From positions 1 through 36,509 of the forward strand of contig JWZX01003355.1 of the NCBI GenBank assembly GCA_001275005.1: a stretch of 36,509 nt of DNA, read 5' to 3'. A model generated the notes under the pieces. That model made no database searches and was not told where the DNA came from. It saw only the letters and a list, made by a program, of their open reading frames with translations. Positions 1 to 36,509 of this stretch are shown here, in pieces. The DNA is from Chrysochromulina tobinii. Its lineage: Eukaryota. How positions within the stretch are numbered: position 1 is the first letter of the stretch; each line of letters begins with the position of its first letter. The position numbers and the translations under genes were made by a program.

Positions 1-3000
1 GCCGGCGGACCGATCGTCGCGCGCCATGAAGCGTGCGACGCGCGGCGGTGCGAAGGAGCCAAAGTCACCCGTGATGGCCACGCCGGACGTGGTGGCAGGC
101 GACACGAGGGCACGGGTGCGCAAGTCCGCATCGGGCCGGATGGAGAGGGCCGCTAGCGCAGTCGTGTCGGAGAAATTGCCCAGCCCCTCGCCAAAGGTAA
201 TCAGCAGCGTCGACGTATCGGTCCACTCGCCCTCGTAGTGCGCGTCTGGTGGTGCCCGCCACGGCTCTCCCCGCACGTCTCTAAACGCGAGCACAGAGTC
301 CACATACGTGCGGTTGGGCAGCCGAGGGCCAATGGCGCCAATGGCGGGGAGCCCGGCGTAGCCGTTGGTTTCGCGGTCGAACGTGATGCGCAGGCGGTCG
401 CCCGCGCCCAGGATGGTGTCATTGTTGATCGGGTCGATGGCGAGCGCTTCGACAACGATAGGGGGCGACGAATAGCCCTTCGGCGACGACGCGTCGGTCG
501 TGACTCGAAAGGTAGACGTCGCCGAGCGCGAGGTGCGCGCCGGGTTGCGGACCGAGCCCGCGACCGAGACGAGCATCGTGCTGTCGAGGGACGGTCGCGC
601 TGCTTGGCGCGGGCCGCAGTCCGTGCAGTCGGAGCCGTACGGGCAGCGCGTGAACTCGGCGCCGAAGCCGCCATCGTCACACGTGCCGTCGGAGGCATGG
701 GCACACGTCTCTGGGCAGAGGGCGCCCCCCGAGACGACGACGGTCACCTCGAAAGTGGAATCATCGAGCCAGCTGCCGCTGTACGAGCTGCCGATCGGAT
801 GGGAGAAGGAGAAGAGGGAGTCGACGTAGAGCTTGCCGCCGCTCACGCCGCCGCGGTCGGTGAACTTGTCGAAGAGCACCTCGAAGGTGGTGCCCGACGT
901 GTAGGCGGTGTTTGCCGCACTCGCCGGGCGCGCTTTGAACGAGACGAGTCGCGGCGCGACGGCGCCGAAATCTCCGGTGAGCTCGACGGGGATGCCGGTG
1001 CTCGGGAGGGTGGTGCCGGCGCGATTGCGGATGTTACTCTGATTCTTCAGACTCGCCATCGTGATCCCAACGGCGGGGGCGTCGGCGAGGTCGGGCGGCT
1101 CGATGATCACGATGCGGAACGTCGAGTCGTCGAGCCAGTGCCCCGTGTAGTTGCTTCCGAGGGGCGTGCTGATGTCAAAGAGCCGATCGACGAGCGCCAT
1201 GCCCGACTCGGGTGCCGCCTCCTGCGAGCTGCCGTCGACGGACGTGAGGTTCGTCAAAAGGGCGCCTCGGTTCGTGGCCATGTTGAGCGTGAGCGTGAGC
1301 ATGTCGCCCGCGCCGTAGACGGCATCGAGGTCGAAGGGATCGTCGGCAACGAACGAGACGAGTGCGGGCGGCGAGTCGAGGCCATAGTTGCCGCTCAGCA
1401 CGGCGCTCTGCCCAGCGGCGGACGGGCGCGTGTGATCACGGTCGCGGATGGCGCCACCGACGGTGGCACGCGCCGTGCCGAGCGCCGGGGCCGCCTGACC
1501 GACGGAGATGAGCGTGACGACAAAGGTCGAGTCATCAACCCACTCGCCTGAGTAGTCGTCTCCCACCGGCGGAGAAAAGGTGAGTAGTGAGTCCACGTAG
1601 AGCTTCTGATCAGTGGACGTGTCGCGGTTGGTCGGGCGCGAAAAGGAGAGGGTGAGCGTGTCGCCCGTCCCGAAGCCGAGCCCCGAGTTATCCGGGTCGT
1701 TGGCGACGATGCTCACCGGCTCCGGAGCCTCGTCACTGCCATAGTCGCCCGTCAAATAGGGGCTCACGGCTATGGAATTCGACGAGGCGCCGCCGCCCAT
1801 GGCGCCCACAGTGGGGCTCGGCGCGGCGCTCAGGCCGTTGCCCGCCGCGCCTCGCACTGAGCCGATGACGTGGACGGTGGTGAGGGCGATCGGCGGCGCG
1901 GTCGCGCCGGGCGTGAGCACCTCGATCACGAAGACAGACGCGTCTCGACACGAGCCACTGTACTCAGCGCCGAGCGGCTGGCTGAACTGGAAGAGCGCGC
2001 TCACGTACTCCATCCCCCCGCCCGTCGGCCAGCCCGGCTTGACGTTGACTGCCGAATCGAATCGGATCCGCAGCGCATCGCCCTCCGACCACGAGCGGCG
2101 CGCGCACATCACGACGTTGTCGACGAAGCTCAGCTGCACGATCCCAGGCACGTGGCCACCGGGCGCCCAGTACGGCGCGTCGGGCCTCAGGTGCGCGTCG
2201 CCAAAGGTGCCGCTCAGCAGCACGGTCCGAAGCTGCGACGCGAGCCTCTCGAGCTCGCCCGCGAGCAGCGCGCTGCCTTCGTTATCGAGATTGCCGAGCG
2301 TGCCGTCGCCGTCGGAGTCGACGCTGTCCTGACGCAGCCACACGCTCGTGCGCCCGACGCTCGCGATGCTCTGGCTGGCGTCCACGAGCGTGATGACAAA
2401 CATGGACGAGTCGACCCACTCGCCCGTGTAGTCGTTCCCGAGCGCCGTCGAGAAGGGGAAGATGTCGTCCACAAACGAGCGGTTGCCGCGCAGCGCACCG
2501 GCGGCGTAATTGGTCACGCCATCAAAGTGGATGGTCAGAGTGTCGCCCACCGACGCGACCGAATCGCCATCATTCGGGTCGGCGGCGACAAACGAGGTGA
2601 TCGAGGGGATGGACGCCGCAATCGACTCGGTGGGCGTCTGAGAGAGGCTCGGCGCTGACGAGCCTGAGCTGGTGCGCACTGCCGCGAGGCCGAGGCCGCG
2701 CAGCTGCACGCGTGCGACGTCGCCCGAGCACACGCCCGGGGCGACGCACACTTGCCCCGGCATGCAATTCCAAGCGCCGAGTTGAGCGCCGAGGTTGCCG
2801 GTGCTGGTGTCGTCGCAGTCGGGATCGTGAGCTCCGCACGCGCAGTCGCAGCCGTCGCCGGTGCCATAGGTCGCAAAGCCGCAGCGCCACGAGGCGGGCG
2901 CGGGCGGGTGCTGGGACTGGTGCGTCAGGTTCGAGTCGAGGCTGCCGGCATCGACCACCTCCACGCGCAGCGCTTGTGGGCTCAGCCAGCTGCCGCGCAG

Positions 3001-6000
3001 CTCGTAGCCAAGCACGGGCTCGAAGCTCAGCAGGTTGGCAACCTGCAGGTGGCTTAATGGAACTTGGGCGCCAGTGGGCGCCTGCAGGCCGGCACGATCA
3101 GTAGGCACGTCGAAGAGGAGAAGCAGCTCGGCGCCTGCCATGCGATTGGTAGGCAGCTGCGCGGGCCGCCGGAAGGCACGGGTGTAGTAGCTGCGGATCA
3201 TGGGGGGGGGGCGGCTGCCGAGGTCGCCGGTGAGGTTACATGCGGTGGTCTGTAGAGCCACGGCGCCCATGTACAACGAGGGCGTGATGTGCGGCCGGCC
3301 GGGGAGACCGGTGACGAAGCGGATCTGGCTGCCCACGACGGGCGTGACGAACCTGATGAGGGAGGCAATCCGATGAGTGATGAGGGAGGCAATCCGATGA
3401 GTGATGAGGGAGGCAATCCGGTTAATATGAGGCCATCAGACGCCATCAGACGCCATCAGACGCCTTCAGATGCCATCAGACGCCATCAGACGCAATCAGA
3501 TTATGAGAGGGCGCGACGAACCCTGTGAGGAGCCAGTGCGTCGAGACGACGCGCGTGGGGCCGGCGGCGATCGCTGCGGGCGGAAGGCTGGGGGCGGCGA
3601 GGCTGGGCAGGCGGGGCGGTGGCGCCGTGAAAGGGGGCGGCATGTGCACGTTCGCGTTGCTGCTCGCATTGTGCGCAGACGTCGTGTAGGTGCCGACGGG
3701 CGCGCAGTGGGCCCAACTGAGCGTGACGTTGCTCGCATTCGACAGAGTTGCGTTGCTTCCGTTGGTCGGACTGGTCGGCAGCAGAATGGGAGTGCATTCG
3801 AGGGATGCATTCGACGTAGTGGTCGCATTGGGGCTCAGCAGGGCGGGGGGGGCGGCGGGGGGGCTGCTCCGCATGGCGCTGCTCTCCCCAAGCGTGCGCA
3901 CGCGGCCGCCTGTGGGGTTGATGATGGTCACGACGAAAGTGAAGTCGTTGACCCACACGCCGCTGTAGTCGGCACCGAGCGGATGCGAAAAGTCGAAGAG
4001 CTCATCGACCAACGGCTTGCCCCCGGACATGGCGCACGGCCAGCTCGGGTTCCCAAATCGGGACATGCATACCTCGGCGGCGGGGCGCGCGCGCTCGTCG
4101 AAGGTGATGCTGAGCGTATCTCCCGCGCTGAGCTGCATGTCGCCATTGTCCGGATCGGCAGCGACGAAGGAGACGATGCGTGGCAGAGGGCCGCTCGACA
4201 AGGTCGCGACCGTACGAGACGGCGGCGCGTTGAGCAGCGGGCTCTGCACGTCGCCTTGGACGGCCACCGTCATGCCCAGCTGCACGGGCCACGGGGGCGA
4301 CGCGATGCTCGTAGCGAGCACCTCGAGCGTCGACGAGTCCGTCCAGACGGCGCGCAACTCGTCCCCGACGCGTGAGGGCAGCGCGGGATTGCGAACGTCC
4401 TCTCCCGGCCAGTGGAAGCTGAAGAGCCGATCCAAATATGGGCGAGTGCCCTCATCAAGGGCGCGATTGGTCGCCACGTCGAACTCGATCTCGAAGCGAT
4501 CTCCGACGCCGTAGGACAGGTCGCCCTCATCGGGGTCGGAGGCCTCGAACCGCACGATGCGCGGCGCCGTGCTCGATCCGAAGGAGCCCGTGAGCACCGC
4601 CGAGTCCCCACAGGGCGGTGAGGTGCGCGCCGCGTTGGTGATGTCTCCACACATGCTGGACGTGAACGTCGGGCAGCGCTTCGCGGAGAAGGTGGTGGTG
4701 CCGTCGAGACGAATGCCGTTATTGGACGAGACGTCAGAGACGGTGATCACAAACGTCGAGCTGTCGGCCCACGTGCCGCTGTACGAGTTGCCCAGCTGGC
4801 CCGAGACGGAGAAGAGGGCGTTGACAAAGGCGCGGCCTCCGCTCACGCCCGCGGCCGCATACACGCCGCCCGCGTTCGGATTCGTATAGAGCCCTCCAGC
4901 TTGGTAGTTTCGGTACGTGACGCTGAGCGCGACGTTGAAGGTGATGGTGATGAGATCGCCGTCGCTGTACTCGAGTGCGGAGCTGTCCGGGTCCGAGACG
5001 ACCACCGACACGATCCGCGGCATGTCGAACGAGCCAAAGGTGCCGATCAGCGGCAGCACAGTCGAGGTAGAAGCGGCGGCCGAGGTGCTGCCCGCATTGC
5101 GCACGCGCACCGCGTCGCGCAGTCGGACGGTCGTCGAGCCGTCGAGCACAGGGAGGAGCCCCACCGTCGTGATCGTCACGTCGGTCGTGACAGGCGGCAC
5201 GTAGAGGAAGCGCGCGAACTCGCACTCGCGAGCGGACTCGCCGCGCGTCCGGTCGCAGAGGGTGTTGGGCGTGTCGAACATGTACTCGGCTCGAAGCTTG
5301 TCTGCGTCGAAGCCGTCCCACCAATAGGTACTAGAGGAGGCGGGCTCTAAGGAGGTCTGAGGAATGAACTGGTAGATGCCGCGCAGCGAAATTCTCTCTT
5401 GAGGGAAGCCCACAGCCCTGCTCAGGTTGACCACGGGATCTTGCACGAGGCTCGGCAGATTGAGCCACGGCCGTTGGAGCTGTCCGGGCCCAGGCCCCGC
5501 GGTGGCGGCGGAGGGCTCGAAGGCGATGCTCGCGCCGGTCGTGTCGATGAGTGTGATCACAAAGGTCCACTCGTTGAACCAGGCGCCACTATAGTCCGCA
5601 CCCAGATTGAGGGGCTGGTTGGGGCTGAAGCCTGCGAGATACACAGGCCGACGCGCCAAATCGTACTCAATGTAGCCGTTGCCCACGAATTGGAAGAGAG
5701 AGTCGACGTACGCCTTGTTCCCCGACGGGAAGCGAAGCGGTCCGCTCGGATCCGCATCGGGCAGCGGTGCCACGTAGGCCATGCCCGCGCTCGTTGGCCG
5801 GTCGAGGACGATCGAGATCGTGTCGCCGGCAGTGTAGCCAGCGCCGGCGCCCGCGGCGATCAGCTGGATCGTCTGTGGGTTTGGCTGCCAGACGCCTGTC
5901 AGCTGCGCGGGCTGCCAGTTGCGCTGGAGCGTGCATGCCGGCACGGGCAGCTGGTTCGTCTCCCACTTGTCGCCGACGGGTGCGCCTGAGCCGCCCTCGA

Positions 6001-9000
6001 CGGCGCTTGTGGTGCACATGATCGGTCCAGCCTGCGGCGCGTACGCCGAGATGCGCGGCTCACGGTAGTACAAGAACGTCAGCCCCGTCGGTGCGAAGTC
6101 GATGCCGTTGAGCGACACGTACACCATCACGTCGCCCGCAAAGTTCAAGTCCATGGCGGCCGACGGGCACACGATGGTGTTGGACACGTTGTAGCCCAGC
6201 ACGCCCAGGACGGCGGCGCCGGAGAGCGCCAGCGTCGTGTGGGCATGGTCCTCACCCCATCGGCAATAGCGCTGCGCCGCCGCCGAGTCGTCGAATCCGG
6301 TGAGCGTCCCTCGCCAACTCTGAGCCTCCCTCATGACCCAACGTGTGCCGCCCGAGCTTGGGCCTCGCAGCCGCCCTTGGACCAGCACCATGCTGCCGGG
6401 CTGCTCGTAGTAGCGCAGCTCGAGCCTCACTTTGACGAATTGCTGCCCGTTGATGGCCACGCTCAGCTCGTCGATCGGGCTGCTGCCGCGCGGGGGCGTG
6501 CGGCACTCGAGCCGGTTGGCCGCCACCGTCAGGGCTGGGGTCTCTCTGTAGTTGGCGAGCACCTGTGGGGAAGAGGCGAGCTCGTCCCAAGCACCCCAAC
6601 GGCAGCGCGCCGCGCCAGCTGCGGGCGGCTTGTACGTGCCGAGTGCGTCGAGCCCGTTGGCGTAGACGGTGATTAGGGTGCCCCCGCTCGACGGCCCGCC
6701 CCTCGGTGAGAGGCTGAGGACATCGGCGAGCGTCGGGTTCCGGTAGTACGTGAAGTCCAATCCCGTGTCCTCGAAGGGCGCGATGCCGTTCAGGGAGAGG
6801 TACAGACGGACCACGCCCACGACGGTGCGTGGTGTGGTGGTGCACGTGATGCGGCTCGCGTTCAAAAAGGAGGGCGTGACCAGTCCGCTCTCTTCTTCGC
6901 CCCAGCGGCAGCGCACGAGCTCGGGCGTGTCCGAGTTGAACGCGTCGAGGGCCGCGCCCTCTAGGTGGACGACGGTGCCGCCCTGCAGTGGGCCGCCGCG
7001 CACGGAGAGGGAGTAAAAGATGGACGAGATGACGAAACCAATTCGACTCTGCGCGGCGACGGTGGCATCGATGAGGTGCGAGACGGAGCGGAGCGTCCGG
7101 TCGTACAGTGCCGACGAGGCCTCGCCCACCAGGTCAACGAGGGAGCGTGCGAGCAGAAAGGGTGTCGGCAGCCGTCCAGTGTTCACAGGGAGAATCTCCA
7201 CGACGACGCTGATCGCTGTGAAGGCCGTAGAGCTGAGCTGTGAACTGTGAACAGCCGTAGAGCTGAGCTGCCGGCCTCCGCTTTCGGAGGACTCGACGGC
7301 GGCGCTGCCACCACCAGCCCCAGCGAGCTGCAGCCGCCGGCCAGCGGAGCCGCCTCCAGCTGAGGACGACTCACTCACGATGCGCACGACCTGCAGGCGC
7401 GACGCCGTCACGTTGCGTCCGTTCGACTCGACGGCCATCAGCGAAGCGGCGAGGTCCTGCCGAAGCGCCGCCTCGAAGGCCACCCGTGCTTGCGAGCCGG
7501 CGGGCACCTGGTCGATCCCGAGGTTCACGCGGAAGGTGACTCGGCGTGAACGCTGCGGCTCCATCGAGTAGAAGCCAAACGAAAAGGGCGTGGGGTCAAA
7601 GTCGGCGCCATTGAGCGAGACGAGCACGTCGTGGACGGCCGTGTCGGGCTTGGACGGCGTCGCGCACCGAAGCTCGGAGCTGCTCAGGTAGAGAGCGATC
7701 GTATCATCCGTGTCAAGCCCGTCGGTGAAGCGGCAGCGCGCAAACTGCGGCGTGCGTCTGCCTTCGTACTCATGGAAACCCAAGCCGTGGAGCGTGATGA
7801 TCGTGCCGCCGAGCGTCGAGCCGCCGGTCACGGGCGCCATCGTCGTCAGGTTGTACGGCTGCGTGTAGTACGCAAACGGAACGGAGGTTCGAACAAAGTC
7901 GGCACCGTTGAGCGCGAGCACAAACTCGCGGTCCACGTCGGGAAAGTTTGCAAAGGCTCCGCGGTCGAAGGACTCGCAGATGACGGTCGTGTCGCTTAGG
8001 AAGAGGGGGGTGGTCATGTACCTGAGGAGTTGGCACTCATAGGTCATTGGTTGCCATCAAGGAGGCCATCAGGCAGGTCATCAGGGAGGTCATCCGGGAG
8101 GCAATCAGGGAAGCAATAAGAGGCCATCAGAGGCCAGCACAGGCAATCAGACGATGCGTACTGGCCAGAGTAGTCAGAGAGCGCCCTCGACGCTTGCAGC
8201 ACGTCGATGATGAAGACGGAGCCATCGTACCACTCGCCTGAGTAGTCGGGGCCGACGGTCGGCTTCATGAGGAAGAGCGAGTCGACAAAGTCGCGCCCGC
8301 CTGAGTGCGCGCCGCGGTTCGTCCGACCGTTGAACGTGACTGTGAGCGTGTCGCCCACGCCGTAGCTAAAGTCGCCGCCGTCGGGGTCGGACGCTCGGAA
8401 GCTCACGATGCGCGGTGGCTGGAGAGTACCAACGCCCGCGTTCCGAGTCTGCAGGACGGGAGAGGTGGCGGTGGCGGGCGCCGAGGTGCGCCCACGGTTG
8501 CGGATTGGCTGCCCGGCCGTTGGCGATGAGGCGATCGTGGGCGTCACGCGCACATTTTTGAGGGTGACGCCGTCGGTCGTGATGCCCTCGTTGCTCGCGT
8601 CCTGGATAGTGATGACGAAGCTCGAGGCATCCTGCCACTCGCCTGAGAACTGGGCGCCGAGCGGGTGCGTGAACGTGAAGAGCGCGTTCACAAAGGCCTC
8701 ATCGCCGCGCGTAGGGGCGTCGAGGCCGCCCCGATCTGTGAGCCGGTCAAAAGTAGATAAAGAGCGAGTCGCCCTCGCCGAAGACGGTGTCGGCATTGTC
8801 CACGTCCTCCAAGATGAACCCACCTACTGGGAGGATCTTGGGCGCCTCAAGGGAGCCAAACGAGCCCACGAGCAGCGCCTGGCCGGAGGCCGCCTCCGAG
8901 TTGCCCGCCGCGTTGACAATCAGCCCGCCGCGCACATCGCGGAGGGATGCGTGCGTCTGGCCCACGAGGGCGGTGCCGCCCGCCGCGCTCACGATCGTCA

Positions 9001-12000
9001 CGAGGAGGGTGGACTCGTCCGTCCACTGGCCCGTGTAGTCGGCGCCAAGCGCGCCCGAGAATTCGAACAGTCGATCGATCTGGGCGCGCGAGATCGAGTT
9101 CTCGCTGTCCTCGGGGTAAAAGGCGCGCGAGGCGCCGCCTCGGTCGGTCGCCACGTCGAAGCGTAGCATGAGCGTGTCGCCCGTCGAGAGCACCGCGTCA
9201 GCATTGTCCGGGTCATCGGCTGTAAACGAGAGAAGCTGAGGCGTACGCACGACGCCAAAGTCGCCCTCGACGGCCACGAGCACCGTCCTGTCGGCGATGC
9301 TCTCGTTGGACAGCCCCCGGTTTTGGATGAGCGCACCCGGCAGGCCCCGTCCTCCGGCGGTCCGCACGTTGAGGTTACTCGGGCGCGTCGAGCGCGGCAC
9401 GAGGCCCGAGACCGACGGGATGATGTCGGTCGGGTCGATGATCTGGACCACAAATGTCGACTCGTCCACCCACTCGCCCGAGTAATCGTCCGCCGGATCG
9501 CCCTCCGAAAAGGAGAAGAGGCCATCCACGTAGTTCTTGAGGCCGTACCGCTCGCCGCCCGCGCGGTCGGTTGGCTTGTTGAACTTGATCGTAAGCAGAT
9601 CGGTTGCGCCATACACCGCGTCGGCATTGTCCACGTTGCTCGCCACGTAGGAGATGATGAAAGGCTGGTCTAGCGATCCGAACGAGCCGTCGAGCATCGG
9701 CTGGCGCAGGTTGCCCCGCGAGTTGCGCACGTCGGCGCGCAGGCGCACGATCGTCACGCCGAGCTCCAGGTGCGCGACGGTGATCTCGTACGGCATGAAG
9801 GTGGGCCGAGGATAGTCGGGCAGAGCGGCAAAGCCGAGCGGGTGAAGCGTGACCGTGTTGTTGCCGATCAGGTATGGCGTGGGCTGCGTGCCCGAGTAAT
9901 TGTTCGCCACGGCCGCGCTCGGCGTGCCCGGGGGGACGCGCCCGCCCGGGCATTCGAGCTGCAGCACGAACGCGGACCCGTCCTCGGACCACGCGCCCGT
10001 CGAGTTGAGACCGTTGGCGATATCGTACACGGGGCAGTCGCCGTTGAAGGGGATGGCGCATCGGGTCGATGGGTTTAGGAAGGAGAAGAGCTCATACACG
10101 TCCGTCGTGCCGCCCGCCTTGTCGGTCGTCATGTCGAAGGCAAAGGTGAGCGTGTCGCAGTAGCCGTAGACCGAGTCGCCATTATCCTCGTCGTCGATGG
10201 TGACCGAAAGGAGACGGGGAGGGCGCTCGGAGCCAAAGCTACCACGGAGCACAGCCTCATCGGTGCAGCCGACGCTGGTCGCGGCCACGTTGGTCACATT
10301 ATAAGTGCCGGCGGCGCCAAAGTTGTGACGCACAGTCACGCGCGTGATGCCGATGCGAGGGAACGGCGTGTCCGAGGAGGTGTCGAGGGCCGTCACCACG
10401 AACTCGCGCGCGGACGTCCACTCGCCAGAGTAGTCGACGCCGAGCGAGTCCGAAAAATGGAGCAGCGTGTCGACGTACTCCTTGCCACCCGCCTGGCCGA
10501 GGAGGCCGGCGCGATTGGTGTCCACGTTGAAGATCAACGTGAGCGTGTCGCCGATCGAAAAGGTCGGGTCGGCATTGTCCGCGTCGTGCGCTGTGAAGGA
10601 GAGCAGCGTCGGCGGCGCCGAGCTCCCAAACGAGCCCTCGAGCGACGCTGGCTCGGTGGTGACCGCGCCAGAACGCGAGGCACTCCGCAACGAAGCGGCG
10701 CCGTTGAAGAAGGCCAAGATGGGCGGCGGCCATTCGGAGTATGAGGGCGCGTACGGGAGGATGTAGGGCGGCGGCGGCGAGGGGGAGCCATCGCGCGGGG
10801 GGGCGGGCGGCAGCACGAGACGCTCGTAGATGCACGCCTGCTCGGGGATGACGCCGAGACTCGCGTTGCTCATTAGGTGCGCCAGGTTGTCGACGCTCAC
10901 GCCCGGCATGGGCACGCACGGGCCCGACATGATCGGCACGCCCGCACCCGCCGTGTCGAGGATGTGGATCTTGAACGTGGAGCTATCGGCCCACACGCCC
11001 GTGTAGTCGGCGCCGAGGGAGTGCGTGAAGACAAAGAGCTCATCCACAAACTCGCGCGGTCCGCTGGTGCGGCGCGGCGGGGCGAGCGCGTCCGTGGGCA
11101 TATCCAGCGTGATCGTGATCGTATCGTCCTTGCTGAACACCTCATCAAAGTCATCGGGATCGTCAGCGACCAGGGCGGCGATGCGCGGCGCCGAGAGCGA
11201 TCCAAACGAGCCCTTGAGGACGGGCAGCGGGCCTGGGTCTTTTTCGGCGCAATAGGTGTGGTACAGGTTGACGCAGACGTACTCCTCGCCGGGGTAGTCA
11301 CTCAGCCCATCCGCAGCGCGTACGCGAATACGCTCGAATGCGGGCGAGCCATCCGGATCTTGCAGCTCGACGTACGTGATCCCCATCTGCTGCAGCCAGG
11401 GGCGCACAGTAGCCTCCGTCAGGGTCTGCAGGTCCACGTTGGCCGGCCGAAGGGCCGCGACCGTCGCCGAGACGCGCGGTGCCTCAAACCCAGGAGCGAC
11501 CGCGGTGACCACGATTGCAAAGGTGCGGTTGTCACGCCACTCCCCGTAGTAATCGGTCGCGAGCGGGCTCGAGAATGTGAAGAGGCGTAGCACGAACTGC
11601 TTGCCGCCGCTGCAGGCCGGCTCGCAGAGCGCTTTGTCCGTGTCGCGATCGAAGCGCAGCAGGTACTCATCGCCCACCGAGAGCACCGCGTCGCGATTGT
11701 CCGCATCGGAGACGGTAAAGCTGACCAGTGCAGGGGCGGGCGGCATCGGCACCACCTGCAGGGGCGGGCACGTCAGGTCCGCGCGAACGTTGGTCTCTGC
11801 GCAGACCTGCGTCCCGTTGATCAGCAGGCCGTGCGTGTAGAGCCTCTCGGTCGTGCCGAATTGGAGGAACTCGAGGTTGCCGCCCCCAAAGCGGAGCGGA
11901 TTGAGTTCGGAGCGTCCGAAGCCGGTCACGTCGAGATCGGTCGAGATGACAAAGGTGGACGCGTCGCGCCAGCTGCCCGTGGCCGTCTTGCCCGGCCCGC

Positions 12001-15000
12001 TGAAGGCGTCGTCCGGTGTGACGCTGAAGAGCGAGTACGGGCTGCTGAGTATGCACGGGTAGCTGAGGACGCCGGTAGAGTCGCACTGCGGGGGCAGGCG
12101 CGTCGCGCCCCGATCGGACGCACGGTCGAGCCCGATCACAATCTCCCACTCGAGATTCTTGCGCCGCTCGCGCCCGAGGACGCTCTTGACGCGCGGGAAG
12201 GCATCCGTCGAGTTCTCGCCCACGTTGCCGCTGAGTGGCAGGCTCCGATTGGCTGTGATGGGTCGCGAGTTGCCGAGGGCGGTGCGCACCTCAGCGACGA
12301 GGGTCACAAAGGTGGGGTGCACGACCACCGTGTTGTTCTCGTCGTACATGACCTGGCTGAGGAGCACCACGCTGCCGTTGCCCGCGTCGTCGATGGTGAT
12401 GTCGAAGGCGGTGCCATCCTCGTTCCAGCGGCCCGAATAGGCGTTGCCCAGCGGCGTGCTGAAGTTGAGTAACGAGTCGACGTACTCGGTGCCGCCGCTC
12501 GTTTCGCCGCCACCCTTGTTGGTCGGGCGGTCAAACTTGAGCGAGATCGTGTCGTTCGCGCTGTAGACGGCGTCGAGGTTGTCATAGTCCTCGGCAACGA
12601 CCTCGACAAACACGGGCGCCTCGGGTAGCTGTCCGAAGTCGCCGACGAGGCGCACCGGCGGCGGCGTGAACGGCATCAGGCACGAGGCCTCGGCCACGGA
12701 CGCTGGACATCCGGCGCTGTTGCGCAGCCGCACCGCATTCGAGCGCACCGAGGGGAACACGCGGGTGGCGCCCAACTCGACGATGCCCGCGCCGGTCGAA
12801 TCCTCGATCTCGATGATAAAGGTGGACGTGTCGTTCCAGCTGCCCGCGTATGCGGCGCCGAGCGGCGTCGTGAAGCCAAACGTACGATCGACTGCGTCGC
12901 GTCCGCCCGTCGGTCCGATCGTCGCTTGGTCTACCGGTCGGTCGAGCACGATCGTGATCACGTCGCCAGGCCCAAAGACCTCATCGCCATTCCGAGGGTC
13001 CTCGATGCGGAAGCTCACGATGTTTGGGGCCGAGAGGGATCCGAACTGCCCTTGCACCTTCAGCACCGCGTCAGCCGCGGCCGAGGTGCGCGCACGGTTG
13101 CGCAGGTCGCCGGTGTTGCCATCGGTGTCGAGATCGACCCCATCGCCGCGCGCTTGGACGAGGGTCCGGCGCCAGTACGCCTCGGAGACGTTGAGCATCG
13201 TGACCGGGCGCACGTTGTCGTAGCAATTGGGCGGCGCCGCGGTGCCGCTCAGCTGGACGCACGCAAAGTGCGCCTCGGGCAAGCTCGAGAGGGAGGACGC
13301 GGGCTTCAGGATCGAGATGCGCAACGCAGAATCCTCTTCGATCCACTCGCCGCTGTAATCGTCGCCGATCGGCAGGCTGAACCAGAGCAGGTCGTCCACC
13401 CACTGCTTCCCGCCTTCGGGATCGCCTTGGCCTCGATCCGTGGCCATGTCGAAGGTGACGGTGAGCACATCACTCGCGCCGTACGTGGCGTCGCCGTCGT
13501 CAGGGTCGGTGCCAATGAAGGACGAGACCGCAGGTGGCAGCTCGTTGCCAAAGTCGCCCACAAGCAGCGCGACGACGCTGTTCATCGAATCGTAGCAGCA
13601 GCACGCGCTCCCAAGCGCACAGCGCTCCGGCGTGTAGTCGGCGCAGCAGCCGCGGTTACGCACAATGGAGCGAGGGCGCACAGTGGCGAGCCCGACCAGC
13701 ACGTCGCCGTGGCCCGACGGCTCAACGATCGTCATCACGAGCGTGGAGTCGTCGGACCATGCCGCACGCACATCCGCGCCCAGCGGCGCGCTGACGTTGA
13801 GCATGTCGTACGGGCACACGCGCGCGCCCGGCGGCGGCTGCGAGGCCACAGGCGCCCACGTGTCCACGGGGAGGCTGCACGGGTCGCTCGAGTCCGTTGT
13901 GAATCGAGCGCTGCGGCCGCCGCGGTCGGTCGCCAAGTCAAACGTGACTGTGAGCGTGTCGCCGCCGCCGTACACCGCATCGCCATTGTCGAAATCGTGC
14001 GCGGCAAACGAGACGATCATGGGCCCACGTGTCTTGCCATAATCTCCCGCGAGCGGTGGGCTGGGCGCAAAGGCCCGGGGCGACGAGCTCGAGCGAGTTC
14101 GAATGGCGGCGGCGTCCTTTGGCTTGACCGTCGCGCCGCTGACTGGATCGGGCATCGGCGTGCAGCCTGGGCACGTGGCCTGGAGGATCGTGATGCGGAA
14201 CACTGAGTCGGCGTCGAGCAGCCCGTCCGCGCTGCCCGAGGTCCACTCGCCGCTGTAATCGTACGCAAGCGGCTGCGAGAAGGAGACGAGCCCGTCGACG
14301 AAGGCCTTATCGCCCGATTTGGGCCCGCCGCCTCGATCCGTTGGGCGCGAAAAGTAGAGGGAGACGGTGTCGCCTGTGGAGTAGACATAGTCGAGGTTGT
14401 CGGGGTCGTTGGCAAGCGCCGAGAGCAAGCGGGGGGCGATCCTCGAGCTCAACGAGGTGCGGAGCGTCGCGTTGGCGGTCTCGACGCCGCCGATGCGCGT
14501 GCGCACGGTGGTGACTCCAACGCGCGCGCGCGACGACGCGCGCGCGTGCTCGAGCTCGAGCACGGTGATGAGCAGCCGCGTGCGGCTGAGCCATTCTCCT
14601 CGGTAGCGCGCGCCGAGCGCCGCACTAAAGAGCAGCCCCTCTTGCGCGTGAAAGGTACCGATGCGGTCGTCTGAGCCCGCCGCGGCCCAGGAGCCCCCCC
14701 AAAAGGAGGCGCTCGAGTTCTCGTTGACGAAATAGTGGTGCCACACCTCGCCCGGAACGTGCGCGCTCGTGTTGAACTCGAGGAGCAGAGTCGCGTTCGC
14801 GCCAAAAGAGCCGTCGGGGCGCAGCCCGCCGTGGCCCGCATGGAGCAGTTGGAAGGTGGACACGTGCGGCAGCTTCGGCGGAGGCGGGGCGTCGGTTTCT
14901 GGCGCCAGGAGTTCTGCCGGGTCGCCCTCGAGCGTGACGAGCTCGTTGGTGGACGCAGGGAGGTTGCCTCGCTCGTTGTACAGGACGGCCATCCCAGTGA

Positions 15001-18000
15001 GGTTGGCGACGGTCACGCCGACCGTGGGCGTGAGCTCTGCGGAAGTATTGACGAATTGCTCGAGGATCGTCACCTCGAACACGGTCGAGTTCCGCCACTC
15101 CCCCCAATACGAGCCGCCCAGCTGCACGGAGAAGCCGAAGAGCTCATCGACCGACGCCTTCGCCGCCTCGCGGGTCCACTCGGCCGCCGTCGTGCCGTTG
15201 GCGCCGCAAAAGGAGCATGTGCGGTTCGTGGGTTCGTCAAAGTGGAGGGAGTAGTAGACGGGGCCGGGCACGGACCCAAAGTATTGGCGTGCGCGGCGCG
15301 AGACGAAACTTGAGAGCCGCGGCCGGCGCGCCCGCCCAAAATGGCCCTGCAACACAACGTTCGTCTGGTTGAGAGGCTCGGTCAGGTTCAGCCGCCCGCC
15401 GCCTGCGTCGTAGAAGGAGCGGATGGGCTTGAGCACCGTCACCACCGTCTGGTTGATCAACGGCAGCTCGTACCGCGTCTCCGTCACCGTGATCGTGAAG
15501 ACCGAGTCATCCATCCAGGCTCCCGAGTAGCCGACCCCGGGAGGGATGGAGAAGTCAAACAGCGCCTCGACGCGCTTTTGCTTCGCCTCGACCGCGCCCA
15601 GGTCGGTGGAGCGGTCGAAGGCGATCGTGATCTGGTCACCATCCGAGAAGACATAGTCGACGTCATTGCTGGTGGCCGCGCCGGGGTCGCGCACCTCGAA
15701 GCGCTCGAGCAGCGGTGCGCCCGAGTCGGAGATGCCGCCGAGGGCGGACGACGTGACGGCGACGGGCGAGGTGCCGCCACGGTTCCGCAGCGTGCCCACG
15801 AGGGTGACGTTCGAGCGCTGGCGTGGCTCGCAGCCCGCATGGTTGCAGATGCGCAGCTCGCCCCCGAGGGTGTCGAGAGCGCGCACGCGGAAGGTGCGCG
15901 CGTCGGCCCACTCGCCCGTGTAGTCGGCGCCAATCGGCGGATCAAAGCGGAAGAGCTGGTCGACGAAGGCCTTGCCTCCTTCATACGCGCCCAAATTCGT
16001 CCCATGGTTGAATCGCACCGTGATCAAGTCCCCCACGCCGTACACGGCATCGCCATTGTCATAGTCCTCGGCGGTGACGTTGACAATGTACGGCGTCGTG
16101 GACTCGAAGAGCGGGAAGCGCGATCGCAGCTTGAGCTCGTCGAGCGAGGCAGGCGCCATGCCGGCCGAGGCGCGCGAGCGCGAGGTGCGATCGCGGATCG
16201 CCGCGTGGAGTGCGAGCGTCACCTTCTCTGTTCTCGCCACCGTCGCTGTCATCGCTGAGGAGACAGAGATGGCCTCGATGACGAAGGTGGAGTCGTCCTT
16301 CCACTGGCCCTGGTAGTTCAGCCCCACGGGCATCGAGACGCTGAAGAGCGAGTCGACGTACGCCGAGTTGCCCGCGACGGCGCCGCGCCCTCGGTCGGTC
16401 GCCTGGTCGAAGACGATCGAGATTTGATCTCCGGCGCCAAAGGTGGAGTCGCCGTGGTCCGGATCGTCGACGGAGACGAGCACGATCGAGGGAGTCACTC
16501 CGAACTCGGCGCGGAAGGGCGCGAAGCGATCGTCCTCCGACGCGACGATCGGGCCGACGAACGAGTTCGCGCCGTTGCACTTGCGCGCCGTGCTGAGCCT
16601 GCACCCCTGGTTGCGGACCCGCCCCTGCGTCTTGACGAGAATGGCGCCGAGCTCACTGTTGAGCTGCGAGCCCGTGCCGTCGACGATGCTGATCACGAAG
16701 GTCGAATCGTCCGTCCACTCGCCTTCGTACGCGTCGCCGATCGCGACCGAGAAGTTGAACCAGGTGCTCACCACGGCGGCGGGCACCCGTTTCCCGATGT
16801 CGTATGGGCACACGCCCCAGGGCGCAGCGACGGCGGGCGGGGTGGCCGATTGGCAGCCGAGGTCCGTCGCCCGGTCAAATGTGAGGCGGATCACGTCGCC
16901 GAATGCGACCGTTGCGTCGCCAAAGTCGGGGTCCTCGCCCACGACCGAGACGAGCACCGGCGGCTCGTCGAGGCCGCAATCTCCCGTGAGCACGGCCGAG
17001 ATCTCATTGAGCGGCTCGGAGGTGCCCGCGAGATTTCGGATCACGAGCGCGTCTCGCGGGCGCACCTGATGAGGGAGGCAATCAGAGGTCATCAGAGGCA
17101 ATCAGAGCCCGTCCATCTGGAGCGTCTCGCGGGCGCACCGTGCACGTGTTATTCGGGTGCACGTGCCCGTCAGCCAAAAAGGGCGGGAGCGACCGGTAGG
17201 AGGGCTCGAGGATGGTGATCTGAAAGATGGAGTCGTCGAGCCACTCGCCACTGTACGACTGGCCGAGCTGTGCATTGAACGCGAAGAGCGAGTCGACGTA
17301 CTCGCGGTCGCCCGAGTACCTGCCGAGCATGGTGCTATTGGAGCGATCGGTCGCCATGTCGAACGTGATGCGCAGCTCGTCGCCGGCGCCGTAGGCGAGA
17401 TTGATGTCATTCGGGTCGCTCGCAGAGAACTCGATGATCGTCGGCGTGCCCACGGGGCCAACGCTGCCCGTGATGGGCCAGCGTCGGATGACGGGTGGCG
17501 TGGTCGCGTAGTTGTTGAAGAACGTGAGGTAGTCCTCGCACTGTCGCGTCGTGACGCGCGACCACGAGTGTGGGTAGCGCGGCCCGAGCATGCGGCCGTA
17601 ATTGTCGAGGCCGCTGTTGCCAAATTGGTCAGTGGTCCGCGGCACGCTTGGCGGCGAGGGCTCGCCGTAGGCGCACGCCGACACGGTGACGCCCCCGTAG
17701 CCACACACGAGCATCGGGGCCTGAGAGGCCGAGAAGGACGTGGTGACGAACCAGGAGCCCGAGCGGAAGTTGGGCGGCTCGGCGCGGCTACCGAGCAAGT
17801 TCGAGTCGCACAGCCAGGGCATGGGGAGCGTCGCATTGAGGATCGTGATGACGAGCGTCTGGGGATCCTCCCAGGTGCCGCTGTACTCGGCGCCCAGGCC
17901 ATTGTACTCGGCGTCGATCGGGACCCCGTCGCGCACGCGAGCGCGCTCGCACCCCGGATTGCACGGCGTACAGAATGTGAGGTACTTATCAATGTCCCAT

Positions 18001-21000
18001 TTGGTCGAGACGGGCGGCCTCGCCGTGTCGAGGTTGAAACGGACGACCACCTCGTCGCCCGCGCCGTACACGCCGTCCGCATTGTCTGGGTCGCGAATGG
18101 ACGCAGAGCGCACCTGATGATGGAGGCAATCAGCACAATCAGCATGCAGTCTGCCGACGGCCGTGGAGAGCATGGGTCGCCAACGGACGCGGAGCGCACC
18201 ATCGGGCCCGCGTAGCAGTGCTGCATCGCAAAGTCTCCCCATGGGCTACCCGAGGTCGCCGAGGCCAATGGGCTGTTGGAGGCGGCCTTGAGGCCGGCGC
18301 TCTGCTTGACGGAGACACGGAGCCGGAACCCCTGCCCCTGTGGGATGTTGTACGTCTGGGCGGCGCCCGTGGTGCCGCCCATAGCGCGCTGGTGCGGGCA
18401 TGAGATCAGGACGTTATTCGCATCCCTCCGGCCGCATTGCGTCGCGTCGGGCATCTGCTCGCTCGGGATCGTAGCATTGAACTCGAGCGGCTCGATGACG
18501 AGCGTCATCGCGTCCGTCCAATTGGCGCGAAGGCGCGAGCCGAGGGTCCACTCGTCGGCCGTTACACTAATGGACTGGGCGATGAACGTCGCGCGGAACT
18601 CAAAGATCTCAAACAGGCGCGCCGCGTTGAGCGCCCCCTCCTCGTGCCCCAGCCGATTCGTCGGACGGTCAAACGTGAGCACGAGCTGATCGTGCACACT
18701 CCACGAGCCCGAACCGTCCATGTCGCCCACGTACGCATCGAGCAGCAGCGGCGCCGAGTGATCGCCAAAGTCGCAGAAGGGCTGCCCTTCGCACAAGCGA
18801 GGGTTCACATTCGTGCCAAACCGGCGGCCGATGAACGGGGGCGAGGCCGACTCGAGGCGGGAGGGCGTGTACGGGCCCAGCAGGTCCCACCTGTCATCAG
18901 GGGAGGTCATCACGGGAGGTCATCACGGGCGGTCATCAGGGGAGGTCATCAGGGGAGGACATCAGAGGTCATCAGAGGTCATTAAGGGATTCATCAGGTA
19001 ATCAGGGGAGGTCATCAGGGGAGGTCATATCAGGTAATCAGGTACCGATTGCGGAATCGCGCCTCCCGGCTCGGCGTGACGCGCATCGTGCCCAGCTGGG
19101 ACTGCGTGAGCGCGGCTGGGTTGACGCCCGGGCTACCGTCGAGGATTGTGATCACCACGCGCTCAGGTTCGTTCCACGCGCCGCTGTAATCCAGCCCGAG
19201 GCCGCAGCTGAAGTCGAAGTACCGGTCCACCCATCGTTTATCGCCCTGGAAGGCGGGTAGCAACCCACGATCGGTCGGCATCGAGAAGCGCAGCTCGAAC
19301 GAGTCGAAGGCGTCGTACACCGTATCGGCGTAGTCGACGTCGCGCACCACGAAAGCGGCGATCCGTGGTGCGCCCGCCTCCCCGAAGGAGCCACGGAGCG
19401 GCGGTGAGGTCGTGTTGCTCAGATCGGAGATGCCACCTCGGAAGCGGATCGGGCGCTGTGTGCCAGCGGCGTGACGCGCCTGCACGACCGTATCGCCGAG
19501 GGCGAGCCCAGAACCGAGCGGATCGAGCAGCGTCACTACAAATGTTGACTCGTCCGCCCAGGCACCCGAGTAGCCGTTGGGCGCGCCGCTCAGCGCGACG
19601 GCGCTCGACTGGTTCAGCCAGGCAGCCGGCGACTGGGAGGGCACAAAGTCGGCATCCTCGGGGCAGCTGCCCACGGGCCGATAGTAGAGCTCAGCTCCAG
19701 CCGGGCCAGCACGTATGAAGCTCTGGTGCGTCACGAGGCCGGCGAGGCCGAACGCTGCGAGCTCAACGCTCGTAAAGGTCAGCTGCTGCGCCCGGAGCCT
19801 CGCCGCCAGCCCCGCGTTGATGAGTTCCATCCCCCCACTTGGACGAAATGGCCCCGCGTCGAACCAGGCCAAGCCGAGCGTCGAGCTGCGACAGAAGCGG
19901 AAGAGTGAGTCCACATACGCGTGGTCACCCGAGGTGGCGCCGCCACCCACGCCGCTCGCCCACGGCTGCGGCGGCGAGACGCCAAGATCGGTCGGACGAT
20001 CGAAGGTGATGGTGAGCGTATCTCCCGCGTCGAGACCGGGGGCGGAGTTATCCTCGTCGGCCGCGACGAAATCGACGAGGCGCGGCGGCGGTCGCCGGCC
20101 GCGGTCGCCCGTCAGCCGGTTCGAGCTGCGCGCGGAGGCCCCGGAGCTCGAGCGCAGGTGGATCGCGGGCGCCGCAAACGTGGCGCCCGAGACGGCGCGC
20201 CCGCCCCGCGTGTCATGGAGCGTGATGACGAAGCACGGATGAAGGGTGGTAGTGCCGCCGTCGGCGCAGTCATCGGACTCGCCGTCGCGCCACGCGCCGG
20301 TGTAATTCGCCGCAATCACGGCGGAGAAGCCGAAGAGATGGTCAACGTACGCCTTGCCTCCCGAGCTCATCTCCGAGCCGCCGCCCCGGTTCGTCGCCAT
20401 GTCAAAGTGGAGCACCATCGTGTCGCCGTCGGTGTAATTCGTCGCGTTCGCGGCGACGACGACGGTGAAGCGCGTGATGGCGGGTTCGCTAAAGACCCCA
20501 GCGTCGCCGGTGATGGTGACGGTCTGGTTGTTCGCGTCCAGCAGGTCACTCGCCGCGTTCTTGATCTGATCCGTGGTGACGGTGACCGTACTCGTCCCCG
20601 GAGCGAGCGCACCGCCCGACGGGTTGATGATGGTGATGATGTAACGGCTGGGCGTGGCCCAGACACCCGAGTACTCGACCCCGAGAGGACGACTGAACGC
20701 AAAGAGCGCATCGACGGCCGCGCGGGACGAGTTGGCGCCCGGGACGACGATGGTCGGCGTGTTCGTCGGGATGTCGAACTGGAGGATGAGGACGTCGCCG
20801 ACGCCGTACACGTCATCCCCATTGTCCACGTCGTCGAGCGTCGCGGAGAGCAGTCTGGGGAAGGTCGGCACGCCGAGGTCGCCCGTGAGCATGGGCGAGG
20901 TGGTGTTGGCGTAATGGAGCGTGCAATCATGCAAGCTCGAGTTGACAATGGACGGGTTCGTGAGCAAGTTGACATAGTCGTCGGGCCAGCCTCGCTCGAG

Positions 21001-24000
21001 GTCCATCAGGTTGGAGCATGTCTTGGCCGTGTAGTTGAGATTGGTGATGCCGCCGGAGGGGCGCGCCGTCACATTGAGCTCGCCAACGCGCGGTGGGAAG
21101 ATCTGCGACCCTTCCGCGTCGACGATGGTGACCACGAACGTCGAATCGTCCTTCCATTCGCCCGTGTAGTCGGCACCGAGCGGGTGCGAGAACTCGAACA
21201 GAGCGTCGACGAGCGCCTTGCCGCTCAGCGAGCTGCTGCCCAGCGGGTAGGGGACCACCTCGGGCGGGCCGCCCTTGACACCCGCGCCGTTGGCCGGATA
21301 CACGAGCGTCGACGGCTGCTGGTAGTTGCTGTGCGTCACGCCCCGGTTCGTCTGCTGGTCGAAGACGATGGTGAGCACGTCGCCGGACGAGAAGACGGCG
21401 TCTCCATTATTCGGATCGTCGGCGACGAAGCGGATGATCCGCGGCCCGTCGCCCGCCCTTCCAAAGTCGCCTTCCAAACGAGGCAAGCTTGCGAGCGCCG
21501 GCGTGCCATCAGTGAGCATCGTGCTCGCGTCCAGCCGCGCTGCGGAGCCGCTGAGGGTGGGCGCGAGGCAGTAGGGGGTGCCTCGGAACTCTGCCGGGCA
21601 CGAGAGAGACTGCACGCGCACATCGCGACGGAGTGCGACGCGCGTGCCAGAGTCCGCAAAGGCGGTGCCGTAAGGCCTGTAGCTGGGGGCGAGGATCCCT
21701 GGCTGCGGCGCGGCCGAGCCGTTGATGACCGTGACGAGGAAGGTGGAGTCATCGAGCCAGCCGGTCGAGTACTCGTGGAAGAGAGGCTGCACGATGCGAC
21801 TGCCCGACGCGTCGAAAAAGTCGAAGAGACGCGCGAGCTGGGTGTTGAAGAAGCCGTTGCCCGAGCACTGCGACGAGAAGTCACAGTTGAGGACTCCCGA
21901 GTACTCCGCGAAGGCGTTGGCGGCGCGGTCGGTGGGCACATCGAAGCGAAGCGCGATCGTGTCCCCTGCTCCGGGGATGAGGTCGCGGTTGACGAAATCG
22001 GACGCGATCACCTCCACGAGCCGTGGCGGTGTGGGAAAGGTCTCGACGCGCTCGGCGACACCGAGGAGCGCCGCCTCCATGACGAGCAGCGGCGCCGTCT
22101 GCGCCAGGTTCGTCATGTTCGCCTCACGCGCAATCCGTAGCATCGTGTCATACGGCCGCGGCGCGTACTCCGGATCGGGATACGGCTCCGTCACGGTCAC
22201 CACGAACGTCGAGCCGTCGGACCAAGCGCCGCTGTACTGGGCGCCCAGCGGGGCCGAGACGCTGATGAGCGAGTCAACATACTCCTTGCCGCCCGATCCG
22301 CGCTGTGCACAGAAGGGCAGGTTGTTCACAGAGAGGGCCTGCTGCAGGCATCGGCCAGGGAGCACCGCGCGGTCGAATTGCAGCACGAGCTCATCGAAGG
22401 CATCGTAGCTCGCGTTCGCGTTGTCGCGGTCATGTATGAAGAAGCGTAGCAGGGAGGGCGCCGTCTCGTTCGCGCCAAAATCGCCCACGCTCAGCCGGTA
22501 CGATGCACTCGAGAACTCGGACGTGCGCGGCGCGTTCTGCAGCCGGCCGGCGACGGTGACGAGGGCGCCCGAGGAGCCACCCACGCGTGGACCAGTGCCT
22601 GCACCGGTAGGATCGAGGATGGTGACGACAAAGGTGGAAGTGTCGAGCCACGCGCCGCTGTAGTCGGCTCCGAGTGGCTCGGAGAAGGCGAGCGTCGTGT
22701 CCACGAACGCCCTGCCGCCCTCGCGCCTGCCCAAGTCTGTGGGGAGGTCGAACTGGATGGCGAGCGTGTCGTTGCGCGACCACAACGGGTCCTTGAGGTC
22801 CCACGTCTGCGAGTCGTACCGGATGATCGAGGGGGGGGTCATCGTGCCGGGATTGCCCGTCAGCGCCGAAGTGGCGCGGCACCAGCGCGAGCGCTCGTTC
22901 GCGGTCTTGATGTCGCCGGCGACCGAGACTGTGACGGCGCCCAAGACGGCGCCCGGGCTGGACGGCATCGTGTGGCCACTCACGTCGACCATGGTGATGA
23001 GGAAGGTGAGCGGGTCGAGCCAGCGACCGTTATAGCGCGCACCGAGCGACTCGCTGAAGCGGAAGAGCCGATCGACCAGATCGCGATCTCCCGCCTCGGT
23101 TGCGAGCTCGTCGTACCTGATGAGGGAGGCACTCAGAGGTCATTCGAGGCACCCAGAGGTCATTCGAGGCACTCAGAGGCAGTCACGCCAGCTTCTTGTC
23201 GTCGTACCCCTCGACCCTCGAGATAGCGCGATTCGTTTCCGAGTCGAACGTGATCGTGAGTGTGTCGCCGTCCGAGAAGACGACGTCGCGATTGTCAGGG
23301 TCCGCGAGTACCGCAGACAAGATCTTAGGCGCGACCACCCCGGCCTCACCCGTCATCGAGAGGAAGCCCGCGGAGATGGGCGAGGTGCGCGGCGTGTTGC
23401 GAAGGTCTCCTGCAATAGTGAGGGTGGAAGTGAAGCCGCCGCCCCACAAGCAGCGTGCGACCTGCGGCATCGAGGGGAGCTCGGTCAATCCAGATCCCAT
23501 CCAGATCAATCCAGATCCCATCAAGATCAAGGGCAAATCGAGGATAGTCAAGGTCAATCAAAGGGACTCACCTGCGTCATCTCCTGTTGAGAGAGGGGCT
23601 GCGACTCCGACACAAACGCAGCCAAGCCCCTGCCCGTGAGCGTGACACGTGTCCCCCCGCGCTTGGGCCCCGCCTCGGGCGTGATGCCGGAGAAGACGGT
23701 CGGCTGCACGTAGTACGTGTAATCGAGGCCGGTGTCGATGTACACGGCGTCGTCGCTCGAGAGCAGCAGATGCACGTCGCCACTCTGACCGACGGGCGGC
23801 GTGGCGCAGAGGAGCCGCTCCCTGCTCACCTGTGGGGATATGGCGATGGCGCCGTGGTGAGCACTTGCATGCAGGCGTGGCGCAGAGGAGCCGCTCCCTG
23901 CTCACCTGCAGCACCGGCATCACCACCTCGCGCGAGCTGCCGAAGCGGCAGAAGGCGATAGGGCCCGCATCGAAACCAAAGCCGCGGAAGGTGACGAGGG

Positions 24001-27000
24001 TTCCTCCGGTGGTCACACCCCCGGGCGGCCCGCCGTTCACAGTCACCTGGTCGATTCGCAGGCCGTAGTAGCGGAATCGGTACGTCGTGTCCACGTACTG
24101 CTGGGCGTTGAGCGTCACGAGCACGAACGCGGCCTCGGCCTCAGCGATCGCCGTCTGATCATTGCCATATTTGGGTATGGTTGCCATATTTGGGCGAGCG
24201 GCACACGTTCAGTGAGGATCAGAGGCACTCAGGGGCCATCAGAGGGCATCGGAGGCACTCAGAGGGCATATGAGGCCATCAGAGGGCATCGGAGGCCATC
24301 AGAGGGCATCAGAGGGCATCAGAGGGCATCAGAGGGCATCAGAGGGCATCGGAGGGCATCGGAGGGCAGCACGCACCTGATTGGGCGAGCGGCACGTCCA
24401 CCGCTCAGGTAGCAGCTCGATCGGCGGTGTGTCGGCGATGTTATTCGACGTGACGAAGCGGCAGCTCGCAAACTCGGTGTTGCCCCCGAGCCCGTGGAAG
24501 CCCTGCCCAAAGATGCTCATGATGTAATCAGAGGTAATCAGAGAGGTAATCAGAGGTAATCAGAGGACTCACCTGACCAAAGATGGTCATGATGTAATCA
24601 GAGGTAATCAGAGGTAATCAGAGGTAATCAGAGGACTCACCTGCCCAAAGATGGTCATGATGTAATCAGAGGTAATCAGAGAGGTAATCAGAGGTAATCA
24701 GAGGACTCACCTGCCCAAAGATGGTCACCACCGTGCCGCCCGAGAAGACGCCTGCCTGCGGCAGCACCGACTGCACCGAAGGCGGGTTGTAGTACGTGTA
24801 GTTCTGACCCGTCCAGCGCGGATCGCGCCCCGACTCGAGGGCGAAGCCGTTGAGGGCGAGCCAGAGCTGACGCGTATCGGTCAACTTCGTGGGTGGGCTC
24901 TCGCACACGGCGGCATGCCCGCCGCCGAGCGCCGTGGCGCGCGTGATCGTGTAGCGAGGGTTGTACGCGGCGTTCGTCGGCTCGCCGTACTGGCACGAGA
25001 GGTACGCGCCGCGATCGAGCGCGTCGAATCCAGTGCCGACGAGGGTGACGAGGGTACCGCCTGTCCGATGACCGCCCGAAGGGATGATGCGCGCTACGTA
25101 CGGGTTGTCATAGTATTGGAAGTTGAGGCCCGTCGCACCAAAGTCGATGGCGTTGAGCGAGAGGGTGAGGTTGACCGTCTCGGCAGCCCCGATGCGTGCT
25201 GGCGGCGCGAGGCACACGATGCGCCGATTCGAAAGCTCGAGGGGCTGCGACTCAGGCGGCGGCAGGCTGAGGGTCTGTGCCAGGCTCGCGGCCAGCATGT
25301 CCACGATCGGGGCCTGCCAACGGCAGCGCACGAGGCTCGACGAGAATGCAAGGAAGCCCGAGCCCACGATCGTGACTGCCGTGCCCCCTCCCTTGGGACC
25401 ACCCACGGGGGACAGCCGGACGAAATCCTCGTTGGATGAAACCCCGGCGCCACTCCCCTTGGGGCGGGGCTGCTGATAGTACTCGAACGTGAAGCCGGCG
25501 ATCGGCTCGAAGTCGGTCTGCGCGCCATTGAAGGAGAGGGCGATGCTCACGACGGCGGGCTGTGCCGCCGGCGGCGTCGTGCACACGATCATATGGCGCT
25601 CGAGGACCTCGGCTGCCACGAAGTTGACGAGCCCAAACCGACACAACGCGTTCCGCGGGTCGGTCGAGAAGACGTCAAACGGACCTCCTAGGATGGTGAC
25701 CGAGGTGCCTCCGCGCGTCGGACCGCCTGTCGGCTCGCTTGCCGTGTAGTTCGTCGGCTGCTCATAGTACAAGAAGGAGACGTTGAGCGCGTACAAGTCG
25801 ATCGCGTTGAGTGCGAGCGACATGTTGCGCCGAGCCGTCGTCGACTGGGGGAACGAGGCGACGACGATGCGATTGGGCGTGAGCACGCTCGGTGTCGTCA
25901 GGTTCGTCAATGACGTGTCGCCCCACCCGACGCGCACGTCACTCACGTTGATGGAGGCGTACGCTTTGAAGCCACTCCCGCCCAGAGTAACGACGGTGCC
26001 GCCGTCGACCCGCCCGCCCGTTGGGTGGATGGACGTCACCGTGAACGGCTGCACGAAGTACGTGAAGTTCAGCGCCGTGTCGGGCGTCACGGCCACATAG
26101 TCGCGGTCGTTGAGCGCGATCTCAAGGCCCACGACGGTGGCTTGCGTGAACGGCTGAGCGGCTGTCCTGCACCAGAGCTGCGTGTCGTCCAGGTACTGCG
26201 GGATGGTCACCTCCGTCCCATCCCATCGGCATCGCGCGTTCCCCGCCTGCGCGCCCCCCAGTCAACGGCCGCATGCAATTAGAGTGATCATCAGCGGTCA
26301 TCAGTGGTCATCAGTGGCCATCAGCGGCCATCCGAGCTCATCCGCGCTCATCAGCGCCACTCACCTGCGCGCCCCACCGGGCGAATGCCGCGAGGCCCTC
26401 GCCATGGATCGTGATCACCGAGCCGCCGAGGGTGGGGCCCGCCGTCACGGGGGTCAGATGCGTGAGGCGCGTCGGCTGCACGAAGTAGGCATACTCGAGG
26501 CCGTTGGTGTGGTAGTCTTGGCCGTTGAGGGCGATCTCCATGTCGGTCACCACCGGCGACGAACGCACCGGCGAGCGGCACACGACGCGCATGGGCGTGA
26601 GCACCGTCGGTGTCTGGAAGCTCACCAGAGGCGTCACGGCGTCCTCCGCCTCGGTCACATTGGTAGACAGGCAGGGGCGCAGCTCGACATTCGAAGTGCT
26701 CAGAGGCGCCGAGCCGTCGAGGTAGGGAGGTGCACTGCCCAGCCGACGCAGGCGCGTCTGCCCCGGACGGATGGAGATGCGCAGCCCCGAGCCTGATGAC
26801 GGGAGCCATCAGATAGGATCAGAGGCCATCAGAGGCCCTCCGAGGCCCTCCGAGGCCATCAGAGGCCATCAGAGGCCATCAGAGGCACTCAGAGGCCATC
26901 AGAGGCCATCAGAGGCCATCAGAGGCACTCGGAGGCACTCGGAGGCCATCAGAGGCCATCAGAGGCACTCGGAGGCACTCAGAGGTGACGAACCGCCTTG

Positions 27001-28495
27001 GAGTAGATTGGTAGGCGCGGCCTGCGAGTCGCCGCCCGACACGGCGCCTGGCGTGACGCGTGCGTTGATGGCCTTGAGGGTGAGGCGACGCGTGTCGAGC
27101 CACTCGCCCGTGTACGTATCAGCCAAGCGCACAGGCCCGCCTTGCCCCCTGCTCGAGAAGACGAAGAGTTCGTCCACCTGGCGCGAGAGCCGCAGGCGAG
27201 GGTATGAGGGCGATCGTGTGTGAATGAGGGCGATCGTGTGTGAATGAGGGCGATCGTGTGTGAATGAGGGCGATCGTGTGTGAATGAGGGCGATCGTGTG
27301 TGAATGAGGGCGATCGTGTGTGAATGAGGGCGATCGTGTGTGAATGAGGGCGATCGTGTGTGAATGAGGGCGATCGTGTGTGAATGAGGCCCATGCAGCT
27401 TCGATCCAAGGTCATTCGCGCCCCGCCCAGGCATGACTCCGAGCCACGCCTCGGAGCCATGTAACGTACCTGTGGGGAGTGAGGGCGTCGTGATGAGCAC
27501 TTGCATGCCGAGCCACGCCTCGGAGCCGTGTAACGTACCTGTGGGGAGTGAGGGCGTCGTGATGAGCACTTGCATGCCGAGCCACGCCTCGGAGCCGTGT
27601 AACGTACCTGTTCACCGGTGAGTTGGCGCGAGAAGCCGTTGAAGGCGGTGGCCGCGAGTTGGATGCCGTTCGTTGGTATATCGAAGATGACCGAGAGAGG
27701 CACCGCGCCTGTGAGTGCATCGGCTTCGCACCCGTCCGGCTGCGAGCCCACGCGGAACGCTACGATCGAAGGCTTGTCGGTGAACCGGCACCGGATCAGT
27801 GTGTCCGCGAGGTCGATGTGGGACTCGTTCAGGTAGCCTCCCGTGAAGCCGATGCCCTCGATCACGACCTCGGTACCGCCGGTGACGGGCCCGCCCGTGA
27901 TGGCGGCGTTGGTGAAGTTTGCGGGTGCCGGGTAGTAAATGTACGTGAACCCCGTGTCCATCAGGTTCGGCTCAATGAACGTCGTCCCTACTGTCGTCCC
28001 AGCGAGCGTTATGTAGCGCAGCGAAAACCACAGGCTGACTAGGCCCGACACGCGCGGGTACGACGGGCACTTGAGCATATCGACGCGGCTGATGCTGGCC
28101 GGGACGTCAAAGGTGGCGCGCAGCTCGGGCGTCACGGTCACCTCGGTAAGCAGCTGGGTCGCCTCCGTAAAGTATTCGGGCGGCACCTCGGGCAACGACG
28201 CCTCATCGTCGCTCCAGCCCGACCGGTCGGCCTGCTGTCGCGCAAGGATGGCCTGCTCCCAGTCCTGCGGATTGCCCCAGTGGCATTTCACGCGGTTGAG
28301 CACGCCGGTGCTGATCCGGCTGAACTCGCGGCCGACGATCGTCACGGTCGTGCCGCCCTGCACCGGCCCGCCGGTCGGGTGGGCCGAGTAGACGGGTGGC
28401 GCTTTCTCGTTATGGCTCGTGCTCCGGCTCCCAGGAGGGAGTATGAGCAGCAGCGGCAGCAGCAGCAGCGCTGTGGGAGCACGCCTGCGCGCCAT
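1..28495 (-). CDS. Giant secreted/cell-surface repeat protein with IPT/TIG domains and ~44 copies of an uncharacterised acidic ~130-150-aa module; 3'-partial (>8,800 aa)
   Basis: ATG at 28495 in CCACCATGG context, followed by signal-peptide-like MARRRAPTALLLLPLLLILPPGSRS. Inferred exons: 28495-27608, 27177-26994, 26792-26365, 26246-24711, 24502-24377, 24154-23906, 23829-23572, 23461-23208, 23116-19046, 18890-18200, 18113-17139, 17065-8162 (one extra base at 8749-8752), 8021-3522, 3352-<1. All joins are GT-AG and phase-consistent, and they stitch the long minus-strand ORFs (481, 514, 1320, 2784, 1523 aa and others) together. IPT signature P..GP..GGT.VT..G.GF...CR[FW]...C..P...LNG..F. Confidence 0.85.
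3353..3521 (-). other. Intron 13 of giant gene (5' exon copy plus type A acceptor cassette)
   Basis: Starts GTTCGTCGCGCCC; next exon starts GTTCGTCACGCCC; ends TTGCCTCCCTCATCAG; contains 10-bp and 24-bp tandem repeats. Confidence 0.8.
8022..8161 (-). other. Intron 12 of giant gene
   Basis: GTACGC...CTCCTCAG, phase 2, filled with degenerate CTGAT repeats; joins SGQ-YMTTP. Confidence 0.7.
17066..17138 (-). other. Intron 11 of giant gene (17-bp 5' exon copy plus type A cassette)
   Basis: GTGCGCCCGCGAGACGC occurs at the intron start and at the next exon start; ends TGATTGCCTCCCTCATCAG. Confidence 0.85.
18114..18199 (-). other. Intron 10 of giant gene (27-bp 5' exon copy, 3 mismatches)
   Basis: GTGCGCTCCGCGTCCGTTGGCGACCCA versus exon GTGCGCTCTGCGTCCATTCGCGACCCA; ends TGATTGCCTCCATCATCAG. 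Confidence 0.85.
18891..19045 (-). other. Intron 9 of giant gene (CTGAT minisatellite)
   Basis: GTACCTGATT...GATGACAG, phase 2, joins RNR-WDLL. Confidence 0.75.
23117..23207 (-). other. Intron 8 of giant gene (9-bp 5' exon copy plus type A cassette)
   Basis: GTACGACGA at both the intron start and the exon start; ends GAGTGCCTCCCTCATCAG. Confidence 0.8.
23462..23571 (-). other. Intron 7 of giant gene (3' end resembles upstream exon end)
   Basis: GTGAGT donor; ends GATGCCGCAG versus exon end GATGACGCAG. Confidence 0.8.
23830..23905 (-). mobile_element. Intron 6 of giant gene: introner-like unit (32-bp exon duplication plus type B cassette)
   Basis: GTGAGCAGGGAGCGGCTCCTCTGCGCCACGCC is identical to the next exon start, followed by TGCATGCAAGTGCTCACCACGGCGCCATCGCCATATCCCCACAG. 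Confidence 0.7.
24155..24376 (-). other. Intron 5 of giant gene
   Basis: GTGCGT...GATCAG; 10-bp CTCTGATGCC array; internal copy TGCCGCTCGCCCAA of the upstream exon end. Confidence 0.75.
24503..24710 (-). repeat. Intron 4 of giant gene: three tandem intron units (70/68/70 bp)
   Basis: Each unit is GTGAGTCC-(TCTGATTACC)n-...CATCTTTGG[G/T]CAG, ending in a copy of the upstream exon end; internal AG|GT at 24641/24640 and 24573/24572. Confidence 0.85.
26247..26364 (-). other. Intron 3 of giant gene (11-bp 3' exon copy)
   Basis: GTGAGT donor; ends GGGGCGCGCAG, the same as the upstream exon end. Confidence 0.8.
26793..26993 (-). other. Intron 2 of giant gene (10-bp minisatellite)
   Basis: GT donor at 26993 (an in-phase GC donor at 26996 is also possible); CTCTGATGGC array; ends CCCGTCATCAG. 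Confidence 0.7.
27178..27607 (-). other. Intron 1 of giant gene, containing two 69-bp type B units and a 20-bp minisatellite
   Basis: Splicing GEQ|VDELFVFS restores the repeat-module consensus; units at 27607-27539 and 27538-27470. Confidence 0.75.
27204..27389. repeat. 20-bp minisatellite (TGAATGAGGGCGATCGTGTG), about 9 copies
   Basis: Near-perfect tandem array with no spacers, inside intron 1. Confidence 0.95.
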
Positions 28496-28832
28496 GGTGG
28501 GGCCTCGGTGAGCGCTCCGCTTTGCTTGGAAAAGGCACAAATAAGCGTTGAAGTGGGCGGTCAAAGTTTGCAGAGTGCGGGGTGCTTTGGTAGCATGTGG
28601 TAGCCGGCGGCCCGGTGACTCGTACTGAATTCTTTGACACTACTGTACGATTTCCCTGAAGAAAGTAAGAGCCGAGCCGTGTGGAACAATTGAAATGTCC
28701 ACGTACTCGTGTACTGTTGTACATTGTGTCTTGGAACTTACCCCGGAATTTGCCGGTTGCAACACGGACACAGTTTCGTCAGAAGCGCCGCGTCAAGCAC
28801 ATCGAGGTCCTGTGCGACCTCCGAGAAAGCTC
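28496..28832. promoter_or_regulatory. Short head-to-head intergenic region, probable bidirectional promoter
   Basis: 337 bp, visibly more AT-rich than the flanking coding DNA, between two divergent ATGs (28495 minus, 28833 plus). No specific element identified. Confidence 0.45.
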
Positions 28833-31085
<2,253 letters not shown>

Positions 31086-31530
31086 GCACGCGTTGGAGCA
31101 CGAGGAGAGCGAGAGAGATTTGTAACCGACCAAGCTACCCTACCAATTGGCGGGACAGCCATACTCTCACGAGGAGAGCGAGCGCTCTACCGCTCCTTGA
31201 TTGCTTACCGCTGAAGACAACGACCTATCTAACGCCATCGCCGCAGCGTTCCAGAAAGAAGAAACAGCCGTGCGTGTATCTATAGATAACGAGTGGAGGT
31301 GCCGGGGCGCAGGGGGCGAGCGTTCTCATGCGATGCAGATAGAGTTGCAGATTCCGCTTGCCGATGCGTCGCGTGTTGGACGGGAAGTTCGATGCTACTG
31401 TATACAACAAAGCGTCACTTAATCTAAGACACACCCGGGTCCGGGGGCCGCGGCCGGGCCGGCCACGACGGTTGTCAGGCGCGGGGCGTCTCGAGACCGG
31501 GTTGCACTAGAGTGCTAGAGTGCTGACACG

Positions 31531-34500
31531 TCACCGAAAGCCTAACCCCAACCGCGTGCCTGGCAGCTGCGGGGACTCGTTCCTGGGCGGCGGCGAGTTC
31601 CGAGCGTTCTGCTGGTTGAGCTGGTCCCACGCGTTGACCGGGATCTCCTTGGCCGTGGCATAGCGAATGTGCATTGTGGTGGCGCCGAGCCCGACGGCGC
31701 GCGCCGCGCGCATCTCGACTGTCTGGACTTCGTGCCAGTTCGCCTTCCGCGCGGACGGGTGATGGACCTCCGGCTGCACGCGAGCGCTGTACTGACCGGG
31801 CCCCTTGACAGGGGTCCCATTGGGTAGGATGTAATGCGGCTCCGAGCGCGCGCTACTCGAGGGCGGCGGGTGCGGCGCCGCGTCTCGCAGCCCTACCGGT
31901 AGGCTCGACGCGAAGGCGCCGTCGCGAGCGCTCGCGCTGCCGCCGCCTTTGGCTGTACGCCGGTGACGCGGCGAGCTGCCCCCGAGGATGGCGGCCGCCG
32001 CGGCGCCATCGGAGGGCGCGTGGGGGGGCATGCCCGCAATCTCCGCCTCGGGAGATCCGCGTCCGGAGTGGCGGCTCGACGGGAGCGGCGGGAGCGCTGC
32101 ATCGGGCGCGCCGTGCGCCGCATAGGCTGCCGAGGGCGGATGGGCCGTCGCCGCCGGCGCCTGCTGCCGCTGCTGGTGCTGCTGGTGCTGCTGGTGCTGC
32201 TGGTGCTGCTGGTGCTGGTACTGGTGCTTCTGCCCGGGTGGCGAGGCCGATCGAGGGCGCACTAAGGCTGCCTTATATAGGAGGCCAGCGAGGGTGCCCT
32301 CGCGCTTCCCCTCGAGCTTCGCGGCCGCGTCAGAGCGCACCCCGGCCTGCGCTGCCAGGTGCACCCGCAGCAGGTGGAGCGAAGCGAGGGCGGACTGCAC
32401 CAAATGAGAGCGCTCAGCGGCGGCCGCCACTTGCGTGCCCTCGAGCTTCTCCGTCACGTGCTGTAAGTTCAGCTCGATGCGCTGAAAGTCCGCTTTGCGC
32501 GCCTTGAGCTCCTTGAGCATGTCTTGCCGTCGAGCCTCGAGGCGTGCCTCGTTCGCCCTCGCGCTCTTAAGAGAGTTCTCGGATTCCTGTGCCTTGCCGT
32601 GCGCCGAGCGCACCTCCGCCACCGAGGCCGCCACGACTGCCTTGTAACGGTCGAGGAGGATGCGTAACCGATCGGCGACGGGCGCATTCGGCGGCTCGAG
32701 CAGCGTATGGATGCTCATCAGCCAATCGGGCAGCGGCTCGCCGGAGCGGCCCGTGTAGTACCTGATGAGGGAGGCAATCAGAGGTCATCAGAGGTCATCA
32801 GCCAATCGGGCAGCGGCTCGCCGGAGCGGCCCGTGTAGTACCAGCTATCCGAATGAGGCACGATCGCGGCGCCTTTGCTCGCCGTCTCGCCGGCGCGTTG
32901 GCGCAGCTCGAGCAGCTCCTCAATCGCCTCGCGCACGACGCCGTGGACGTCGTCGAGGTGCTGTGTGGAGCGCACCGCCTTCGAAACGGCCTCACCGAGC
33001 TGCGCCCCGAGGCGCTCGGCAGCCGCGACCGCCTGCGCCGCCCTCTCTCGATACCGCCGCTCCTCCTTGAGCTCATCGTCGGCGTCGTCGAGCGTGTGGC
33101 ACAGCGCAATCTGCGCCACCTGACGTGCGGCGAGGTAGCCCTTGAGCTTGGCGACCTCGCTCGCATGCACCTCCTTGAGCATCGCGAGATCGGCGAGATG
33201 GCGCTGGCTCGAGCGCCGCCATCCGCCGCCGCATGCGCGTCCTCGATCGTGCGAAGGGTCGCGCGCGTCGCCTCGTGCGCCGCCGCCTCCTGTGCCGTCG
33301 CCGCTGCCGCCGCCGCCGCCGCCGCGTGAGCAGCCTCGAGCTCGAGCTGGAGCGTCGCGACCTGCGCCCCGTGCGCGCTGATCTGCGCGCTGACCTGCGC
33401 ATGTAGCGCTTCCAGCTCGGCCGTGTGGTCCACCGGTGGCGGCTTGGCGCGCTCCGCCTCGAGCTCGTCGCTCACCTGATGAGGGAGGCACTCGATCTAA
33501 TTAGGGATGCAATCAAAGGCAAACAAAGGCCATCAAATGGCCTCGAGCTCGTCGCTCACCTGGCGCAATCTCGCCTCGAGCTCCGAGATATGGAGCTCAA
33601 GCGCACGCTGGCCCGCCGCGCCCTGCTCGAGCGCTGTGCGCTGCTCCTCCACGAGCGCCTCGAGCTCGCGCAGCCGCGCCGCCGCCGCCTCGCGCCTCGC
33701 CACCTCTTCCGGATCCTCCTCCCGCACCTGTGGGGAGGAGAGGGCGCCGTGGTGAGTACATGCATGCTGGGAGAGGGAGACACGGATCCTCCTCCCGCAC
33801 CGTTTCCACAACGAGCGGCGCGTCGAGCGAGGGGTCCTCGGGCGGCTCGGGTGGTTCGACGACGCCCTCGAGCTCCTGTGAGCCGCGCAGCCGGCGCGCG
33901 AGCCGGCGCAACTCCCACCGCAGCTCCTTGGCCACCCGTTGCGTCGCCGCGTCCACGTCCGCGATCACCTGTGGGGAAGGGTGAGGCGCCATGGTGAGCA
34001 CTTGCATGGCACCAGCCGCAGTAGGGATCGTCCACGATCACCTCGGAGCGAAGAATCAAGTGCACTCAAGTGCAATCAAGTGCAATCAAGTGCAATCAAG
34101 TGCAATCAAGTGCAATCACCTCGGAGCGGAGCTGTCGCGTCGCCTCCTCCGCGGCGGCCGAACGCTCAGCGAGTGCGATCGCCTCGGCCTCCTTGGTGCC
34201 CAAGCGCGCGAGCGCCTCGTCGAGCTGGGCGCGCACCTGTGGGGAAGGCGAGGCGCCGTGGTGAGCACATGCATGCTGGCCGAGGCGCCGCGCGTCGAGC
34301 TGGGCGCGCACGGCGTCGGTCTCGGCACGCAGATTCGCGGCCGTCGCCATCGCCTCGAGCGCCTCGATCTCGTGCTGCGCCGCCAGCGCGGCAGACGCCT
34401 TCTCCGCCGCCGCCGCCGCGGACGCTGCCTTGGCGAGCTCGTCCTTGAGGACTTTCTCGCGCTGCTCGGCCTTGACGGCGCGCTCCTTCTGCAGCTCGAA

Positions 34501-35076
34501 CATGCTCTTGAGCACGGCCTCACGCTCCATCGCCTCCTGCAGCAGCTTCTCCTGCCCGTCGTTACTCTGGAGCTCGCTGATCTTCTCCTGCAGCTTCGTG
34601 TTGAACGCTGTCTCGAGCTCCACCCTCGCGTTCCTGACGTTCAGGTTGGACGCGATGCGTGTTTGCTCGAGCTTCATCTGGCTGTCAATCGTCGCCTGCT
34701 TCACCGCCTTTCGCAACTCCTCGGCGCTCATGTCGGCAAAGTCCTGAAGACGCTCGAGGACCTCCACCGATGCGCCCTTAAAGGACGACGACAGCGAGTA
34801 CTCGAACTCTTCGCGCACGCGCGGTTCGCTGCTCTGGGACGCCTCGCGCCACAAGCCGACGAGCGTCGCACCGCGCTCTTGCAGGCGGCTCTCGACAAAG
34901 GCGCTCAGCTCCTTGAGCCGCTGCTTCGAGCCACCCTCGCCGTCCTCTTTCTTCTTGGCCGCCGACTCCGCCTGCACGGCCGCTTGCCCGACGCGAAGCG
35001 CGGCGGCGAAGGGATCGGCGGCTTTGGCTGAGCTCGGCACGATCGTGCTCTTGGCCAGACCTTTGAGCCGATTCAT
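31531..35076 (-). CDS. Hypothetical coiled-coil protein with disordered Pro/Gln/His-rich C-terminus, ~1,026 aa
   Basis: Glu/Ala/Leu/Arg-rich helical ORF pieces joined by GT-AG introns. Exons 35076-34312, 34236-34120, 33968-33801, 33727-33560, 33475-32842 (frameshift near 33206-33224), 32761-31531. No recognisable catalytic motif. Confidence 0.75.
32161..32228 (-). repeat. CAG/CAC repeat encoding a poly-Gln/His tract
   Basis: QHQQHQQHQQHQQRQQ in the coiled-coil protein. Confidence 0.9.
32762..32841 (-). mobile_element. Coiled-coil gene intron 5: 47-bp perfect exon duplication plus 33-bp type A cassette
   Basis: GTACTACACGGGCCGCTCCGGCGAGCCGCTGCCCGATTGGCTGATGA is repeated as the next exon start; the remainder is CCTCTGATGACCTCTGATTGCCTCCCTCATCAG. 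Confidence 0.7.
33476..33559 (-). other. Coiled-coil gene intron 4 (20-bp 5' exon copy plus type A cassette)
   Basis: GTGAGCGACGAGCTCGAGGC duplicated; ends GAGTGCCTCCCTCATCAG. Confidence 0.85.
33728..33800 (-). other. Coiled-coil gene intron 3 (18-bp 5' exon copy plus type B cassette)
   Basis: GTGCGGGAGGAGGATCCG duplicated; ends GCATGCATGTACTCACCACGGCGCCCTCTCCTCCCCACAG. Confidence 0.85.
33969..34119 (-). other. Coiled-coil gene intron 2: composite of a minisatellite unit (34119-34042) and a type B unit (34041-33969)
   Basis: The first unit, (GCACTTGATT)n, ends CGCTCCGAG like the upstream exon end. The second starts GTGATCGTGGACG, close to the downstream exon start GTGATCGCGGACG. Confidence 0.8.
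34237..34311 (-). other. Coiled-coil gene intron 1 (19-bp 5' exon copy plus type B cassette; 75 bp, in frame)
   Basis: GTGCGCGCCCAGCTCGACG duplicated; ends GCATGCATGTGCTCACCACGGCGCCTCGCCTTCCCCACAG. Confidence 0.8.
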
Positions 35077-35309
35077 GGCGACAGCCTAGTTATGTCTGGA
35101 GAGAGATTGGCCCGTGGCATTCTCAACAAACTCGGGCAAGTCCGCAAGTCGGAACAACCATCCGTGCCCAACGCGACGCGATCGGTCCAAGCGCGCATCG
35201 AAGTGTATGTGTAAAGGACTGGCTTTGTTCGTGGACTTCTCGAGATTGCACCATGGCTTGCACCATGGCTTGCACAATCATTTTCTACAGCATTACGGTT
35301 TGTCGTTTC

Positions 35310-35603
35310 CTGCGTTTACGCGGTCGGGGGTGCGTATGCGCAGAAACTTGTGTATACGCGAGGGGGTACGTATACGCACCCGCTGTGTATACGTACTACC
35401 GCTCGCGTAAACGCACCTAGCCGCGTATACGCACCCGGGTGCGTGTACGCACCCGCTGCGTAAATGCACCCAGCGCTCGCGTATACACACCCACCCGCGT
35501 AAAACGCACCCACACCCGCGTACAAGCACGTGTGCGTAAACGCGGCGTCGGATGCGTATACGCACCTACCTGCGTATACGCACCCGACGCTGCGTTTACG
35601 CGG
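35310..35603. repeat. Palindrome-rich repeat tract (GCGTATACGCACCC units), possibly MITE-like
   Basis: Many GCGTATACGC/GCGTAAACGC units in both orientations; CTGCGTTTACGCGG direct repeat at both ends; imperfect ~20-bp inverted termini just inside it. Confidence 0.55.
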
Positions 35604-36509
35604 GGACGCAACGAACGTCATGCAGCTCTAACACAAATCCACTCCGGTCCTTCACCGCGTCTCGCACCGCTTCTTTCCCTGCATCTTCCATGCTGTTGTA
35701 CTTGAGGTTGAGCTTGGTCAGGACCGCGTTGACCTTGAGCACCTCTGCAATCGCCTTGGCACCGTCATCCCTGATGGAGTTGGTACCGAGGTTGAGGGTG
35801 GTCAACACCGCGTTGACCTTCAGCGCCTCCGCGATCGCCTTGGCACCGTCGTCGCCGATGGAGTTGTTGATTAAGTTCAGGTTGGTCAGGACCGCGTTGA
35901 CCTTCAGCGCCTCCGAGATCGCGATGGCTCCCTCGCCCCCGATGTAGTTGCCTCCAAGGGCGAGGGTGGTCACCACCGCATTGACCTTCAGCGCCTCTGC
36001 GATCGCCTTGGCACCGTCGTCGCGGATGAGGTTTGTAGGGAGGACCAGACTGATCAGGACTGCCATGAAATGCAGGTCAGACCCGATGAGGATGGCGTCG
36101 GCGGATTGGAGCTTCTGGCCATGCAAATTGGCCTTCGTCTGGTCGCGCGTCATGCCCGAGAGCATGATGCCCTTCTCCATACCGATTTTGGCAAGCATCG
36201 TGGCCGACTCCACGTCGAGGCCGTTCTTGAGCAAGTTGCAGCTTTTGAGCGCCGAGCTGAACTTGAGCAGATCAGAGAGGACGAGGGCGCCGGAGACCCC
36301 AACGCCTCTCAGGTCCAGCTTTGTCAGCGCGTCCGCGCGTAGCTTCTTGATTGGGATCTCCGAGAAGACCTCGAGAGATGCGCTGCTGAGGACTGCTGTC
36401 GCGAGTTGCTGCGCCCCCTCTCCGTCGATGTTGTTGTTGGCAACGGAGAGATTTTCAAGCACCGGGCTGAGCTGCATCAGCTCGGCCAGCACAATGCCCT
36501 CGGTCGCCC
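35596..36509 (-). CDS. Ribonuclease-inhibitor-type (NLRC3-like) leucine-rich repeat protein, 5'-partial
   Basis: 28-aa (84-bp) repeats N.I.DDGAKAIAEALKVNAVLT.LNL; the frame stays open beyond the window edge. Confidence 0.88.
   Translation of the reverse strand, partial: ATEGIVLAELMQLSPVLENLSVANNNIDGEGAQQLATAVLSSASLEVFSEIPIKKLRADALTKLDLRGVGVSGALVLSDLLKFSSALKSCNLLKNGLDVESATMLAKIGMEKGIMLSGMTRDQTKANLHGQKLQSADAILIGSDLHFMAVLISLVLPTNLIRDDGAKAIAEALKVNAVVTTLALGGNYIGGEGAIAISEALKVNAVLTNLNLINNSIGDDGAKAIAEALKVNAVLTTLNLGTNSIRDDGAKAIAEVLKVNAVLTKLNLKYNSMEDAGKEAVRDAVKDRSGFVLELHDVRCVPA

What the first reader, a model, noticed from the sequence alone, without database searches (positions are those of the whole stretch)
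1..28495. Giant (>8,800 aa) secreted protein dominated by an unrecognised acidic repeat module
Seen: signal peptide and about 44 diverged copies (manual count, including degenerate ones) of P.(I/L)..F.A.DPDN.D.VYG.GD.LTI.FD..TDRGG.....FVD.LF.FS..LG..YSGEW.D.STFVITI.D.....V.....RN....S......L.G.FG, plus about 14 IPT/TIG domains and many N-x-S/T sequons. The gene is still open at the window edge. Inference: the module is a beta-sandwich with a DxDxxD Ca2+-binding loop, forming an adhesin-like or structural filament (scale, matrix or prey-capture role). I do not recognise the module as a named family.
Basis: partly seen in the sequence, partly recalled or inferred. Interest (0 to 1): 0.72.

Follow-up and report, generated by a model that had tools for sequence, protein, structure and literature searches.

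The report
Giant algal surface protein, unnamed Ig-like module
A gene for a secreted protein of more than 8,800 residues (likely over 12,000) in a probable haptophyte alga is real, transcribed and spliced. It is built mostly from 44 copies of an Ig-like module that no curated family library names, although the module occurs in over 1,600 protein clusters from bacteria to protists, and the protein likely forms a glycosylated cell-surface coat or fibre.

Summary
On the minus strand, from ATG 28495 to the window edge, 14 exons give an 8,805-residue open frame once 13 GT-AG introns are removed and one extra T (8749-8752) is skipped. Other DNA and RNA assemblies lack that T.

The protein has:
- a signal-peptide-like N-terminus;
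- 14 IPT/TIG domains;
- 44 copies (plus one cut by the edge) of a ~125-residue module;
- 86 N-x-S/T sequons, against 53±6 expected.

RNA contigs show the splicing, and a 65%-identical orthologue is colinear across seven junctions.

The module folds with high confidence (pLDDT 89) as a β-sandwich with one short helix. It has no Pfam-A or NCBIfam model, and its nearest solved folds are Ig-like domains of the bacterial S-layer proteins SbsB and SbsC (Z 8.2-8.4). It is widespread: 1,651 clusters, including giant bacterial SLH proteins and protist proteins with a transmembrane segment after the array.

The proposed Ca2+ loop is weak: the motif occurs in 19 of 44 copies and not in the three bacterial copies aligned.

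Two TIG domains are split. One holds a single module, the other a 32-module, ~4,940-residue array.

Near-identical contigs continue about 3,390 residues further without reaching the end.

Best reading: a giant glycosylated surface coat or fibre protein. This is a new variant of a known kind.

The parts
28415..28495 (-). Start codon and signal-peptide-like N-terminus (27 residues)
   Evidence: First in-frame ATG after the upstream stop. The sequence has a basic n-region, a Leu-rich core and a small-residue c-region. RNA contigs reach 28519. Judged by eye, no predictor was run.
23399..28393 (-). N-terminal IPT/TIG block. TIG1 has a ~60-residue insert. TIG2 is split around one module (N-half 27773-27916, module within 26740-27790 across two introns, C-half 26470-26622). 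TIG3-9 are intact. The N-half of TIG10 lies at 23399-23688.
   Evidence: Pfam TIG E 1.3e-31 and 6.4e-7 on ORF pieces. In-house TIG profile coordinates are 2-43 + 47-97 for TIG2 and 4-55 for the TIG10 N-half. Pfam on the N-half alone gives E 0.0011, profile 6-28/84.
8162..23347 (-). Module array 1: 32 copies of the ~125-residue Ig-like module (protein residues 1262-6187), lying between the two halves of TIG10
   Evidence: No Pfam family on the 2,784-aa, 1,369-aa and 605-aa ORF pieces.
8749..8752 (-). T-run with one T too many in the window (a 1-nt frameshift inside a module, GDSLFIYF|DRLTDRGG)
   Evidence: One search shows the frame change. Bridging contigs of 2 DNA runs (X1, X8) and 2 RNA runs (X14, X16) leave out one base here. 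No contig supports the window's version, and X15 does not bridge the site.
6056..8021 (-). C-half of TIG10 (7856-8021), TIG11, a ~180-residue unassigned stretch (7019-7558), and TIG12-14
   Evidence: The in-house TIG profile places the C-half at coordinates 46-96, i-E 2e-9. Pfam TIG E 3.9e-18 and 2e-11. Pfam finds nothing on the 56-residue C-half alone.
1..5863 (-). Module array 2: 11 copies plus one cut by the window edge. It includes a Pro/Ser/Thr/Asn-rich stretch with 7 sequons (3316-3877) and two Cys-rich inserts (2710-2889, 601-690).
   Evidence: One copy from this array was folded: AlphaFold2 of 1381-1737.
27178..27607 (-). Intron 1. The other twelve are 26793-26993, 26247-26364, 24503-24710, 24155-24376, 23830-23905, 23462-23571, 23117-23207, 18891-19045, 18114-18199, 17066-17138, 8022-8161 and 3353-3521.
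   Evidence: All are GT-AG, 73-430 nt. Intron 12 is seen as an exact joint in 2 RNA runs and in neither of 2 DNA runs. Introns 9-11 and 1-5 fit the pieces of RNA contigs (table 8). Introns 1-7 are supported by gap-free colinearity with orthologue P0183. Intron 13 rests on sequence alone.

Best explanation
This is one transcribed and spliced 14-exon gene for a giant secreted protein made of 14 IPT/TIG domains and 44 copies of an uncurated Ig-like beta-sandwich module. The protein likely stands on the cell surface of a probable haptophyte alga as a heavily N-glycosylated structural coat or fibre.

Shown:
- the gene structure, its transcription and its splicing;
- the domain counts;
- the module's membership of a large family with no curated model;
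- that family's presence in bacterial SLH-bearing giant proteins, and in protist proteins where a hydrophobic segment or a cluster of such segments follows the array.

Predicted, with high confidence: the module fold.

Inferred:
- The signal peptide sends the chain into the secretory pathway, where the excess of sequons is glycosylated.
- The ~58 beta-sandwich domains in the window (about 85 if the near-identical contigs show the rest) form a long semi-rigid chain. The modules act as spacer or lattice units, as Ig-like domains do in bacterial S-layer proteins and in the Chlamydomonas ciliary coat protein FMG1B.
- The 32-module array emerges as a side loop from a TIG domain whose two halves re-associate.
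- The unseen C-terminus anchors the protein in the membrane.
For: One gene, expressed:
- The frame is open for 8,805 codons after the introns are removed.
- An RNA joint lies exactly at intron 12 in X14 and X15 and is absent from DNA runs X1 and X8.
- RNA contigs of up to 4.7 kb tile the exons, and their pieces fit introns 1-5 and 9-11.
- Orthologue P0183 aligns in a single HSP, 65% identical, over residues 30-1280, with no gap of 4 or more at seven junctions.
- Against a 98.2%-identical contig there are 22 synonymous and 21 non-synonymous codon differences in 861 codons and no stops.

Extracellular:
- a signal-peptide-like start;
- 86 sequons against 53±6 expected;
- TIG domains.

Module fold:
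- pLDDT 89.2, seven to eight strands and one short helix.
- Best solved matches are SbsB 4aq1 (Z 8.4, rmsd 2.8, 92 aligned) and SbsC 2ra1 (Z 8.2, rmsd 2.7, 92 aligned).
- Foldseek lists FMG1B 9gos at probability 0.95, TM 0.58.
- The FMG1B paper describes 34 Ig-like repeats with one short helix, a linker and a multi-helix membrane domain, heavy N-glycosylation and a scale-like outer coat (PMC12021028, passages).

Family context:
- 1,651 clusters at E <= 1e-3 and 239 at E <= 1e-30.
- P0071 and P0078 carry SLH and BslA domains next to 6 and 4 modules. P0078 lies in a Eubacteriales MAG.
- By a hydropathy scan of 19 long relatives, the only or last hydrophobic segment lies just after the last module in P0047, P0053, P0055 and P0066, and clusters of 5-8 such segments lie far downstream of the modules in P0037, P0038, P0050 and P0115.
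Against: - The C-terminus is not in the window, and no anchor was seen in a further ~3,390 residues of near-identical contigs.
- Localisation, glycosylation and any lattice or fibre are untested.
- Z 8.2-8.4 is at the level the tool calls common for models without clear relatives. The Foldseek E-value for FMG1B is only 0.26, and FMG1B was too long for the second aligner.
- FMG1B's defining Cys pair is absent.
- Some relatives are receptor-like: P0115 carries a REJ domain.
- One 99%-identical contig (L004) leaves the gene 123 nt past the window end.
- The organism is inferred only from nearest Atlas clusters (Haptophyta known for 2-3 members) and from GC content.
Confidence: 0.5

Rival explanations
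1. Adhesin. The chain is a long stalk that presents binding surfaces for cell-cell contact, substrate or particle attachment, or prey capture, like giant bacterial repeat adhesins.
For: The architecture resembles repeat adhesins: a long Ig-like rod plus domains that emerge from split domains. The split-domain principle is described for RTX adhesins (PMC12077191, abstract seen in the listing). The module co-occurs with bacterial cadherin-like domains in P0072.
Against: No recognisable ligand-binding domain (lectin, vWA, carbohydrate-binding module) was found in the window or in the extension. What is inserted in the split TIG is more of the same spacer module. The closest characterised eukaryotic analogue, FMG1B, was reported as not required for gliding force transduction and as mucin-like and anti-adhesive by analogy (PMC12021028, passages).
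Confidence: 0.2
2. Receptor ectodomain. The giant extracellular part is the sensor of a polycystin-1/REJ-like or multi-pass membrane receptor whose membrane part lies beyond the window.
For: P0115 combines 6 modules with a REJ domain (E 1.8e-71) and 5 hydrophobic segments. P0037, P0050 and P0145 combine Kelch, modules, DUF7630 and a cluster of hydrophobic segments.
Against: These are different proteins that share only the module. The window and the ~3,390-residue extension show only TIG, module, Pro-rich and Cys-rich parts: no REJ, GPS, PLAT or membrane cluster. P0020, which fuses an ion-channel fragment to a piece of this gene at an arbitrary point inside a module, looks like an assembly chimera.
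Confidence: 0.12
3. Calcium-binding matrix protein of scales or coccoliths. The acidic modules bind Ca2+ through the DPDNxD loop and take part in mineral or scale assembly.
For: The net charge is about -310 (D+E 933, K+R 623). An acidic motif follows the first strand in some copies. The organism is probably a haptophyte.
Against: The motif is present in only 19 of 44 copies and absent from the three bacterial copies aligned. D+E is 10.6% of residues, not the extreme low-complexity acidity of known mineral-binding proteins (recalled knowledge). The main text of a coccolith proteome study gave no relevant TIG hit (the two 'tig' word hits were not on TIG domains), and its supplements list TIG only in Pfam enrichment tables (PMC10290126). 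That study's identifiers could not be matched to this gene.
Confidence: 0.08
4. Broken or composite locus: a pseudogene (because of the frameshift) or several adjacent genes wrongly read as one.
For: There is a 1-nt frameshift in the window at 8749-8752. Under table 11 the frame falls into 13 pieces. One near-identical contig, L004, diverges just past the window.
Against: Four of five runs examined bridge the site, and all four lack the extra base. All other breaks are GT-AG introns, most of them confirmed by RNA contigs or by orthologue colinearity. L004 breaks a module at profile position 62 of 129, whereas L005 and L006 run through it.
Confidence: 0.04

Closest known systems
FMG1B, the flagellar membrane glycoprotein of Chlamydomonas reinhardtii (PDB 9gos; PMC12021028)
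   Same: Both are giant, N-glycosylated, extracellular chains of dozens of diverged Ig-like repeats, each with one short helix. The paper describes 34 'beta chunk repeats', a linker plus multi-helix membrane anchor, and a scale-like outer coat (passages). Foldseek gives probability 0.95, TM 0.58, rmsd 4.5 over 125 columns. Some relatives of the present module have a cluster of hydrophobic segments far downstream of the modules.
   Different: There is no sequence relationship: the profile search of PDB sequences does not list it. FMG1B's conserved Cys pair is absent, and here the invariant residue is a Trp. FMG1B has no TIG domains in the passages read. The anchor of the present protein is unseen.
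Ig-like domains of the Geobacillus S-layer proteins SbsB and SbsC (PDB 4aq1, 2ra1; Pfam Big_5 / SbsA-type bacterial Ig-like domain)
   Same: They are the best structural matches (Z 8.4 and 8.2, rmsd 2.7-2.8, 92 residues aligned). Big_5 gives weak hits (E 0.0016-0.002). The module itself occurs in bacterial proteins with S-layer-homology domains.
   Different: Sequence identity is 11-17%. The Big_5 score (19.3-19.6 bits) is below Pfam's cut-off of 23.6, and only 1 of 32 copies reaches it. SbsB and SbsC are ~1,000-residue lattice proteins of Gram-positive bacteria, not 10,000-residue eukaryotic chains.
Giant bacterial surface proteins that carry the same module (P0078 in a Eubacteriales MAG, P0071, P0072)
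   Same: This is true homology of the module. Per-copy scores are 57-88 bits, the alignment is end to end, identity to the window's copies is 24-39%, and the GD, VD, Y-G-W and terminal G-F positions are conserved.
   Different: The bacterial copies lack the DPDN motif. They number 4-6 per protein and are combined with SLH, BslA, ChiW-Ig or cadherin-like domains. The module is rare in that class: 5 of 300 genomes.
Split domains of RTX adhesins (e.g. the Aeromonas hydrophila adhesin, PMC12077191)
   Same: In both, a beta-sandwich of the stalk is interrupted by an inserted unit that would project sideways (abstract seen in the listing). Here two TIG domains are split at the same loop.
   Different: In RTX adhesins the insert is a single ligand-binding domain. 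Here it is one module in TIG2 and 32 modules (about 4,940 residues) in TIG10. That the halves re-associate is not shown here.
IPT/TIG-array surface proteins (fibrocystin/PKHD1 family, plexins, Dictyostelium Tgr proteins; recalled, not searched)
   Same: Both have long arrays of IPT/TIG domains in a secreted or membrane protein. There are 14 here and about 22 more in the extension.
   Different: No G8, PbH1, Sema or PSI domains were found. The dominant module is not related to TIG by profile-profile comparison (probability 0.12%).

Membership tests
IPT/TIG domain (Pfam PF01833) | Score above Pfam's gathering threshold | tested here: met
   108.9, 65.7 and 29.7 bits against a cut-off of 20.9 on three ORF pieces. 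14 domains by the in-house profile.
Big_5 / SbsA-type bacterial Ig-like domain (Pfam PF13205), for the repeat module | Score above Pfam's gathering threshold (23.6 bits) | tested here: not met
   1 of 32 copies matches, at 19.3 bits, E 0.002. 19.6 bits on the 1,145-aa piece.
Big_5 / SbsA-type bacterial Ig-like domain, for the repeat module | Same fold as the S-layer Ig-like domains | tested here: inconclusive
   Z 8.2-8.4, rmsd 2.7-2.8, 92 aligned. These are the top of 48,161 chains but lie at the level the tool calls common.
FMG1B beta-chunk-repeat proteins | Ig-like repeat with two sheets and one short helix | tested here: met
   The model has strands 7-13, 27-32, 52-55, 61-68, 71-78, 90-93 and 111-117 and a helix at 45-51. 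The description is in PMC12021028.
FMG1B beta-chunk-repeat proteins | Perfectly conserved Cys pair in each repeat | tested here: not met
   No conserved Cys column in 32 aligned copies. The invariant residue is W66.
FMG1B beta-chunk-repeat proteins | C-terminal disordered linker and multi-helix membrane domain | not testable with these tools
   The C-terminus lies outside the window and beyond the ~3,390-residue extension.
Cadherin-like / Ca2+-rigidified repeat | Conserved acidic Ca2+-ligand motifs in every repeat | tested here: not met
   D.[DN][DN].[DN] occurs in 19 of 44 copies and is absent from the three bacterial copies aligned. Binding itself was not tested.
Polycystin-1 / REJ receptors | REJ, GPS, PLAT domains and a membrane cluster | tested here: inconclusive
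   None in the window or the extension. The end of the protein is unseen, and relative P0115 has a REJ domain.
Divergent TIG (is the module just another TIG?) | Profile-profile similarity to this protein's own TIG domains | tested here: not met
   hhalign probability 0.12%, 4 aligned columns.

The most novel reading that the evidence does not exclude
The half-TIG domains that flank the 32-module array are a clasp. Either they close a ~5,000-residue loop in cis, or the N-half of one molecule is completed by the C-half of another, so that the chains polymerise by domain complementation into a eukaryotic S-layer-like mesh. That mesh would be built from an ancient Ig-like module shared with bacterial SLH surface proteins. 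The same 'half TIG, then modules' order in four more distant relatives, and 'modules, then rest of TIG' in a fifth, argues that the split is functional and not debris.
Probability: 0.15. Interest if true: 0.8.

Novelty: new variant of a known kind. Interest (0 to 1): 0.6.

Why it matters
If the organism is a bloom-forming haptophyte, this would be one of its largest genes, and it is transcribed (spliced RNA contigs are present), yet nothing was found in print about it. My searches found no paper on it. They cover only the held open-access library.

The module deserves a curated family. It has 1,651 clusters at 50% identity, reaches from Clostridia-type SLH proteins to protist proteins with membrane segments, and is invisible to Pfam-A and NCBIfam. 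Large parts of many giant surface proteins are therefore currently annotated as nothing.

The protein also offers a second, independent example, besides FMG1B, of a folded-repeat, mucin-like coat protein in algae. It also shows an unusual nesting of a whole repeat array inside a TIG domain, which is directly testable by structure prediction with deeper alignments or by electron microscopy.

Tried and rejected
- **Whole genome of the window:** none is held.
- **Profile of the module against PDB sequences:** four chance-level hits (E 0.11-0.98), such as Musashi RRM. Rejected.
- **Foldseek against PDB:** no match at E <= 0.001.
- **AlphaFold2 of the nested TIG-module-TIG unit** (residues 1-302 of orthologue P0185, with a 5-row alignment): mean pLDDT 35.9, unusable. 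It says nothing for or against re-association of the halves.
- **Complex prediction on the two TIG halves of P0185:** never ran because the queue was full.
- **Pfam on the four half-TIG pieces alone:** only the N-half of TIG10 gives a weak hit (E 0.0011). The other three give none. The split therefore rests on the in-house profile and on visible motifs.
- **Search for a longer near-identical protein running past the window end:** best identity 41%.
- **The search for related loci with the mixed bacterial/eukaryotic alignment:** One bacterial copy then found only its own locus.
- **Earlier findings by place and by sequence:** nothing.
- **Coccolith proteome paper:** no relevant TIG hit in the main text (two 'tig' word hits, neither on TIG domains), and only enrichment rows in the supplements.
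- **Plus-strand ORFs of 739 and 426 aa over the gene:** no family, taken as GC-rich antisense noise.
- **P0020 (ion-channel fragment fused to this gene):** taken as a chimera, because the join falls inside a module at a point where the window's own sequence runs on.
- **L004's divergent continuation:** no Pfam family and only low-complexity repeats.
Full report
**1. Is it there?**

The window is 62-70% G+C. No whole genome is held for it. All long ORFs that carry the repeat lie on the minus strand, and under table 11 they fall into 13 pieces.

The first in-frame ATG after an upstream stop is at 28495. It is followed by a basic, then Leu-rich, then small-residue stretch that looks like a signal peptide. 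This was judged by eye.

The breaks between ORF pieces are 13 GT-AG introns of 73-430 nt, with one exception. At 8749-8752 a run of four T shifts the frame in the middle of a module (GDSLFIYF | DRLTDRGG).

Removing the introns and skipping one T gives 26,415 nt = 8,805 codons with no stop, still open at position 1.

**2. Is the gene real and single?**

- I laid assembled contigs of public runs on 7900-9400 and on 8701-28700.
- At the T-run, bridging contigs of two DNA runs (X1, X8) and two RNA runs (X14, X16) leave out one base. X15 does not bridge the site, and no contig supports the window's four T. The frameshift is therefore an assembly error or a private variant.
- RNA contigs of X14 and X15 skip exactly 8022-8161 (minus-strand GT..AG). 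The DNA runs do not.
- In one search, RNA contig pieces join 18888 to 19044 directly (X15 record 19).
- Other pieces leave record gaps whose lengths equal the predicted exons: X16 record 29 across introns 1-5, and X14 record 13 across introns 9-11.
- RNA contigs reach 28519, 24 nt upstream of the ATG.
- Orthologue P0183 (1,283 aa) aligns to residues 30-1280 of the spliced model in one HSP at 65% identity, with no gap of four or more at any of the seven junctions it covers.
- Intron 13 rests on sequence only.
- Against a 98.2%-identical contig there are 22 synonymous and 21 non-synonymous codon differences in 861 codons, and no stops. By a rough site count this is about three-fold purifying selection.

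**3. Counts**

- *Modules.* A profile of 32 copies (alignment A1) finds 44 copies at domain E <= 1e-3, 40 of them near full length, plus one cut by the window edge.
- *Controls.* There are 46 six-frame hits on the minus strand and 0 on the plus strand. The best E in 20 shuffles plus the reversed protein is 1.1.
- *Divergence.* The copies are 16-45% identical, mean 30%.
- *Conserved positions.* W66 is invariant. P5, D26, F32, Y62 and G64 are conserved in at least 90% of copies.
- *TIG domains.* A profile of this protein's own intact TIG domains finds 14 (shuffle control best E 0.91). Pfam confirms TIG on the ORF pieces.
- *Sequons and charge.* 86 sequons against 53.2±6.3 expected. D+E 933 against K+R 623.

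**4. What is the module?**

- *Curated libraries.* Pfam-A finds nothing on the 2,784-, 1,369- and 605-residue pieces made of it. Scanned copy by copy, 1 of 32 reaches Big_5 at 19.3 bits, below the 23.6-bit cut-off. NCBIfam finds nothing. A profile search of all PDB sequences gives only chance-level hits.
- *Not a TIG.* It is not a diverged TIG: hhalign probability against this protein's TIGs is 0.12%.
- *Predicted fold.* AlphaFold2 with the paralogue alignment gives pLDDT 89.2 and pTM 0.83: a sandwich of seven to eight strands with one short helix.
- *Foldseek.* No match at E <= 0.001. It does list the Chlamydomonas coat protein FMG1B (9gos) at probability 0.95 and TM 0.58.
- *Exhaustive aligner.* It puts S-layer protein domains on top: SbsC 2ra1 at Z 8.2 and SbsB 4aq1 at Z 8.4, rmsd 2.7-2.8, 92 residues aligned, 11-17% identity. 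The tool warns that Z near 8 is common. I therefore read this as 'Ig-like, most like S-layer Ig domains', not as membership.

**5. How widespread is it?**

- The profile finds 1,651 cluster representatives at E <= 1e-3, 1,029 at E <= 1e-10 and 239 at E <= 1e-30 among 1.84 billion.
- In the word-indexed search, 34 proteins were found. None carries a name other than 'hypothetical protein'.
- *Bacterial members.* P0071 and P0078 have SLH and BslA domains and 6 and 4 modules. P0072 has bacterial cadherin-like domains and 5 modules.
- Their copies align end to end with the window's at 24-39% identity.
- P0078 lies in a Eubacteriales MAG, inside a 3,564-codon open frame.
- In that bacterial class 5 of 300 genomes sampled have a match.
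- *Eukaryote-like members.* The scan was a simple hydropathy window over 19 long relatives.
- The only or last hydrophobic segment lies just after the last module in P0047, P0053, P0055 and P0066.
- Clusters of 5-8 such segments lie far downstream of the modules in P0037, P0038, P0050 and P0115.
- P0115 also has a REJ domain (E 1.8e-71). P0037, P0050 and P0145 also have Kelch repeats.
- The nearest Atlas clusters are unnamed and, where known, from Haptophyta.
- The window's G+C matches the 66.4% reported for a recent Emiliania huxleyi assembly (PMC10290126, passage with Table 1). I take the organism to be a haptophyte, without proof.

**6. Architecture**

- *Two split TIGs.* Two TIG domains are split at the same place, between the 'RCRF/W' strand and the 'L.C.SP' strand.
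- TIG2 has profile coordinates 2-43 at residues 194-241 and 47-97 at residues 415-465, with one module in between.
- TIG10 has coordinates 4-55 at residues 1185-1244 and 46-96 at residues 6188-6243. Between them lie 32 modules, about 4,940 residues.
- TIG1 has a ~60-residue insert at the same loop.
- *Support from relatives.* Orthologues P0183, P0184 and P0185 keep the TIG2 arrangement.
- P0008, P0014, P0017 and P0019 show 'N-half TIG, then modules', and P0143 shows 'modules, then TIG 28-96' (9 of 182 proteins examined had any TIG).
- *Caveat.* Pfam's generic model, given the four halves alone, sees only the N-half of TIG10, weakly. The split therefore rests on the in-house profile (i-E 1e-6 to 3e-12) and on plainly visible motifs.
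- *Untested.* Whether the halves re-associate is not shown. The fold of the unit failed (pLDDT 36) and the complex predictor was not available.

**7. Beyond the window**

- Three metagenome contigs match the last 2.6 kb at 96.6-99.0% identity.
- L006 (98.2% identical, ungapped up to the window's last base) and L005 continue the gene.
- The continuation completes the cut module, then has a ~190-residue Pro-rich linker, two more modules, a TIG C-part (28-96), and about 22 more TIG domains.
- It contains one more repeat-bearing intron and is still open after about 3,390 residues.
- No hydrophobic anchor appears in that stretch.
- L004 (99.0% identical) leaves the gene 123 nt past the window end, in the middle of a module. 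It runs into an unrelated 1,615-codon frame with no Pfam family. I take this as a rearrangement or a misassembly.
- If L005 and L006 show the true continuation, the protein exceeds about 12,100 residues.

**8. Interpretation**

- *Most likely.* This is a giant, glycosylated, extracellular coat or fibre protein whose modules are structural spacers or lattice units.
- The closest characterised analogue by architecture is FMG1B: 34 diverged Ig-like repeats with one short helix, heavy N-glycosylation, a linker and multi-helix anchor, and a scale-like outer layer of the ciliary coat (PMC12021028, passages). The module lacks FMG1B's conserved Cys pair, so this is analogy, not membership.
- The closest by fold, and by company in bacteria, are S-layer and SLH proteins.
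- The split TIGs recall the split domains from which ligand-binding domains emerge in RTX adhesins (PMC12077191, abstract in the listing).
- *Rivals.* The alternatives are adhesin, receptor ectodomain, Ca2+-binding matrix and broken locus. They are weighed in their own sections.

**9. Novelty**

Giant Ig-repeat surface proteins are a known kind. Three things are new here:
- the module family, which is large, spans kingdoms and has no curated model;
- its use on this scale in a eukaryote;
- the nesting of a whole array inside a TIG domain.

My literature searches for this protein or module found nothing relevant. They cover only the held open-access library.

Noticed in passing
window introns: 27178-27607, 26793-26993, 26247-26364, 24503-24710, 24155-24376, 23830-23905, 23462-23571, 23117-23207, 18891-19045, 18114-18199, 17066-17138, 8022-8161, 3353-3521: Most of the 13 introns consist largely of tandem ~10-nt repeats of the type CTGAT(G/T)(A/G)CCTC. 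Several end in ...CCTCATCAG. In 7 of 13, 7-25 nt of the flanking exon are directly duplicated at the opposite end of the intron, for example 17 nt at intron 11 and 25 nt at intron 6. This looks like a target-site duplication, as in introner-type intron gain. In DNA runs these stretches reach word depths in the thousands against about 45-100 for the exons, so the repeat is genome-wide. My searches for introners in haptophytes listed no paper on this in title or abstract, and I opened none.
   Followed up: partly
window 8749-8752: The window has one T more than bridging contigs of 4 runs (2 DNA, 2 RNA). This is probably an assembly error in a homopolymer.
   Followed up: yes
window 11348-11353: Contigs of X1, X14 and X15 have a T put in behind 11348 and one base left out at 11353. 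This is a compensated pair of indels that changes two codons between strains.
   Followed up: no
window 601-690 and 2710-2889: There are Cys-rich inserts between modules. One is ...DGTCDDGGFGAEFTRCPYGSDCTDCG... and the other ...GTGDGCDCACGAHDPDCDD.... The first motif alone (query residues ~80-136) pulled most of the other loci (L007-L057), at 36-100% identity, out of the metagenome collection, so it is a widespread small module. Pfam gave no family for it.
   Followed up: no
P0020 (protein): This is a 596-residue database protein whose cluster has 18 members. It joins 118 residues of an ion-transport domain (Pfam Ion_trans, E 6e-28) to a ~95%-identical piece of this gene, and the join lies inside a module. 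It is probably a chimeric assembly, but it recurs.
   Followed up: partly
L004:2692-7536: A contig 99.0% identical to the window's last 2.6 kb diverges 123 nt past the window end into an unrelated 1,615-codon open frame. That frame has low-complexity repeats and no Pfam family. The window ends close to this breakpoint.
   Followed up: partly
window ~28900-30930 (+): A class II aminoacyl-tRNA synthetase gene (tRNA-synt_2b core and HGTP anticodon-binding domains; by its motifs probably prolyl-tRNA synthetase, recalled) lies head to head with the giant gene, a few hundred bases from its start. It is interrupted by stretches with the same ~10-nt repeats at 29731-29818 and 30041-30211.
   Followed up: partly
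window 35596-36507 (-): An open-ended ORF encodes RNI-type leucine-rich repeats (Pfam LRR_6, E 5e-21) and shows an 84-nt DNA periodicity.
   Followed up: no
L006:~3400-4100 and ~9000-9110: The continuation of the gene in a 98%-identical contig holds a ~190-residue almost pure Pro/Ala/Leu linker. It also holds another repeat-bearing intron whose 3' end duplicates 17 nt of the upstream exon and whose 5' end reads GC rather than GT.
   Followed up: no

What the first reader, a model, noticed from the sequence alone, without database searches (positions are those of the whole stretch)
3353..34311. Introns built as 'exon duplication plus splice cassette': candidate intron-generating system with long, variable target duplications
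Seen: 17 of 22 inferred introns in three unrelated genes carry a direct copy of the adjacent exon. In the 5' type the intron begins with a copy of the downstream exon start, which supplies GT: 13 bp (3521), 17 (17138), 27 (18199), 9 (23207), 32 (23905), ~21 (30002), 47 (32841), 20 (33559), 18 (33800), 13 (34041), 19 (34311). In the 3' type it ends with a copy of the upstream exon end, which supplies AG: ~17 (24641), 11 (26247), 10 (23462), 27 (29844), 10 (30337), 9 (34042), plus an internal copy at ~24190-24204. The geometry is TSD-X-TSD, where splicing removes X plus exactly one TSD and leaves the protein unchanged. Established: described introner elements are typically short non-autonomous DNA transposons that co-opt one splice site from a short, family-fixed TSD. 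Inference: duplications of 9-47 bp, with no terminal inverted repeats that I can see, fit staggered-break repair or a target-primed insertion better than a DDE transposase. The range from 0 to 3 mismatches suggests ongoing gain. I cannot tell whether this has already been described for this lineage.
Basis: partly seen in the sequence, partly recalled or inferred. Interest (0 to 1): 0.92.

Follow-up and report, generated by a model that had tools for sequence, protein, structure and literature searches.

The report
Introns that copy-paste from other introns
In this freshwater alga, many spliced-out introns are flanked by a 10-55-base copy of the gene's own sequence and some are filled with pieces that match another identifiable intron, which likely means new introns are being made by DNA repair copying old ones rather than by a classical jumping gene.

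Summary
Real. 14 of 22 scored introns carry an exon copy above the null maximum and 3 more tie it. RNA contigs support 12 junctions and DNA contigs hold the copies. The host is very likely Chrysochromulina tobinii. In 613 kb of related contigs, 73 of 148 cassette-ended acceptors show an 11-55 bp copy against 2 of 587 null pairs. There are no TIRs, and inner junctions show microhomology. New here: exon copies act as tags. Three source-to-recipient pairs show whole or partial introns copied into unrelated coding sites through 6-12 bp homology (97/101, 71/73, 63/64 identical). Nearby introns share rare variants about ninefold more often, on either strand. ProRS relatives read through the positions unspliced, favouring gain. 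Best reading: template-switch or repair copying from existing introns, not a fixed-TSD transposon. The enzyme, RNA versus DNA template and ongoing activity are unproven; no polymorphism was shown. A 2025 introner screen lists 0 families for C. tobinii. This scan noted the footprint before in this genome (e1-2577349).

The parts
3353..3521 (-). intron, 5' type, 13-bp exon copy (1 mismatch), acceptor tail A triplicated
8022..8161 (-). intron with repeat tract, no significant copy (4 bp)
17066..17138 (-). intron, 5' type, 17-bp copy, tail A
   Evidence: RNA joint 3/3 runs
18114..18199 (-). intron, 5' type, 27-bp copy (3 mismatches), tail A
   Evidence: RNA joint 3/3, whole intron in DNA contig
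18891..19045 (-). intron of repeats only, no copy
   Evidence: RNA joint 3/3
23117..23207 (-). intron, 5' type, 9-bp copy (ties null maximum), tail A
   Evidence: RNA table 8
23462..23571 (-). intron, weak 3' type (10 bp, 1 mismatch; ties null maximum)
   Evidence: joint not among rows shown
23830..23905 (-). intron, 5' type, 32-bp perfect copy, tail B
   Evidence: RNA joint 3/3, DNA 0 (35 shared letters exceed the 31-letter word, so less secure)
24155..24376 (-). intron whose 3' copy of the upstream exon end (about 24190-24204) is interrupted before the AG
24503..24710 (-). intron, 3' type, three stacked 70-nt units each ending in a 17-bp copy
   Evidence: RNA removes all 208 nt
26247..26364 (-). 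intron, 3' type, 11-bp copy
   Evidence: RNA joint 3/3
26793..26996 (-). intron of repeats plus A-like tail; donor unresolved (26993, 26996 or 27032)
27178..27607 (-). intron with two identical 69-nt units (27607-27539, 27538-27470) in front; each is a 31-nt copy of the older intron's start plus tail B
29724..29844 (+). ProRS intron 1, 3' type, 27-bp perfect copy; position read through unspliced in relatives
30002..30160 (+). ProRS intron 2, two stacked 5'-type units, 21-bp copy; intron starts GT where the exon starts GG
30252..30337 (+). ProRS intron 3, tail B, weak 3' match only
30821..30950 (+). ProRS intron 4, no copy
32762..32841 (-). gene 3 intron, 5' type, 47-bp perfect copy whose last 7 nt also match the repeat tract
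   Evidence: one DNA contig lacks it, possibly by graph collapse
33476..33559 (-). gene 3 intron, 5' type, 20-bp copy, tail A
33728..33800 (-). gene 3 intron, 5' type, 18-bp copy, tail B
33969..34041 (-). gene 3 unit, 5' type, 13-bp copy, tail B, directly behind the 34119 unit with no exon between
   Evidence: (DNA contig 33763-34091)
34042..34119 (-). gene 3 unit of pure repeats; the 14-bp duplication spans the AG|GT site
34237..34311 (-). gene 3 intron, 5' type, 19-bp copy, tail B (75 nt, no stop in any frame)
1..28495 (-). host gene 1: giant repeat protein with IPT/TIG domains, runs off the window
28834..31084 (+). host gene 2: prolyl-tRNA synthetase (the window lacks one base after 29193; all four runs have it)
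31534..35073 (-). host gene 3: alanine/glutamate-rich protein, no Pfam match in the three exons scanned

Best explanation
These are real spliceosomal introns flanked by 9-55 bp direct copies of their own exon, and they were likely gained when a broken or stalled DNA end in an exon switched, through a few bases of homology, onto an existing intron, copied part or all of it, and rejoined a short way back. Shown: the geometry, the splicing of 12 junctions, the genome-wide frequency, the lack of TIRs, junction microhomology, and three source-recipient pairs. Inferred: the distance between exit and re-entry sets the duplication. Copying through to the template's AG gives the 5' type; leaving at AG|G and stopping within the repeat tract gives the 3' and spanning types; exit and return at one point copies a whole intron. 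GT/GC starts, sense orientation and a unit of about 65-95 nt are likely imposed by selection for splicing. Identical stacks likely arise later by unequal crossing-over between the copies. The machinery is predicted to be host repair or replication (polymerase-theta or MMBIR-like) with a DNA template; it was not identified.
For: 73 of 148 terminal tail-A/B acceptors in 131 loci carry a copy, against 2 of 587 null pairs. 94 of 321 repeat tracts are flanked by a duplication, against 0 of 631 shuffled pairs and 24 of 300 random positions: 47 5' type, 11 3' type, 14 spanning, 22 with no register. Copy lengths run continuously from 11 to 55, median 24.5. No TIR: 4.4 vs 3.9 matches of 12 for X, 3.9 vs 4.2 for whole introns. 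Inner-junction microhomology averages 2.9 nt in 27 direct junctions vs 1.0 in the null. Tagged pairs: L026:6613 to L026:3745 (97/101 identical, same AAA-ATPase gene, different phase and domain position); L105 (a protein with C2-domain-like motifs, label recalled) to L048 (71/73, unrelated protein, 12-nt homology at the target, no flank similarity); L069 to L129 (63/64, joined behind L129's own 25-nt copy by a 7-nt overlap). Rare 14-mer sharing: same locus same strand 13 of 818, opposite strand 4 of 235, other loci 117 of 67,515. Copies stacked behind an existing acceptor start with non-GY in 4 of 14 cases vs 4 of 56 otherwise (p=0.045). About 10 of the 14 stacked units differ from the tail before them (read by eye). 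ProRS proteins called on 8.5-52 kb contigs in four separate relative lineages read through positions 1-3, three of them also position 4; off-frame tails show that such calls are unspliced.
Against: No enzyme, no presence/absence polymorphism and no empty orthologous DNA site was seen. 32 of 59 inner junctions have a spacer rather than a direct join, and spacers do not match local flanks better than chance. The opposite-strand enrichment rests on 4 pairs, and an 11-mer version of the test showed 0 of 72 opposite-strand pairs under 3 kb. Half of the acceptors show no detectable copy, and GT follows them as often (45 of 64 tail A) as those with a copy (39 of 59). ProRS evidence is indirect (gene calls, quick tree with open nodes), and two distant relatives (P0056, P0101) break off at position 3. 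The copy-versus-X length anticorrelation (rho -0.55, slope -0.6) also fits replacement of old introns.
Confidence: 0.6

Rival explanations
1. Target-primed reverse transcription: a non-LTR reverse transcriptase copies intron-containing RNA at a nick, giving variable TSDs, a fixed AG end and a truncated 5' end with microhomology.
For: Variable 11-55 bp duplications, a constant 3' tail with a variable 5' end, and 5' microhomology fit L1-type insertions (own knowledge). Same-strand neighbours within 1 kb share rare 11-mers most often (20 of 350).
Against: Mirror 3' and spanning types need internal priming; no poly(A) or fixed body seen by eye; nearby opposite-strand introns are also enriched in one test; no reverse transcriptase was looked for or found.
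Confidence: 0.15
2. Renewal, not gain: older introns at these positions were partly overwritten by one-sided repair from spliced cDNA or the neighbouring exon, leaving half an intron plus an exon copy.
For: Both types equal half a typical intron plus the spliced junction; total length is roughly conserved; 14 of 70 copies sit at existing acceptors, and 27607 sits at an existing donor.
Against: ProRS relatives lack introns at positions 1 and 2; foreign tags need a template from another intron; stacking of about 14% is only modestly above the 3-9% expected from donor-motif density (my estimate).
Confidence: 0.15
3. Plain tandem duplication of an AG|GT-containing exon segment, later padded by local repeat expansion.
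For: 14 spanning cases take both splice sites from the duplication; 10-nt periodic repeats dominate and vary in number between contigs.
Against: It cannot supply identical acceptor tails in hundreds of places or foreign tags; 5'-type sites often lack an upstream AG (24 of 56 have it); intermediates would be unspliceably short.
Confidence: 0.06
4. A conventional non-autonomous DNA-transposon introner.
For: Same logic of co-opting a splice site from a TSD; high copy number (tail bins at about 90-600 times single-copy depth); 4-bp-TSD introners are reported in marine Chrysochromulina MAGs.
Against: No fixed TSD length, no TIRs, no end-to-end family identity, chimeric bodies.
Confidence: 0.04

Closest known systems
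Introners / ILEs (Gozashti 2022, PMC9860276; Roy 2020, bioRxiv 10.1101/2020.10.14.339549; Gozashti 2025, PMC12130899)
   Same: Repeated intron sequence; one or both splice sites taken from a duplicated target; mRNA unchanged. Polarella classes take the 5', the 3' or both sites from the TSD; a marine Chrysochromulina MAG family has a 4-bp TSD and no TIR.
   Different: Described TSDs are short (3-9 bp) and fixed per family, and families are recognisable along their length. Here the duplications are 9-55 bp and continuous, bodies are chimeric fragments of other introns, and C. tobinii scored 0 families in the 2025 screen.
[quoted passage not shown]
   Same: Direct repeats flank new introns; repair is the proposed source.
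   Different: There the filler is of unknown or mitochondrial origin and repeats are short; here the filler traces to other introns, repeats are long, and the footprint is on a third to a half of sampled repeat-bearing introns.
Templated insertions and tandem duplications from alt-EJ or paired nicks (review PMC7407515, which cites Vaughn and Bennetzen 2014)
   Same: Short tandem or non-tandem duplications with insertions copied from nearby or ectopic donors, and microhomology.
   Different: Not described there as a source of functional introns.
Tandem genomic duplication, intron transposition and intron transfer (as defined in PMC3296678)
   Same: The spanning type uses both sites from the duplication; whole-intron copies reach new sites.
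   Different: Transposition by reverse splicing predicts no duplication; transfer needs paralogues, whereas recipients here are unrelated or non-homologous positions with only 6-12 bp of homology.
Sister stwintrons of Hypoxylaceae (PMC8469720)
   Same: Introns duplicate to new sites, nested units occur, and end-joining repair is proposed.
   Different: Those have long TIRs, insert seamlessly and do not duplicate splice sites at the target.

Membership tests
DNA-transposon introner (MITE-like) | Short TSD of family-fixed length (3-9 bp) | tested here: not met
   11-55 bp, continuous, for tails A and B pooled
DNA-transposon introner (MITE-like) | Terminal inverted repeats | tested here: not met
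   4.4 vs 3.9 and 3.9 vs 4.2 matches of 12; maximum 8
DNA-transposon introner (MITE-like) | Autonomous transposase partner | not testable with these tools
   no whole genome held
Introner, broad sense | Many introns share sequence at unrelated sites | tested here: met
   shared tails A and B in 148 terminal acceptors; high depth
Introner, broad sense | Copies alike from end to end | tested here: not met
   only isolated pairs are alike end to end (L026 pair, L105/L048); bodies otherwise differ in repeat unit and length
Introner, broad sense | Insertion is spliced out and restores the mRNA | tested here: met
   12 junctions supported in RNA contigs
Introner, broad sense | Position absent from relatives (gain) | tested here: inconclusive
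   ProRS relatives read through unspliced, indirect and one gene; no empty DNA site seen
Non-LTR / SINE insertion by TPRT | Variable-length TSD and 5' microhomology | tested here: met
Non-LTR / SINE insertion by TPRT | One element polarity with a poly(A) or repeat tail at its 3' end | tested here: not met
   the repeat tract lies before the fixed tail in the 5' type and before the copy in the 3' type, always in intron sense
Non-LTR / SINE insertion by TPRT | Partner reverse transcriptase | not tested
   no genome; the 613 kb of loci were not scanned for RT
Repair / template-switch templated insertion | Insert copied from an identifiable donor, joined by microhomology | tested here: met
   three tagged pairs; junction microhomology
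Repair / template-switch templated insertion | Donors enriched near the site | tested here: met
   about 9-fold enrichment within loci
Repair / template-switch templated insertion | Dependence on polymerase theta or another repair factor | not testable with these tools
   needs genetics
Tandem genomic duplication model | Both splice sites from one duplicated AG|GT, no outside sequence | tested here: not met
   both sites in 14 of 94, always with a tract between the copies (by construction of the census); most take one site from a tail

The most novel reading that the evidence does not exclude
Chrysochromulina tobinii has a transposase-free, self-feeding route of intron gain: host repair copies pieces of existing introns into exons by microhomology, each new intron becomes a template, and its exon-derived tag records parent and child, so an intron genealogy can be read from a single genome.
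Probability: 0.45. Interest if true: 0.92.

Novelty: new variant of a known kind. Interest (0 to 1): 0.82.

Why it matters
How new spliceosomal introns arise is a long-standing question, and current surveys credit transposons. Here a cultured, sequenced alga that scored zero in such a survey shows a long-duplication footprint on a large share of sampled introns, and some introns name their source. This makes repair-driven gain and intron-to-intron copying directly testable by genealogy, strain comparison and induced breaks. It also suggests that family-clustering screens miss a mode of gain, and that long exon copies at junctions can mislead splice aligners and short-word assemblers.

Tried and rejected
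No whole genome was available, and records behind the loci could not be extended. Motif scans of viral contigs and prokaryote genomes gave 0 matches; Rfam gave 0 in the window. A codon-score test for tracts in non-coding or antisense DNA was not usable: the threshold called 179 of 337 'non-coding', many plainly coding; sense 146 vs antisense 12 is only suggestive. Donor 'improvement': three GC>GT and several +3 changes towards consensus occur, but mismatches at +1 to +6 are not in excess (15/282 vs 42/747), so no claim is made. Spacers as local snap-back copies: not above null. Intron positions across repeats of gene 1: no shared column, but only 7 introns fell in aligned units and most columns align poorly. 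B-type clustering within genes, noticed by eye, was not borne out (5/62 vs 545/11,949 pairs). Eight overlapping contig pairs showed SNPs, repeat-number changes and one 39-bp exon duplication, but no intron presence/absence; most were picked by the motif itself. DNA run X13 has a contig lacking the 80-nt intron at 32841, but the 47-bp copy exceeds the 31-letter word length (word length inferred from the tool text), so collapse cannot be excluded. A homologue search with an L026 ORF found nothing at the chosen lengths. Li 2009 and Vaughn 2014 are not held. Literature searches that found no description of this pattern in haptophytes; subscription papers, bioRxiv supplements and files 13-14 of the PMC12130899 supplement were not seen, and the 2022 supplement was cut when stored.


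Full report
Setting. The window holds three intron-bearing genes: a giant repeat protein with IPT/TIG domains on the minus strand, a prolyl-tRNA synthetase on the plus strand, and a protein without Pfam match on the minus strand. ProRS hits are 83-90% identical at the top and include Prymnesium parvum. Four of eight ORFs taken from contigs that carry the same acceptor motif are letter-identical to NCBI proteins of Chrysochromulina tobinii. The window itself was not matched to a named record, so its species is inferred: C. tobinii or its close sibling C. parva. No whole genome was held.

Observation. I count 23 introns and scored 22. Removing all introns leaves open frames, apart from three frame breaks in the window; two of them are contradicted by other runs (after 29193 in 4 of 4 runs; 33206 and 33223 in the DNA run). 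RNA contigs support 12 junctions: eight in gene 1 in 3 of 3 RNA runs with no such joint listed for the DNA run, two ProRS junctions directly, and two by the exact number of letters between pieces. DNA contigs from other runs cover most copies, so this is not an assembly artefact. Contigs cannot show strand or level.

Genome-wide sample. Of 223 tail-A or tail-B acceptors, 75 were set aside as internal to stacks or followed by cassette words; 73 of the remaining 148 have an anchored copy of the downstream exon, against 2 of 587 null pairs. The share is similar in the short-contig series that I took as environmental (22 of 37) and in the rest (51 of 111). A census that starts from repeat tracts found a flanking duplication in 94 of 321 scored tracts (33 more lacked flanks), against 0 of 631 shuffled pairs and 24 of 300 random positions: 47 5' type, 11 3' type, 14 spanning AG|GT, 22 without a register.

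Anatomy. For 70 copies (three of the 73 dropped as not clearly exonic) lengths run from 11 to 55, median 24.5; 27 of 60 ungapped copies are perfect; single units are mostly 63-95 nt, and copy and filler lengths are anticorrelated. The filler is a tract of mostly 10-nt repeats (period 10 in 845 of about 1,250 spacings) whose unit differs between introns, with or without tail A or B. In many 3'-type introns the GT is formed by a G of the copy and the start of the repeat, so there is no carried donor cassette. There are no TIRs. Where the copy meets the filler directly (27 of 59), the overlap averages 2.9 nt against 1.0 in the null. That the repeat core resembles a branch-point motif is recalled, not tested.

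Source and recipient. An exon copy marks the intron in which it arose. The intron at L026:3745 is 97/101 identical to that at L026:6613, including the latter's exon tag, 2.9 kb away in one AAA-ATPase gene, at another phase and domain position. The intron in L048 is 71/73 identical to that in L105, tag included, in an unrelated protein, with 12 nt of homology at the target. The intron in L129 begins with its own 25-nt copy and continues, through a 7-nt overlap, with 63/64 identity to an intron of L069, tag included. Removing each recipient opens a frame; none was checked on RNA. Flank matches in two of the pairs come, by my reading, from other cassette introns inside the flanks. More broadly, introns of one locus share rare 14-mers about nine times more often than introns of different loci, on the same strand (13 of 818) and on the opposite strand (4 of 235); an 11-mer version favoured the same strand. 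Template type is therefore open, leaning to DNA.

Stacks. 14 of 70 copies sit directly behind an existing acceptor; about 10 carry a filler unlike the preceding tail, such as tail A then tail B in L122. In the window, 34119 plus 34041 and the two units at 27607 are of this kind. Stacked copies start with non-GY more often (4 of 14 vs 4 of 56), which suggests that the process does not need GT and selection does. Stacking is only modestly above what donor-motif density predicts, so targeting of junctions is not required.

Gain or renewal. ProRS proteins called on 8.5-52 kb contigs in four clusters (P0009; P0013/P0123; P0125-P0128; P0129-P0132) read through positions 1-3, three clusters also position 4. 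Off-frame tails, and breaks at other places in P0007, P0015 and P0135, indicate unspliced gene calls. On a quick tree these lineages are not one clade (4 changes; careful search unfinished). This favours gain at 29724 and 30002. P0056 and P0101 break at position 3, which may be old or parallel. No polymorphic site was shown.

Mechanism. The simplest single account is a microhomology-driven template switch during repair or replication: exit after copying part of the exon, copy from another intron, re-enter a short way back. Shown: products, donors, microhomology, local bias. Inferred: order of events, DNA template, host enzyme, role of selection. I give it 0.6; target-primed reverse transcription 0.15; renewal 0.15; plain duplication 0.06; DDE introner 0.04.

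Literature. Gozashti 2022 (PMC9860276; passages and supplement rows) describes 3-9 bp TSDs and a 4-bp-TSD family in a marine Chrysochromulina MAG; C. tobinii and C. parva appeared only in its input table in the stored, cut file. Gozashti 2025 (PMC12130899; passages and supplement rows) lists 0 families for C. tobinii, says about 72% of introners are unclassified, and notes one Emiliania family with 10-bp terminal direct repeats. Roy 2020 (parts 1-2 of 4) gives fixed 3-8 nt TSDs. Yenerall 2011 (PMC3296678), the 2024 review (PMC11282704), the stwintron paper (PMC8469720), the repair review (PMC7407515) and the C. tobinii genome paper (PMC4580454, one mention of introns) were read as passages. 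Eight searches showed no description of this pattern.

Verdict. Observation confirmed; interpretation partly supported and extended; a new variant of intron gain, interest 0.82.

Noticed in passing
window 29193; 33206 and 33223; about 8750-8770: Frame breaks in the window's genes. Likely assembly errors.
   Followed up: partly
window 1-28495 (-): An expressed gene of over 8,800 codons with a signal-like start, about 11 IPT/TIG-like units and about 30 copies of an unnamed repeat; the two long repeat exons scanned have no Pfam match.
   Followed up: partly
window 32715-32794: DNA run X13 has a full-depth contig lacking exactly the 80-nt intron with the 47-bp copy: an empty allele or an assembly collapse.
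   Followed up: partly
window 27470-27607 and 33969-34119: Back-to-back GT...AG units with no exon between; candidates for recursive splicing.
   Followed up: no
window 34237-34311: A 75-nt intron with no stop in any frame; retention would add 25 residues in frame.
   Followed up: no
window 35287-35601: An intergenic 18-nt-period repeat, about 90% identical to L073:3991-4289; a separate dispersed element.
   Followed up: no
window 35602-36509 (-): Leucine-rich-repeat gene fragment, with a relative in L039.
   Followed up: no
L031, L046:3803, L105, L023:1485, window 30002: The intron-side copy differs from the exon towards a better donor (GC to GT, GG to GT, +3 change); not in statistical excess.
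   Followed up: yes
L009 vs L035: A 39-bp tandem duplication without filler is present in one contig and absent in the other: a plain duplication allele or an assembly difference.
   Followed up: no
L037 / L084: A duplication-flanked tail-A unit whose copy starts CT and has no splice register; possibly a non-intronic product of the same process.
   Followed up: partly
window 17132: DNA run X10 has two extra bases inside the intron copy, and several SNPs nearby, so alleles or strains differ.
   Followed up: no

Follow-up and report, generated by a model that had tools for sequence, protein, structure and literature searches.

The question raised by a 36,509-nt contig of Chrysochromulina tobinii (JWZX01003355.1; the window, meaning the whole stretch of DNA analysed) is whether the near-identical ends of several of its introns are an ordinary acceptor consensus or the mark of a process that creates introns. 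The origin of new spliceosomal introns is a long-standing question, and introners are its best-documented answer.

The type-A cassette and its exon copy

The 19-mer TGATTGCCTCCCTCATCAG, with two mismatches at most, terminates six minus-strand introns (acceptor G at 3353, 17066, 18114, 23117, 32762 and 33476), the same positions at which a sequence-only reading of the window had reported near-identical ends. With up to three mismatches, the 19-mer has nine matches in the window, all on the minus strand, and none in 100 dinucleotide shuffles of it; the nine are the six intron ends (0-2 mismatches), two internal tandem copies (3377 and 3401) and one degenerate copy (33497). Runs of CTCTGATGAC-like 10-mers lie upstream of the cassette, again as had been noticed from the sequence. 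About 21 introns can be placed in the window, and a census of their ends gives six of strict type A, five type-A variants, five with a second cassette, three mirror-image introns and two others. Among these introns the type-A motif is distinct from the general acceptor consensus, and the earlier claim that it goes beyond such a consensus holds, since the other introns end differently.

The shared end of about 20 bases supplies the CAG acceptor and is predicted to contain a branch point and the pyrimidine tract, the putative branch point, CTGAT (A at -17), being predicted by the yUnAy rule only. The cassette lacks poly(A) and any other tail recognisable from retroposons, and no tail lies beyond ..CATCAG. 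The motif CUGAUGA had suggested a hammerhead ribozyme; a search of the window against Rfam at gathering thresholds gave no matches, to the hammerhead or otherwise, and this candidate was discarded.

In what follows, D is the copy of the start of the downstream exon that stands at the 5' end of an intron, E is the rest of the intron, ending in the cassette, and D2 is the exon's own copy. All six strict introns (6/6) open with a D of 9-47 nt, which provides the GT donor:

3353..3521, minus strand: type-A intron, 169 nt; D 12 nt with 1 mismatch
17066..17138, minus strand: type-A intron, 73 nt; D 17 nt, identical in both copies; E 56 nt; cassette exact
18114..18199, minus strand: type-A intron, 86 nt; D 27 nt with 3 mismatches; cassette TGATTGCCTCCATCATCAG
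23117..23207, minus strand: type-A intron, 91 nt; D 9 nt (GTACGACGA); E 82 nt
32762..32841, minus strand: type-A intron, minimal case, 80 nt; D 47 nt plus a cassette of exactly 33 nt
33476..33559, minus strand: type-A intron, 84 nt; D 20 nt, both copies identical

The minimal case has precisely the composition that had been claimed for it. Its D1 (32841-32795, 47 nt, starting with GT) and D2 (32761-32715) are identical, its E (32794-32762) consists of two CCTCTGATGA units and the cassette, and the exon CTGATGA that closes D overlaps the first repeat unit. Intron 33559-33476 carries the cassette CGAGTGCCTCCCTCATCAG and a degenerate second cassette copy (33497-33515), and the E of 23207-23117 is made of GAGTG-type units and a GAGTG cassette. 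Intron 3521-3353 includes six GTCTGATGGC units and, at 3353-3420, three cassette units of 24 nt each; within the range that had been given for the family (3353..33495), the acceptor at 3353 stands, but the intron that ends there begins at 3521 and measures 169 nt. The mismatches in the D of 18199-18114 mark it, by its sequence, as an older copy.

In the AGGT model of tandem exon duplication, both splice sites and the entire intron come from the duplicated exon. This model was rejected for type A, whose acceptor half is a foreign shared cassette.

Variant, type-B and mirror-image introns, and their splicing

A second gene in the window, on the plus strand, encodes prolyl-tRNA synthetase (ProRS). 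The variant ends that the sequence-only reading had listed at 26793, 30074/30160 and 30950 are real, but the last three lie on the plus strand, in this gene. The variant introns are as follows:

26793..26994, minus strand: GC-AG intron with variant type-A acceptor CTGATGGCTCCCGTCATCAG and a long 10-mer array
8022..8161, minus strand: intron with 10-12-mer CTGATGR arrays and a looser variant end, ATGAGTGCCAACTCCTCAG
30002..30160, plus strand: two tandem D+E units in ProRS, ending at 30074 and 30160; variant cassette ..CTGATGAGCCCTAATTGCCTCCTCAG
30821..30950, plus strand: ProRS intron with variant end CTGATGGCTACCCTAATCAG, placed by sequence and reading frame only

An exon copy is not recognisable in 26994-26793, a clear one was not found in 30821..30950, and the repeat in 8161-8022 is only 4 nt long (GTAC). 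In the tandem units of 30002..30160, the first D starts with GT and the remaining two copies with GG; the flanking exons correspond to residues 208-258 and 260-289 of chain 1h4q_A, with a split Trp codon between them.

Five of the approximately 21 introns end in a second cassette, ..CACCACGGCGCC..CCCCACAG (type B):

23830..23905, minus strand: type-B intron, 76 nt; D 32 nt plus cassette ..GTGCTCACCACGGCGCC..CCCCACAG
33728-33800, minus strand: type-B intron; D 18 nt
34237-34311, minus strand: type-B intron; D 19 nt
27470-27607, minus strand: type-B intron of two 69-nt units
30252-30337, plus strand: type-B intron

Three of them (34311-34237, 33800-33728 and 23905-23830) have the build of type A, so the earlier idea of a second family of the same intron-creating process fits and gains support.

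The mirror-image introns have the reverse arrangement:

29724..29844, plus strand: mirror-image "type C" intron in ProRS; the insert provides the donor
26247-26365, minus strand: same mirror build
24502-24727, minus strand: same mirror build, with 70-nt units

The insert of 29724..29844 consists of the donor GTGGCTGTGA and CCTCTGATGA units, and the CAG acceptor is supplied by a 27-nt copy of the end of the upstream exon; the exons on either side of it adjoin each other on 1h4q_A (residues 206 and 208, around a split Gly codon). Introns whose insert supplies the donor call for another element or for a process that works symmetrically, and count against an insertion model. Excision of the variant-A units and the mirror intron exactly restores a conserved ProRS sequence and yields a gap-free alignment of ProRS to solved structures.

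All six strict type-A introns leave an open frame once removed (6/6), and five of the six, 32841-32762 among them, close it if retained. The long ORFs that flank 3521-3353 join in frame only without this intron (frame arithmetic), and the frame around 33559-33476, taken with 240-nt flanks, is open solely on its removal. Two type-A introns (17066 and 18114) are skipped directly in RNA contigs. For 17138-17066, a 73-nt skip (17048 to 17122, cut +17; skipped 17049-17121) occurs in 3/3 RNA runs and in no contig of DNA run X1. For 18199-18114, position 18105 is joined to 18192 in RNA contigs X15 record 13 and X16 record 19 (skipping 18106-18191), exactly at GT..AG, and DNA contig X1 record 2 is continuous over 17758-18982, spanning the whole intron. 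The type-B intron 23905-23830 shows a 76-nt skip (23797 to 23874; skipped 23798-23873) in 3/3 RNA runs and in no DNA contig of X1. Record arithmetic points to splicing of two further introns in RNA. Contig X13 record 10 ends at 23107, 9 nt beyond the AG and matching the D ambiguity of 23207-23117, and its 261 unlisted nt fit exon 23199-23459; the 611 nt of X16 record 21 between 26245 and 27606 equal exons 27178-26995 plus 26792-26366, which suggests that the variant acceptor at 26793 is used. Contig X14 record 13 ends at 8017, 4 nt beyond the AG of 8161-8022. The RNA contigs examined contain no joint for 3521-3353 or 32841-32762. As to an empty pre-insertion allele, no DNA contig of X1 skips an intron, nor does any among the joints listed for X12 and X21. 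Taken with the contiguity of ProRS and the open frames, the RNA joints show that copies are spliced out without a change in coding.

Many DNA contigs diverge at the type-A cassette. Mis-joining of repeats in short-read metagenome assembly would account for the way in which Logan contigs of DNA runs break there, many of the joints being repeat noise, but the probability that the introns are such an artefact is negligible: the units are shorter than a read, the 18114 intron is spanned in DNA and precisely skipped in RNA, and the same architecture recurs across the several assemblies described next.

The type-A family in metagenomes and how its introns may arise

A scan of metagenomes with the cassette pattern yielded at least 143 loci in several assemblies; the conservation of the cassette in them follows from the construction of the search pattern, and the constancy of the 3' end partly so. 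With the six loci of the window, these are near-identical intronic copies at unrelated gene positions, and type A is a multi-copy family with many dispersed copies. Among the loci listed, an upstream exon copy is present at 79 of 145 terminal cassettes, against about 2% (2.1%) of shuffled pairs, which bears out the expectation that type-A ends co-occur with 5' exon duplications. The other 66 of the 145 ends lack an ungapped copy, and gapped alignment rescues only about 10% more. Counted as distinct contexts, 78 of 143 listed loci have a copy, D starting with GT in 53, with GC in 17 and otherwise in 8. In a clean set of the listed loci, 55 of 84 have a copy, with a D of 9-59 nt (median 21). In these 55, G stands at -1 in 48 and AG at -2/-1 in 26, D starts G-T-R-(C/A)-G, the two D copies are identical in 22, and there are 57 mismatches per 1375 nt overall. 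The putative target-site duplication yields one splice site, and its length of 9-59 nt is unlike that of described introner families. Only 28 pairs of listed loci are alike outside the repeat. From this footprint, we infer that the process creates introns.

It is very unlikely that the introns are instead old, their common end being a strong acceptor consensus particular to the lineage that gene conversion has spread, with exon copies arising secondarily through slippage. The type-A ends without a copy would suit such a history, as would arrays that clearly change in place and the tandem iteration of whole copy-plus-insert units. However, other introns of the same genes have different ends, a consensus would not preserve exact 19-mers, two-fifths of the D pairs in the clean set (22/55) are identical, and slippage has no means of introducing a foreign cassette into the interior of an exon, as in 32841-32762 and 17138-17066.

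Growth of the arrays can be followed. The median intron length is 75.5 nt where the D copies are identical versus 86 nt where they have diverged (p=0.0014), and the lengths of D and insert are anticorrelated already in the young class (rho -0.62). One locus differs between samples by two 20-nt units, and whole copy-plus-insert units are iterated in tandem at some loci. The arrays differ even within one locus, and their units carry whichever variant letter their own cassette has: among the listed loci, GAGTG units lie upstream of 6 of 9 GAGTG cassettes versus 18 of 136 GATTG cassettes. This suggests that new introns cluster near 75 nt, their birth size, and grow later by array slippage, which bears on what sets the minimal length of an intron.

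The inserts are 16-190 nt long. Of 80 D/insert junctions, 14 have a repeat motif lying across them, where 5.4 would be expected (500 shuffles, maximum 10), and 21 of 55 inserts have more than 10 nt before their first repeat motif, these starts not being common to different copies. The 141 listed cases with an assigned orientation class comprise 85 sense, 20 antisense and 36 unclear; since selection alone can explain both this sense bias and the GT start of D, neither is informative on targeting.

Insertion with duplication, in which the exon copy is a target-site duplication, probably accounts for these features. On balance, we lean towards a specific form of it, in which an introner-like 3' splice-site module is copied into (A)G/GTRMG sites in exons and leaves a long, variable target-site duplication. 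Each type-A intron would then consist of D, which brings the donor (GT or GC), CTGATGR-type 10-mers in variable number and the shared end of about 20 bases, a short cassette having been copied into the exon site and a variable stretch of the target duplicated. Target-primed synthesis (TPRT-like, probably RNA-templated) is a possible, tentatively held step: a nick at the G/GT site would prime synthesis from a template that is probably RNA, giving an insert with a constant 3' end and a truncated 5' end joined upstream by microhomology, and this truncation and joining are proposed to make the duplication length variable. Selection for splicing would retain only sense insertions with a usable donor at the start of D and a total of about 50-75 nt or more, and slippage would later lengthen the arrays and iterate whole copy-plus-insert units.

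An unlikely but serious alternative dispenses with a dedicated element and invokes template switching of the FoSTeS/MMBIR or polymerase-theta type during replication or break repair. The nascent exon end would enter the 10-mer array of any intron through CTGAT-like microhomology, copy through the end of that donor intron and a few bases more (CAG/GTRMG), and return upstream at GTRMG, so that a stretch of exon is copied again. A single symmetric process would cover type A, type B and the mirror-image introns, and it would suit the variable length of D, the inserts that open with sequence peculiar to each copy (21/55) and the microhomology at D/insert junctions (32841-32762; the ProRS exon ..CCCGTCTGATCGG; metagenome loci L014 and L028). 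Yet only 14 of 80 junctions have the motif, the cassette end remains very uniform, and switching from thousands of donors should often carry donor exon bases past the CAG, of which none were noticed.

A cut-and-paste introner of the MITE type, with short TIRs (CTGAT..ATCAG) and a transposase-made target-site duplication, was already disfavoured and is extremely unlikely. Most published introners are of this kind in the available parts of PMC9860276 and PMC12130899, and the minimal cassette lies between the arms of an inverted repeat of 5-7 nt, CTGAT(GA)...(TC)ATCAG, which forms the only constant hairpin, in 2 of 5 folded introns; the 5' copy of this repeat is one of many repeat units, not a fixed terminus. 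However, the duplication is not of fixed length (9-59 nt, median 21), the 5' end of the insert is inconstant, and the RNA folds overall are no stabler than shuffled ones (z -1.9 to +1.6).

The insertion reading can be stated more broadly, in a form that we consider quite unlikely: that haptophytes of the Prymnesiales have a hitherto undescribed means of multiplying introns, in which target-primed, microhomology-joined synthesis at proto-splice sites inserts a bare 3' splice-site module (about 20 nt), for which the 3' ends of spliced-out intron RNA may serve as template, and leaves duplications of 9-59 nt that can delete the intron again by recombination. If true, RNA-mediated, transposase-free propagation of introns on a genome-wide scale would here have its first genomic footprint.

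Comparison with known systems

LINE and SINE insertion by TPRT leaves a constant 3' end, variable 5' truncation, a target-site duplication of variable length and microhomology at the 5' junction. In type A, we found variable duplication, a 3' end that is constant (partly by construction of the search), 5' truncation and 5'-junction microhomology; it resembles 5'-truncated LINE/SINE insertions in these four features, a membership by likeness only, and differs from them in lacking poly(A) or any known tail and in the shortness of its inserts (16-190 nt).

Type A is introner-like and in this sense known in concept; what is new is the long duplication of variable length. As far as the available text of bioRxiv 10.1101/2020.10.14.339549 goes, the introner-like elements of Symbiodinium and of Polarella glacialis classes 4/5 take the 3' site from the end of the element and the 5' site from the bases (GHNN) with which the target-site duplication opens, and the available part of PMC9860276 likewise describes introners with their own 3' site and a duplication-derived 5' site. 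Type A shares with the Symbiodinium/Polarella introners the multiple copies, these sources of the two splice sites and the occurrence of introns in one orientation only. The Polarella duplications described there have a fixed length, 8 nt in classes 6/8/10 and otherwise 4 nt, and inverted repeats are present in the elements, whereas type A has a variable duplication of 9-59 nt, a ragged 5' end of 10-mer arrays and a constant part of only about 20 nt. Published introner duplications, in the accessible part of PMC9860276, are fixed at 3-9 nt.

In concept, type A agrees with the catalogued introners, which are transposon-like sequences that give rise to spliceosomal introns and borrow a splice site from the target-site duplication (PMC9860276 and PMC12130899, in the parts available). 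The available portion of PMC12130899 lists small haptophyte families (4-69 copies), among them one of five copies in Emiliania huxleyi, annotated "co-opt 5' carry 3'" and "10bp terminal direct repeats", which is like type A by its description. The same portion lists 0 introner families for Chrysochromulina tobinii, and in the 12 of its 14 supplementary files that were covered Prymnesium appears as a BLAST subject only.

In Daphnia pulex, according to the available part of PMC4202315, newly gained introns were made at staggered double-strand breaks, and internal repeats are common in the young introns, as here. The Daphnia repeats are 4-12 bp long, and no insert family across new introns is described in that part; in type A, one cassette is common to hundreds of loci.

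Most classifiable introners are DNA transposons with short, fixed duplications. The constant part of about 20 nt and the long, variable duplications of type A point to a different copying machinery, and the shared acceptor and exon copy likely mark a tiny mobile sequence that creates introns by duplicating its site of entry. The footprints of type A are unusually readable, showing the insertion site, the duplicated length and, through divergence of the D copies, the age. Because young introns record all three, the rates of intron gain, growth and loss become directly measurable in one lineage.

Type A introns in the window

The window has a G+C content of 66% and contains at least three genes relevant here:

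about 1 to 28,600, minus strand: giant gene with IPT/TIG domains
about 29,000-31,100, plus strand: prolyl-tRNA synthetase (ProRS) gene, antisense to its neighbours
about 31,500-34,400, minus strand: predicted coiled-coil gene, its translation judged by eye

Among named sequences, the ProRS exon is closest to a Prymnesium parvum transcript (84% identity) and next closest to cryptophytes (79%), and these sequence relatives support the view that the genome is that of a haptophyte, probably placed near Prymnesiales. Compared with the window (1-5500), RNA and DNA contigs carry numerous single-base differences, which suggest a second haplotype or strain. DNA run X12 is one base short at 8753, in the overlap of two long reading frames; this may reflect an assembly indel or an allele. 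Tandem repeats occur at 27204-27389 (a perfect 20-mer, 9.3 repeats, within a 427-nt intron), at 35369-35601 (an intergenic imperfect 18-mer array of about 12 copies) and at 35704-36028 on the minus strand, where an ORF at the window end holds 84/168-nt repeats with, by eye, a leucine-rich-repeat look.

A sequence-only reading of this DNA had described near-identical intron ends at six positions, and a search with TGATTGCCTCCCTCATCAG bears this out: at up to three mismatches it gave nine matches, all on the minus strand, versus none in 100 shuffles. The matches comprise six intron ends, two further copies in tandem within the 3353 locus and, at 33497, a degenerate neighbour. In all six of these type A introns, the upstream exon is directly followed by a sequence that repeats the start of the downstream exon (hereafter D):

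3353, minus strand: D of 12 nt, 1 mismatch
17066, minus strand: D of 17 nt
18114, minus strand: D of 27 nt, 3 mismatches
23117, minus strand: D of 9 nt
32762, minus strand: D of 47 nt
33476, minus strand: D of 20 nt

The space from D to the shared end is filled by CCTCTGATGA-like 10-mers. Intron 32841-32762, put forward as the minimal case, consists of exactly 47 nt of D and 33 nt of insert, as the sequence-only reading had it. The 3353 intron starts at 3521 and is 169 nt long, and its start is the sole boundary that joins both long reading frames. A 2-base insertion (GC) at 17132, found in one X12 contig inside the intronic D of the 17066 intron, is allelic variation in a copy that is free to drift.

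The type A introns are real and spliced. RNA contigs of three runs skip 17049-17121 (73 nt), a skip made by no contig of DNA run X1, and RNA contigs jump from 18105 to 18192, a stretch through which a DNA contig is continuous. At the 23117 intron an RNA contig ends 9 nt past the AG, which equals the length of D, and the record's 261 unlisted nt fit the next exon; splicing here follows from the arithmetic of the record, without a listed joint. With each of the six introns removed, one frame stays open across flanks of 240 nt, and with the intron kept all frames are closed in five of the six. No RNA joint is listed at 3353, 32762 or 33476, where cover is thin or repeat-swamped, and the lake metagenome run X21 offers short pieces only, with no joint across any intron.

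The shared end is not simply the general acceptor consensus: about 21 introns could be placed in the window, and their ends comprise six strict type A, five looser variants, five type B, three mirror and two others. We take the constant ~20 nt, the cassette, to be a predicted compact 3' intron half, with a CTGAT branch point (yUnAy, A at -17), a pyrimidine-rich stretch and CAG.

Exon copies and junctions among metagenome loci

A single scan of metagenome contigs with GAKTGCCTCCCTCATCAG recovered at least 143 loci. The loci listed hold 223 cassette copies. Of their contexts 213 are unique, 193 of these have sufficient flank and 190 remain after de-duplication; 145 cassettes stand last in their array. 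Outside the repeats, similarity among these loci is limited to 28 pairs. Summed contig depth in cassette-bearing bins is 50-100 times that of neighbours, which indicates many copies but is not a copy number. No match to the cassette was found in viral contigs.

We searched for D as an ungapped copy of the post-CAG sequence, anchored there, 25-320 nt upstream and with a score of at least 9. Among the loci listed, 79 of the 145 terminal cassettes have such a copy, versus 2.1% with shuffled partners; the predicted co-occurrence of type A ends with exon duplications is thus upheld, and the exon copies support the reading of the shared ends as products of an intron-creating process. Counted by distinct context among these loci, the copy is present in 78/143, with D starting in GT (53), GC (17) or otherwise (8), and 46 of the 65 copy-less contexts have a GT start. 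Gapped alignment found a copy in 14/66 of the no-copy cases listed versus 5% of controls, rescuing roughly a tenth of that class. For 141 listed contexts, a model trained on the window itself, whose calibration is optimistic, rates the post-cassette sequence as coding-like in sense (85), in antisense (20) or unclear (36). At four loci (L080, L104, L078, L108) the intronic copy begins GT and the exon copy GC, as would be expected if GC donors had become GT once inserted or if the exon had changed from GT to GC.

After 29 of 84 cases among the loci listed were dropped (tandem, array-laden, or start not GT/GC), a clean set of 55 remained. Here D measures 9-59 nt (median 21) and the insert 16-190 nt (median 59); the introns have a median length of 82 nt, with quartiles at 74 and 93.5 and a minimum of 50. 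The two lengths are anticorrelated (Spearman -0.59), already so in the young class (rho -0.62), and the spread of total length is 29.8 versus 35.4 in permutations (p<0.001). D is preceded by G in 48/55 and by AG in 26/55, and it starts with the consensus G-T-(G/A)-(C/A)-G; these sites therefore resemble ordinary donor sites. The D copies are identical in 22/55, with 57 of 1375 positions differing overall; median intron length is 75.5 nt with identical copies versus 86 nt with diverged ones (p=0.0014), and inserts tend to be longer where the copies have diverged more (rho 0.35).

The 10-mer arrays are made or remade locally. Upstream GAGTG units accompany six of nine GAGTG cassettes versus 18 of 136 GATTG cassettes among the loci listed, and one locus differs between two samples by two 20-nt units. 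Whole units of D plus insert are often iterated as well, as in locus L014 with its two 88-nt units, in the double unit of ProRS and in the window's 69- and 70-nt arrays. The direct repeat formed by D, insert and D should also make precise intron loss possible. A hammerhead ribozyme, considered because of CUGAUGA, gave no Rfam match, and RNA folds of five introns were no better than shuffles.

The D/insert boundary lies within a repeat motif, [CT]TGA[TG]N, in 14/80 cases versus 5.4 expected (maximum 10 in 500 shuffles), as in these examples, with a slash at the boundary:

intron 32841-32762, exon: ..GGCTGATGA/GC
ProRS: ..CCCG/TCTGATCGG
L014: ..CATCTG/CTC

A 10-nt periodic extrapolation test for microhomology gave a weak excess (14/80 with at least 2 nt versus 8% expected). 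More than 10 nt precede the first repeat motif at the insert start in 21/55 of the clean set. Where such a start is not itself repeat-like, no other copy in the loci listed and the window has it. A donor search with the unique sequence against the 143 listed loci and the window (about 140 kb, too small a set to be informative on donors) returned repeat-motif matches only.

Variant, type B and mirror introns

The variant ends that the sequence-only reading had joined to the family are all four real, but three of them sit on the plus strand, in ProRS:

26793, minus strand: variant acceptor CTGATGGCTCCCGTCATCAG, end of a GC-AG intron
30074, 30160 and 30950, plus strand: variant acceptor ends in ProRS

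Use of the 26793 acceptor is consistent with 611 nt of RNA contig between 26245 and 27606. Stretch 30002-30160 consists of two tandem units of D plus insert, and its flanking exons map to residues 208-258 and 260-289 of the Thermus ProRS structure 1h4q_A, with a split Trp codon between them; since the exons are contiguous on the structure, splicing must take out both units and keep exactly one D. The first D begins GT and the exon copy GG, as if the duplication had been followed by a change that made a donor or a better one. ProRS has at least four introns of cassette type A, B or mirror, and is contiguous across its mirror intron too (residue 206, split Gly codon, residue 208).

Type B introns carry a second cassette (..GTGCTCACCACGGCGCC..CCCCACAG, also written ..GCATGCAWGTGCTCACCACGGCGCC..CCCCACAG) and show the same exon-copy build, with copies of 18, 19 or 32 nt, in agreement with the earlier proposal of two families made by one process. 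In mirror introns the donor lies in the insert (GTGAGT.. or GTGGCT.. plus CTGATGR 10-mers common to type A), and the CAG acceptor comes from a duplicate of the upstream exon's final 11-27 nt.

23830-23905, 33728-33800, 34237-34311 and 27470-27607, minus strand: type B introns
30252-30337, plus strand: type B intron
29724-29844, plus strand: mirror intron, 27-nt copy
26247-26365 and 24502-24727, minus strand: mirror introns

At 27470-27607 the copied sequence is intronic rather than exonic: the tandem 69-nt type B units repeat the opening 31 nt of an existing intron of 427 nt. In the main rival explanation, microhomology-mediated template switches lead into existing introns and out again; this would account for types A, B and mirror symmetrically, and we hold it to be less likely than target-primed copying.

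Origin of the introns and comparison with known introners

The type A copies combine a common 3' end with ragged 5' ends, duplications that vary in length and microhomology at the upstream junction, a footprint that favours insertion of the target-primed kind. We consider it likely that the exon copy arose by insertion with target-site duplication, D then giving the donor site; the more specific route, resembling target-primed reverse transcription, in which target-primed copying with 5' truncation would generate the insert, is put forward only tentatively. A transposase with a fixed stagger leaves a footprint different from a variable duplication and a ragged 5' end. Selection for splicing can by itself explain why D starts with GT, why sense copies prevail and why lengths cluster near 75 nt. 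It can likewise explain the type B units at 27607-27470, which copy exactly the opening 31 nt of an intron. None of these features, then, is evidence of targeting.

Among the papers listed in literature searches, none concerned haptophyte introners by title or abstract, none joined Prymnesium, introns and target-site duplication, and none, bioRxiv preprint supplements aside, described haptophyte introns in which a common cassette goes with long exon duplications of variable length. A 2025 catalogue reports small haptophyte families, with 45, 6 and 5 copies in Emiliania huxleyi and a Pavlovales strain also represented, and marks one Emiliania huxleyi family "co-opt 5' carry 3'" and "10bp terminal direct repeats" (PMC12130899); its supplementary files 7 and 8 contain no introner family for Chrysochromulina tobinii. 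Target-site duplications of introners span 3-9 bp according to a survey of 3,325 genomes (PMC9860276). The neo-introns of Daphnia have exon-derived repeats of 4-12 bp (PMC4202315), and the accessible portion of that report describes no common insert family, whereas type A introns share one cassette. The type A family is introner-like: as described in a preprint, in the introners of Symbiodinium and Polarella the element brings the 3' site, and the 5' site is formed by the opening bases of the target-site duplication, which is 4 or 8 nt long (bioRxiv 10.1101/2020.10.14.339549), in contrast to the variable 9-59 nt of the type A duplication.

Follow-up and report, generated by a model that had tools for sequence, protein, structure and literature searches.

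We find that a short acceptor-bearing module dispersed among introns of the haptophyte Chrysochromulina tobinii is introner-like: a non-autonomous "3′ half-intron" that was apparently copied from donor introns nearby and inserted at G|GT sites. This cassette is about 40 nt long and makes up the 3′ part of an intron, comprising a branch-point-like CTCAY, a C/T tract and a terminal TCCCCACAG. The splice sites of the resulting introns are divided in origin, with the AG coming from the cassette and the GT from a duplicated stretch of the target. We infer the insertion as such only from its footprint in the sequence, and the route proposed for it below is our reconstruction.

The window analysed here is the 36,509-nt contig JWZX01003355.1 (GenBank assembly GCA_001275005.1). 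Allowing up to three mismatches, the 25-nt core of the cassette, GCATGCAAGTGCTCACCACGGCGCC, matches it seven times, starting at 23848, 27484, 27553, 33743, 33985 and 34252 on the minus strand and at 30297 on the plus strand; no match is expected by chance, and 100 dinucleotide shuffles of the window gave none. The seven copies lie in three genes (a giant IPT/TIG gene, a class II aminoacyl-tRNA synthetase gene and a coiled-coil gene), and in all three the cassette runs in the sense orientation, as judged by GT..AG joints in RNA contigs. Six copies share one layout: 13-32 nt that begin with GT and duplicate what lies downstream, a filler of 0-19 nt, the core with a C/T linker and CCCCACAG, and then the duplicated sequence again. 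The exception, at 30297, has no CCCCACAG tail and sits within an intron. The similarity exceeds a generic acceptor consensus: other introns of the window finish in a different module, ...TGCCTCCCTCATCAG, and a degenerate form of the core has no match in 185,579 prokaryote genomes. The preliminary description, which had reported a roughly 40-bp acceptor module with seven sense-oriented copies in three genes, containing a branch-point-like CTCAC/CTCAT, a pyrimidine tract and an AG, thus holds on these points. Elsewhere in the window, the TCCCCACAG tail also closes a core-less intron-like stretch near position 6570 (minus strand), and a mirror-image class with long duplications occurs at 29697-29817 and 24502-24727.

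RNA contigs reveal how these copies are spliced. Copy 1 forms a 76-nt intron (23830..23905, minus strand; duplication family D19), composed of a 32-nt upstream duplicate that starts with GTGAGC (23874-23905), a single T as filler (23873) and the cassette, core plus ATCGCCATATCCCCACAG (23830-23872), followed by the exonic downstream duplicate (23798-23829). Its joint, 23797>23874, was seen in all three RNA runs and in no contig of the DNA run, and splicing leaves a stop-free ORF of 2042 aa. Copy 5 lies in a 73-nt intron (33728..33800, minus strand) with its cassette at 33728-33767, a 15-nt filler, and the duplicate GTGCGGGAGGAGGATCCG at 33783-33800 (intronic) and 33710-33727 (exonic); the joint 33709>33783 appears in two of four RNA runs, and the ORF is open once the intron is removed. 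Likewise, copy 7 forms a 75-nt intron (34237..34311, minus strand) with a cassette at 34237-34276, a 16-nt filler and the duplicate GTGCGCGCCCAGCTCGACG at 34293-34311 and 34218-34236 (joint 34217>34293, one of four RNA runs).

The remaining copies sit in more complex introns. Copies 2 and 3 (cassettes at 27539-27577 and 27470-27508) lie at the 5′ end of a 430-nt intron (27178..27607, minus strand; duplication family D9), separated and flanked by three copies of a 30-nt duplicate, GTACGTTACAYGGCTCCGAGGCGTGGCTCG (27578-27607, 27509-27538 and 27440-27469), the first of which starts exactly at the intron's donor. RNA contigs stop at 27606, the loose end of X16 matches 27152-27175, and the reading frame is open across this joint. 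In one RNA contig (one of four runs) a single 69-nt unit is missing (27459>27529), a pattern that collapse of the repeat during assembly would equally produce. Copy 6 is part of a 151-nt composite intron (33969..34119, minus strand). Its own unit (33969-34041) holds the 13-nt duplicate GTGATCGYGGACG, a 19-nt filler and a cassette at 33969-34009, and adjoins a second unit (34042-34119) of 78 nt, which is built of 10-nt repeats and bears a 14-nt duplicate of its own. The duplications of both units overlap one GT, and both leave as one intron (joint 33963>34115, cut +5; one of four RNA runs). Internal AG|GT junctions resembling those of recursive splicing occur at 27539/27538, 27470/27469 and 34042/34041. 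Finally, copy 4 lies in an 86-nt intron of the aminoacyl-tRNA synthetase gene (30252..30337, plus strand; Pfam domains tRNA-synt_2b and HGTP_anticodon), with the core at 30297-30321 and ATCTCT directly after it. On either side stands TCCCACCCAGGTC, a 13-nt sequence duplicated from the acceptor of the host intron (30274-30286 and 30328-30340); the intron begins 22 nt upstream of the first duplicate, and its joint, 30248>30335 (GT..AG with cut +3), is found in all four RNA runs.

Together, GT..AG joints in RNA contigs define spliced introns of 76, 86, 73, 151 and 75 nt for copies 1, 4, 5, 6 and 7, and the ORFs remain open after removal, as expected of introners. Some copies need qualification. 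All seven cassette intervals do end in an AG, but that of copy 4 belongs to the duplicated host acceptor. The AGs of copies 2 and 3 are not used as the final acceptor in the RNA contigs seen, and the unit of copy 6 is removed only jointly with its neighbour.

The cassette is not confined to this window. A scan of public metagenomes for the core found at least 137 loci, giving 160 instances in 152 distinct contexts; the 146 contexts with sufficient flank reduce to at least 130 non-redundant loci. Because the core has no chance matches, is absent from the prokaryote genomes and recurs at at least 130 loci, it cannot have arisen by convergence. Together with the seven copies in three genes, these loci show the hallmark of introners, near-identical introns at non-homologous positions. 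Among the matches listed, 104 of the 130 carry a flanking duplicate (score at least 12, unit at most 140), which is locus-specific, as in other introners, and variable in length rather than fixed for the family. In 68 of these 104 listed loci an AG|GY lies no more than 5 nt from where the duplicate starts (64 GT, 4 GC); these 68 are independent of one another by their flanks, with duplications of 9-44 nt (median 26) and units of 57-132 nt (median 77). Each position of the final 9 nt, TCCCCACAG, is conserved in 59-68 of the 68 listed copies, and this 3′ tail has no poly-A or simple repeat. Terminal inverted repeats are absent from the same 68, where the longest terminal inverted match is 3 nt. 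Sorting the listed matches by eye, we also found about 16 tail-less copies that end within the linker and stand at non-GT sites.

In an indirect test on the listed metagenome loci, the frame is continuous after unit removal in 35 of 68 (22.7 expected, p = 0.003), and in 10 of the 12 listed loci with a clear GC3 signal. That only 35 are frame-continuous is probably due to other introns within the 120-nt flanks. Duplications are perfect in 26 of the 68 listed loci, which may hint, though no more than that, at the youth of the copies. Tandem arrays of unit plus host sequence occur in the window (27440-27607) and at four metagenome loci (L047, L048, L094 and L100). A longer master element or small-RNA locus containing the cassette, as envisaged in the preliminary description, was sought and not found: no long extension that could represent a partner or master element is common to the copies among the at least 130 loci. 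In the window, Pfam searches of the 11 largest of 97 ORFs of at least 150 aa revealed no reverse transcriptase or transposase gene.

Units are more uniform in length than their parts. The six tail-bearing copies of the window have units of 76, 69, 69, 73, 73 and 75 nt, with duplications of 32, 30, 30, 18, 13 and 19 nt and fillers of 1, 0, 0, 15, 19 and 16 nt, respectively. Across the listed metagenome loci, duplication and filler lengths are inversely correlated (Spearman rho -0.62), and the standard deviation of unit length is 7.4, compared to 12.1 in shuffles, none of 5000 of which was as low. The proposed compensation of 13-32-bp duplications by filler, giving units of 69-76 bp, is therefore real. 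Its suggested cause, a limit near the minimal spliceable size, fares less well: unit lengths are bounded on both sides (64-94 nt, plus one of 57 and one of 132), and a lower bound on its own would discard just ~6% of shuffled units. Spliced introns of 121-462 nt occur in the same genes.

The fillers point to local copying. Fillers of at least 8 nt (36 in total) are only 24% identical to the exon continuation and are thus not decayed duplicate; they instead match parts of the upstream flanks of other copies. Anchored on the core, 37 pairs of loci among the matches listed share filler at a score of at least 8, compared to 5 in the control, and 17 compared to 4 at a score of at least 10. For example, a 25-nt filler at L056 is identical to host sequence beside the L055 copy, and both loci contain a two-core composite. 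Such filler-sharing is concentrated within contigs, being found in 6 of 41 same-contig pairs and 11 of 8344 others among the matches listed (odds ratio 130, p = 1e-10). Single contigs also bear donor-like together with copy-like loci. With locus-specific duplications and fillers traced to the flanks of other copies across at least 130 loci, the earlier suggestion of a mobile or templated half-intron gains support.

How might such a cassette be moved? We tentatively favour, at a little short of even confidence, template-switching DNA synthesis during repair or replication, with a nearby intron as donor. A nascent strand copying the target would overrun the G|GT site by 9-44 nt, switch to a neighbouring intron at or upstream of the core, copy core and tail, and then go back to the G|GT site, so that the target stretch is written twice. 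Selection would keep just those sense products whose duplicated GT can serve as donor and whose length suits splicing. The tail-less copies at non-GT sites would represent returns at other short matches, and the tandem arrays later slippage between duplicates. Such switching would explain why the target duplication is long and variable and why filler is present. The insertions are exact at one junction, where the donor AG meets the target GT, and sloppy at the other, which filler occupies; a tract copied from nearby sequence accompanies a duplication at the site, as in templated insertions. Insertions recur at one identical GT both at the donor of the pre-existing 430-nt intron and in the composite intron of copy 6.

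Several observations count against template switching. The predicted matches between donor exon start and new target show no excess: the base preceding the donor is G in 58 of the 68 listed copies, overlapping the final G of the cassette, and junction microhomology of 4-5 nt exists in single cases (L094/L095), but there is no excess beyond the splice consensus, and the shared run beyond GT averages 0.5 nt in same-contig pairs (n = 8) compared to 0.9 nt in other pairs. Pairs with similar tails share slightly more (3.08 vs 2.79 of 7 positions, permutation p = 0.035). Nor does the model explain the two-sided length compensation, and the exact AG end, sense orientation and preference for functional donors are also predicted by an RNA intermediate. 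Intron gain in Daphnia reportedly occurs by double-strand-break repair with short flanking direct repeats, and introns are also said to arise by tandem duplication of an AGGT-containing exon segment. As in these cases, the new intron is flanked by a host direct repeat and duplicated exon gives a splice site. However, there each gain has its own insert, or the insert consists entirely of duplicated exon, whereas here a shared cassette from other introns gives the acceptor half.

An RNA-mediated route, which we consider possible though on balance unlikely, would start with reverse transcription of either an unspliced transcript or an excised donor intron, which ends 3′ at the AG. Entry could be target-primed at a staggered break, or follow attack of the intron 3′-OH on a donor-like G|GU of the same transcript (partial reverse splicing), with the far end of the cDNA then joined sloppily 9-44 nt downstream to create the duplication. 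Target-primed reverse transcription typically gives variable-length duplications. It fits this account that the copied part stops exactly at the donor AG in at least 68 of the 104 loci with a duplicate, while its 5′ extent ranges between just the core and an entire two-core intron, resembling 5′ truncation with a fixed 3′ end. The sense orientation wherever RNA contigs reveal it, the repeat insertions exactly at functional donors, and the presence of donor and copy on the same contig, possibly in one transcript, are also in keeping with it. By contrast, the ORFs searched in the window include no reverse transcriptase, the 3′ tail is neither poly-A nor simple repeat, the tail-less copies would need internal priming, and plain reverse splicing yields no duplication. 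A weak further objection is that the first-copy filler at L056 shares 3 nt with its probable source beyond the latter's presumed donor splice site. The variable duplications, fixed 3′ end and variable 5′ truncation are SINE-like, but SINE-like dispersal is unlinked to its source, whereas donor-flank sharing is here strongly concentrated within contigs.

We regard it as highly improbable that the cassette is a conventional introner, that is, a miniature DNA transposon that is non-autonomous and is mobilized by a transposase, as in Micromonas, Aureococcus and dinoflagellates. The functional layout does match introner-like classes 4 and 5 of Symbiodinium and Polarella glacialis (bioRxiv 10.1101/2020.10.14.339549): the element end is the 3′ splice site, a single orientation makes introns, and many unrelated gene positions are occupied. 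Inverted repeats and a duplication fixed at 4 nt (or 8 nt) characterize those classes; here, in contrast, the duplication varies from 9 to 44 nt, the payload is ~40 nt without inverted termini, and the 5′ end is fuzzy and bears donor-flank pieces as filler. Published introners have duplications whose length is fixed at 3-9 bp per family (PMC9860276), a range that the cassette's duplications far exceed. The 68 listed copies, with neither inverted termini nor a fixed-length duplication, are unlike miniature inverted-repeat transposons, and no transposase was found among the 11 ORFs of the window searched with Pfam.

The functional layout also matches the "co-opt 5′ carry 3′" families of a 2025 survey. 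Among these, fam24 and fam11 of Emiliania huxleyi CCMP1516 are ~70-nt introns that carry the acceptor and co-opt the donor, with "10bp terminal direct repeats" and a mechanism given as "Unknown"; only 5 copies are listed, with an automated duplication call of 2 nt (Gozashti et al. 2025, PMC12130899). E. huxleyi donors are mostly GC (PMC4028052), whereas 64 of the 68 cassette copies use GT. Introner family 5 of Chrysochromulina sp. (TARA MAG) is also ~70 nt and without inverted repeats but has a 4-bp duplication, and is the mirror image of the cassette, carrying the 5′ site and co-opting the 3′ site (PMC9860276). The Chlamydomonas element Replitron-1 resembles the cassette in orientation specificity, in having one exact end and one "fuzzy" end with variable parental flank, and in variable duplications; its elements of 3.6 kb and 910 bp, however, are characterized by TAAAGG terminal direct repeats as well as a Rep HUH gene and make no introns, and the cassette has no Rep gene and no such termini (PMC10288648).

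Scarcely credible is an origin without mobility between loci, through a convergent lineage-specific acceptor consensus, local tandem duplication and gene conversion between neighbouring introns: the core-less stretch near 6570, the tandem arrays and the local clustering of copies speak for it, but a 24-25-nt core is common to at least 130 non-redundant loci, 68 of them independent by flanks, other introns carry a different acceptor module, and the simple arrangement of duplicate, cassette and duplicate holds one cassette and is therefore not a tandem duplication of a pre-existing unit.

If the cassette is copied by template-switching repair, introns would be created without a classical transposon in a GC-rich alga. 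A broader reading, which we offer as doubtful, is a self-propagating, transposase-free form of intron gain in which an acceptor half is copied in cis onto donor-like G|GT sites, duplicated exon serves as the new donor, and other modules behave likewise, accounting for a large share of short introns. The source of the cis copy would then be a spliced-out intron or its gene, with targets in the same or neighbouring genes, and the other modules would be the 10-nt-repeat cassettes and the mirror-image, donor-carrying modules. Short introns of this alga would have a "birth length" of ~75 nt, fixed by some form of molecular ruler.

Seven matches to the 25-nt core of the acceptor cassette (GCATGCAAGTGCTCACCACGGCGCC) were found in the window at ≤3 mismatches, recovering every copy that the preliminary description had placed there, and no match occurred in 100 dinucleotide-preserving shuffles of this sequence (G+C ~65%). 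In six copies, all on the minus strand, the sense order is a GT-starting duplicate of the downstream sequence, filler (extra nucleotides between that duplicate and the core), the core with a C/T-rich linker and CCCCACAG, and then the duplicate again. Duplicate, filler and unit (duplicate plus filler plus cassette) measure 32, 1 and 76 nt in copy 1 (core start 23848); 30, 0 and 69 nt in both copy 2 (27484) and copy 3 (27553); 18, 15 and 73 nt in copy 5 (33743); 13, 19 and 73 nt in copy 6 (33985); and 19, 16 and 75 nt in copy 7 (34252). The "duplicated part" of 13-32 bp in the earlier account corresponds to this GT-starting duplicate. Unlike the other six, copy 4 (30297, plus strand) has only ATCTCT after the core and a 13-nt flanking duplicate, TCCCACCCAGGTC. 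The suggestion of a small-RNA locus holding the cassette found no backing, as no known RNA families were detected in the window at gathering thresholds. Near 6570 on the minus strand, an intron-like stretch ends in CTCGCCTCTTCCCCACAG, identical to a common cassette tail, with neither a core upstream nor a clear duplicate; it is either a 5′-truncated copy or a sign that the tail is common to other intron families.

Splicing was assessed on contigs placed along the window in two rounds, each drawing on 4 of the 21 public runs listed (three RNA runs and one DNA run, then four RNA runs). As assembled contigs rather than raw reads, these show that spliced forms exist, not how efficiently they are spliced; gaps in RNA-contig coverage (e.g. 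28555-28789) were given zero weight, and DNA-run depth at cassette positions, which sums all contigs placed there, was not taken as copy number. The 76-nt unit of copy 1 was skipped in three of three RNA runs and by none of the DNA-run contigs, and the RNA-supported pieces around it join into a stop-free frame of 2042 residues. Skipping was also seen for the 73-nt unit of copy 5 (two of four RNA runs) and the 75-nt unit of copy 7 (one of four), while the copy 6 unit and an adjoining 78-nt unit of 10-nt repeats were removed as a single 151-nt intron (one of four). Copy 4 lies inside an 86-nt intron that was skipped in all four RNA runs. A 430-nt intron holds copies 2 and 3 at its 5′ end. The RNA contigs break off at 27606, and one of them has a loose end matching 27152-27175, so the first 30-nt duplicate begins exactly at the donor of this intron. 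Precisely one 69-nt unit is missing from a single RNA contig (27459>27529), although a collapsed tandem repeat would look identical. Reading frames remain open across all RNA joints of cassette-bearing introns. Together with the GT..AG form of these joints and the identity of the hosts (a giant IPT/TIG-domain gene, a class II aminoacyl-tRNA synthetase and a coiled-coil gene), this bears out the claim that the cassette occupies three genes, always in sense orientation.

Several other features of these genes were apparent. A very large minus-strand gene apparently spans most of the window (1-28513), with a signal-peptide-like start near 28513, IPT/TIG domains, many ~130-residue motif repeats without a Pfam match, and stop-free frames of 2784, 1526 and 1369 residues. 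Also within the 430-nt intron, a 20-nt sequence (ATGAGGGCGATCGTGTGTGA on the plus strand) is repeated in tandem about ten times (27204-27400), perfectly over ~186 nt (27204-27389). Intron-internal CAG-GT junctions are present on the minus strand at 27470/27469, 27539/27538 and 34042/34041; judged by sequence, a first round of splicing would leave a new donor at each of them, which would make them recursive splice sites with zero-length exons.

The cassette recurs outside the window: a scan of public metagenome contigs with a degenerate 24-nt core found at least 137 loci, and the same core had no match in 185,579 prokaryote genomes. Among the matches listed, 160 instances reduced to 152 distinct contexts, of which 146 were kept for having flanks of at least 100 nt upstream and 80 nt downstream (6 dropped); merging near-identical flanks left at least 130 non-redundant loci. 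A flanking direct duplicate (score ≥12, unit ≤140 nt) is present in 104 of 130 loci among the matches listed and absent in 26. In 68 of these 104, termed strict loci and independent by their flanks, AG is followed by GT (64) or GC (4) within 5 nt of the duplicate start. The other 36, sorted by eye among the same matches, comprise ~9 with the same architecture and an indel or a duplicate extending a few bases further upstream, ~8 tandem arrays in which the "duplicate" is the whole preceding unit, ~16 copies without a tail, in which the duplicate adjoins the core or a few bases of the linker (with a GT start in only one), and three that fit none of these classes clearly.

Across the 68 strict loci among the matches listed, duplications are 9-44 nt long (median 26) and 96% identical on average (perfect in 26), and units span 57-132 nt (median 77), with 66 of 68 at 64-94 nt. 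Each position of the final nine bases, TCCCCACAG, is conserved in 59-68 of these 68 copies, the linker differs among them in both length and sequence, and the adenine of CTCAY, the predicted branch point, lies 22-34 nt from the acceptor (median 27). When the unit is taken out, the frame deduced from third-position G+C runs on without a break in 35 of these 68 listed loci, against an expectation of 22.7 (p = 0.003), and does so in 10 of the 12 with a clear third-position G+C signal on both sides. A longer master element, envisaged earlier, did not emerge: sequence shared upstream of the core extends at most 27 nt among the matches listed (130 loci), and the 250-nt flanks contain no long common element.

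Some metagenome loci showed further rearrangement. At L047, L048, L094, L100 and L037, 24-61 nt of host sequence plus core is arrayed two to four times, and minisatellites seem to grow from the cassette together with its duplication. Locus L056 carries an 18-nt tandem array at 870-1000 in cassette sense (GACGCTCACCACGGCGCK, ~7 copies) that has 14 nt in common with the 3′ half of the core and would translate as an Ala-Asp-Ala-His-His-Gly repeat; the array may represent a source or an exonised core, or the likeness may be coincidental. The single match in the viral collection, L138, places a full cassette within the last 360 nt of a virus-labelled contig, followed by GTGAGT at the contig end and preceded by a 10-nt-repeat unit with a ~30-nt flanking duplicate (two mismatches). 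We did not accept this as viral carriage, since the contig is not long enough for a verdict and could be nuclear DNA of an alga, which it resembles.

Sequence just upstream of the core is common to unrelated loci, with 37 pairs at score ≥8 compared with 5 in the control, 17 compared with 4 at ≥10, and 8 compared with 3 at ≥12 (among the matches listed). In the clearest case, a 25-nt filler at L056 is identical to host sequence flanking a copy at L055 on the same contig, and a whole two-core composite is found at both loci. The copied tract thus begins at a variable point of the donor intron (the intron whose 3′ part was copied), and tail-bearing copies end at the donor's AG. Copying is mostly local: flanks are shared by 6 of 41 same-contig pairs and 11 of 8344 other pairs among the matches listed (odds ratio 130, p = 1e-10).

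Filler and duplicate compensate for each other in length. Their lengths are inversely correlated in the 68 strict loci among the matches listed (Spearman rho -0.62, p = 2e-8), as well as in the 25 of the listed loci with perfect duplicates (rho -0.60). In the same matches, the SD of unit length, with one 132-nt outlier dropped, is 7.4 nt, compared with 12.1 nt upon shuffling insert and duplicate lengths (0 of 5000 shuffles as low). Because fillers match the exon continuation at only 24%, which is chance level, this compensation is not a boundary artefact, and we rejected the reading of filler as decayed duplicate. Among shuffled units, ~8% exceed 95 nt and only ~6% fall below 60 nt, so few that a lower bound alone cannot explain the compensation. 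The proposal that unit length is constrained near the minimal spliceable size therefore holds in part: unit length is constrained, but on both sides, and minimal spliceable size is a candidate cause. Spliced introns of 121-462 nt occur in the same genes, and the tandem repeats or nested units within them may be later growth.

A second cassette type in the window has the same architecture, built of 10-nt repeats (CCTCTGATKR-like, with CTGAT in each) and ending in TGCCTCCCTCATCAG. It occurs on the minus strand at 17066-17138 (GT-starting duplicate 17 nt, unit 73 nt, insert 56 nt), 32762-32841 (48, 80 and 32 nt) and 33476-33559 (20, 84 and 64 nt); given these inserts, only the case with the 48-nt duplicate clearly fits length compensation. 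There are also mirror-image units, whose duplicate repeats the end of the upstream exon, finishes in CAG and gives the acceptor, the insert giving the donor and 10-nt repeats. One, at 29697-29817 (plus strand), is 121 nt long with a 28-nt duplicate and was skipped in four of four RNA runs; three more lie in tandem at 24502-24727 (minus strand) with a 68-70-nt period.

The spliced units, the at least 130 non-redundant loci, and the filler from other copies' flanks support the earlier reading of the cassette as a mobile or templated half-intron. The insertions show an exact junction on one side, where the imported AG meets the target GT, and on the other a sloppy one that carries filler from the donor; a minority of copies, which lack the tail, lie at other sites. 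Selection alone is unlikely to lie behind the GT-starting duplications: a single GT was hit repeatedly, as at the donor of the pre-existing 430-nt intron, exactly where the insertion of copies 2 and 3 starts, and in the copy 6 composite the duplications of two insertions overlap one GT. We tentatively favor template switching of a DNA strand, which during repair or replication would move to a new template and thereby copy the cassette into a new site, because this one scheme covers duplication and filler as well as the nearness of donors, the copies without a tail and the tandem arrays. It also predicts extended microhomology passed from donor to copy, for which our tests, negative or marginal on small samples, gave no support. 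A route through RNA, in which a spliced-out intron or pre-mRNA would be reverse-transcribed at a staggered break or after partial reverse-splicing, is a strong competitor, if somewhat less likely; with no appeal to selection, it would explain why copies end exactly at AG, lie in sense and prefer genuine donor sites. Cassette copies have no inverted termini, and a transposase-driven element is highly improbable.

The origin of new spliceosomal introns is a long-standing question with two answers: specialised transposons called introners, whose target duplications are short and of fixed length, or one-off repair events, which leave short direct repeats. A repair model of intron gain has reportedly been put forward for Daphnia. 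The present family lies between both answers, having a shared heritable cassette like an introner and a footprint resembling repair or template switching, since duplications are long and variable, one junction is exact and the other sloppy, filler comes from a nearby donor, and spread is local. We rate these cassettes as introners that spread locally and leave an unusual, repair-like footprint. According to the accessible part of PMC9860276, published introners have short duplications of 3-9 bp, often with inverted repeats, compared with 9-44 nt here. Dinoflagellate classes 4 and 5, as presented in the accessible part of bioRxiv 10.1101/2020.10.14.339549, have the same layout, the element bringing the 3′ site and the duplication the 5′ site. 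A 2025 survey (PMC12130899), in its accessible part, describes small E. huxleyi families of ~70 nt with mechanism unknown, one of them noted with 10-bp terminal direct repeats, and lists no introner families for Chrysochromulina tobinii. Replitron-1, in the accessible part of PMC10288648, combines an exact end, a fuzzy end with parental flank, and variable duplications, but it encodes Rep, unlike the cassette. Neither full-text literature searches nor the accessible parts of these papers yielded an account of an intron-making cassette that combines long duplications of variable length with filler from donor flanks.

Genes of this kind will be mis-annotated by gene finders unprepared for donors derived from exons and for AG-GT junctions within introns. 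Should the mechanism be confirmed, no dedicated transposase would be needed for intron families to spread, and this might be why some lineages gain many short introns of uniform size. The family would then also offer a tractable system for distinguishing RNA from DNA intermediates, with many young copies (perfect duplications in 26 of 68 strict loci among the matches listed).

What the first reader, a model, noticed from the sequence alone, without database searches (positions are those of the whole stretch)
24503..24710. Three complete intron units stacked with zero-length exons (possible recursive splicing)
Seen: 70, 68 and 70-bp units, each GTGAGT...CAG, abut at CAG|GTGAGT. Removing one unit regenerates the same donor context. 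Because each unit ends in a copy of the exon end, unequal crossover between the copies would amplify the whole intron. Inference: it is removed either stepwise (ratchet) or in one piece, and copy number may vary between alleles.
Basis: partly seen in the sequence, partly recalled or inferred. Interest (0 to 1): 0.7.

Follow-up and report, generated by a model that had tools for sequence, protein, structure and literature searches.

The report
Triplicated intron in a haptophyte alga
In a haptophyte alga, one 208-base intron is three near-identical complete mini-introns joined end to end; the mature RNA loses all of it, and it likely arose by DNA duplication between short repeats left by a recent intron gain, while stepwise (recursive) removal remains possible but untested.

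Summary
On the minus strand, 24710-24503 is three complete intron units (70, 68, 70 nt; GTGAGT...CAG) with no exon between them, in a giant IPT/TIG-repeat gene of Chrysochromulina tobinii or a very close relative. Two other assemblies carry the same three units, DNA contigs span an internal junction, and 4 of 4 RNA runs laid show or fit the whole 208 nt removed in frame. A relative's genomic gene has no intron here, and each unit ends in a 17-nt copy of the exon end. The stack is best read as a young intron, born with a long target-site duplication and then amplified between those repeats. It is not unique: 15 of 22 hand-annotated introns in the window carry such exon copies and 4 of 22 are stacks. 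One stack does not regenerate a donor and so appears to leave in one step. The scan earlier noted repeat-flanked introns in this genome and stacked mini-introns in Rozella. Verdict: new variant of a known kind, moderate interest.

The parts
24641..24710 (-). Unit 1 (70 nt): GTGAGT donor, 10-nt repeat body with branch-like motifs, exact 17-nt copy of the upstream exon end supplying CAG
   Evidence: its donor is the one used in mature RNA
24573..24640 (-). Unit 2 (68 nt): same as unit 1 with a private 2-nt deletion and one substitution at acceptor -4
   Evidence: DNA contig across the unit 1/2 junction (record 12)
24503..24572 (-). Unit 3 (70 nt): same as unit 1 with one private substitution that makes an extra AG 15 nt before the end; its terminal CAG is the acceptor used in mature RNA
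24711..24727 (-). Last 17 nt of the upstream exon, the sequence copied at the end of every unit (inferred target-site duplication)
24711..26246 (-). Upstream exon, 512 codons, three Pfam TIG (PF01833) matches
   Evidence: RNA contigs
24377..24502 (-). Downstream exon, 42 codons, continues the IPT/TIG fold in frame with no gap against homologues
27178..27607 (-). Second stack in the same gene: 69 + 69 + 292 nt, each part starting GTACGT and ending CAG; the 69-nt units begin with a 31-nt copy of the start of the third part
   Evidence: homologues P0002 and P0008 lack the insert; no RNA laid here
30002..30160 (+). Third stack, in prolyl-tRNA synthetase: 73 + 86 nt; the second unit starts with the exon-type GG, so no donor is regenerated
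   Evidence: full removal gives the protein of P0089/P0091/P0043; no RNA laid here
33969..34119 (-). Fourth stack: two unlike introns abutting (78 nt ending in a 9-nt exon-end copy, then 73 nt starting with a 13-nt exon-start copy)
   Evidence: no RNA laid here
1..28495 (-). Host gene: giant secreted or surface IPT/TIG-repeat protein, open for 5,992 codons from the ATG at 28495 after removing 11 introns, one frame break near 8750-8823, then open to the window end
   Evidence: hand-made gene model

Best explanation
The 208-nt intron is three complete mini-introns in tandem, removed in full from mature RNA, and it likely arose when a recently gained 70-nt intron flanked by a 17-nt copy of the exon end was duplicated twice at the DNA level between those direct repeats. 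Step 1 (inferred): an intron-making insertion put a donor plus 10-nt-repeat filler behind the exon's CAG and duplicated the last 17 exon bases, which supply the acceptor. Step 2 (inferred): unequal exchange or slippage between the two copies repeated the unit, which automatically makes CAG|GTGAGT joints. Step 3 (shown): the mRNA joins 24711 to 24502. Step 4 (inferred): the stack is tolerated because every pairing of a donor with a downstream acceptor leaves a smaller stack of complete introns, so all routes end in the same mRNA. The zero-length exons would be a neutral by-product, not a selected ratchet, and the route is probably mixed.
For: Full skip with GT..AG ends in 3 of 3 RNA runs, and piece lengths fit it in a fourth (X8 record 26). 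All 7 partial forms carry stops. Homologue P0072, called on a 339,564-nt contig, reads through the site without a break, as do P0005, P0097, P0099, P0100 and P0101 on short contigs. 15 of 22 window introns have a site-specific exon copy scoring 9 or more, against 9 of 462 mismatched pairings. 4 of 22 are stacks. The ProRS stack's second unit starts with the exon's GG rather than the intron's GT, which is what a crossover inside the flanking repeat gives. Close strains (91-95% protein identity) appear to carry an element-type intron near 25101 that the window lacks, with overlaps of about 28 nt (P0001, P0063) and about 45-55 nt (P0070) (inferred from proteins only). Units differ by only 3 private changes.
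Against: No strain with one or two units was found, so the amplification series is not observed; the three assemblies may be one strain. Absence in a relative of about 60% identity could be loss rather than gain. Of the window's introns only four junctions have RNA support; the other three stacks rest on reading frame and homology. The internal splice sites are intact and score as well as the used ones (donors 11.3; acceptors 5.5 and 8.1 against 6.6; 18-intron matrix), which also fits real use of them. P0096 leaves the frame a few codons before the site and says nothing about it.
Confidence: 0.7

Rival explanations
1. Stepwise (ratchet) removal is the main route: each 68-70-nt unit is defined and cut as it is transcribed, regenerating the same donor, so this is true short-range recursive splicing. 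This is compatible with the duplication origin and differs only in route.
For: Each unit has a top-scoring donor, branch-like motifs and an acceptor as good as the distal one, and units 1 and 2 lack the decoy AG of unit 3. Unit size is close to the commonest simple introns of the window (73-91 nt, 9 of 18).
Against: No intermediate or intron-specific contig in 3 RNA runs, though the data are blind to the 5'-to-3' series. Introns of 201 and 222 nt without internal YAG|GTR exist in the same gene. The ProRS stack has an identical proximal acceptor that apparently is bypassed. The exon junction complex is reported to suppress regenerated donors in mammals (PMC8605326, Introduction).
Confidence: 0.4
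2. The stack is removed only in one piece, first donor to last acceptor, and the internal sites are silent.
For: Only the 208-nt join is seen. The ProRS stack 30002-30160 seems to need this route. 208 nt is within the range of simple introns (73-222 nt).
Against: The internal sites are near-identical to the used ones and come first in the transcript; no masking feature was found.
Confidence: 0.3
3. The copies came from RNA: a full-length intron circle (3' end joined to 5' end) was reverse-transcribed around more than once and recombined back, which gives exact AG|GT joints.
For: The repeat period equals the intron exactly. Full-length intron circles exist in yeast and other species (PMC10996645, passages; that paper does not propose tandem copies).
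Against: The 17-nt direct repeat already explains the exact period. The ProRS stack's second unit starts with exon-type GG, which a circle would not give. The 33969-34119 stack joins two unlike introns.
Confidence: 0.07
4. The triplication is an assembly artefact.
For: The tandem repeat has 95% identity between copies, and a nearby perfect array does differ between assemblies.
Against: Identical units and private differences in 3 of 3 assemblies, a junction-spanning DNA contig, and matching depths.
Confidence: 0.02

Closest known systems
Zero-nucleotide recursive splicing at ratchet points in Drosophila and mammals (PMC5126111, passages; PMC8605326, Introduction; 10.1101/006163, search listing only)
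   Same: Juxtaposed acceptor|donor with no exon between; the donor is regenerated after each cut and the product is invisible in mRNA.
   Different: Known ratchet points lie mostly in introns of many kb, are strongly conserved and have detected intermediates. Here the whole intron is 208 nt, young and absent in a relative; the segments are copies of each other; no intermediate is shown.
Introners / introner-like elements with target-site duplications, including the Chrysochromulina sp. family that carries its 5' site and takes its 3' site from a 4-bp duplication (PMC9860276, passages; 10.1101/2020.10.14.339549, part 1 of 4)
   Same: The donor is carried by the insert and the acceptor comes from the duplicated exon end; no terminal inverted repeats; the mRNA is unchanged.
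   Different: The duplication is 17 nt here and 9-47 nt across the window, against the 3-9 bp described. The body is a 10-nt repeat, not shown to be a discrete multi-copy family. The words 'tandem', 'nested' and 'recursive' do not occur in the main text of PMC9860276; its supplements were not seen.
[quoted passage not shown]
   Same: A local duplication across splice signals creates new functional splice sites.
   Different: Here the duplicated unit is an entire intron, so no exon sequence separates the copies and no new intron position is created.
Fungal stwintrons (PMC7138796, passages)
   Same: A short complex intervening sequence of several U2 units; one case can be removed in one or in two steps.
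   Different: In stwintrons the inner intron interrupts or abuts a splice element of the outer one. Here the units lie side by side, each is complete, and no order is imposed.
Stacked ~29-nt mini-introns of Rozella allomycis (unchecked scan notes e1-9766309, e1-7125561)
   Same: Chains of complete mini-introns with zero-length exons.
   Different: Those notes argue that a tight intron-size limit forces piecewise removal. This alga has simple introns of 73-222 nt, so no such limit applies.

Membership tests
Recursive splicing (ratchet points) | Acceptor directly followed by a donor that is regenerated after splicing | tested here: met
   Two internal CAG|GTGAGT joints; donor score unchanged after upstream removal
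Recursive splicing (ratchet points) | Splicing intermediates or segment lariats detected | tested here: inconclusive
   None in 3 RNA runs, but 5'-to-3' intermediates have 0 diagnostic 31-mers and contigs drop rare forms
Recursive splicing (ratchet points) | Located in a long intron | tested here: not met
   208 nt in all; simple introns of the window reach 222 nt
Recursive splicing (ratchet points) | Ratchet site conserved in evolution | tested here: not met
   A relative's genomic gene has no intron here (P0072); 3 private changes would miss the internal cores by chance with p about 0.76, so there is no sign of selection
Recursive splicing (ratchet points) | Internal sites needed for correct mRNA | not testable with these tools
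   Needs mutagenesis
Introner / introner-like element | Target-site duplication supplying one splice site | tested here: met
   17-nt exon-end copy holds the acceptor; longer than the 3-9 bp in PMC9860276
Introner / introner-like element | Dispersed family of near-identical introns at unrelated sites | tested here: inconclusive
   The unit's first 15 nt match only the three units plus one 3-mismatch exonic hit in the window; no whole genome was held
Introner / introner-like element | Terminal inverted repeats (some families only) | tested here: not met
   Only 6-nt internal matches, none pairing the unit ends
Introner / introner-like element | Recent gain, absent in relatives | tested here: met
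   Continuous reading frame across the site in P0072 on a 339-kb contig; one genomic lineage only, so loss there is not excluded
Stwintron | Inner intron interrupts the donor, branch or acceptor of an outer intron | tested here: not met
   Each unit is complete and none splits another's signals

The most novel reading that the evidence does not exclude
Chrysochromulina continually makes introns with long, variable target-site duplications (9-47 nt) at AG|GT-like sites, including the edges of existing introns. These repeats drive whole-intron amplification, so about one intron in six is a stack of complete introns that is spliced recursively over only about 70 nt. That would be a living source of newborn ratchet points and a natural series, with and without a regenerated donor, in which to test how recursive sites arise.
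Probability: 0.3. Interest if true: 0.68.

Novelty: new variant of a known kind. Interest (0 to 1): 0.42.

Why it matters
It shows a simple route by which zero-length-exon splice joints are born: an intron gained with a long exon duplication can be amplified as a whole at no cost to the mRNA. The window alone holds four stacks of three different makes (identical units with regenerated donor, identical units without one, unlike introns), which gives built-in controls for one-step against stepwise splicing in a culturable alga. Nine literature searches gave no paper describing tandem whole-intron stacks or long-duplication introns in haptophytes; the library lacks most subscription papers, and supplements were not read. 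If splicing is one-step, it remains a tidy case of intron-gain by-product and a pitfall for gene annotation.

Tried and rejected
No whole genome was held, so stacks could be counted only in the 36.5-kb window. Scans for more haptophyte DNA gave nothing usable: viral contigs 1, 0 and 1 hits and prokaryote genomes 1 hit, likely chance; loci L003-L005 were only screened for repeat motifs and dropped. The single metagenome scan returned 2 loci of 253 candidates, both near-identical to the window, so no allele with another unit number could be tested. The broad repeat scan was swamped by 10-nt arrays and its output was cut; I replaced it by a hand-made list of 22 introns in three genes, leaving out a frame break near 29193, the break at 8750-8823 and the leucine-rich-repeat gene at the window end. 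The absence of intermediates in RNA contigs is not counted as evidence against recursion. A 40-nt piece at 24594-24634 in the RNA runs is a generic 10-nt repeat and was not taken as an intermediate. Rejected: hidden microexons (all 7 partial forms have stops; homologues have no insert); a protein-coding repeat; an assembly artefact. No structure or complex prediction was run, as neither bears on the question.

Full report
Observation. On the minus strand, 24710-24503 is three units of 70, 68 and 70 nt. Each begins GTGAGT, carries four YTRAY motifs in a 10-nt repeat and ends in CAG; the last 17 nt copy the upstream exon end (exactly in unit 1, with one mismatch in units 2 and 3). Tandem Repeats Finder reports period 70, 3.3 copies, 95% matches. 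YAG|GTRAGT occurs 6 times in the window against 0.49 expected, three of them here.

Is it real DNA? Two other metagenome assemblies (L001, L002) carry identical units with the same three private differences, while a nearby perfect 20-nt array is 40 nt shorter in L001. A DNA contig of run X7 crosses the unit 1/2 joint without mismatch, and 12 to 24 of its 24 31-mers are impossible in a one-unit allele. Three of four contigs in the stack have the depth that three units predict; one is higher, 67 against 44. X7 gave no contig over 24375-24527. All of these sources may be one cultured strain, so they show that the assembly is right but say nothing on variation.

Host gene and organism. The stack interrupts a very large IPT/TIG-repeat gene. 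A hand-made model from the ATG at 28495 stays open for 5,992 codons after 11 introns are removed, breaks once near 8750-8823 and is then open to the window end. The upstream exon has three TIG matches. The neighbouring prolyl-tRNA synthetase falls in a 90%-identity cluster with a named Chrysochromulina tobinii protein, so the organism is that haptophyte or a very close relative. It is reported as likely haploid (PMC4580454, passages).

Splicing outcome. Three of three RNA runs list a single joint, 24501 to 24710, 208 nt skipped, with GT..AG ends on the minus strand. In a fourth run the pieces of one contig fit the same product (X8 record 26). Six RNA runs were listed and four were laid. All seven forms that keep one or more units contain stops, and the two flanking exons align to homologues with no gap, so no microexon is hidden. 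No intermediate was seen, but this is weak: forms that keep units 2+3 or unit 3 have no diagnostic 31-mer, the others have 12-26 or none, and contigs drop rare molecules.

Origin. Homologue P0072, called as one reading frame on a 339,564-nt contig, runs through the site, so that relative has no intron here. Five more homologues on short contigs also read through, though these may be transcripts; P0096 leaves the frame earlier and is uninformative. In the window, 15 of 22 hand-annotated introns have a site-specific copy of the flanking exon (9-47 nt) at one end, against 9 of 462 shuffled pairings. Some carry the donor and take the acceptor from the copy, as here; others carry the acceptor and take the donor from the copy. 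Proteins from close strains (91-95% identity) suggest an extra intron of the second type near 25101, absent from the window, with overlaps of about 28 nt in P0001 and P0063 and about 45-55 nt in P0070. This points to repeated insertion at one GTACGT site (inferred from translations, no DNA seen). An earlier unchecked scan note (e1-2577349) describes the same footprint elsewhere in this genome.

Stacks are common in this window. Four of the 22 introns are stacks: this one; 27607-27178 (69+69+292 nt, each part starting GTACGT; homologues P0002 and P0008 lack the insert, although the two 69-nt units are in frame and stop-free, so their retention is not excluded); 30002-30160 in ProRS (73+86 nt); and 34119-33969 (two unlike introns). 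The ProRS case is the useful control. Its second unit begins with the exon's GG instead of GT, as expected from a crossover inside the flanking repeat. It cannot regenerate a donor (score 2.5 against 8.7), so the correct protein, matching P0089, P0091 and the Haptolina homologue P0043, appears to need one step past an identical proximal acceptor. I laid no RNA on these three stacks.

Mechanism. Shown: three complete units, full removal, exon-end copies, absence in one genomic relative. Inferred: gain of one unit with a 17-nt duplication, two rounds of unequal exchange or slippage between the copies, and tolerance because any donor-acceptor pairing leaves complete introns that can be cut again (confidence 0.7). 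The route is open. Internal donors score as high as the first (11.3) and internal acceptors about as high as the last (5.5 and 8.1 against 6.6), and units are the size of many simple introns, so stepwise cutting is plausible (0.4 as main route). But simple introns of 201 and 222 nt exist in the same gene and the ProRS stack suggests proximal acceptors can be skipped (0.3 for one step only). Three private changes would miss the internal splice cores by chance with p about 0.76, so there is no sign of selection on them.

Comparison. It looks like a ratchet point but fails two tested features of described recursive sites, long intron and conservation, and intermediates are untested (PMC5126111, passages; PMC8605326, Introduction). 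It resembles the Chrysochromulina introner family that carries its donor and recruits its acceptor from a 4-bp duplication (PMC9860276, passages), but the duplication is four times longer, there are no terminal inverted repeats and a dispersed family was not shown. It is not a stwintron (PMC7138796, passages) and differs from duplication-born introns (PMC4974935, abstract) in copying a whole intron. PMC12130899 has no mention of haptophytes in its main text. Nine searches found no description of such stacks in haptophytes; supplements were not read and may list these families. The scan has noted stacked mini-introns in Rozella (unchecked).

Verdict. A real and well-supported structure, most likely a neutral by-product of long-duplication intron gain, and part of a pattern that is frequent in this window. 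Recursive splicing is possible and easy to test but not shown. New variant of a known kind; interest 0.42.

Noticed in passing
window 27178-27607 (-), 30002-30160 (+), 33969-34119 (-): Three further stacked introns of different makes: repeated units ahead of an older intron, repeated units without a regenerated donor, and two unlike introns abutting.
   Followed up: partly
window about 25101 (-), proteins P0001, P0063, P0070: Close strains appear to carry an element-type intron that the window lacks, at the same site but with different duplication lengths, suggesting parallel gains. P0057, P0065, P0062 and P0064 also break off at other points of the same exon.
   Followed up: partly
window 23830-23905, 27470-27607, 33728-33800, 33969-34041, 34237-34311 (-), 30252-30337 (+): A shared acceptor-carrying element of about 40-45 nt ends several unrelated introns; a second shared acceptor ends those at 3353, 17066, 23117, 32762 and 33476.
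   Followed up: partly
window 23514-24095: A second sequence version with about 30 substitutions appears at equal depth in DNA runs and also in RNA, while 24698-26311 shows one version only: a partial paralogue or local duplication in a reportedly haploid alga.
   Followed up: no
window 1-28495 (-): Giant protein of more than 8,800 codons with a signal-like N-terminus, IPT/TIG domains and many copies of an approximately 130-residue repeat; Pfam gave no passing match for the one repeat-rich exon scanned (19036-23106).
   Followed up: no
window 8750-8823, about 29193, about 33200: Reading-frame breaks, possibly single-base assembly errors; L001 and L002 differ from the window by three single-base indels in 35765-16974.
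   Followed up: no
window 24155-24376 (-): This 222-nt intron holds an internal 14-nt copy of the upstream exon end that is not at the acceptor, perhaps an older duplication with a shifted 3' site.
   Followed up: no
window 35704-36028 (-): An 84-nt (28-codon) tandem repeat that looks like a leucine-rich-repeat gene (recalled resemblance, not searched).
   Followed up: no

Follow-up and report, generated by a model that had tools for sequence, protein, structure and literature searches.

Elements that create introns offer the leading account of how introns are gained in bursts, and recursive splicing, where it is known, serves very long animal introns. The introner-like elements described from Symbiodinium and from Polarella glacialis (classes 4/5 and 6/8/10) carry a 3′ splice site and obtain the 5′ splice site from the target-site duplication (Roy et al. 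2020, bioRxiv 10.1101/2020.10.14.339549); the words 'tandem', 'nested' and 'pre-existing' do not occur in the accessible text of that preprint. Work on introners of Chrysochromulina sp. and other algae gives haptophyte introners a length of ~70 nt and places the duplications of earlier-described introner families at 3–9 bp (Gozashti et al. 2022, PNAS, PMC9860276), with neither 'tandem' nor 'existing intron' in its main text as available. In Daphnia, repair of staggered double-strand breaks is reported to bring about both the gain and the growth of introns, young introns being lengthened by secondary 'staggered-then-staggered' events within them (Li et al. 2014, PMC4202315). Fungal complex intervening sequences, including stwintrons, contain duplicated or abutting donors, and duplication of a donor element has been proposed as their origin (Ag et al. 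2020, Lipomyces, PMC7138796; Fekete et al. 2025, PMC12403724). Across open-access main texts in the introner, haptophyte, stwintron and recursive-splicing literature, no account was found of introner units in tandem or of an introner that had landed on a donor already present, and no paper was found that combines intron gain, tandem duplication, AGGT and direct repeats.

The locus described here lies in the window, a 36,509-nt stretch of Chrysochromulina tobinii DNA (contig JWZX01003355.1), in a gene for a secreted-looking IPT/TIG-repeat protein. The gene is on the minus strand, as are all features given below. Exon 1 (27608..28495) runs from the ATG in an open frame that starts MARRRAPTALLLL... 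and ends ...GGTGAACAG (Pfam TIG PF01833, E 2.1e-07), and RNA contigs span 27606–28514 over it. The evidence from RNA and DNA runs consists of assembled short-read Logan contigs. In those of five RNA runs (X13, X14, X15, X17 and X18), and in 0 of the 2 DNA runs (X1 and X12), 27608 is joined directly to 27177, the joint being recorded as 27175>27606 with 430 nt skipped and a cut of +2. Positions 27178..27607 are therefore one 430-nt intron (phase 0, GT...AG), leading into exon 2 (26994..27177, VDELFVFSS...; RNA contigs 26993–27175, next joint 26791>26993), and the 30-mer duplicated within it is intronic, with no small exon. A sequence-only reading of this DNA had proposed that the duplicated target is intronic rather than exonic, and the junction it predicted is the one found in the five runs. 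The alternative that it had set against itself, a small exon at 27469, fails, since an exon starting there is in no RNA contig.

From its 5′ end, the intron opens with exactly two 69-bp units (27470–27607) and a third 30-bp donor copy, in a layout 30-39-30-39-30′ that is followed by 262 nt more of intron. Each unit consists of a 30-bp GTACGT... segment and a 39-bp cassette, its first bases being GT and its last CAG. The 30-mer, GTACGTTACACGGCTCCGAGGCGTGGCTCG, is exact at 27578..27607, where it starts GTACGTTACACGG... and supplies, with its GT, the 5′ splice site consistent with the RNA junction, and again at 27509..27538; the copy at 27440..27469 differs at a single base (window base 27459, C>T in a CpG) and continues into unique intron. 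These are its three matches at ≤3 mismatches across the whole window, with 0 expected from 100 shuffles. The type B cassette, GCATGC...CCCCACAG, is exact at 27539..27577 and 27470..27508 and has no other match in the window at ≤3 mismatches. These exact matches confirm the arrangement of two units, each of donor-side sequence plus cassette, ahead of a third donor copy that had been noticed by eye; Tandem Repeats Finder reports 27439–27611 with a period of 69, 2.5 copies, 99% matches and a score of 339. The 39-nt cassette bears the core of its family (GCATGCAAGTG-CTCAT-...C/T-rich...CCCCACAG), and would provide a predicted branch site (A at 27563 in the first copy), a pyrimidine tract and an acceptor. 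Downstream of the third 30-mer, which is likely the original 5′ end of a pre-existing intron, come a unique segment (27390..27439) within the 430 nt skipped in RNA, a perfect 20-bp tandem array (27204..27389; 9.3 copies, 100% matches by Tandem Repeats Finder) and the intron 3′ end with the acceptor ...CTCTCGCGCCAG (27178..27203), supported by sequence and by the RNA joint. One RNA contig (X13, record 19) connects a cassette with the third 30-mer and on to 27360; it is short of one 69-nt unit, with a joint placeable over 83 positions, as a collapsed repeat would give. A known RNA family or structured RNA was considered and rejected: Rfam gives no family at its gathering score (mir-2060 in the 20-bp array is sub-threshold, 22.5 bits vs 54.5), and the 69-nt unit folds no better than shuffles (z = +0.68).

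The cassette is dispersed well beyond this gene. It occurs in at least 140 stretches of metagenome contigs, in 157 distinct contexts among the matches listed, and its summed depth in DNA runs is about 25-fold; in run X1, cassette bins sum to 1537–1842 vs ~70 in the flanks, and the bin that is mostly 30-mer stands at 131. Among the matches listed, a flanking direct repeat (score ≥12) is present in 122 of 149 contexts vs 33 of 148 decoys, with median scores of 22 and 8, which upholds the earlier claim of a real recurrent element flanked by target copies. The form cassette-AG/GY-target, with GY also at the upstream copy, is taken by 71 of those 122. Also among the matches listed, target copies are 9–44 nt long (median 27) and the predicted cassette-made introns 57–144 nt (median 76, 10th percentile 69). 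Because the repeat finder is ungapped, it cuts target copies at indels (L123 and L046, for example). A 5′-truncated retro-copy origin of the cassette is not claimed, the 31–110 nt spread of insert lengths being partly an artefact of that ungapped finder. The family shows the marks of an introner, namely many copies at unrelated loci, splicing at three of the five sites in the window, and a target duplication that supplies one splice site; its variable duplications of 9–44 nt do not match the transposase signature in the literature, where they are fixed at 3–9 bp and/or terminal inverted repeats are present.

The 30-mer behaves differently from the cassette: it lies near local depth in X1 and is found in 0 of 140 other loci among the matches listed, and is therefore local where the cassette is dispersed. 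This bears on a reading in which the whole 69-nt unit is a complete mobile intron that landed twice at CAG/G without target duplication, the third 30-mer being a truncated third copy. Two composite family members, L013 and L140, do carry their own GTACGT donor (GTACGTTGATTGCC... plus cassette), and the 69-nt unit starts GTACGTT alike. The near-local depth, set against 25-fold for the cassette, and the absence from the listed loci led us to reject the 30-mer as a mobile part; the third copy, moreover, runs into unique intron and the private 20-mer array. We regard this reading as very improbable.

Type B cassettes stand at five sites in the window (23.8, 27.6, 30.3, 33.7 and 34.3 kb), and RNA contigs show splicing at three of them: a 76-nt intron at 23.8 kb, one of 430 nt at 27.6 kb and one of 86 nt at 30.3 kb. 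The 27.6-kb site is the one case in which RNA shows an intronic target. For comparison, this gene also has a 76-nt type B intron (23830..23905; joint 23797>23874, 76 nt skipped, cut +32, in X13, X14 and X15) whose cassette is flanked on both sides by a 32-bp exon copy (GTGAGCAGGG...). Tandem units occur in this gene with type A sequence as well: at 24503..24710, three ~70-nt units, each made of GTGAGT, 10-mers and a 16-nt copy of the upstream exon end, are spliced out together as a single 208-nt intron (joint 24501>24710, in all four runs X13, X14, X15 and X17).

The 27.6-kb array is best read as one cassette insertion at an exon/intron boundary followed by tandem duplication of the 69-base unit, with the 430 bases removed as one intron; we give this reading a probability of roughly 60%. 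The order of events would be as follows. An intron of at most about 292 nt, starting GTACGTTACA, would have existed before the cassette. The 39-base cassette would then have been inserted once, exactly at the exon/intron boundary, copying the first 30 bases of the intron; a staggered break in the DNA, or a template switch, probably led to the insertion, and its fill-in would have made the 30-nt duplication. The second unit may then have been added when the two 30-nt repeats underwent unequal exchange or when replication slipped between them. The two units are identical at 69 of 69 positions, including the length of the target copy and the ends of the cassette, while the third 30-mer agrees at 29 of 30. 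The exact 39-mer is found in 0 of 140 other loci among the matches listed, and target lengths vary; with the identity of the units, this makes a single insertion plus duplication far more economical than two insertions. Here the head-to-tail units are more alike than their dispersed relatives, as in a tandem array. When adjacent cassettes are compared against a set of 206, the neighbour proves to be the nearest relative in 27 of the 51 pairs, including full-unit arrays (L106, L091, L096, L075, L135, L013, L054, L062 and L017), and is not in the other 24, mostly where non-terminal units are without an acceptor tail. In many further arrays (L018, L105, L110, L053 and L038 among them) the period boundary falls inside the cassette, an arrangement explained only by plain tandem duplication.

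The sequence-only reading had favoured two separate insertions, both directed to existing 5′ splice sites through coupling to the spliceosome or to transcripts. Several observations suit that idea: the target repeat begins exactly at intron position +1; its GT follows the CAG of the cassette in most members (71/122 among the matches listed); wherever RNA gives the strand, 6 of 6 cassettes at the five window sites are on the gene strand; and, among the matches listed, type A repeat words lie mostly in the same orientation as the cassettes (367 sense vs 98 antisense). At L082, two cassettes that differ slightly at both head and tail sit at the same G/GT, one with a 24-nt and the other with a 50-nt target copy, an arrangement that looks like repeated use of one site. 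At 27.6 kb, however, a second event would have had to repeat both the 30-nt target length, within a range of 9–44 nt, and a 39-mer absent from the listed loci, where tails of unrelated cassettes average 35% identity. Selection alone would give a strand bias too. At cassette-made introns (among the matches listed), the exon ends in G at 60 of 71 and in AG at only 28 of them, weaker than the CAG/GT found at 6 of the 7 RNA-supported introns of the host gene. Two independent, targeted insertions are thus disfavoured, and we consider them unlikely.

Intron transposition by reverse splicing should insert precisely and without duplication, so it was set aside for this 30-nt duplication and for a family in which duplications are the hallmark. 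Target repeats with a non-GT start also occur (L014, L015, L036, L065, L092 and L097). Target duplications of variable length, which are not predicted for reverse splicing, are a footprint left at the DNA level and lend no support to the proposed coupling to the spliceosome or to transcripts; nor does the 27.6-kb site give evidence of a link between insertion and splicing. That the duplicated target starts with GT is explained most simply by survival, perhaps with some help from microhomology between the ...CAG end of the cassette and (A)G/GT. A cassette with a strong acceptor is harmless within an intron only if a donor follows, and survival at a donor therefore needs no targeting. As an order-of-magnitude guide only, 23400–28495 holds 13 exonic AGGT and 57 exonic GGT vs 7 introns, which puts the donors at roughly a tenth to a third of the G/GT sites in this gene.

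A bolder version, which we hold tentatively and think doubtful, gives the choice of site to the cassette-spreading machinery itself. It would pick (A)G/GT by microhomology with ...CAG(GT) during staggered-break or template-switch repair and would hit existing donors alike, each hit copying the donor and adding a self-sufficient mini-intron, so that introns would grow as chains removed stepwise. If true, such machinery would offer a natural way for an element that makes introns to go on to lengthen them and to duplicate donors, in a process active today in a haptophyte. Second cassettes on existing donors were sought as type A words within 120 nt downstream of the target copy at 71 canonical loci among the matches listed; the three hits (L073, L116 and L139) all have an intervening exon, and the GC-phase coding signal downstream of target copies is noisy across loci.

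The count of two full units depends on the assembly, and the short-read contigs neither confirm nor refute it; a zero-unit or one-unit allele was not observed. They fold the repeat into a 99-nt piece with the same 30 bases at both ends, that is, a 69-nt cycle, whose depth is 44 in X12 vs 35–41 in the flanks and 123 in X1 vs ~70, ratios (~1.1–1.25 and ~1.75) that are not copy numbers. An assembly artefact could in principle yield the same picture if each haplotype had one unit (30-39-30, the downstream copy carrying either C or T) and the two alleles had been chained. The contigs contain just the cycle and links from exon to 30-mer(C), from cassette to 30-mer(C) and from cassette to 30-mer(T), as two one-unit alleles could give, and the X12 ratio is near 1. 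Against this, the link that two such alleles require, from 30-mer(C) into unique intron sequence, is in no contig, no other letter is reported at 27459 (min_share 1), and the X1 cycle contig stands at ~1.75 times its flanks; chaining would presumably also require assembly with words of no more than about 35 bases. The artefact is accordingly improbable, more so than paired insertion, and even if true it would leave the intronic target and the cassette insertion standing.

Within the duplicated intron, an acceptor directly abuts a donor twice, as CCCCACAG/GTACGT at 27539/27538 and at 27470/27469. The 430 nt may be removed in one step or unit by unit, with the same mRNA either way, and stepwise removal would regenerate CAG/GTACGT after each step, as at recursive splice sites. 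The array is probably tolerated because each cassette acceptor directly precedes a full donor copy. The cassette at 27.6 kb sits on the donor of an intron that was probably already present, and intron-making elements would then be able to lengthen and complicate existing introns besides creating new ones. The long direct repeats left by the cassette make a new unit liable to amplify in tandem and, for the same reason, to be lost precisely.

Each internal CAG/GTACGT has the form of a ratchet point (a zero-length exon) and would regenerate a 5′ splice site, as in recursive splicing; the animal cases concern very long introns, whereas steps here would be 69 nt and the intermediates are putative. 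The site offers a clean test case for recursive splicing of acceptor/donor chains in a protist. With the fungal complex introns (PMC7138796, PMC12403724), as those accounts present them, it shares several units at one intron position that could leave in one reaction or consecutively. A stwintron has a splice signal of its outer intron broken up by the inner one, which makes two steps obligatory; in 27178–27607, no donor, branch site or acceptor is interrupted, the units abut, and all GTACGT donors and CAG acceptors are intact. The Daphnia insertions (PMC4202315) resemble this one in that the insert is flanked by a direct repeat of adjacent sequence, but their reported repeats are 4–12 bp and their inserts unrelated, whereas here one recurrent cassette lies between longer repeats. 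As in the algal introners in the main text of Gozashti et al. (PMC9860276), one splice site is carried and the other recruited from the duplication; family 5 of the published Chrysochromulina introners, with its 4-bp duplication, brings the 5′ splice site itself, which places it closer to type A of this window than to type B. The Symbiodinium elements, as described in the preprint, have inverted repeats, and in the cassette, at ~40–50 nt, no terminal inverted repeat is seen by eye. The Symbiodinium and Polarella elements share their plan with this one: a multi-copy short element ends in an acceptor, the target copy that follows starts with the G of a donor, and introns are made in one orientation, with the window copies at 23.8, 27.6 and 30.3 kb being spliced. 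Their duplications are fixed at 4 or 8 nt (GHNN, GHN6), and published intron-making elements leave short fixed target duplications, whereas the tiny type B cassette, in essence the 3′-terminal third of an intron, lies between long target copies of variable length.

On the minus strand, exon 1 closes with ...GGTGAACAG (up to 27608, sequence reading) and is followed by a 30-mer, GTACGTTACACGGCTCCGAGGCGTGGCTCG (27607–27578), and a 39-mer copy of the type B cassette, GCATGCAAGTGCTCATCACGACGCCCTCACTCCCCACAG (27577–27539), both located by sequence reading and pattern search. The same 30-mer and 39-mer recur at 27538–27470, and a third copy of the 30-mer, in which a CpG carries a single C>T substitution, occupies 27469–27440 (pattern search). 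Unique sequence lies beyond it, followed by a perfect 20-bp × 9.3 array and then the intron end, where the sequence reads ...CGCGCCAG|GTGGAC across the start of exon 2 (27178/27177, minus strand). Pattern searches located no other copy of the 30-mer or 39-mer in the window (chance expectation, 0), and Tandem Repeats Finder describes the 27.6 kb array as period 69, 2.5 copies, 99% matches; both confirm the two units at 27470–27607 described in the sequence-only reading. The 20-bp array in the same 430-nt intron, TCATTCACACACGATCGCCC in gene sense (27204–27389, 100% matches), has a 50-nt contig depth of 453 versus ~70 in DNA run X1, suggesting that it is local and not dispersed.

When RNA contigs were mapped to 23400–34000, runs X13, X14, X15, and X17 each showed a joint across a 430-nt gap, GT..AG on the minus strand, which removes 27178–27607. 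A second mapping, to 27000–27800, yielded this joint again in X13 and also in RNA run X18; over the same interval it is absent from contigs of DNA runs X1 and X12. The 27608/27177 junction is in phase, falling between two complete codons, and the protein reads ...QLTGEQ|VDELFVFSS across it. No exon starting at 27469, which would have made these ordinary exonic insertions, is present in the RNA contigs. Within the limits of assembled RNA, the duplicated 30-mer is intronic, as the proposal of an insertion upon an existing intron had held, and the 430 nt are removed with the mRNA intact. Each 69-nt unit appears to carry a full set of mini-intron signals, and removal may therefore take a single step or as many as three. 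In X13, one RNA contig lacks one unit, which is compatible with a splicing intermediate and a collapsed repeat alike. Rfam returned no family at its gathering score across the region, and no unusual fold was found for the 69-nt unit. A Pfam TIG match identifies the product of the host gene as an IPT/TIG-repeat protein; the neighbouring gene on the opposite strand encodes a prolyl-tRNA ligase. An open frame of 506 codons (27119–28639, minus strand) extends from ahead of exon 1 through the whole intron with no stop; because 430 is not divisible by three, a transcript that retained the intron would nevertheless have exon 2 out of frame. Elsewhere on this strand, positions 1–23300 contain dozens of diverged direct repeats at ~400–1500-nt spacing (families D5–D20), which resemble a very long succession of repeated protein domains encoded by one or more giant genes.

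Summed depth over the cassette part of the finding is ~25 times that of the flanks in DNA runs, a bin with mostly 30-mer shows no such excess, and the 30-mer occurs in 0 of 140 metagenome loci retrieved; these results mark the cassette as dispersed and the 30-mer as local. A relaxed core pattern located further cassette cores in the window at 23843–23867 (minus), 30302–30326 (plus), and 33738–33762 (minus), and a metagenome pattern one more near 34252–34270 (minus). The 23.8 kb cassette stands between exact 32-bp duplicates of exon sequence, each starting GTGAGC, and this yields a 76-nt intron that is spliced in three of the four RNA runs; the cassette-bearing 86-nt intron at 30.3 kb is spliced in all four, and the 33.7 kb cassette has an 18-bp flanking copy, GTGCGGGAGGAGGATCCG. 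At eight places around the 23.8 kb intron (23786–24095), the RNA contigs also show alternative letters, which in most runs have roughly half the summed depth; this second version may be an allele or a paralogue.

A search of metagenome contigs with AWGTRCTCAYCACGRCGCC returned at least 140 stretches, and the window and metagenome matches listed comprise 166 occurrences in 157 distinct contexts. Among these listed matches, a bracketing direct repeat (score 12 or more) is found in 122 of 149 contexts with enough flank versus 33 of 148 decoys placed 170 nt away from cassettes (median scores, 22 versus 8). A cassette-AG|GY-target layout, with GY at the upstream copy too, characterizes 71 of the 122 listed; at these loci the target copy measured from GY spans 9–44 nt (median 27), the implied intron 57–144 nt (median 76, 10th percentile 69), and the base(s) preceding the donor at the exon end are G in 60, AG in 28, and CAG in 13. 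The 69-nt unit of the finding thus falls within single-intron range. The remaining 51 are mostly arrays or have a mismatch near the copy start; true exceptions, with a copy start that is not GT and a cassette without a tail, are L014, L015, L036, L065, L092, L097, and L003, the last with its acceptor supplied by the target copy itself. Composite introns in L013 (cores at 513 and 587), L140 (487), and L075 join a GTACGT donor and 10-mers of the other repeat element, type A (TGATTGCCACTGATGACC), directly to a type B cassette, and types A and B may be two ends of one longer intron-like element. L091 shares with L082 a near-identical cassette and the same flanking bases (GCTCGCTCA...CACAG GTACTGCACATCG) with a different continuation; these flanks hint that copying could extend past the cassette into the adjoining exon.

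The two units of the finding are identical at 69 of 69 positions, including the target-copy length and both cassette ends, whereas the 23-nt tails of unrelated cassettes share a mean identity of 35% (95th percentile, 57%). One locus, L082, favours the original proposal of two separate cassette insertions at the donor: a single G|GT in its myosin-like exon (..VLHIGNLTF..) holds two cassettes, whose target copies measure 24 and 50 nt. At 27.6 kb the proposal is not supported: a second insertion would need the same target-copy length, although those of the family span 9–44 nt, and the same 39-mer, yet that exact sequence occurs in 0 of 140 metagenome loci among the matches listed. Arrays, in turn, are common, with 24 listed among 226 fuzzy cores (L109 and L132, resting on 7-edit matches, were discounted). 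In 27 of 51 adjacent pairs the neighbour is the nearest relative among all 206 cassettes, including full-unit arrays resembling the finding (L106, L091, L096, L075, L135, L013, L054, L062, and L017); the other 24 come mainly from arrays with a period boundary inside the cassette (L018, L105, L110, L053, and L038), an arrangement produced only by plain tandem duplication. An [A][B][A'] arrangement with 30-nt direct repeats is a ready substrate for unequal exchange or slippage, giving [A][B][A][B][A'], and we therefore read the second 69-nt unit as a probable local duplication. In the same gene the finding has a mirror-image counterpart that borrows the opposite splice site: at 24503–24710 a type A unit (a GTGAGT donor, CTGATTACCT 10-mers, and 16 nt copied from the end of the upstream exon, which provide the acceptor) stands three times in tandem, ~70 nt each, and four RNA runs show all three units leaving the transcript as a single 208-nt intron. 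Arrays of two to four 45–51-nt units, each ~23 nt of local sequence plus a cassette core without the acceptor tail, are also seen in L038, L053, L110, L052, and L007; these may be either spliced or in-frame coding repeats.

The sequence-only reading further took the landing on a donor as a hint of coupling to the spliceosome or to transcripts; we think that the finding does not point there. Duplication of the target is the mark that a staggered break or a template switch leaves in DNA, and reverse splicing of intron RNA does not predict it; target copies that do not start with GT also exist, and both points argue against coupling. The notion that an intronic insertion escapes selection is not valid here, as the cassette introduces CTCAY, which resembles a branch site, together with a C/T tract and CAG. 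Elsewhere in the intron it would be a competing acceptor, leaving the remaining intron in the mRNA; immediately ahead of a donor copy it does no harm, since CAG|GTACGT is restored, and survivors at the donor are therefore to be expected. Exon ends of cassette-made introns are also less CAG-like (13 of 71, versus 6 of 7 RNA-supported introns of this gene, a small sample), which again argues against coupling. Window cassettes all lie on the gene strand wherever it is known, and type A words in cassette-oriented loci number 367 sense versus 98 antisense; such strand bias is equally expected from selection. By a rough estimate, existing donors account for about a tenth of the GGT sites and about a third of the AGGT sites in this gene, and one donor landing among five window sites is unremarkable.

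Several known systems share parts of this architecture. Introner-like elements of dinoflagellates provide their own acceptor and take the donor from a duplication of 4 or 8 nt (Roy et al. 2020, 10.1101/2020.10.14.339549), and a Chrysochromulina genome has ~70-nt introners with 4-bp duplications (Gozashti et al. 2022, PMC9860276). In Daphnia, Li et al. (2014, PMC4202315) describe staggered-break repeats of 4–12 bp together with secondary events inside young introns; duplicated or abutting donors at one intron position are described from Lipomyces (PMC7138796), and nested stwintrons from Xylariales (PMC12403724). The main texts of the open-access papers searched yielded no description of the combination that distinguishes the finding from these systems: a 40–50-nt cassette, long variable duplications, insertion at a donor already present, and tandem multiplication of the unit.
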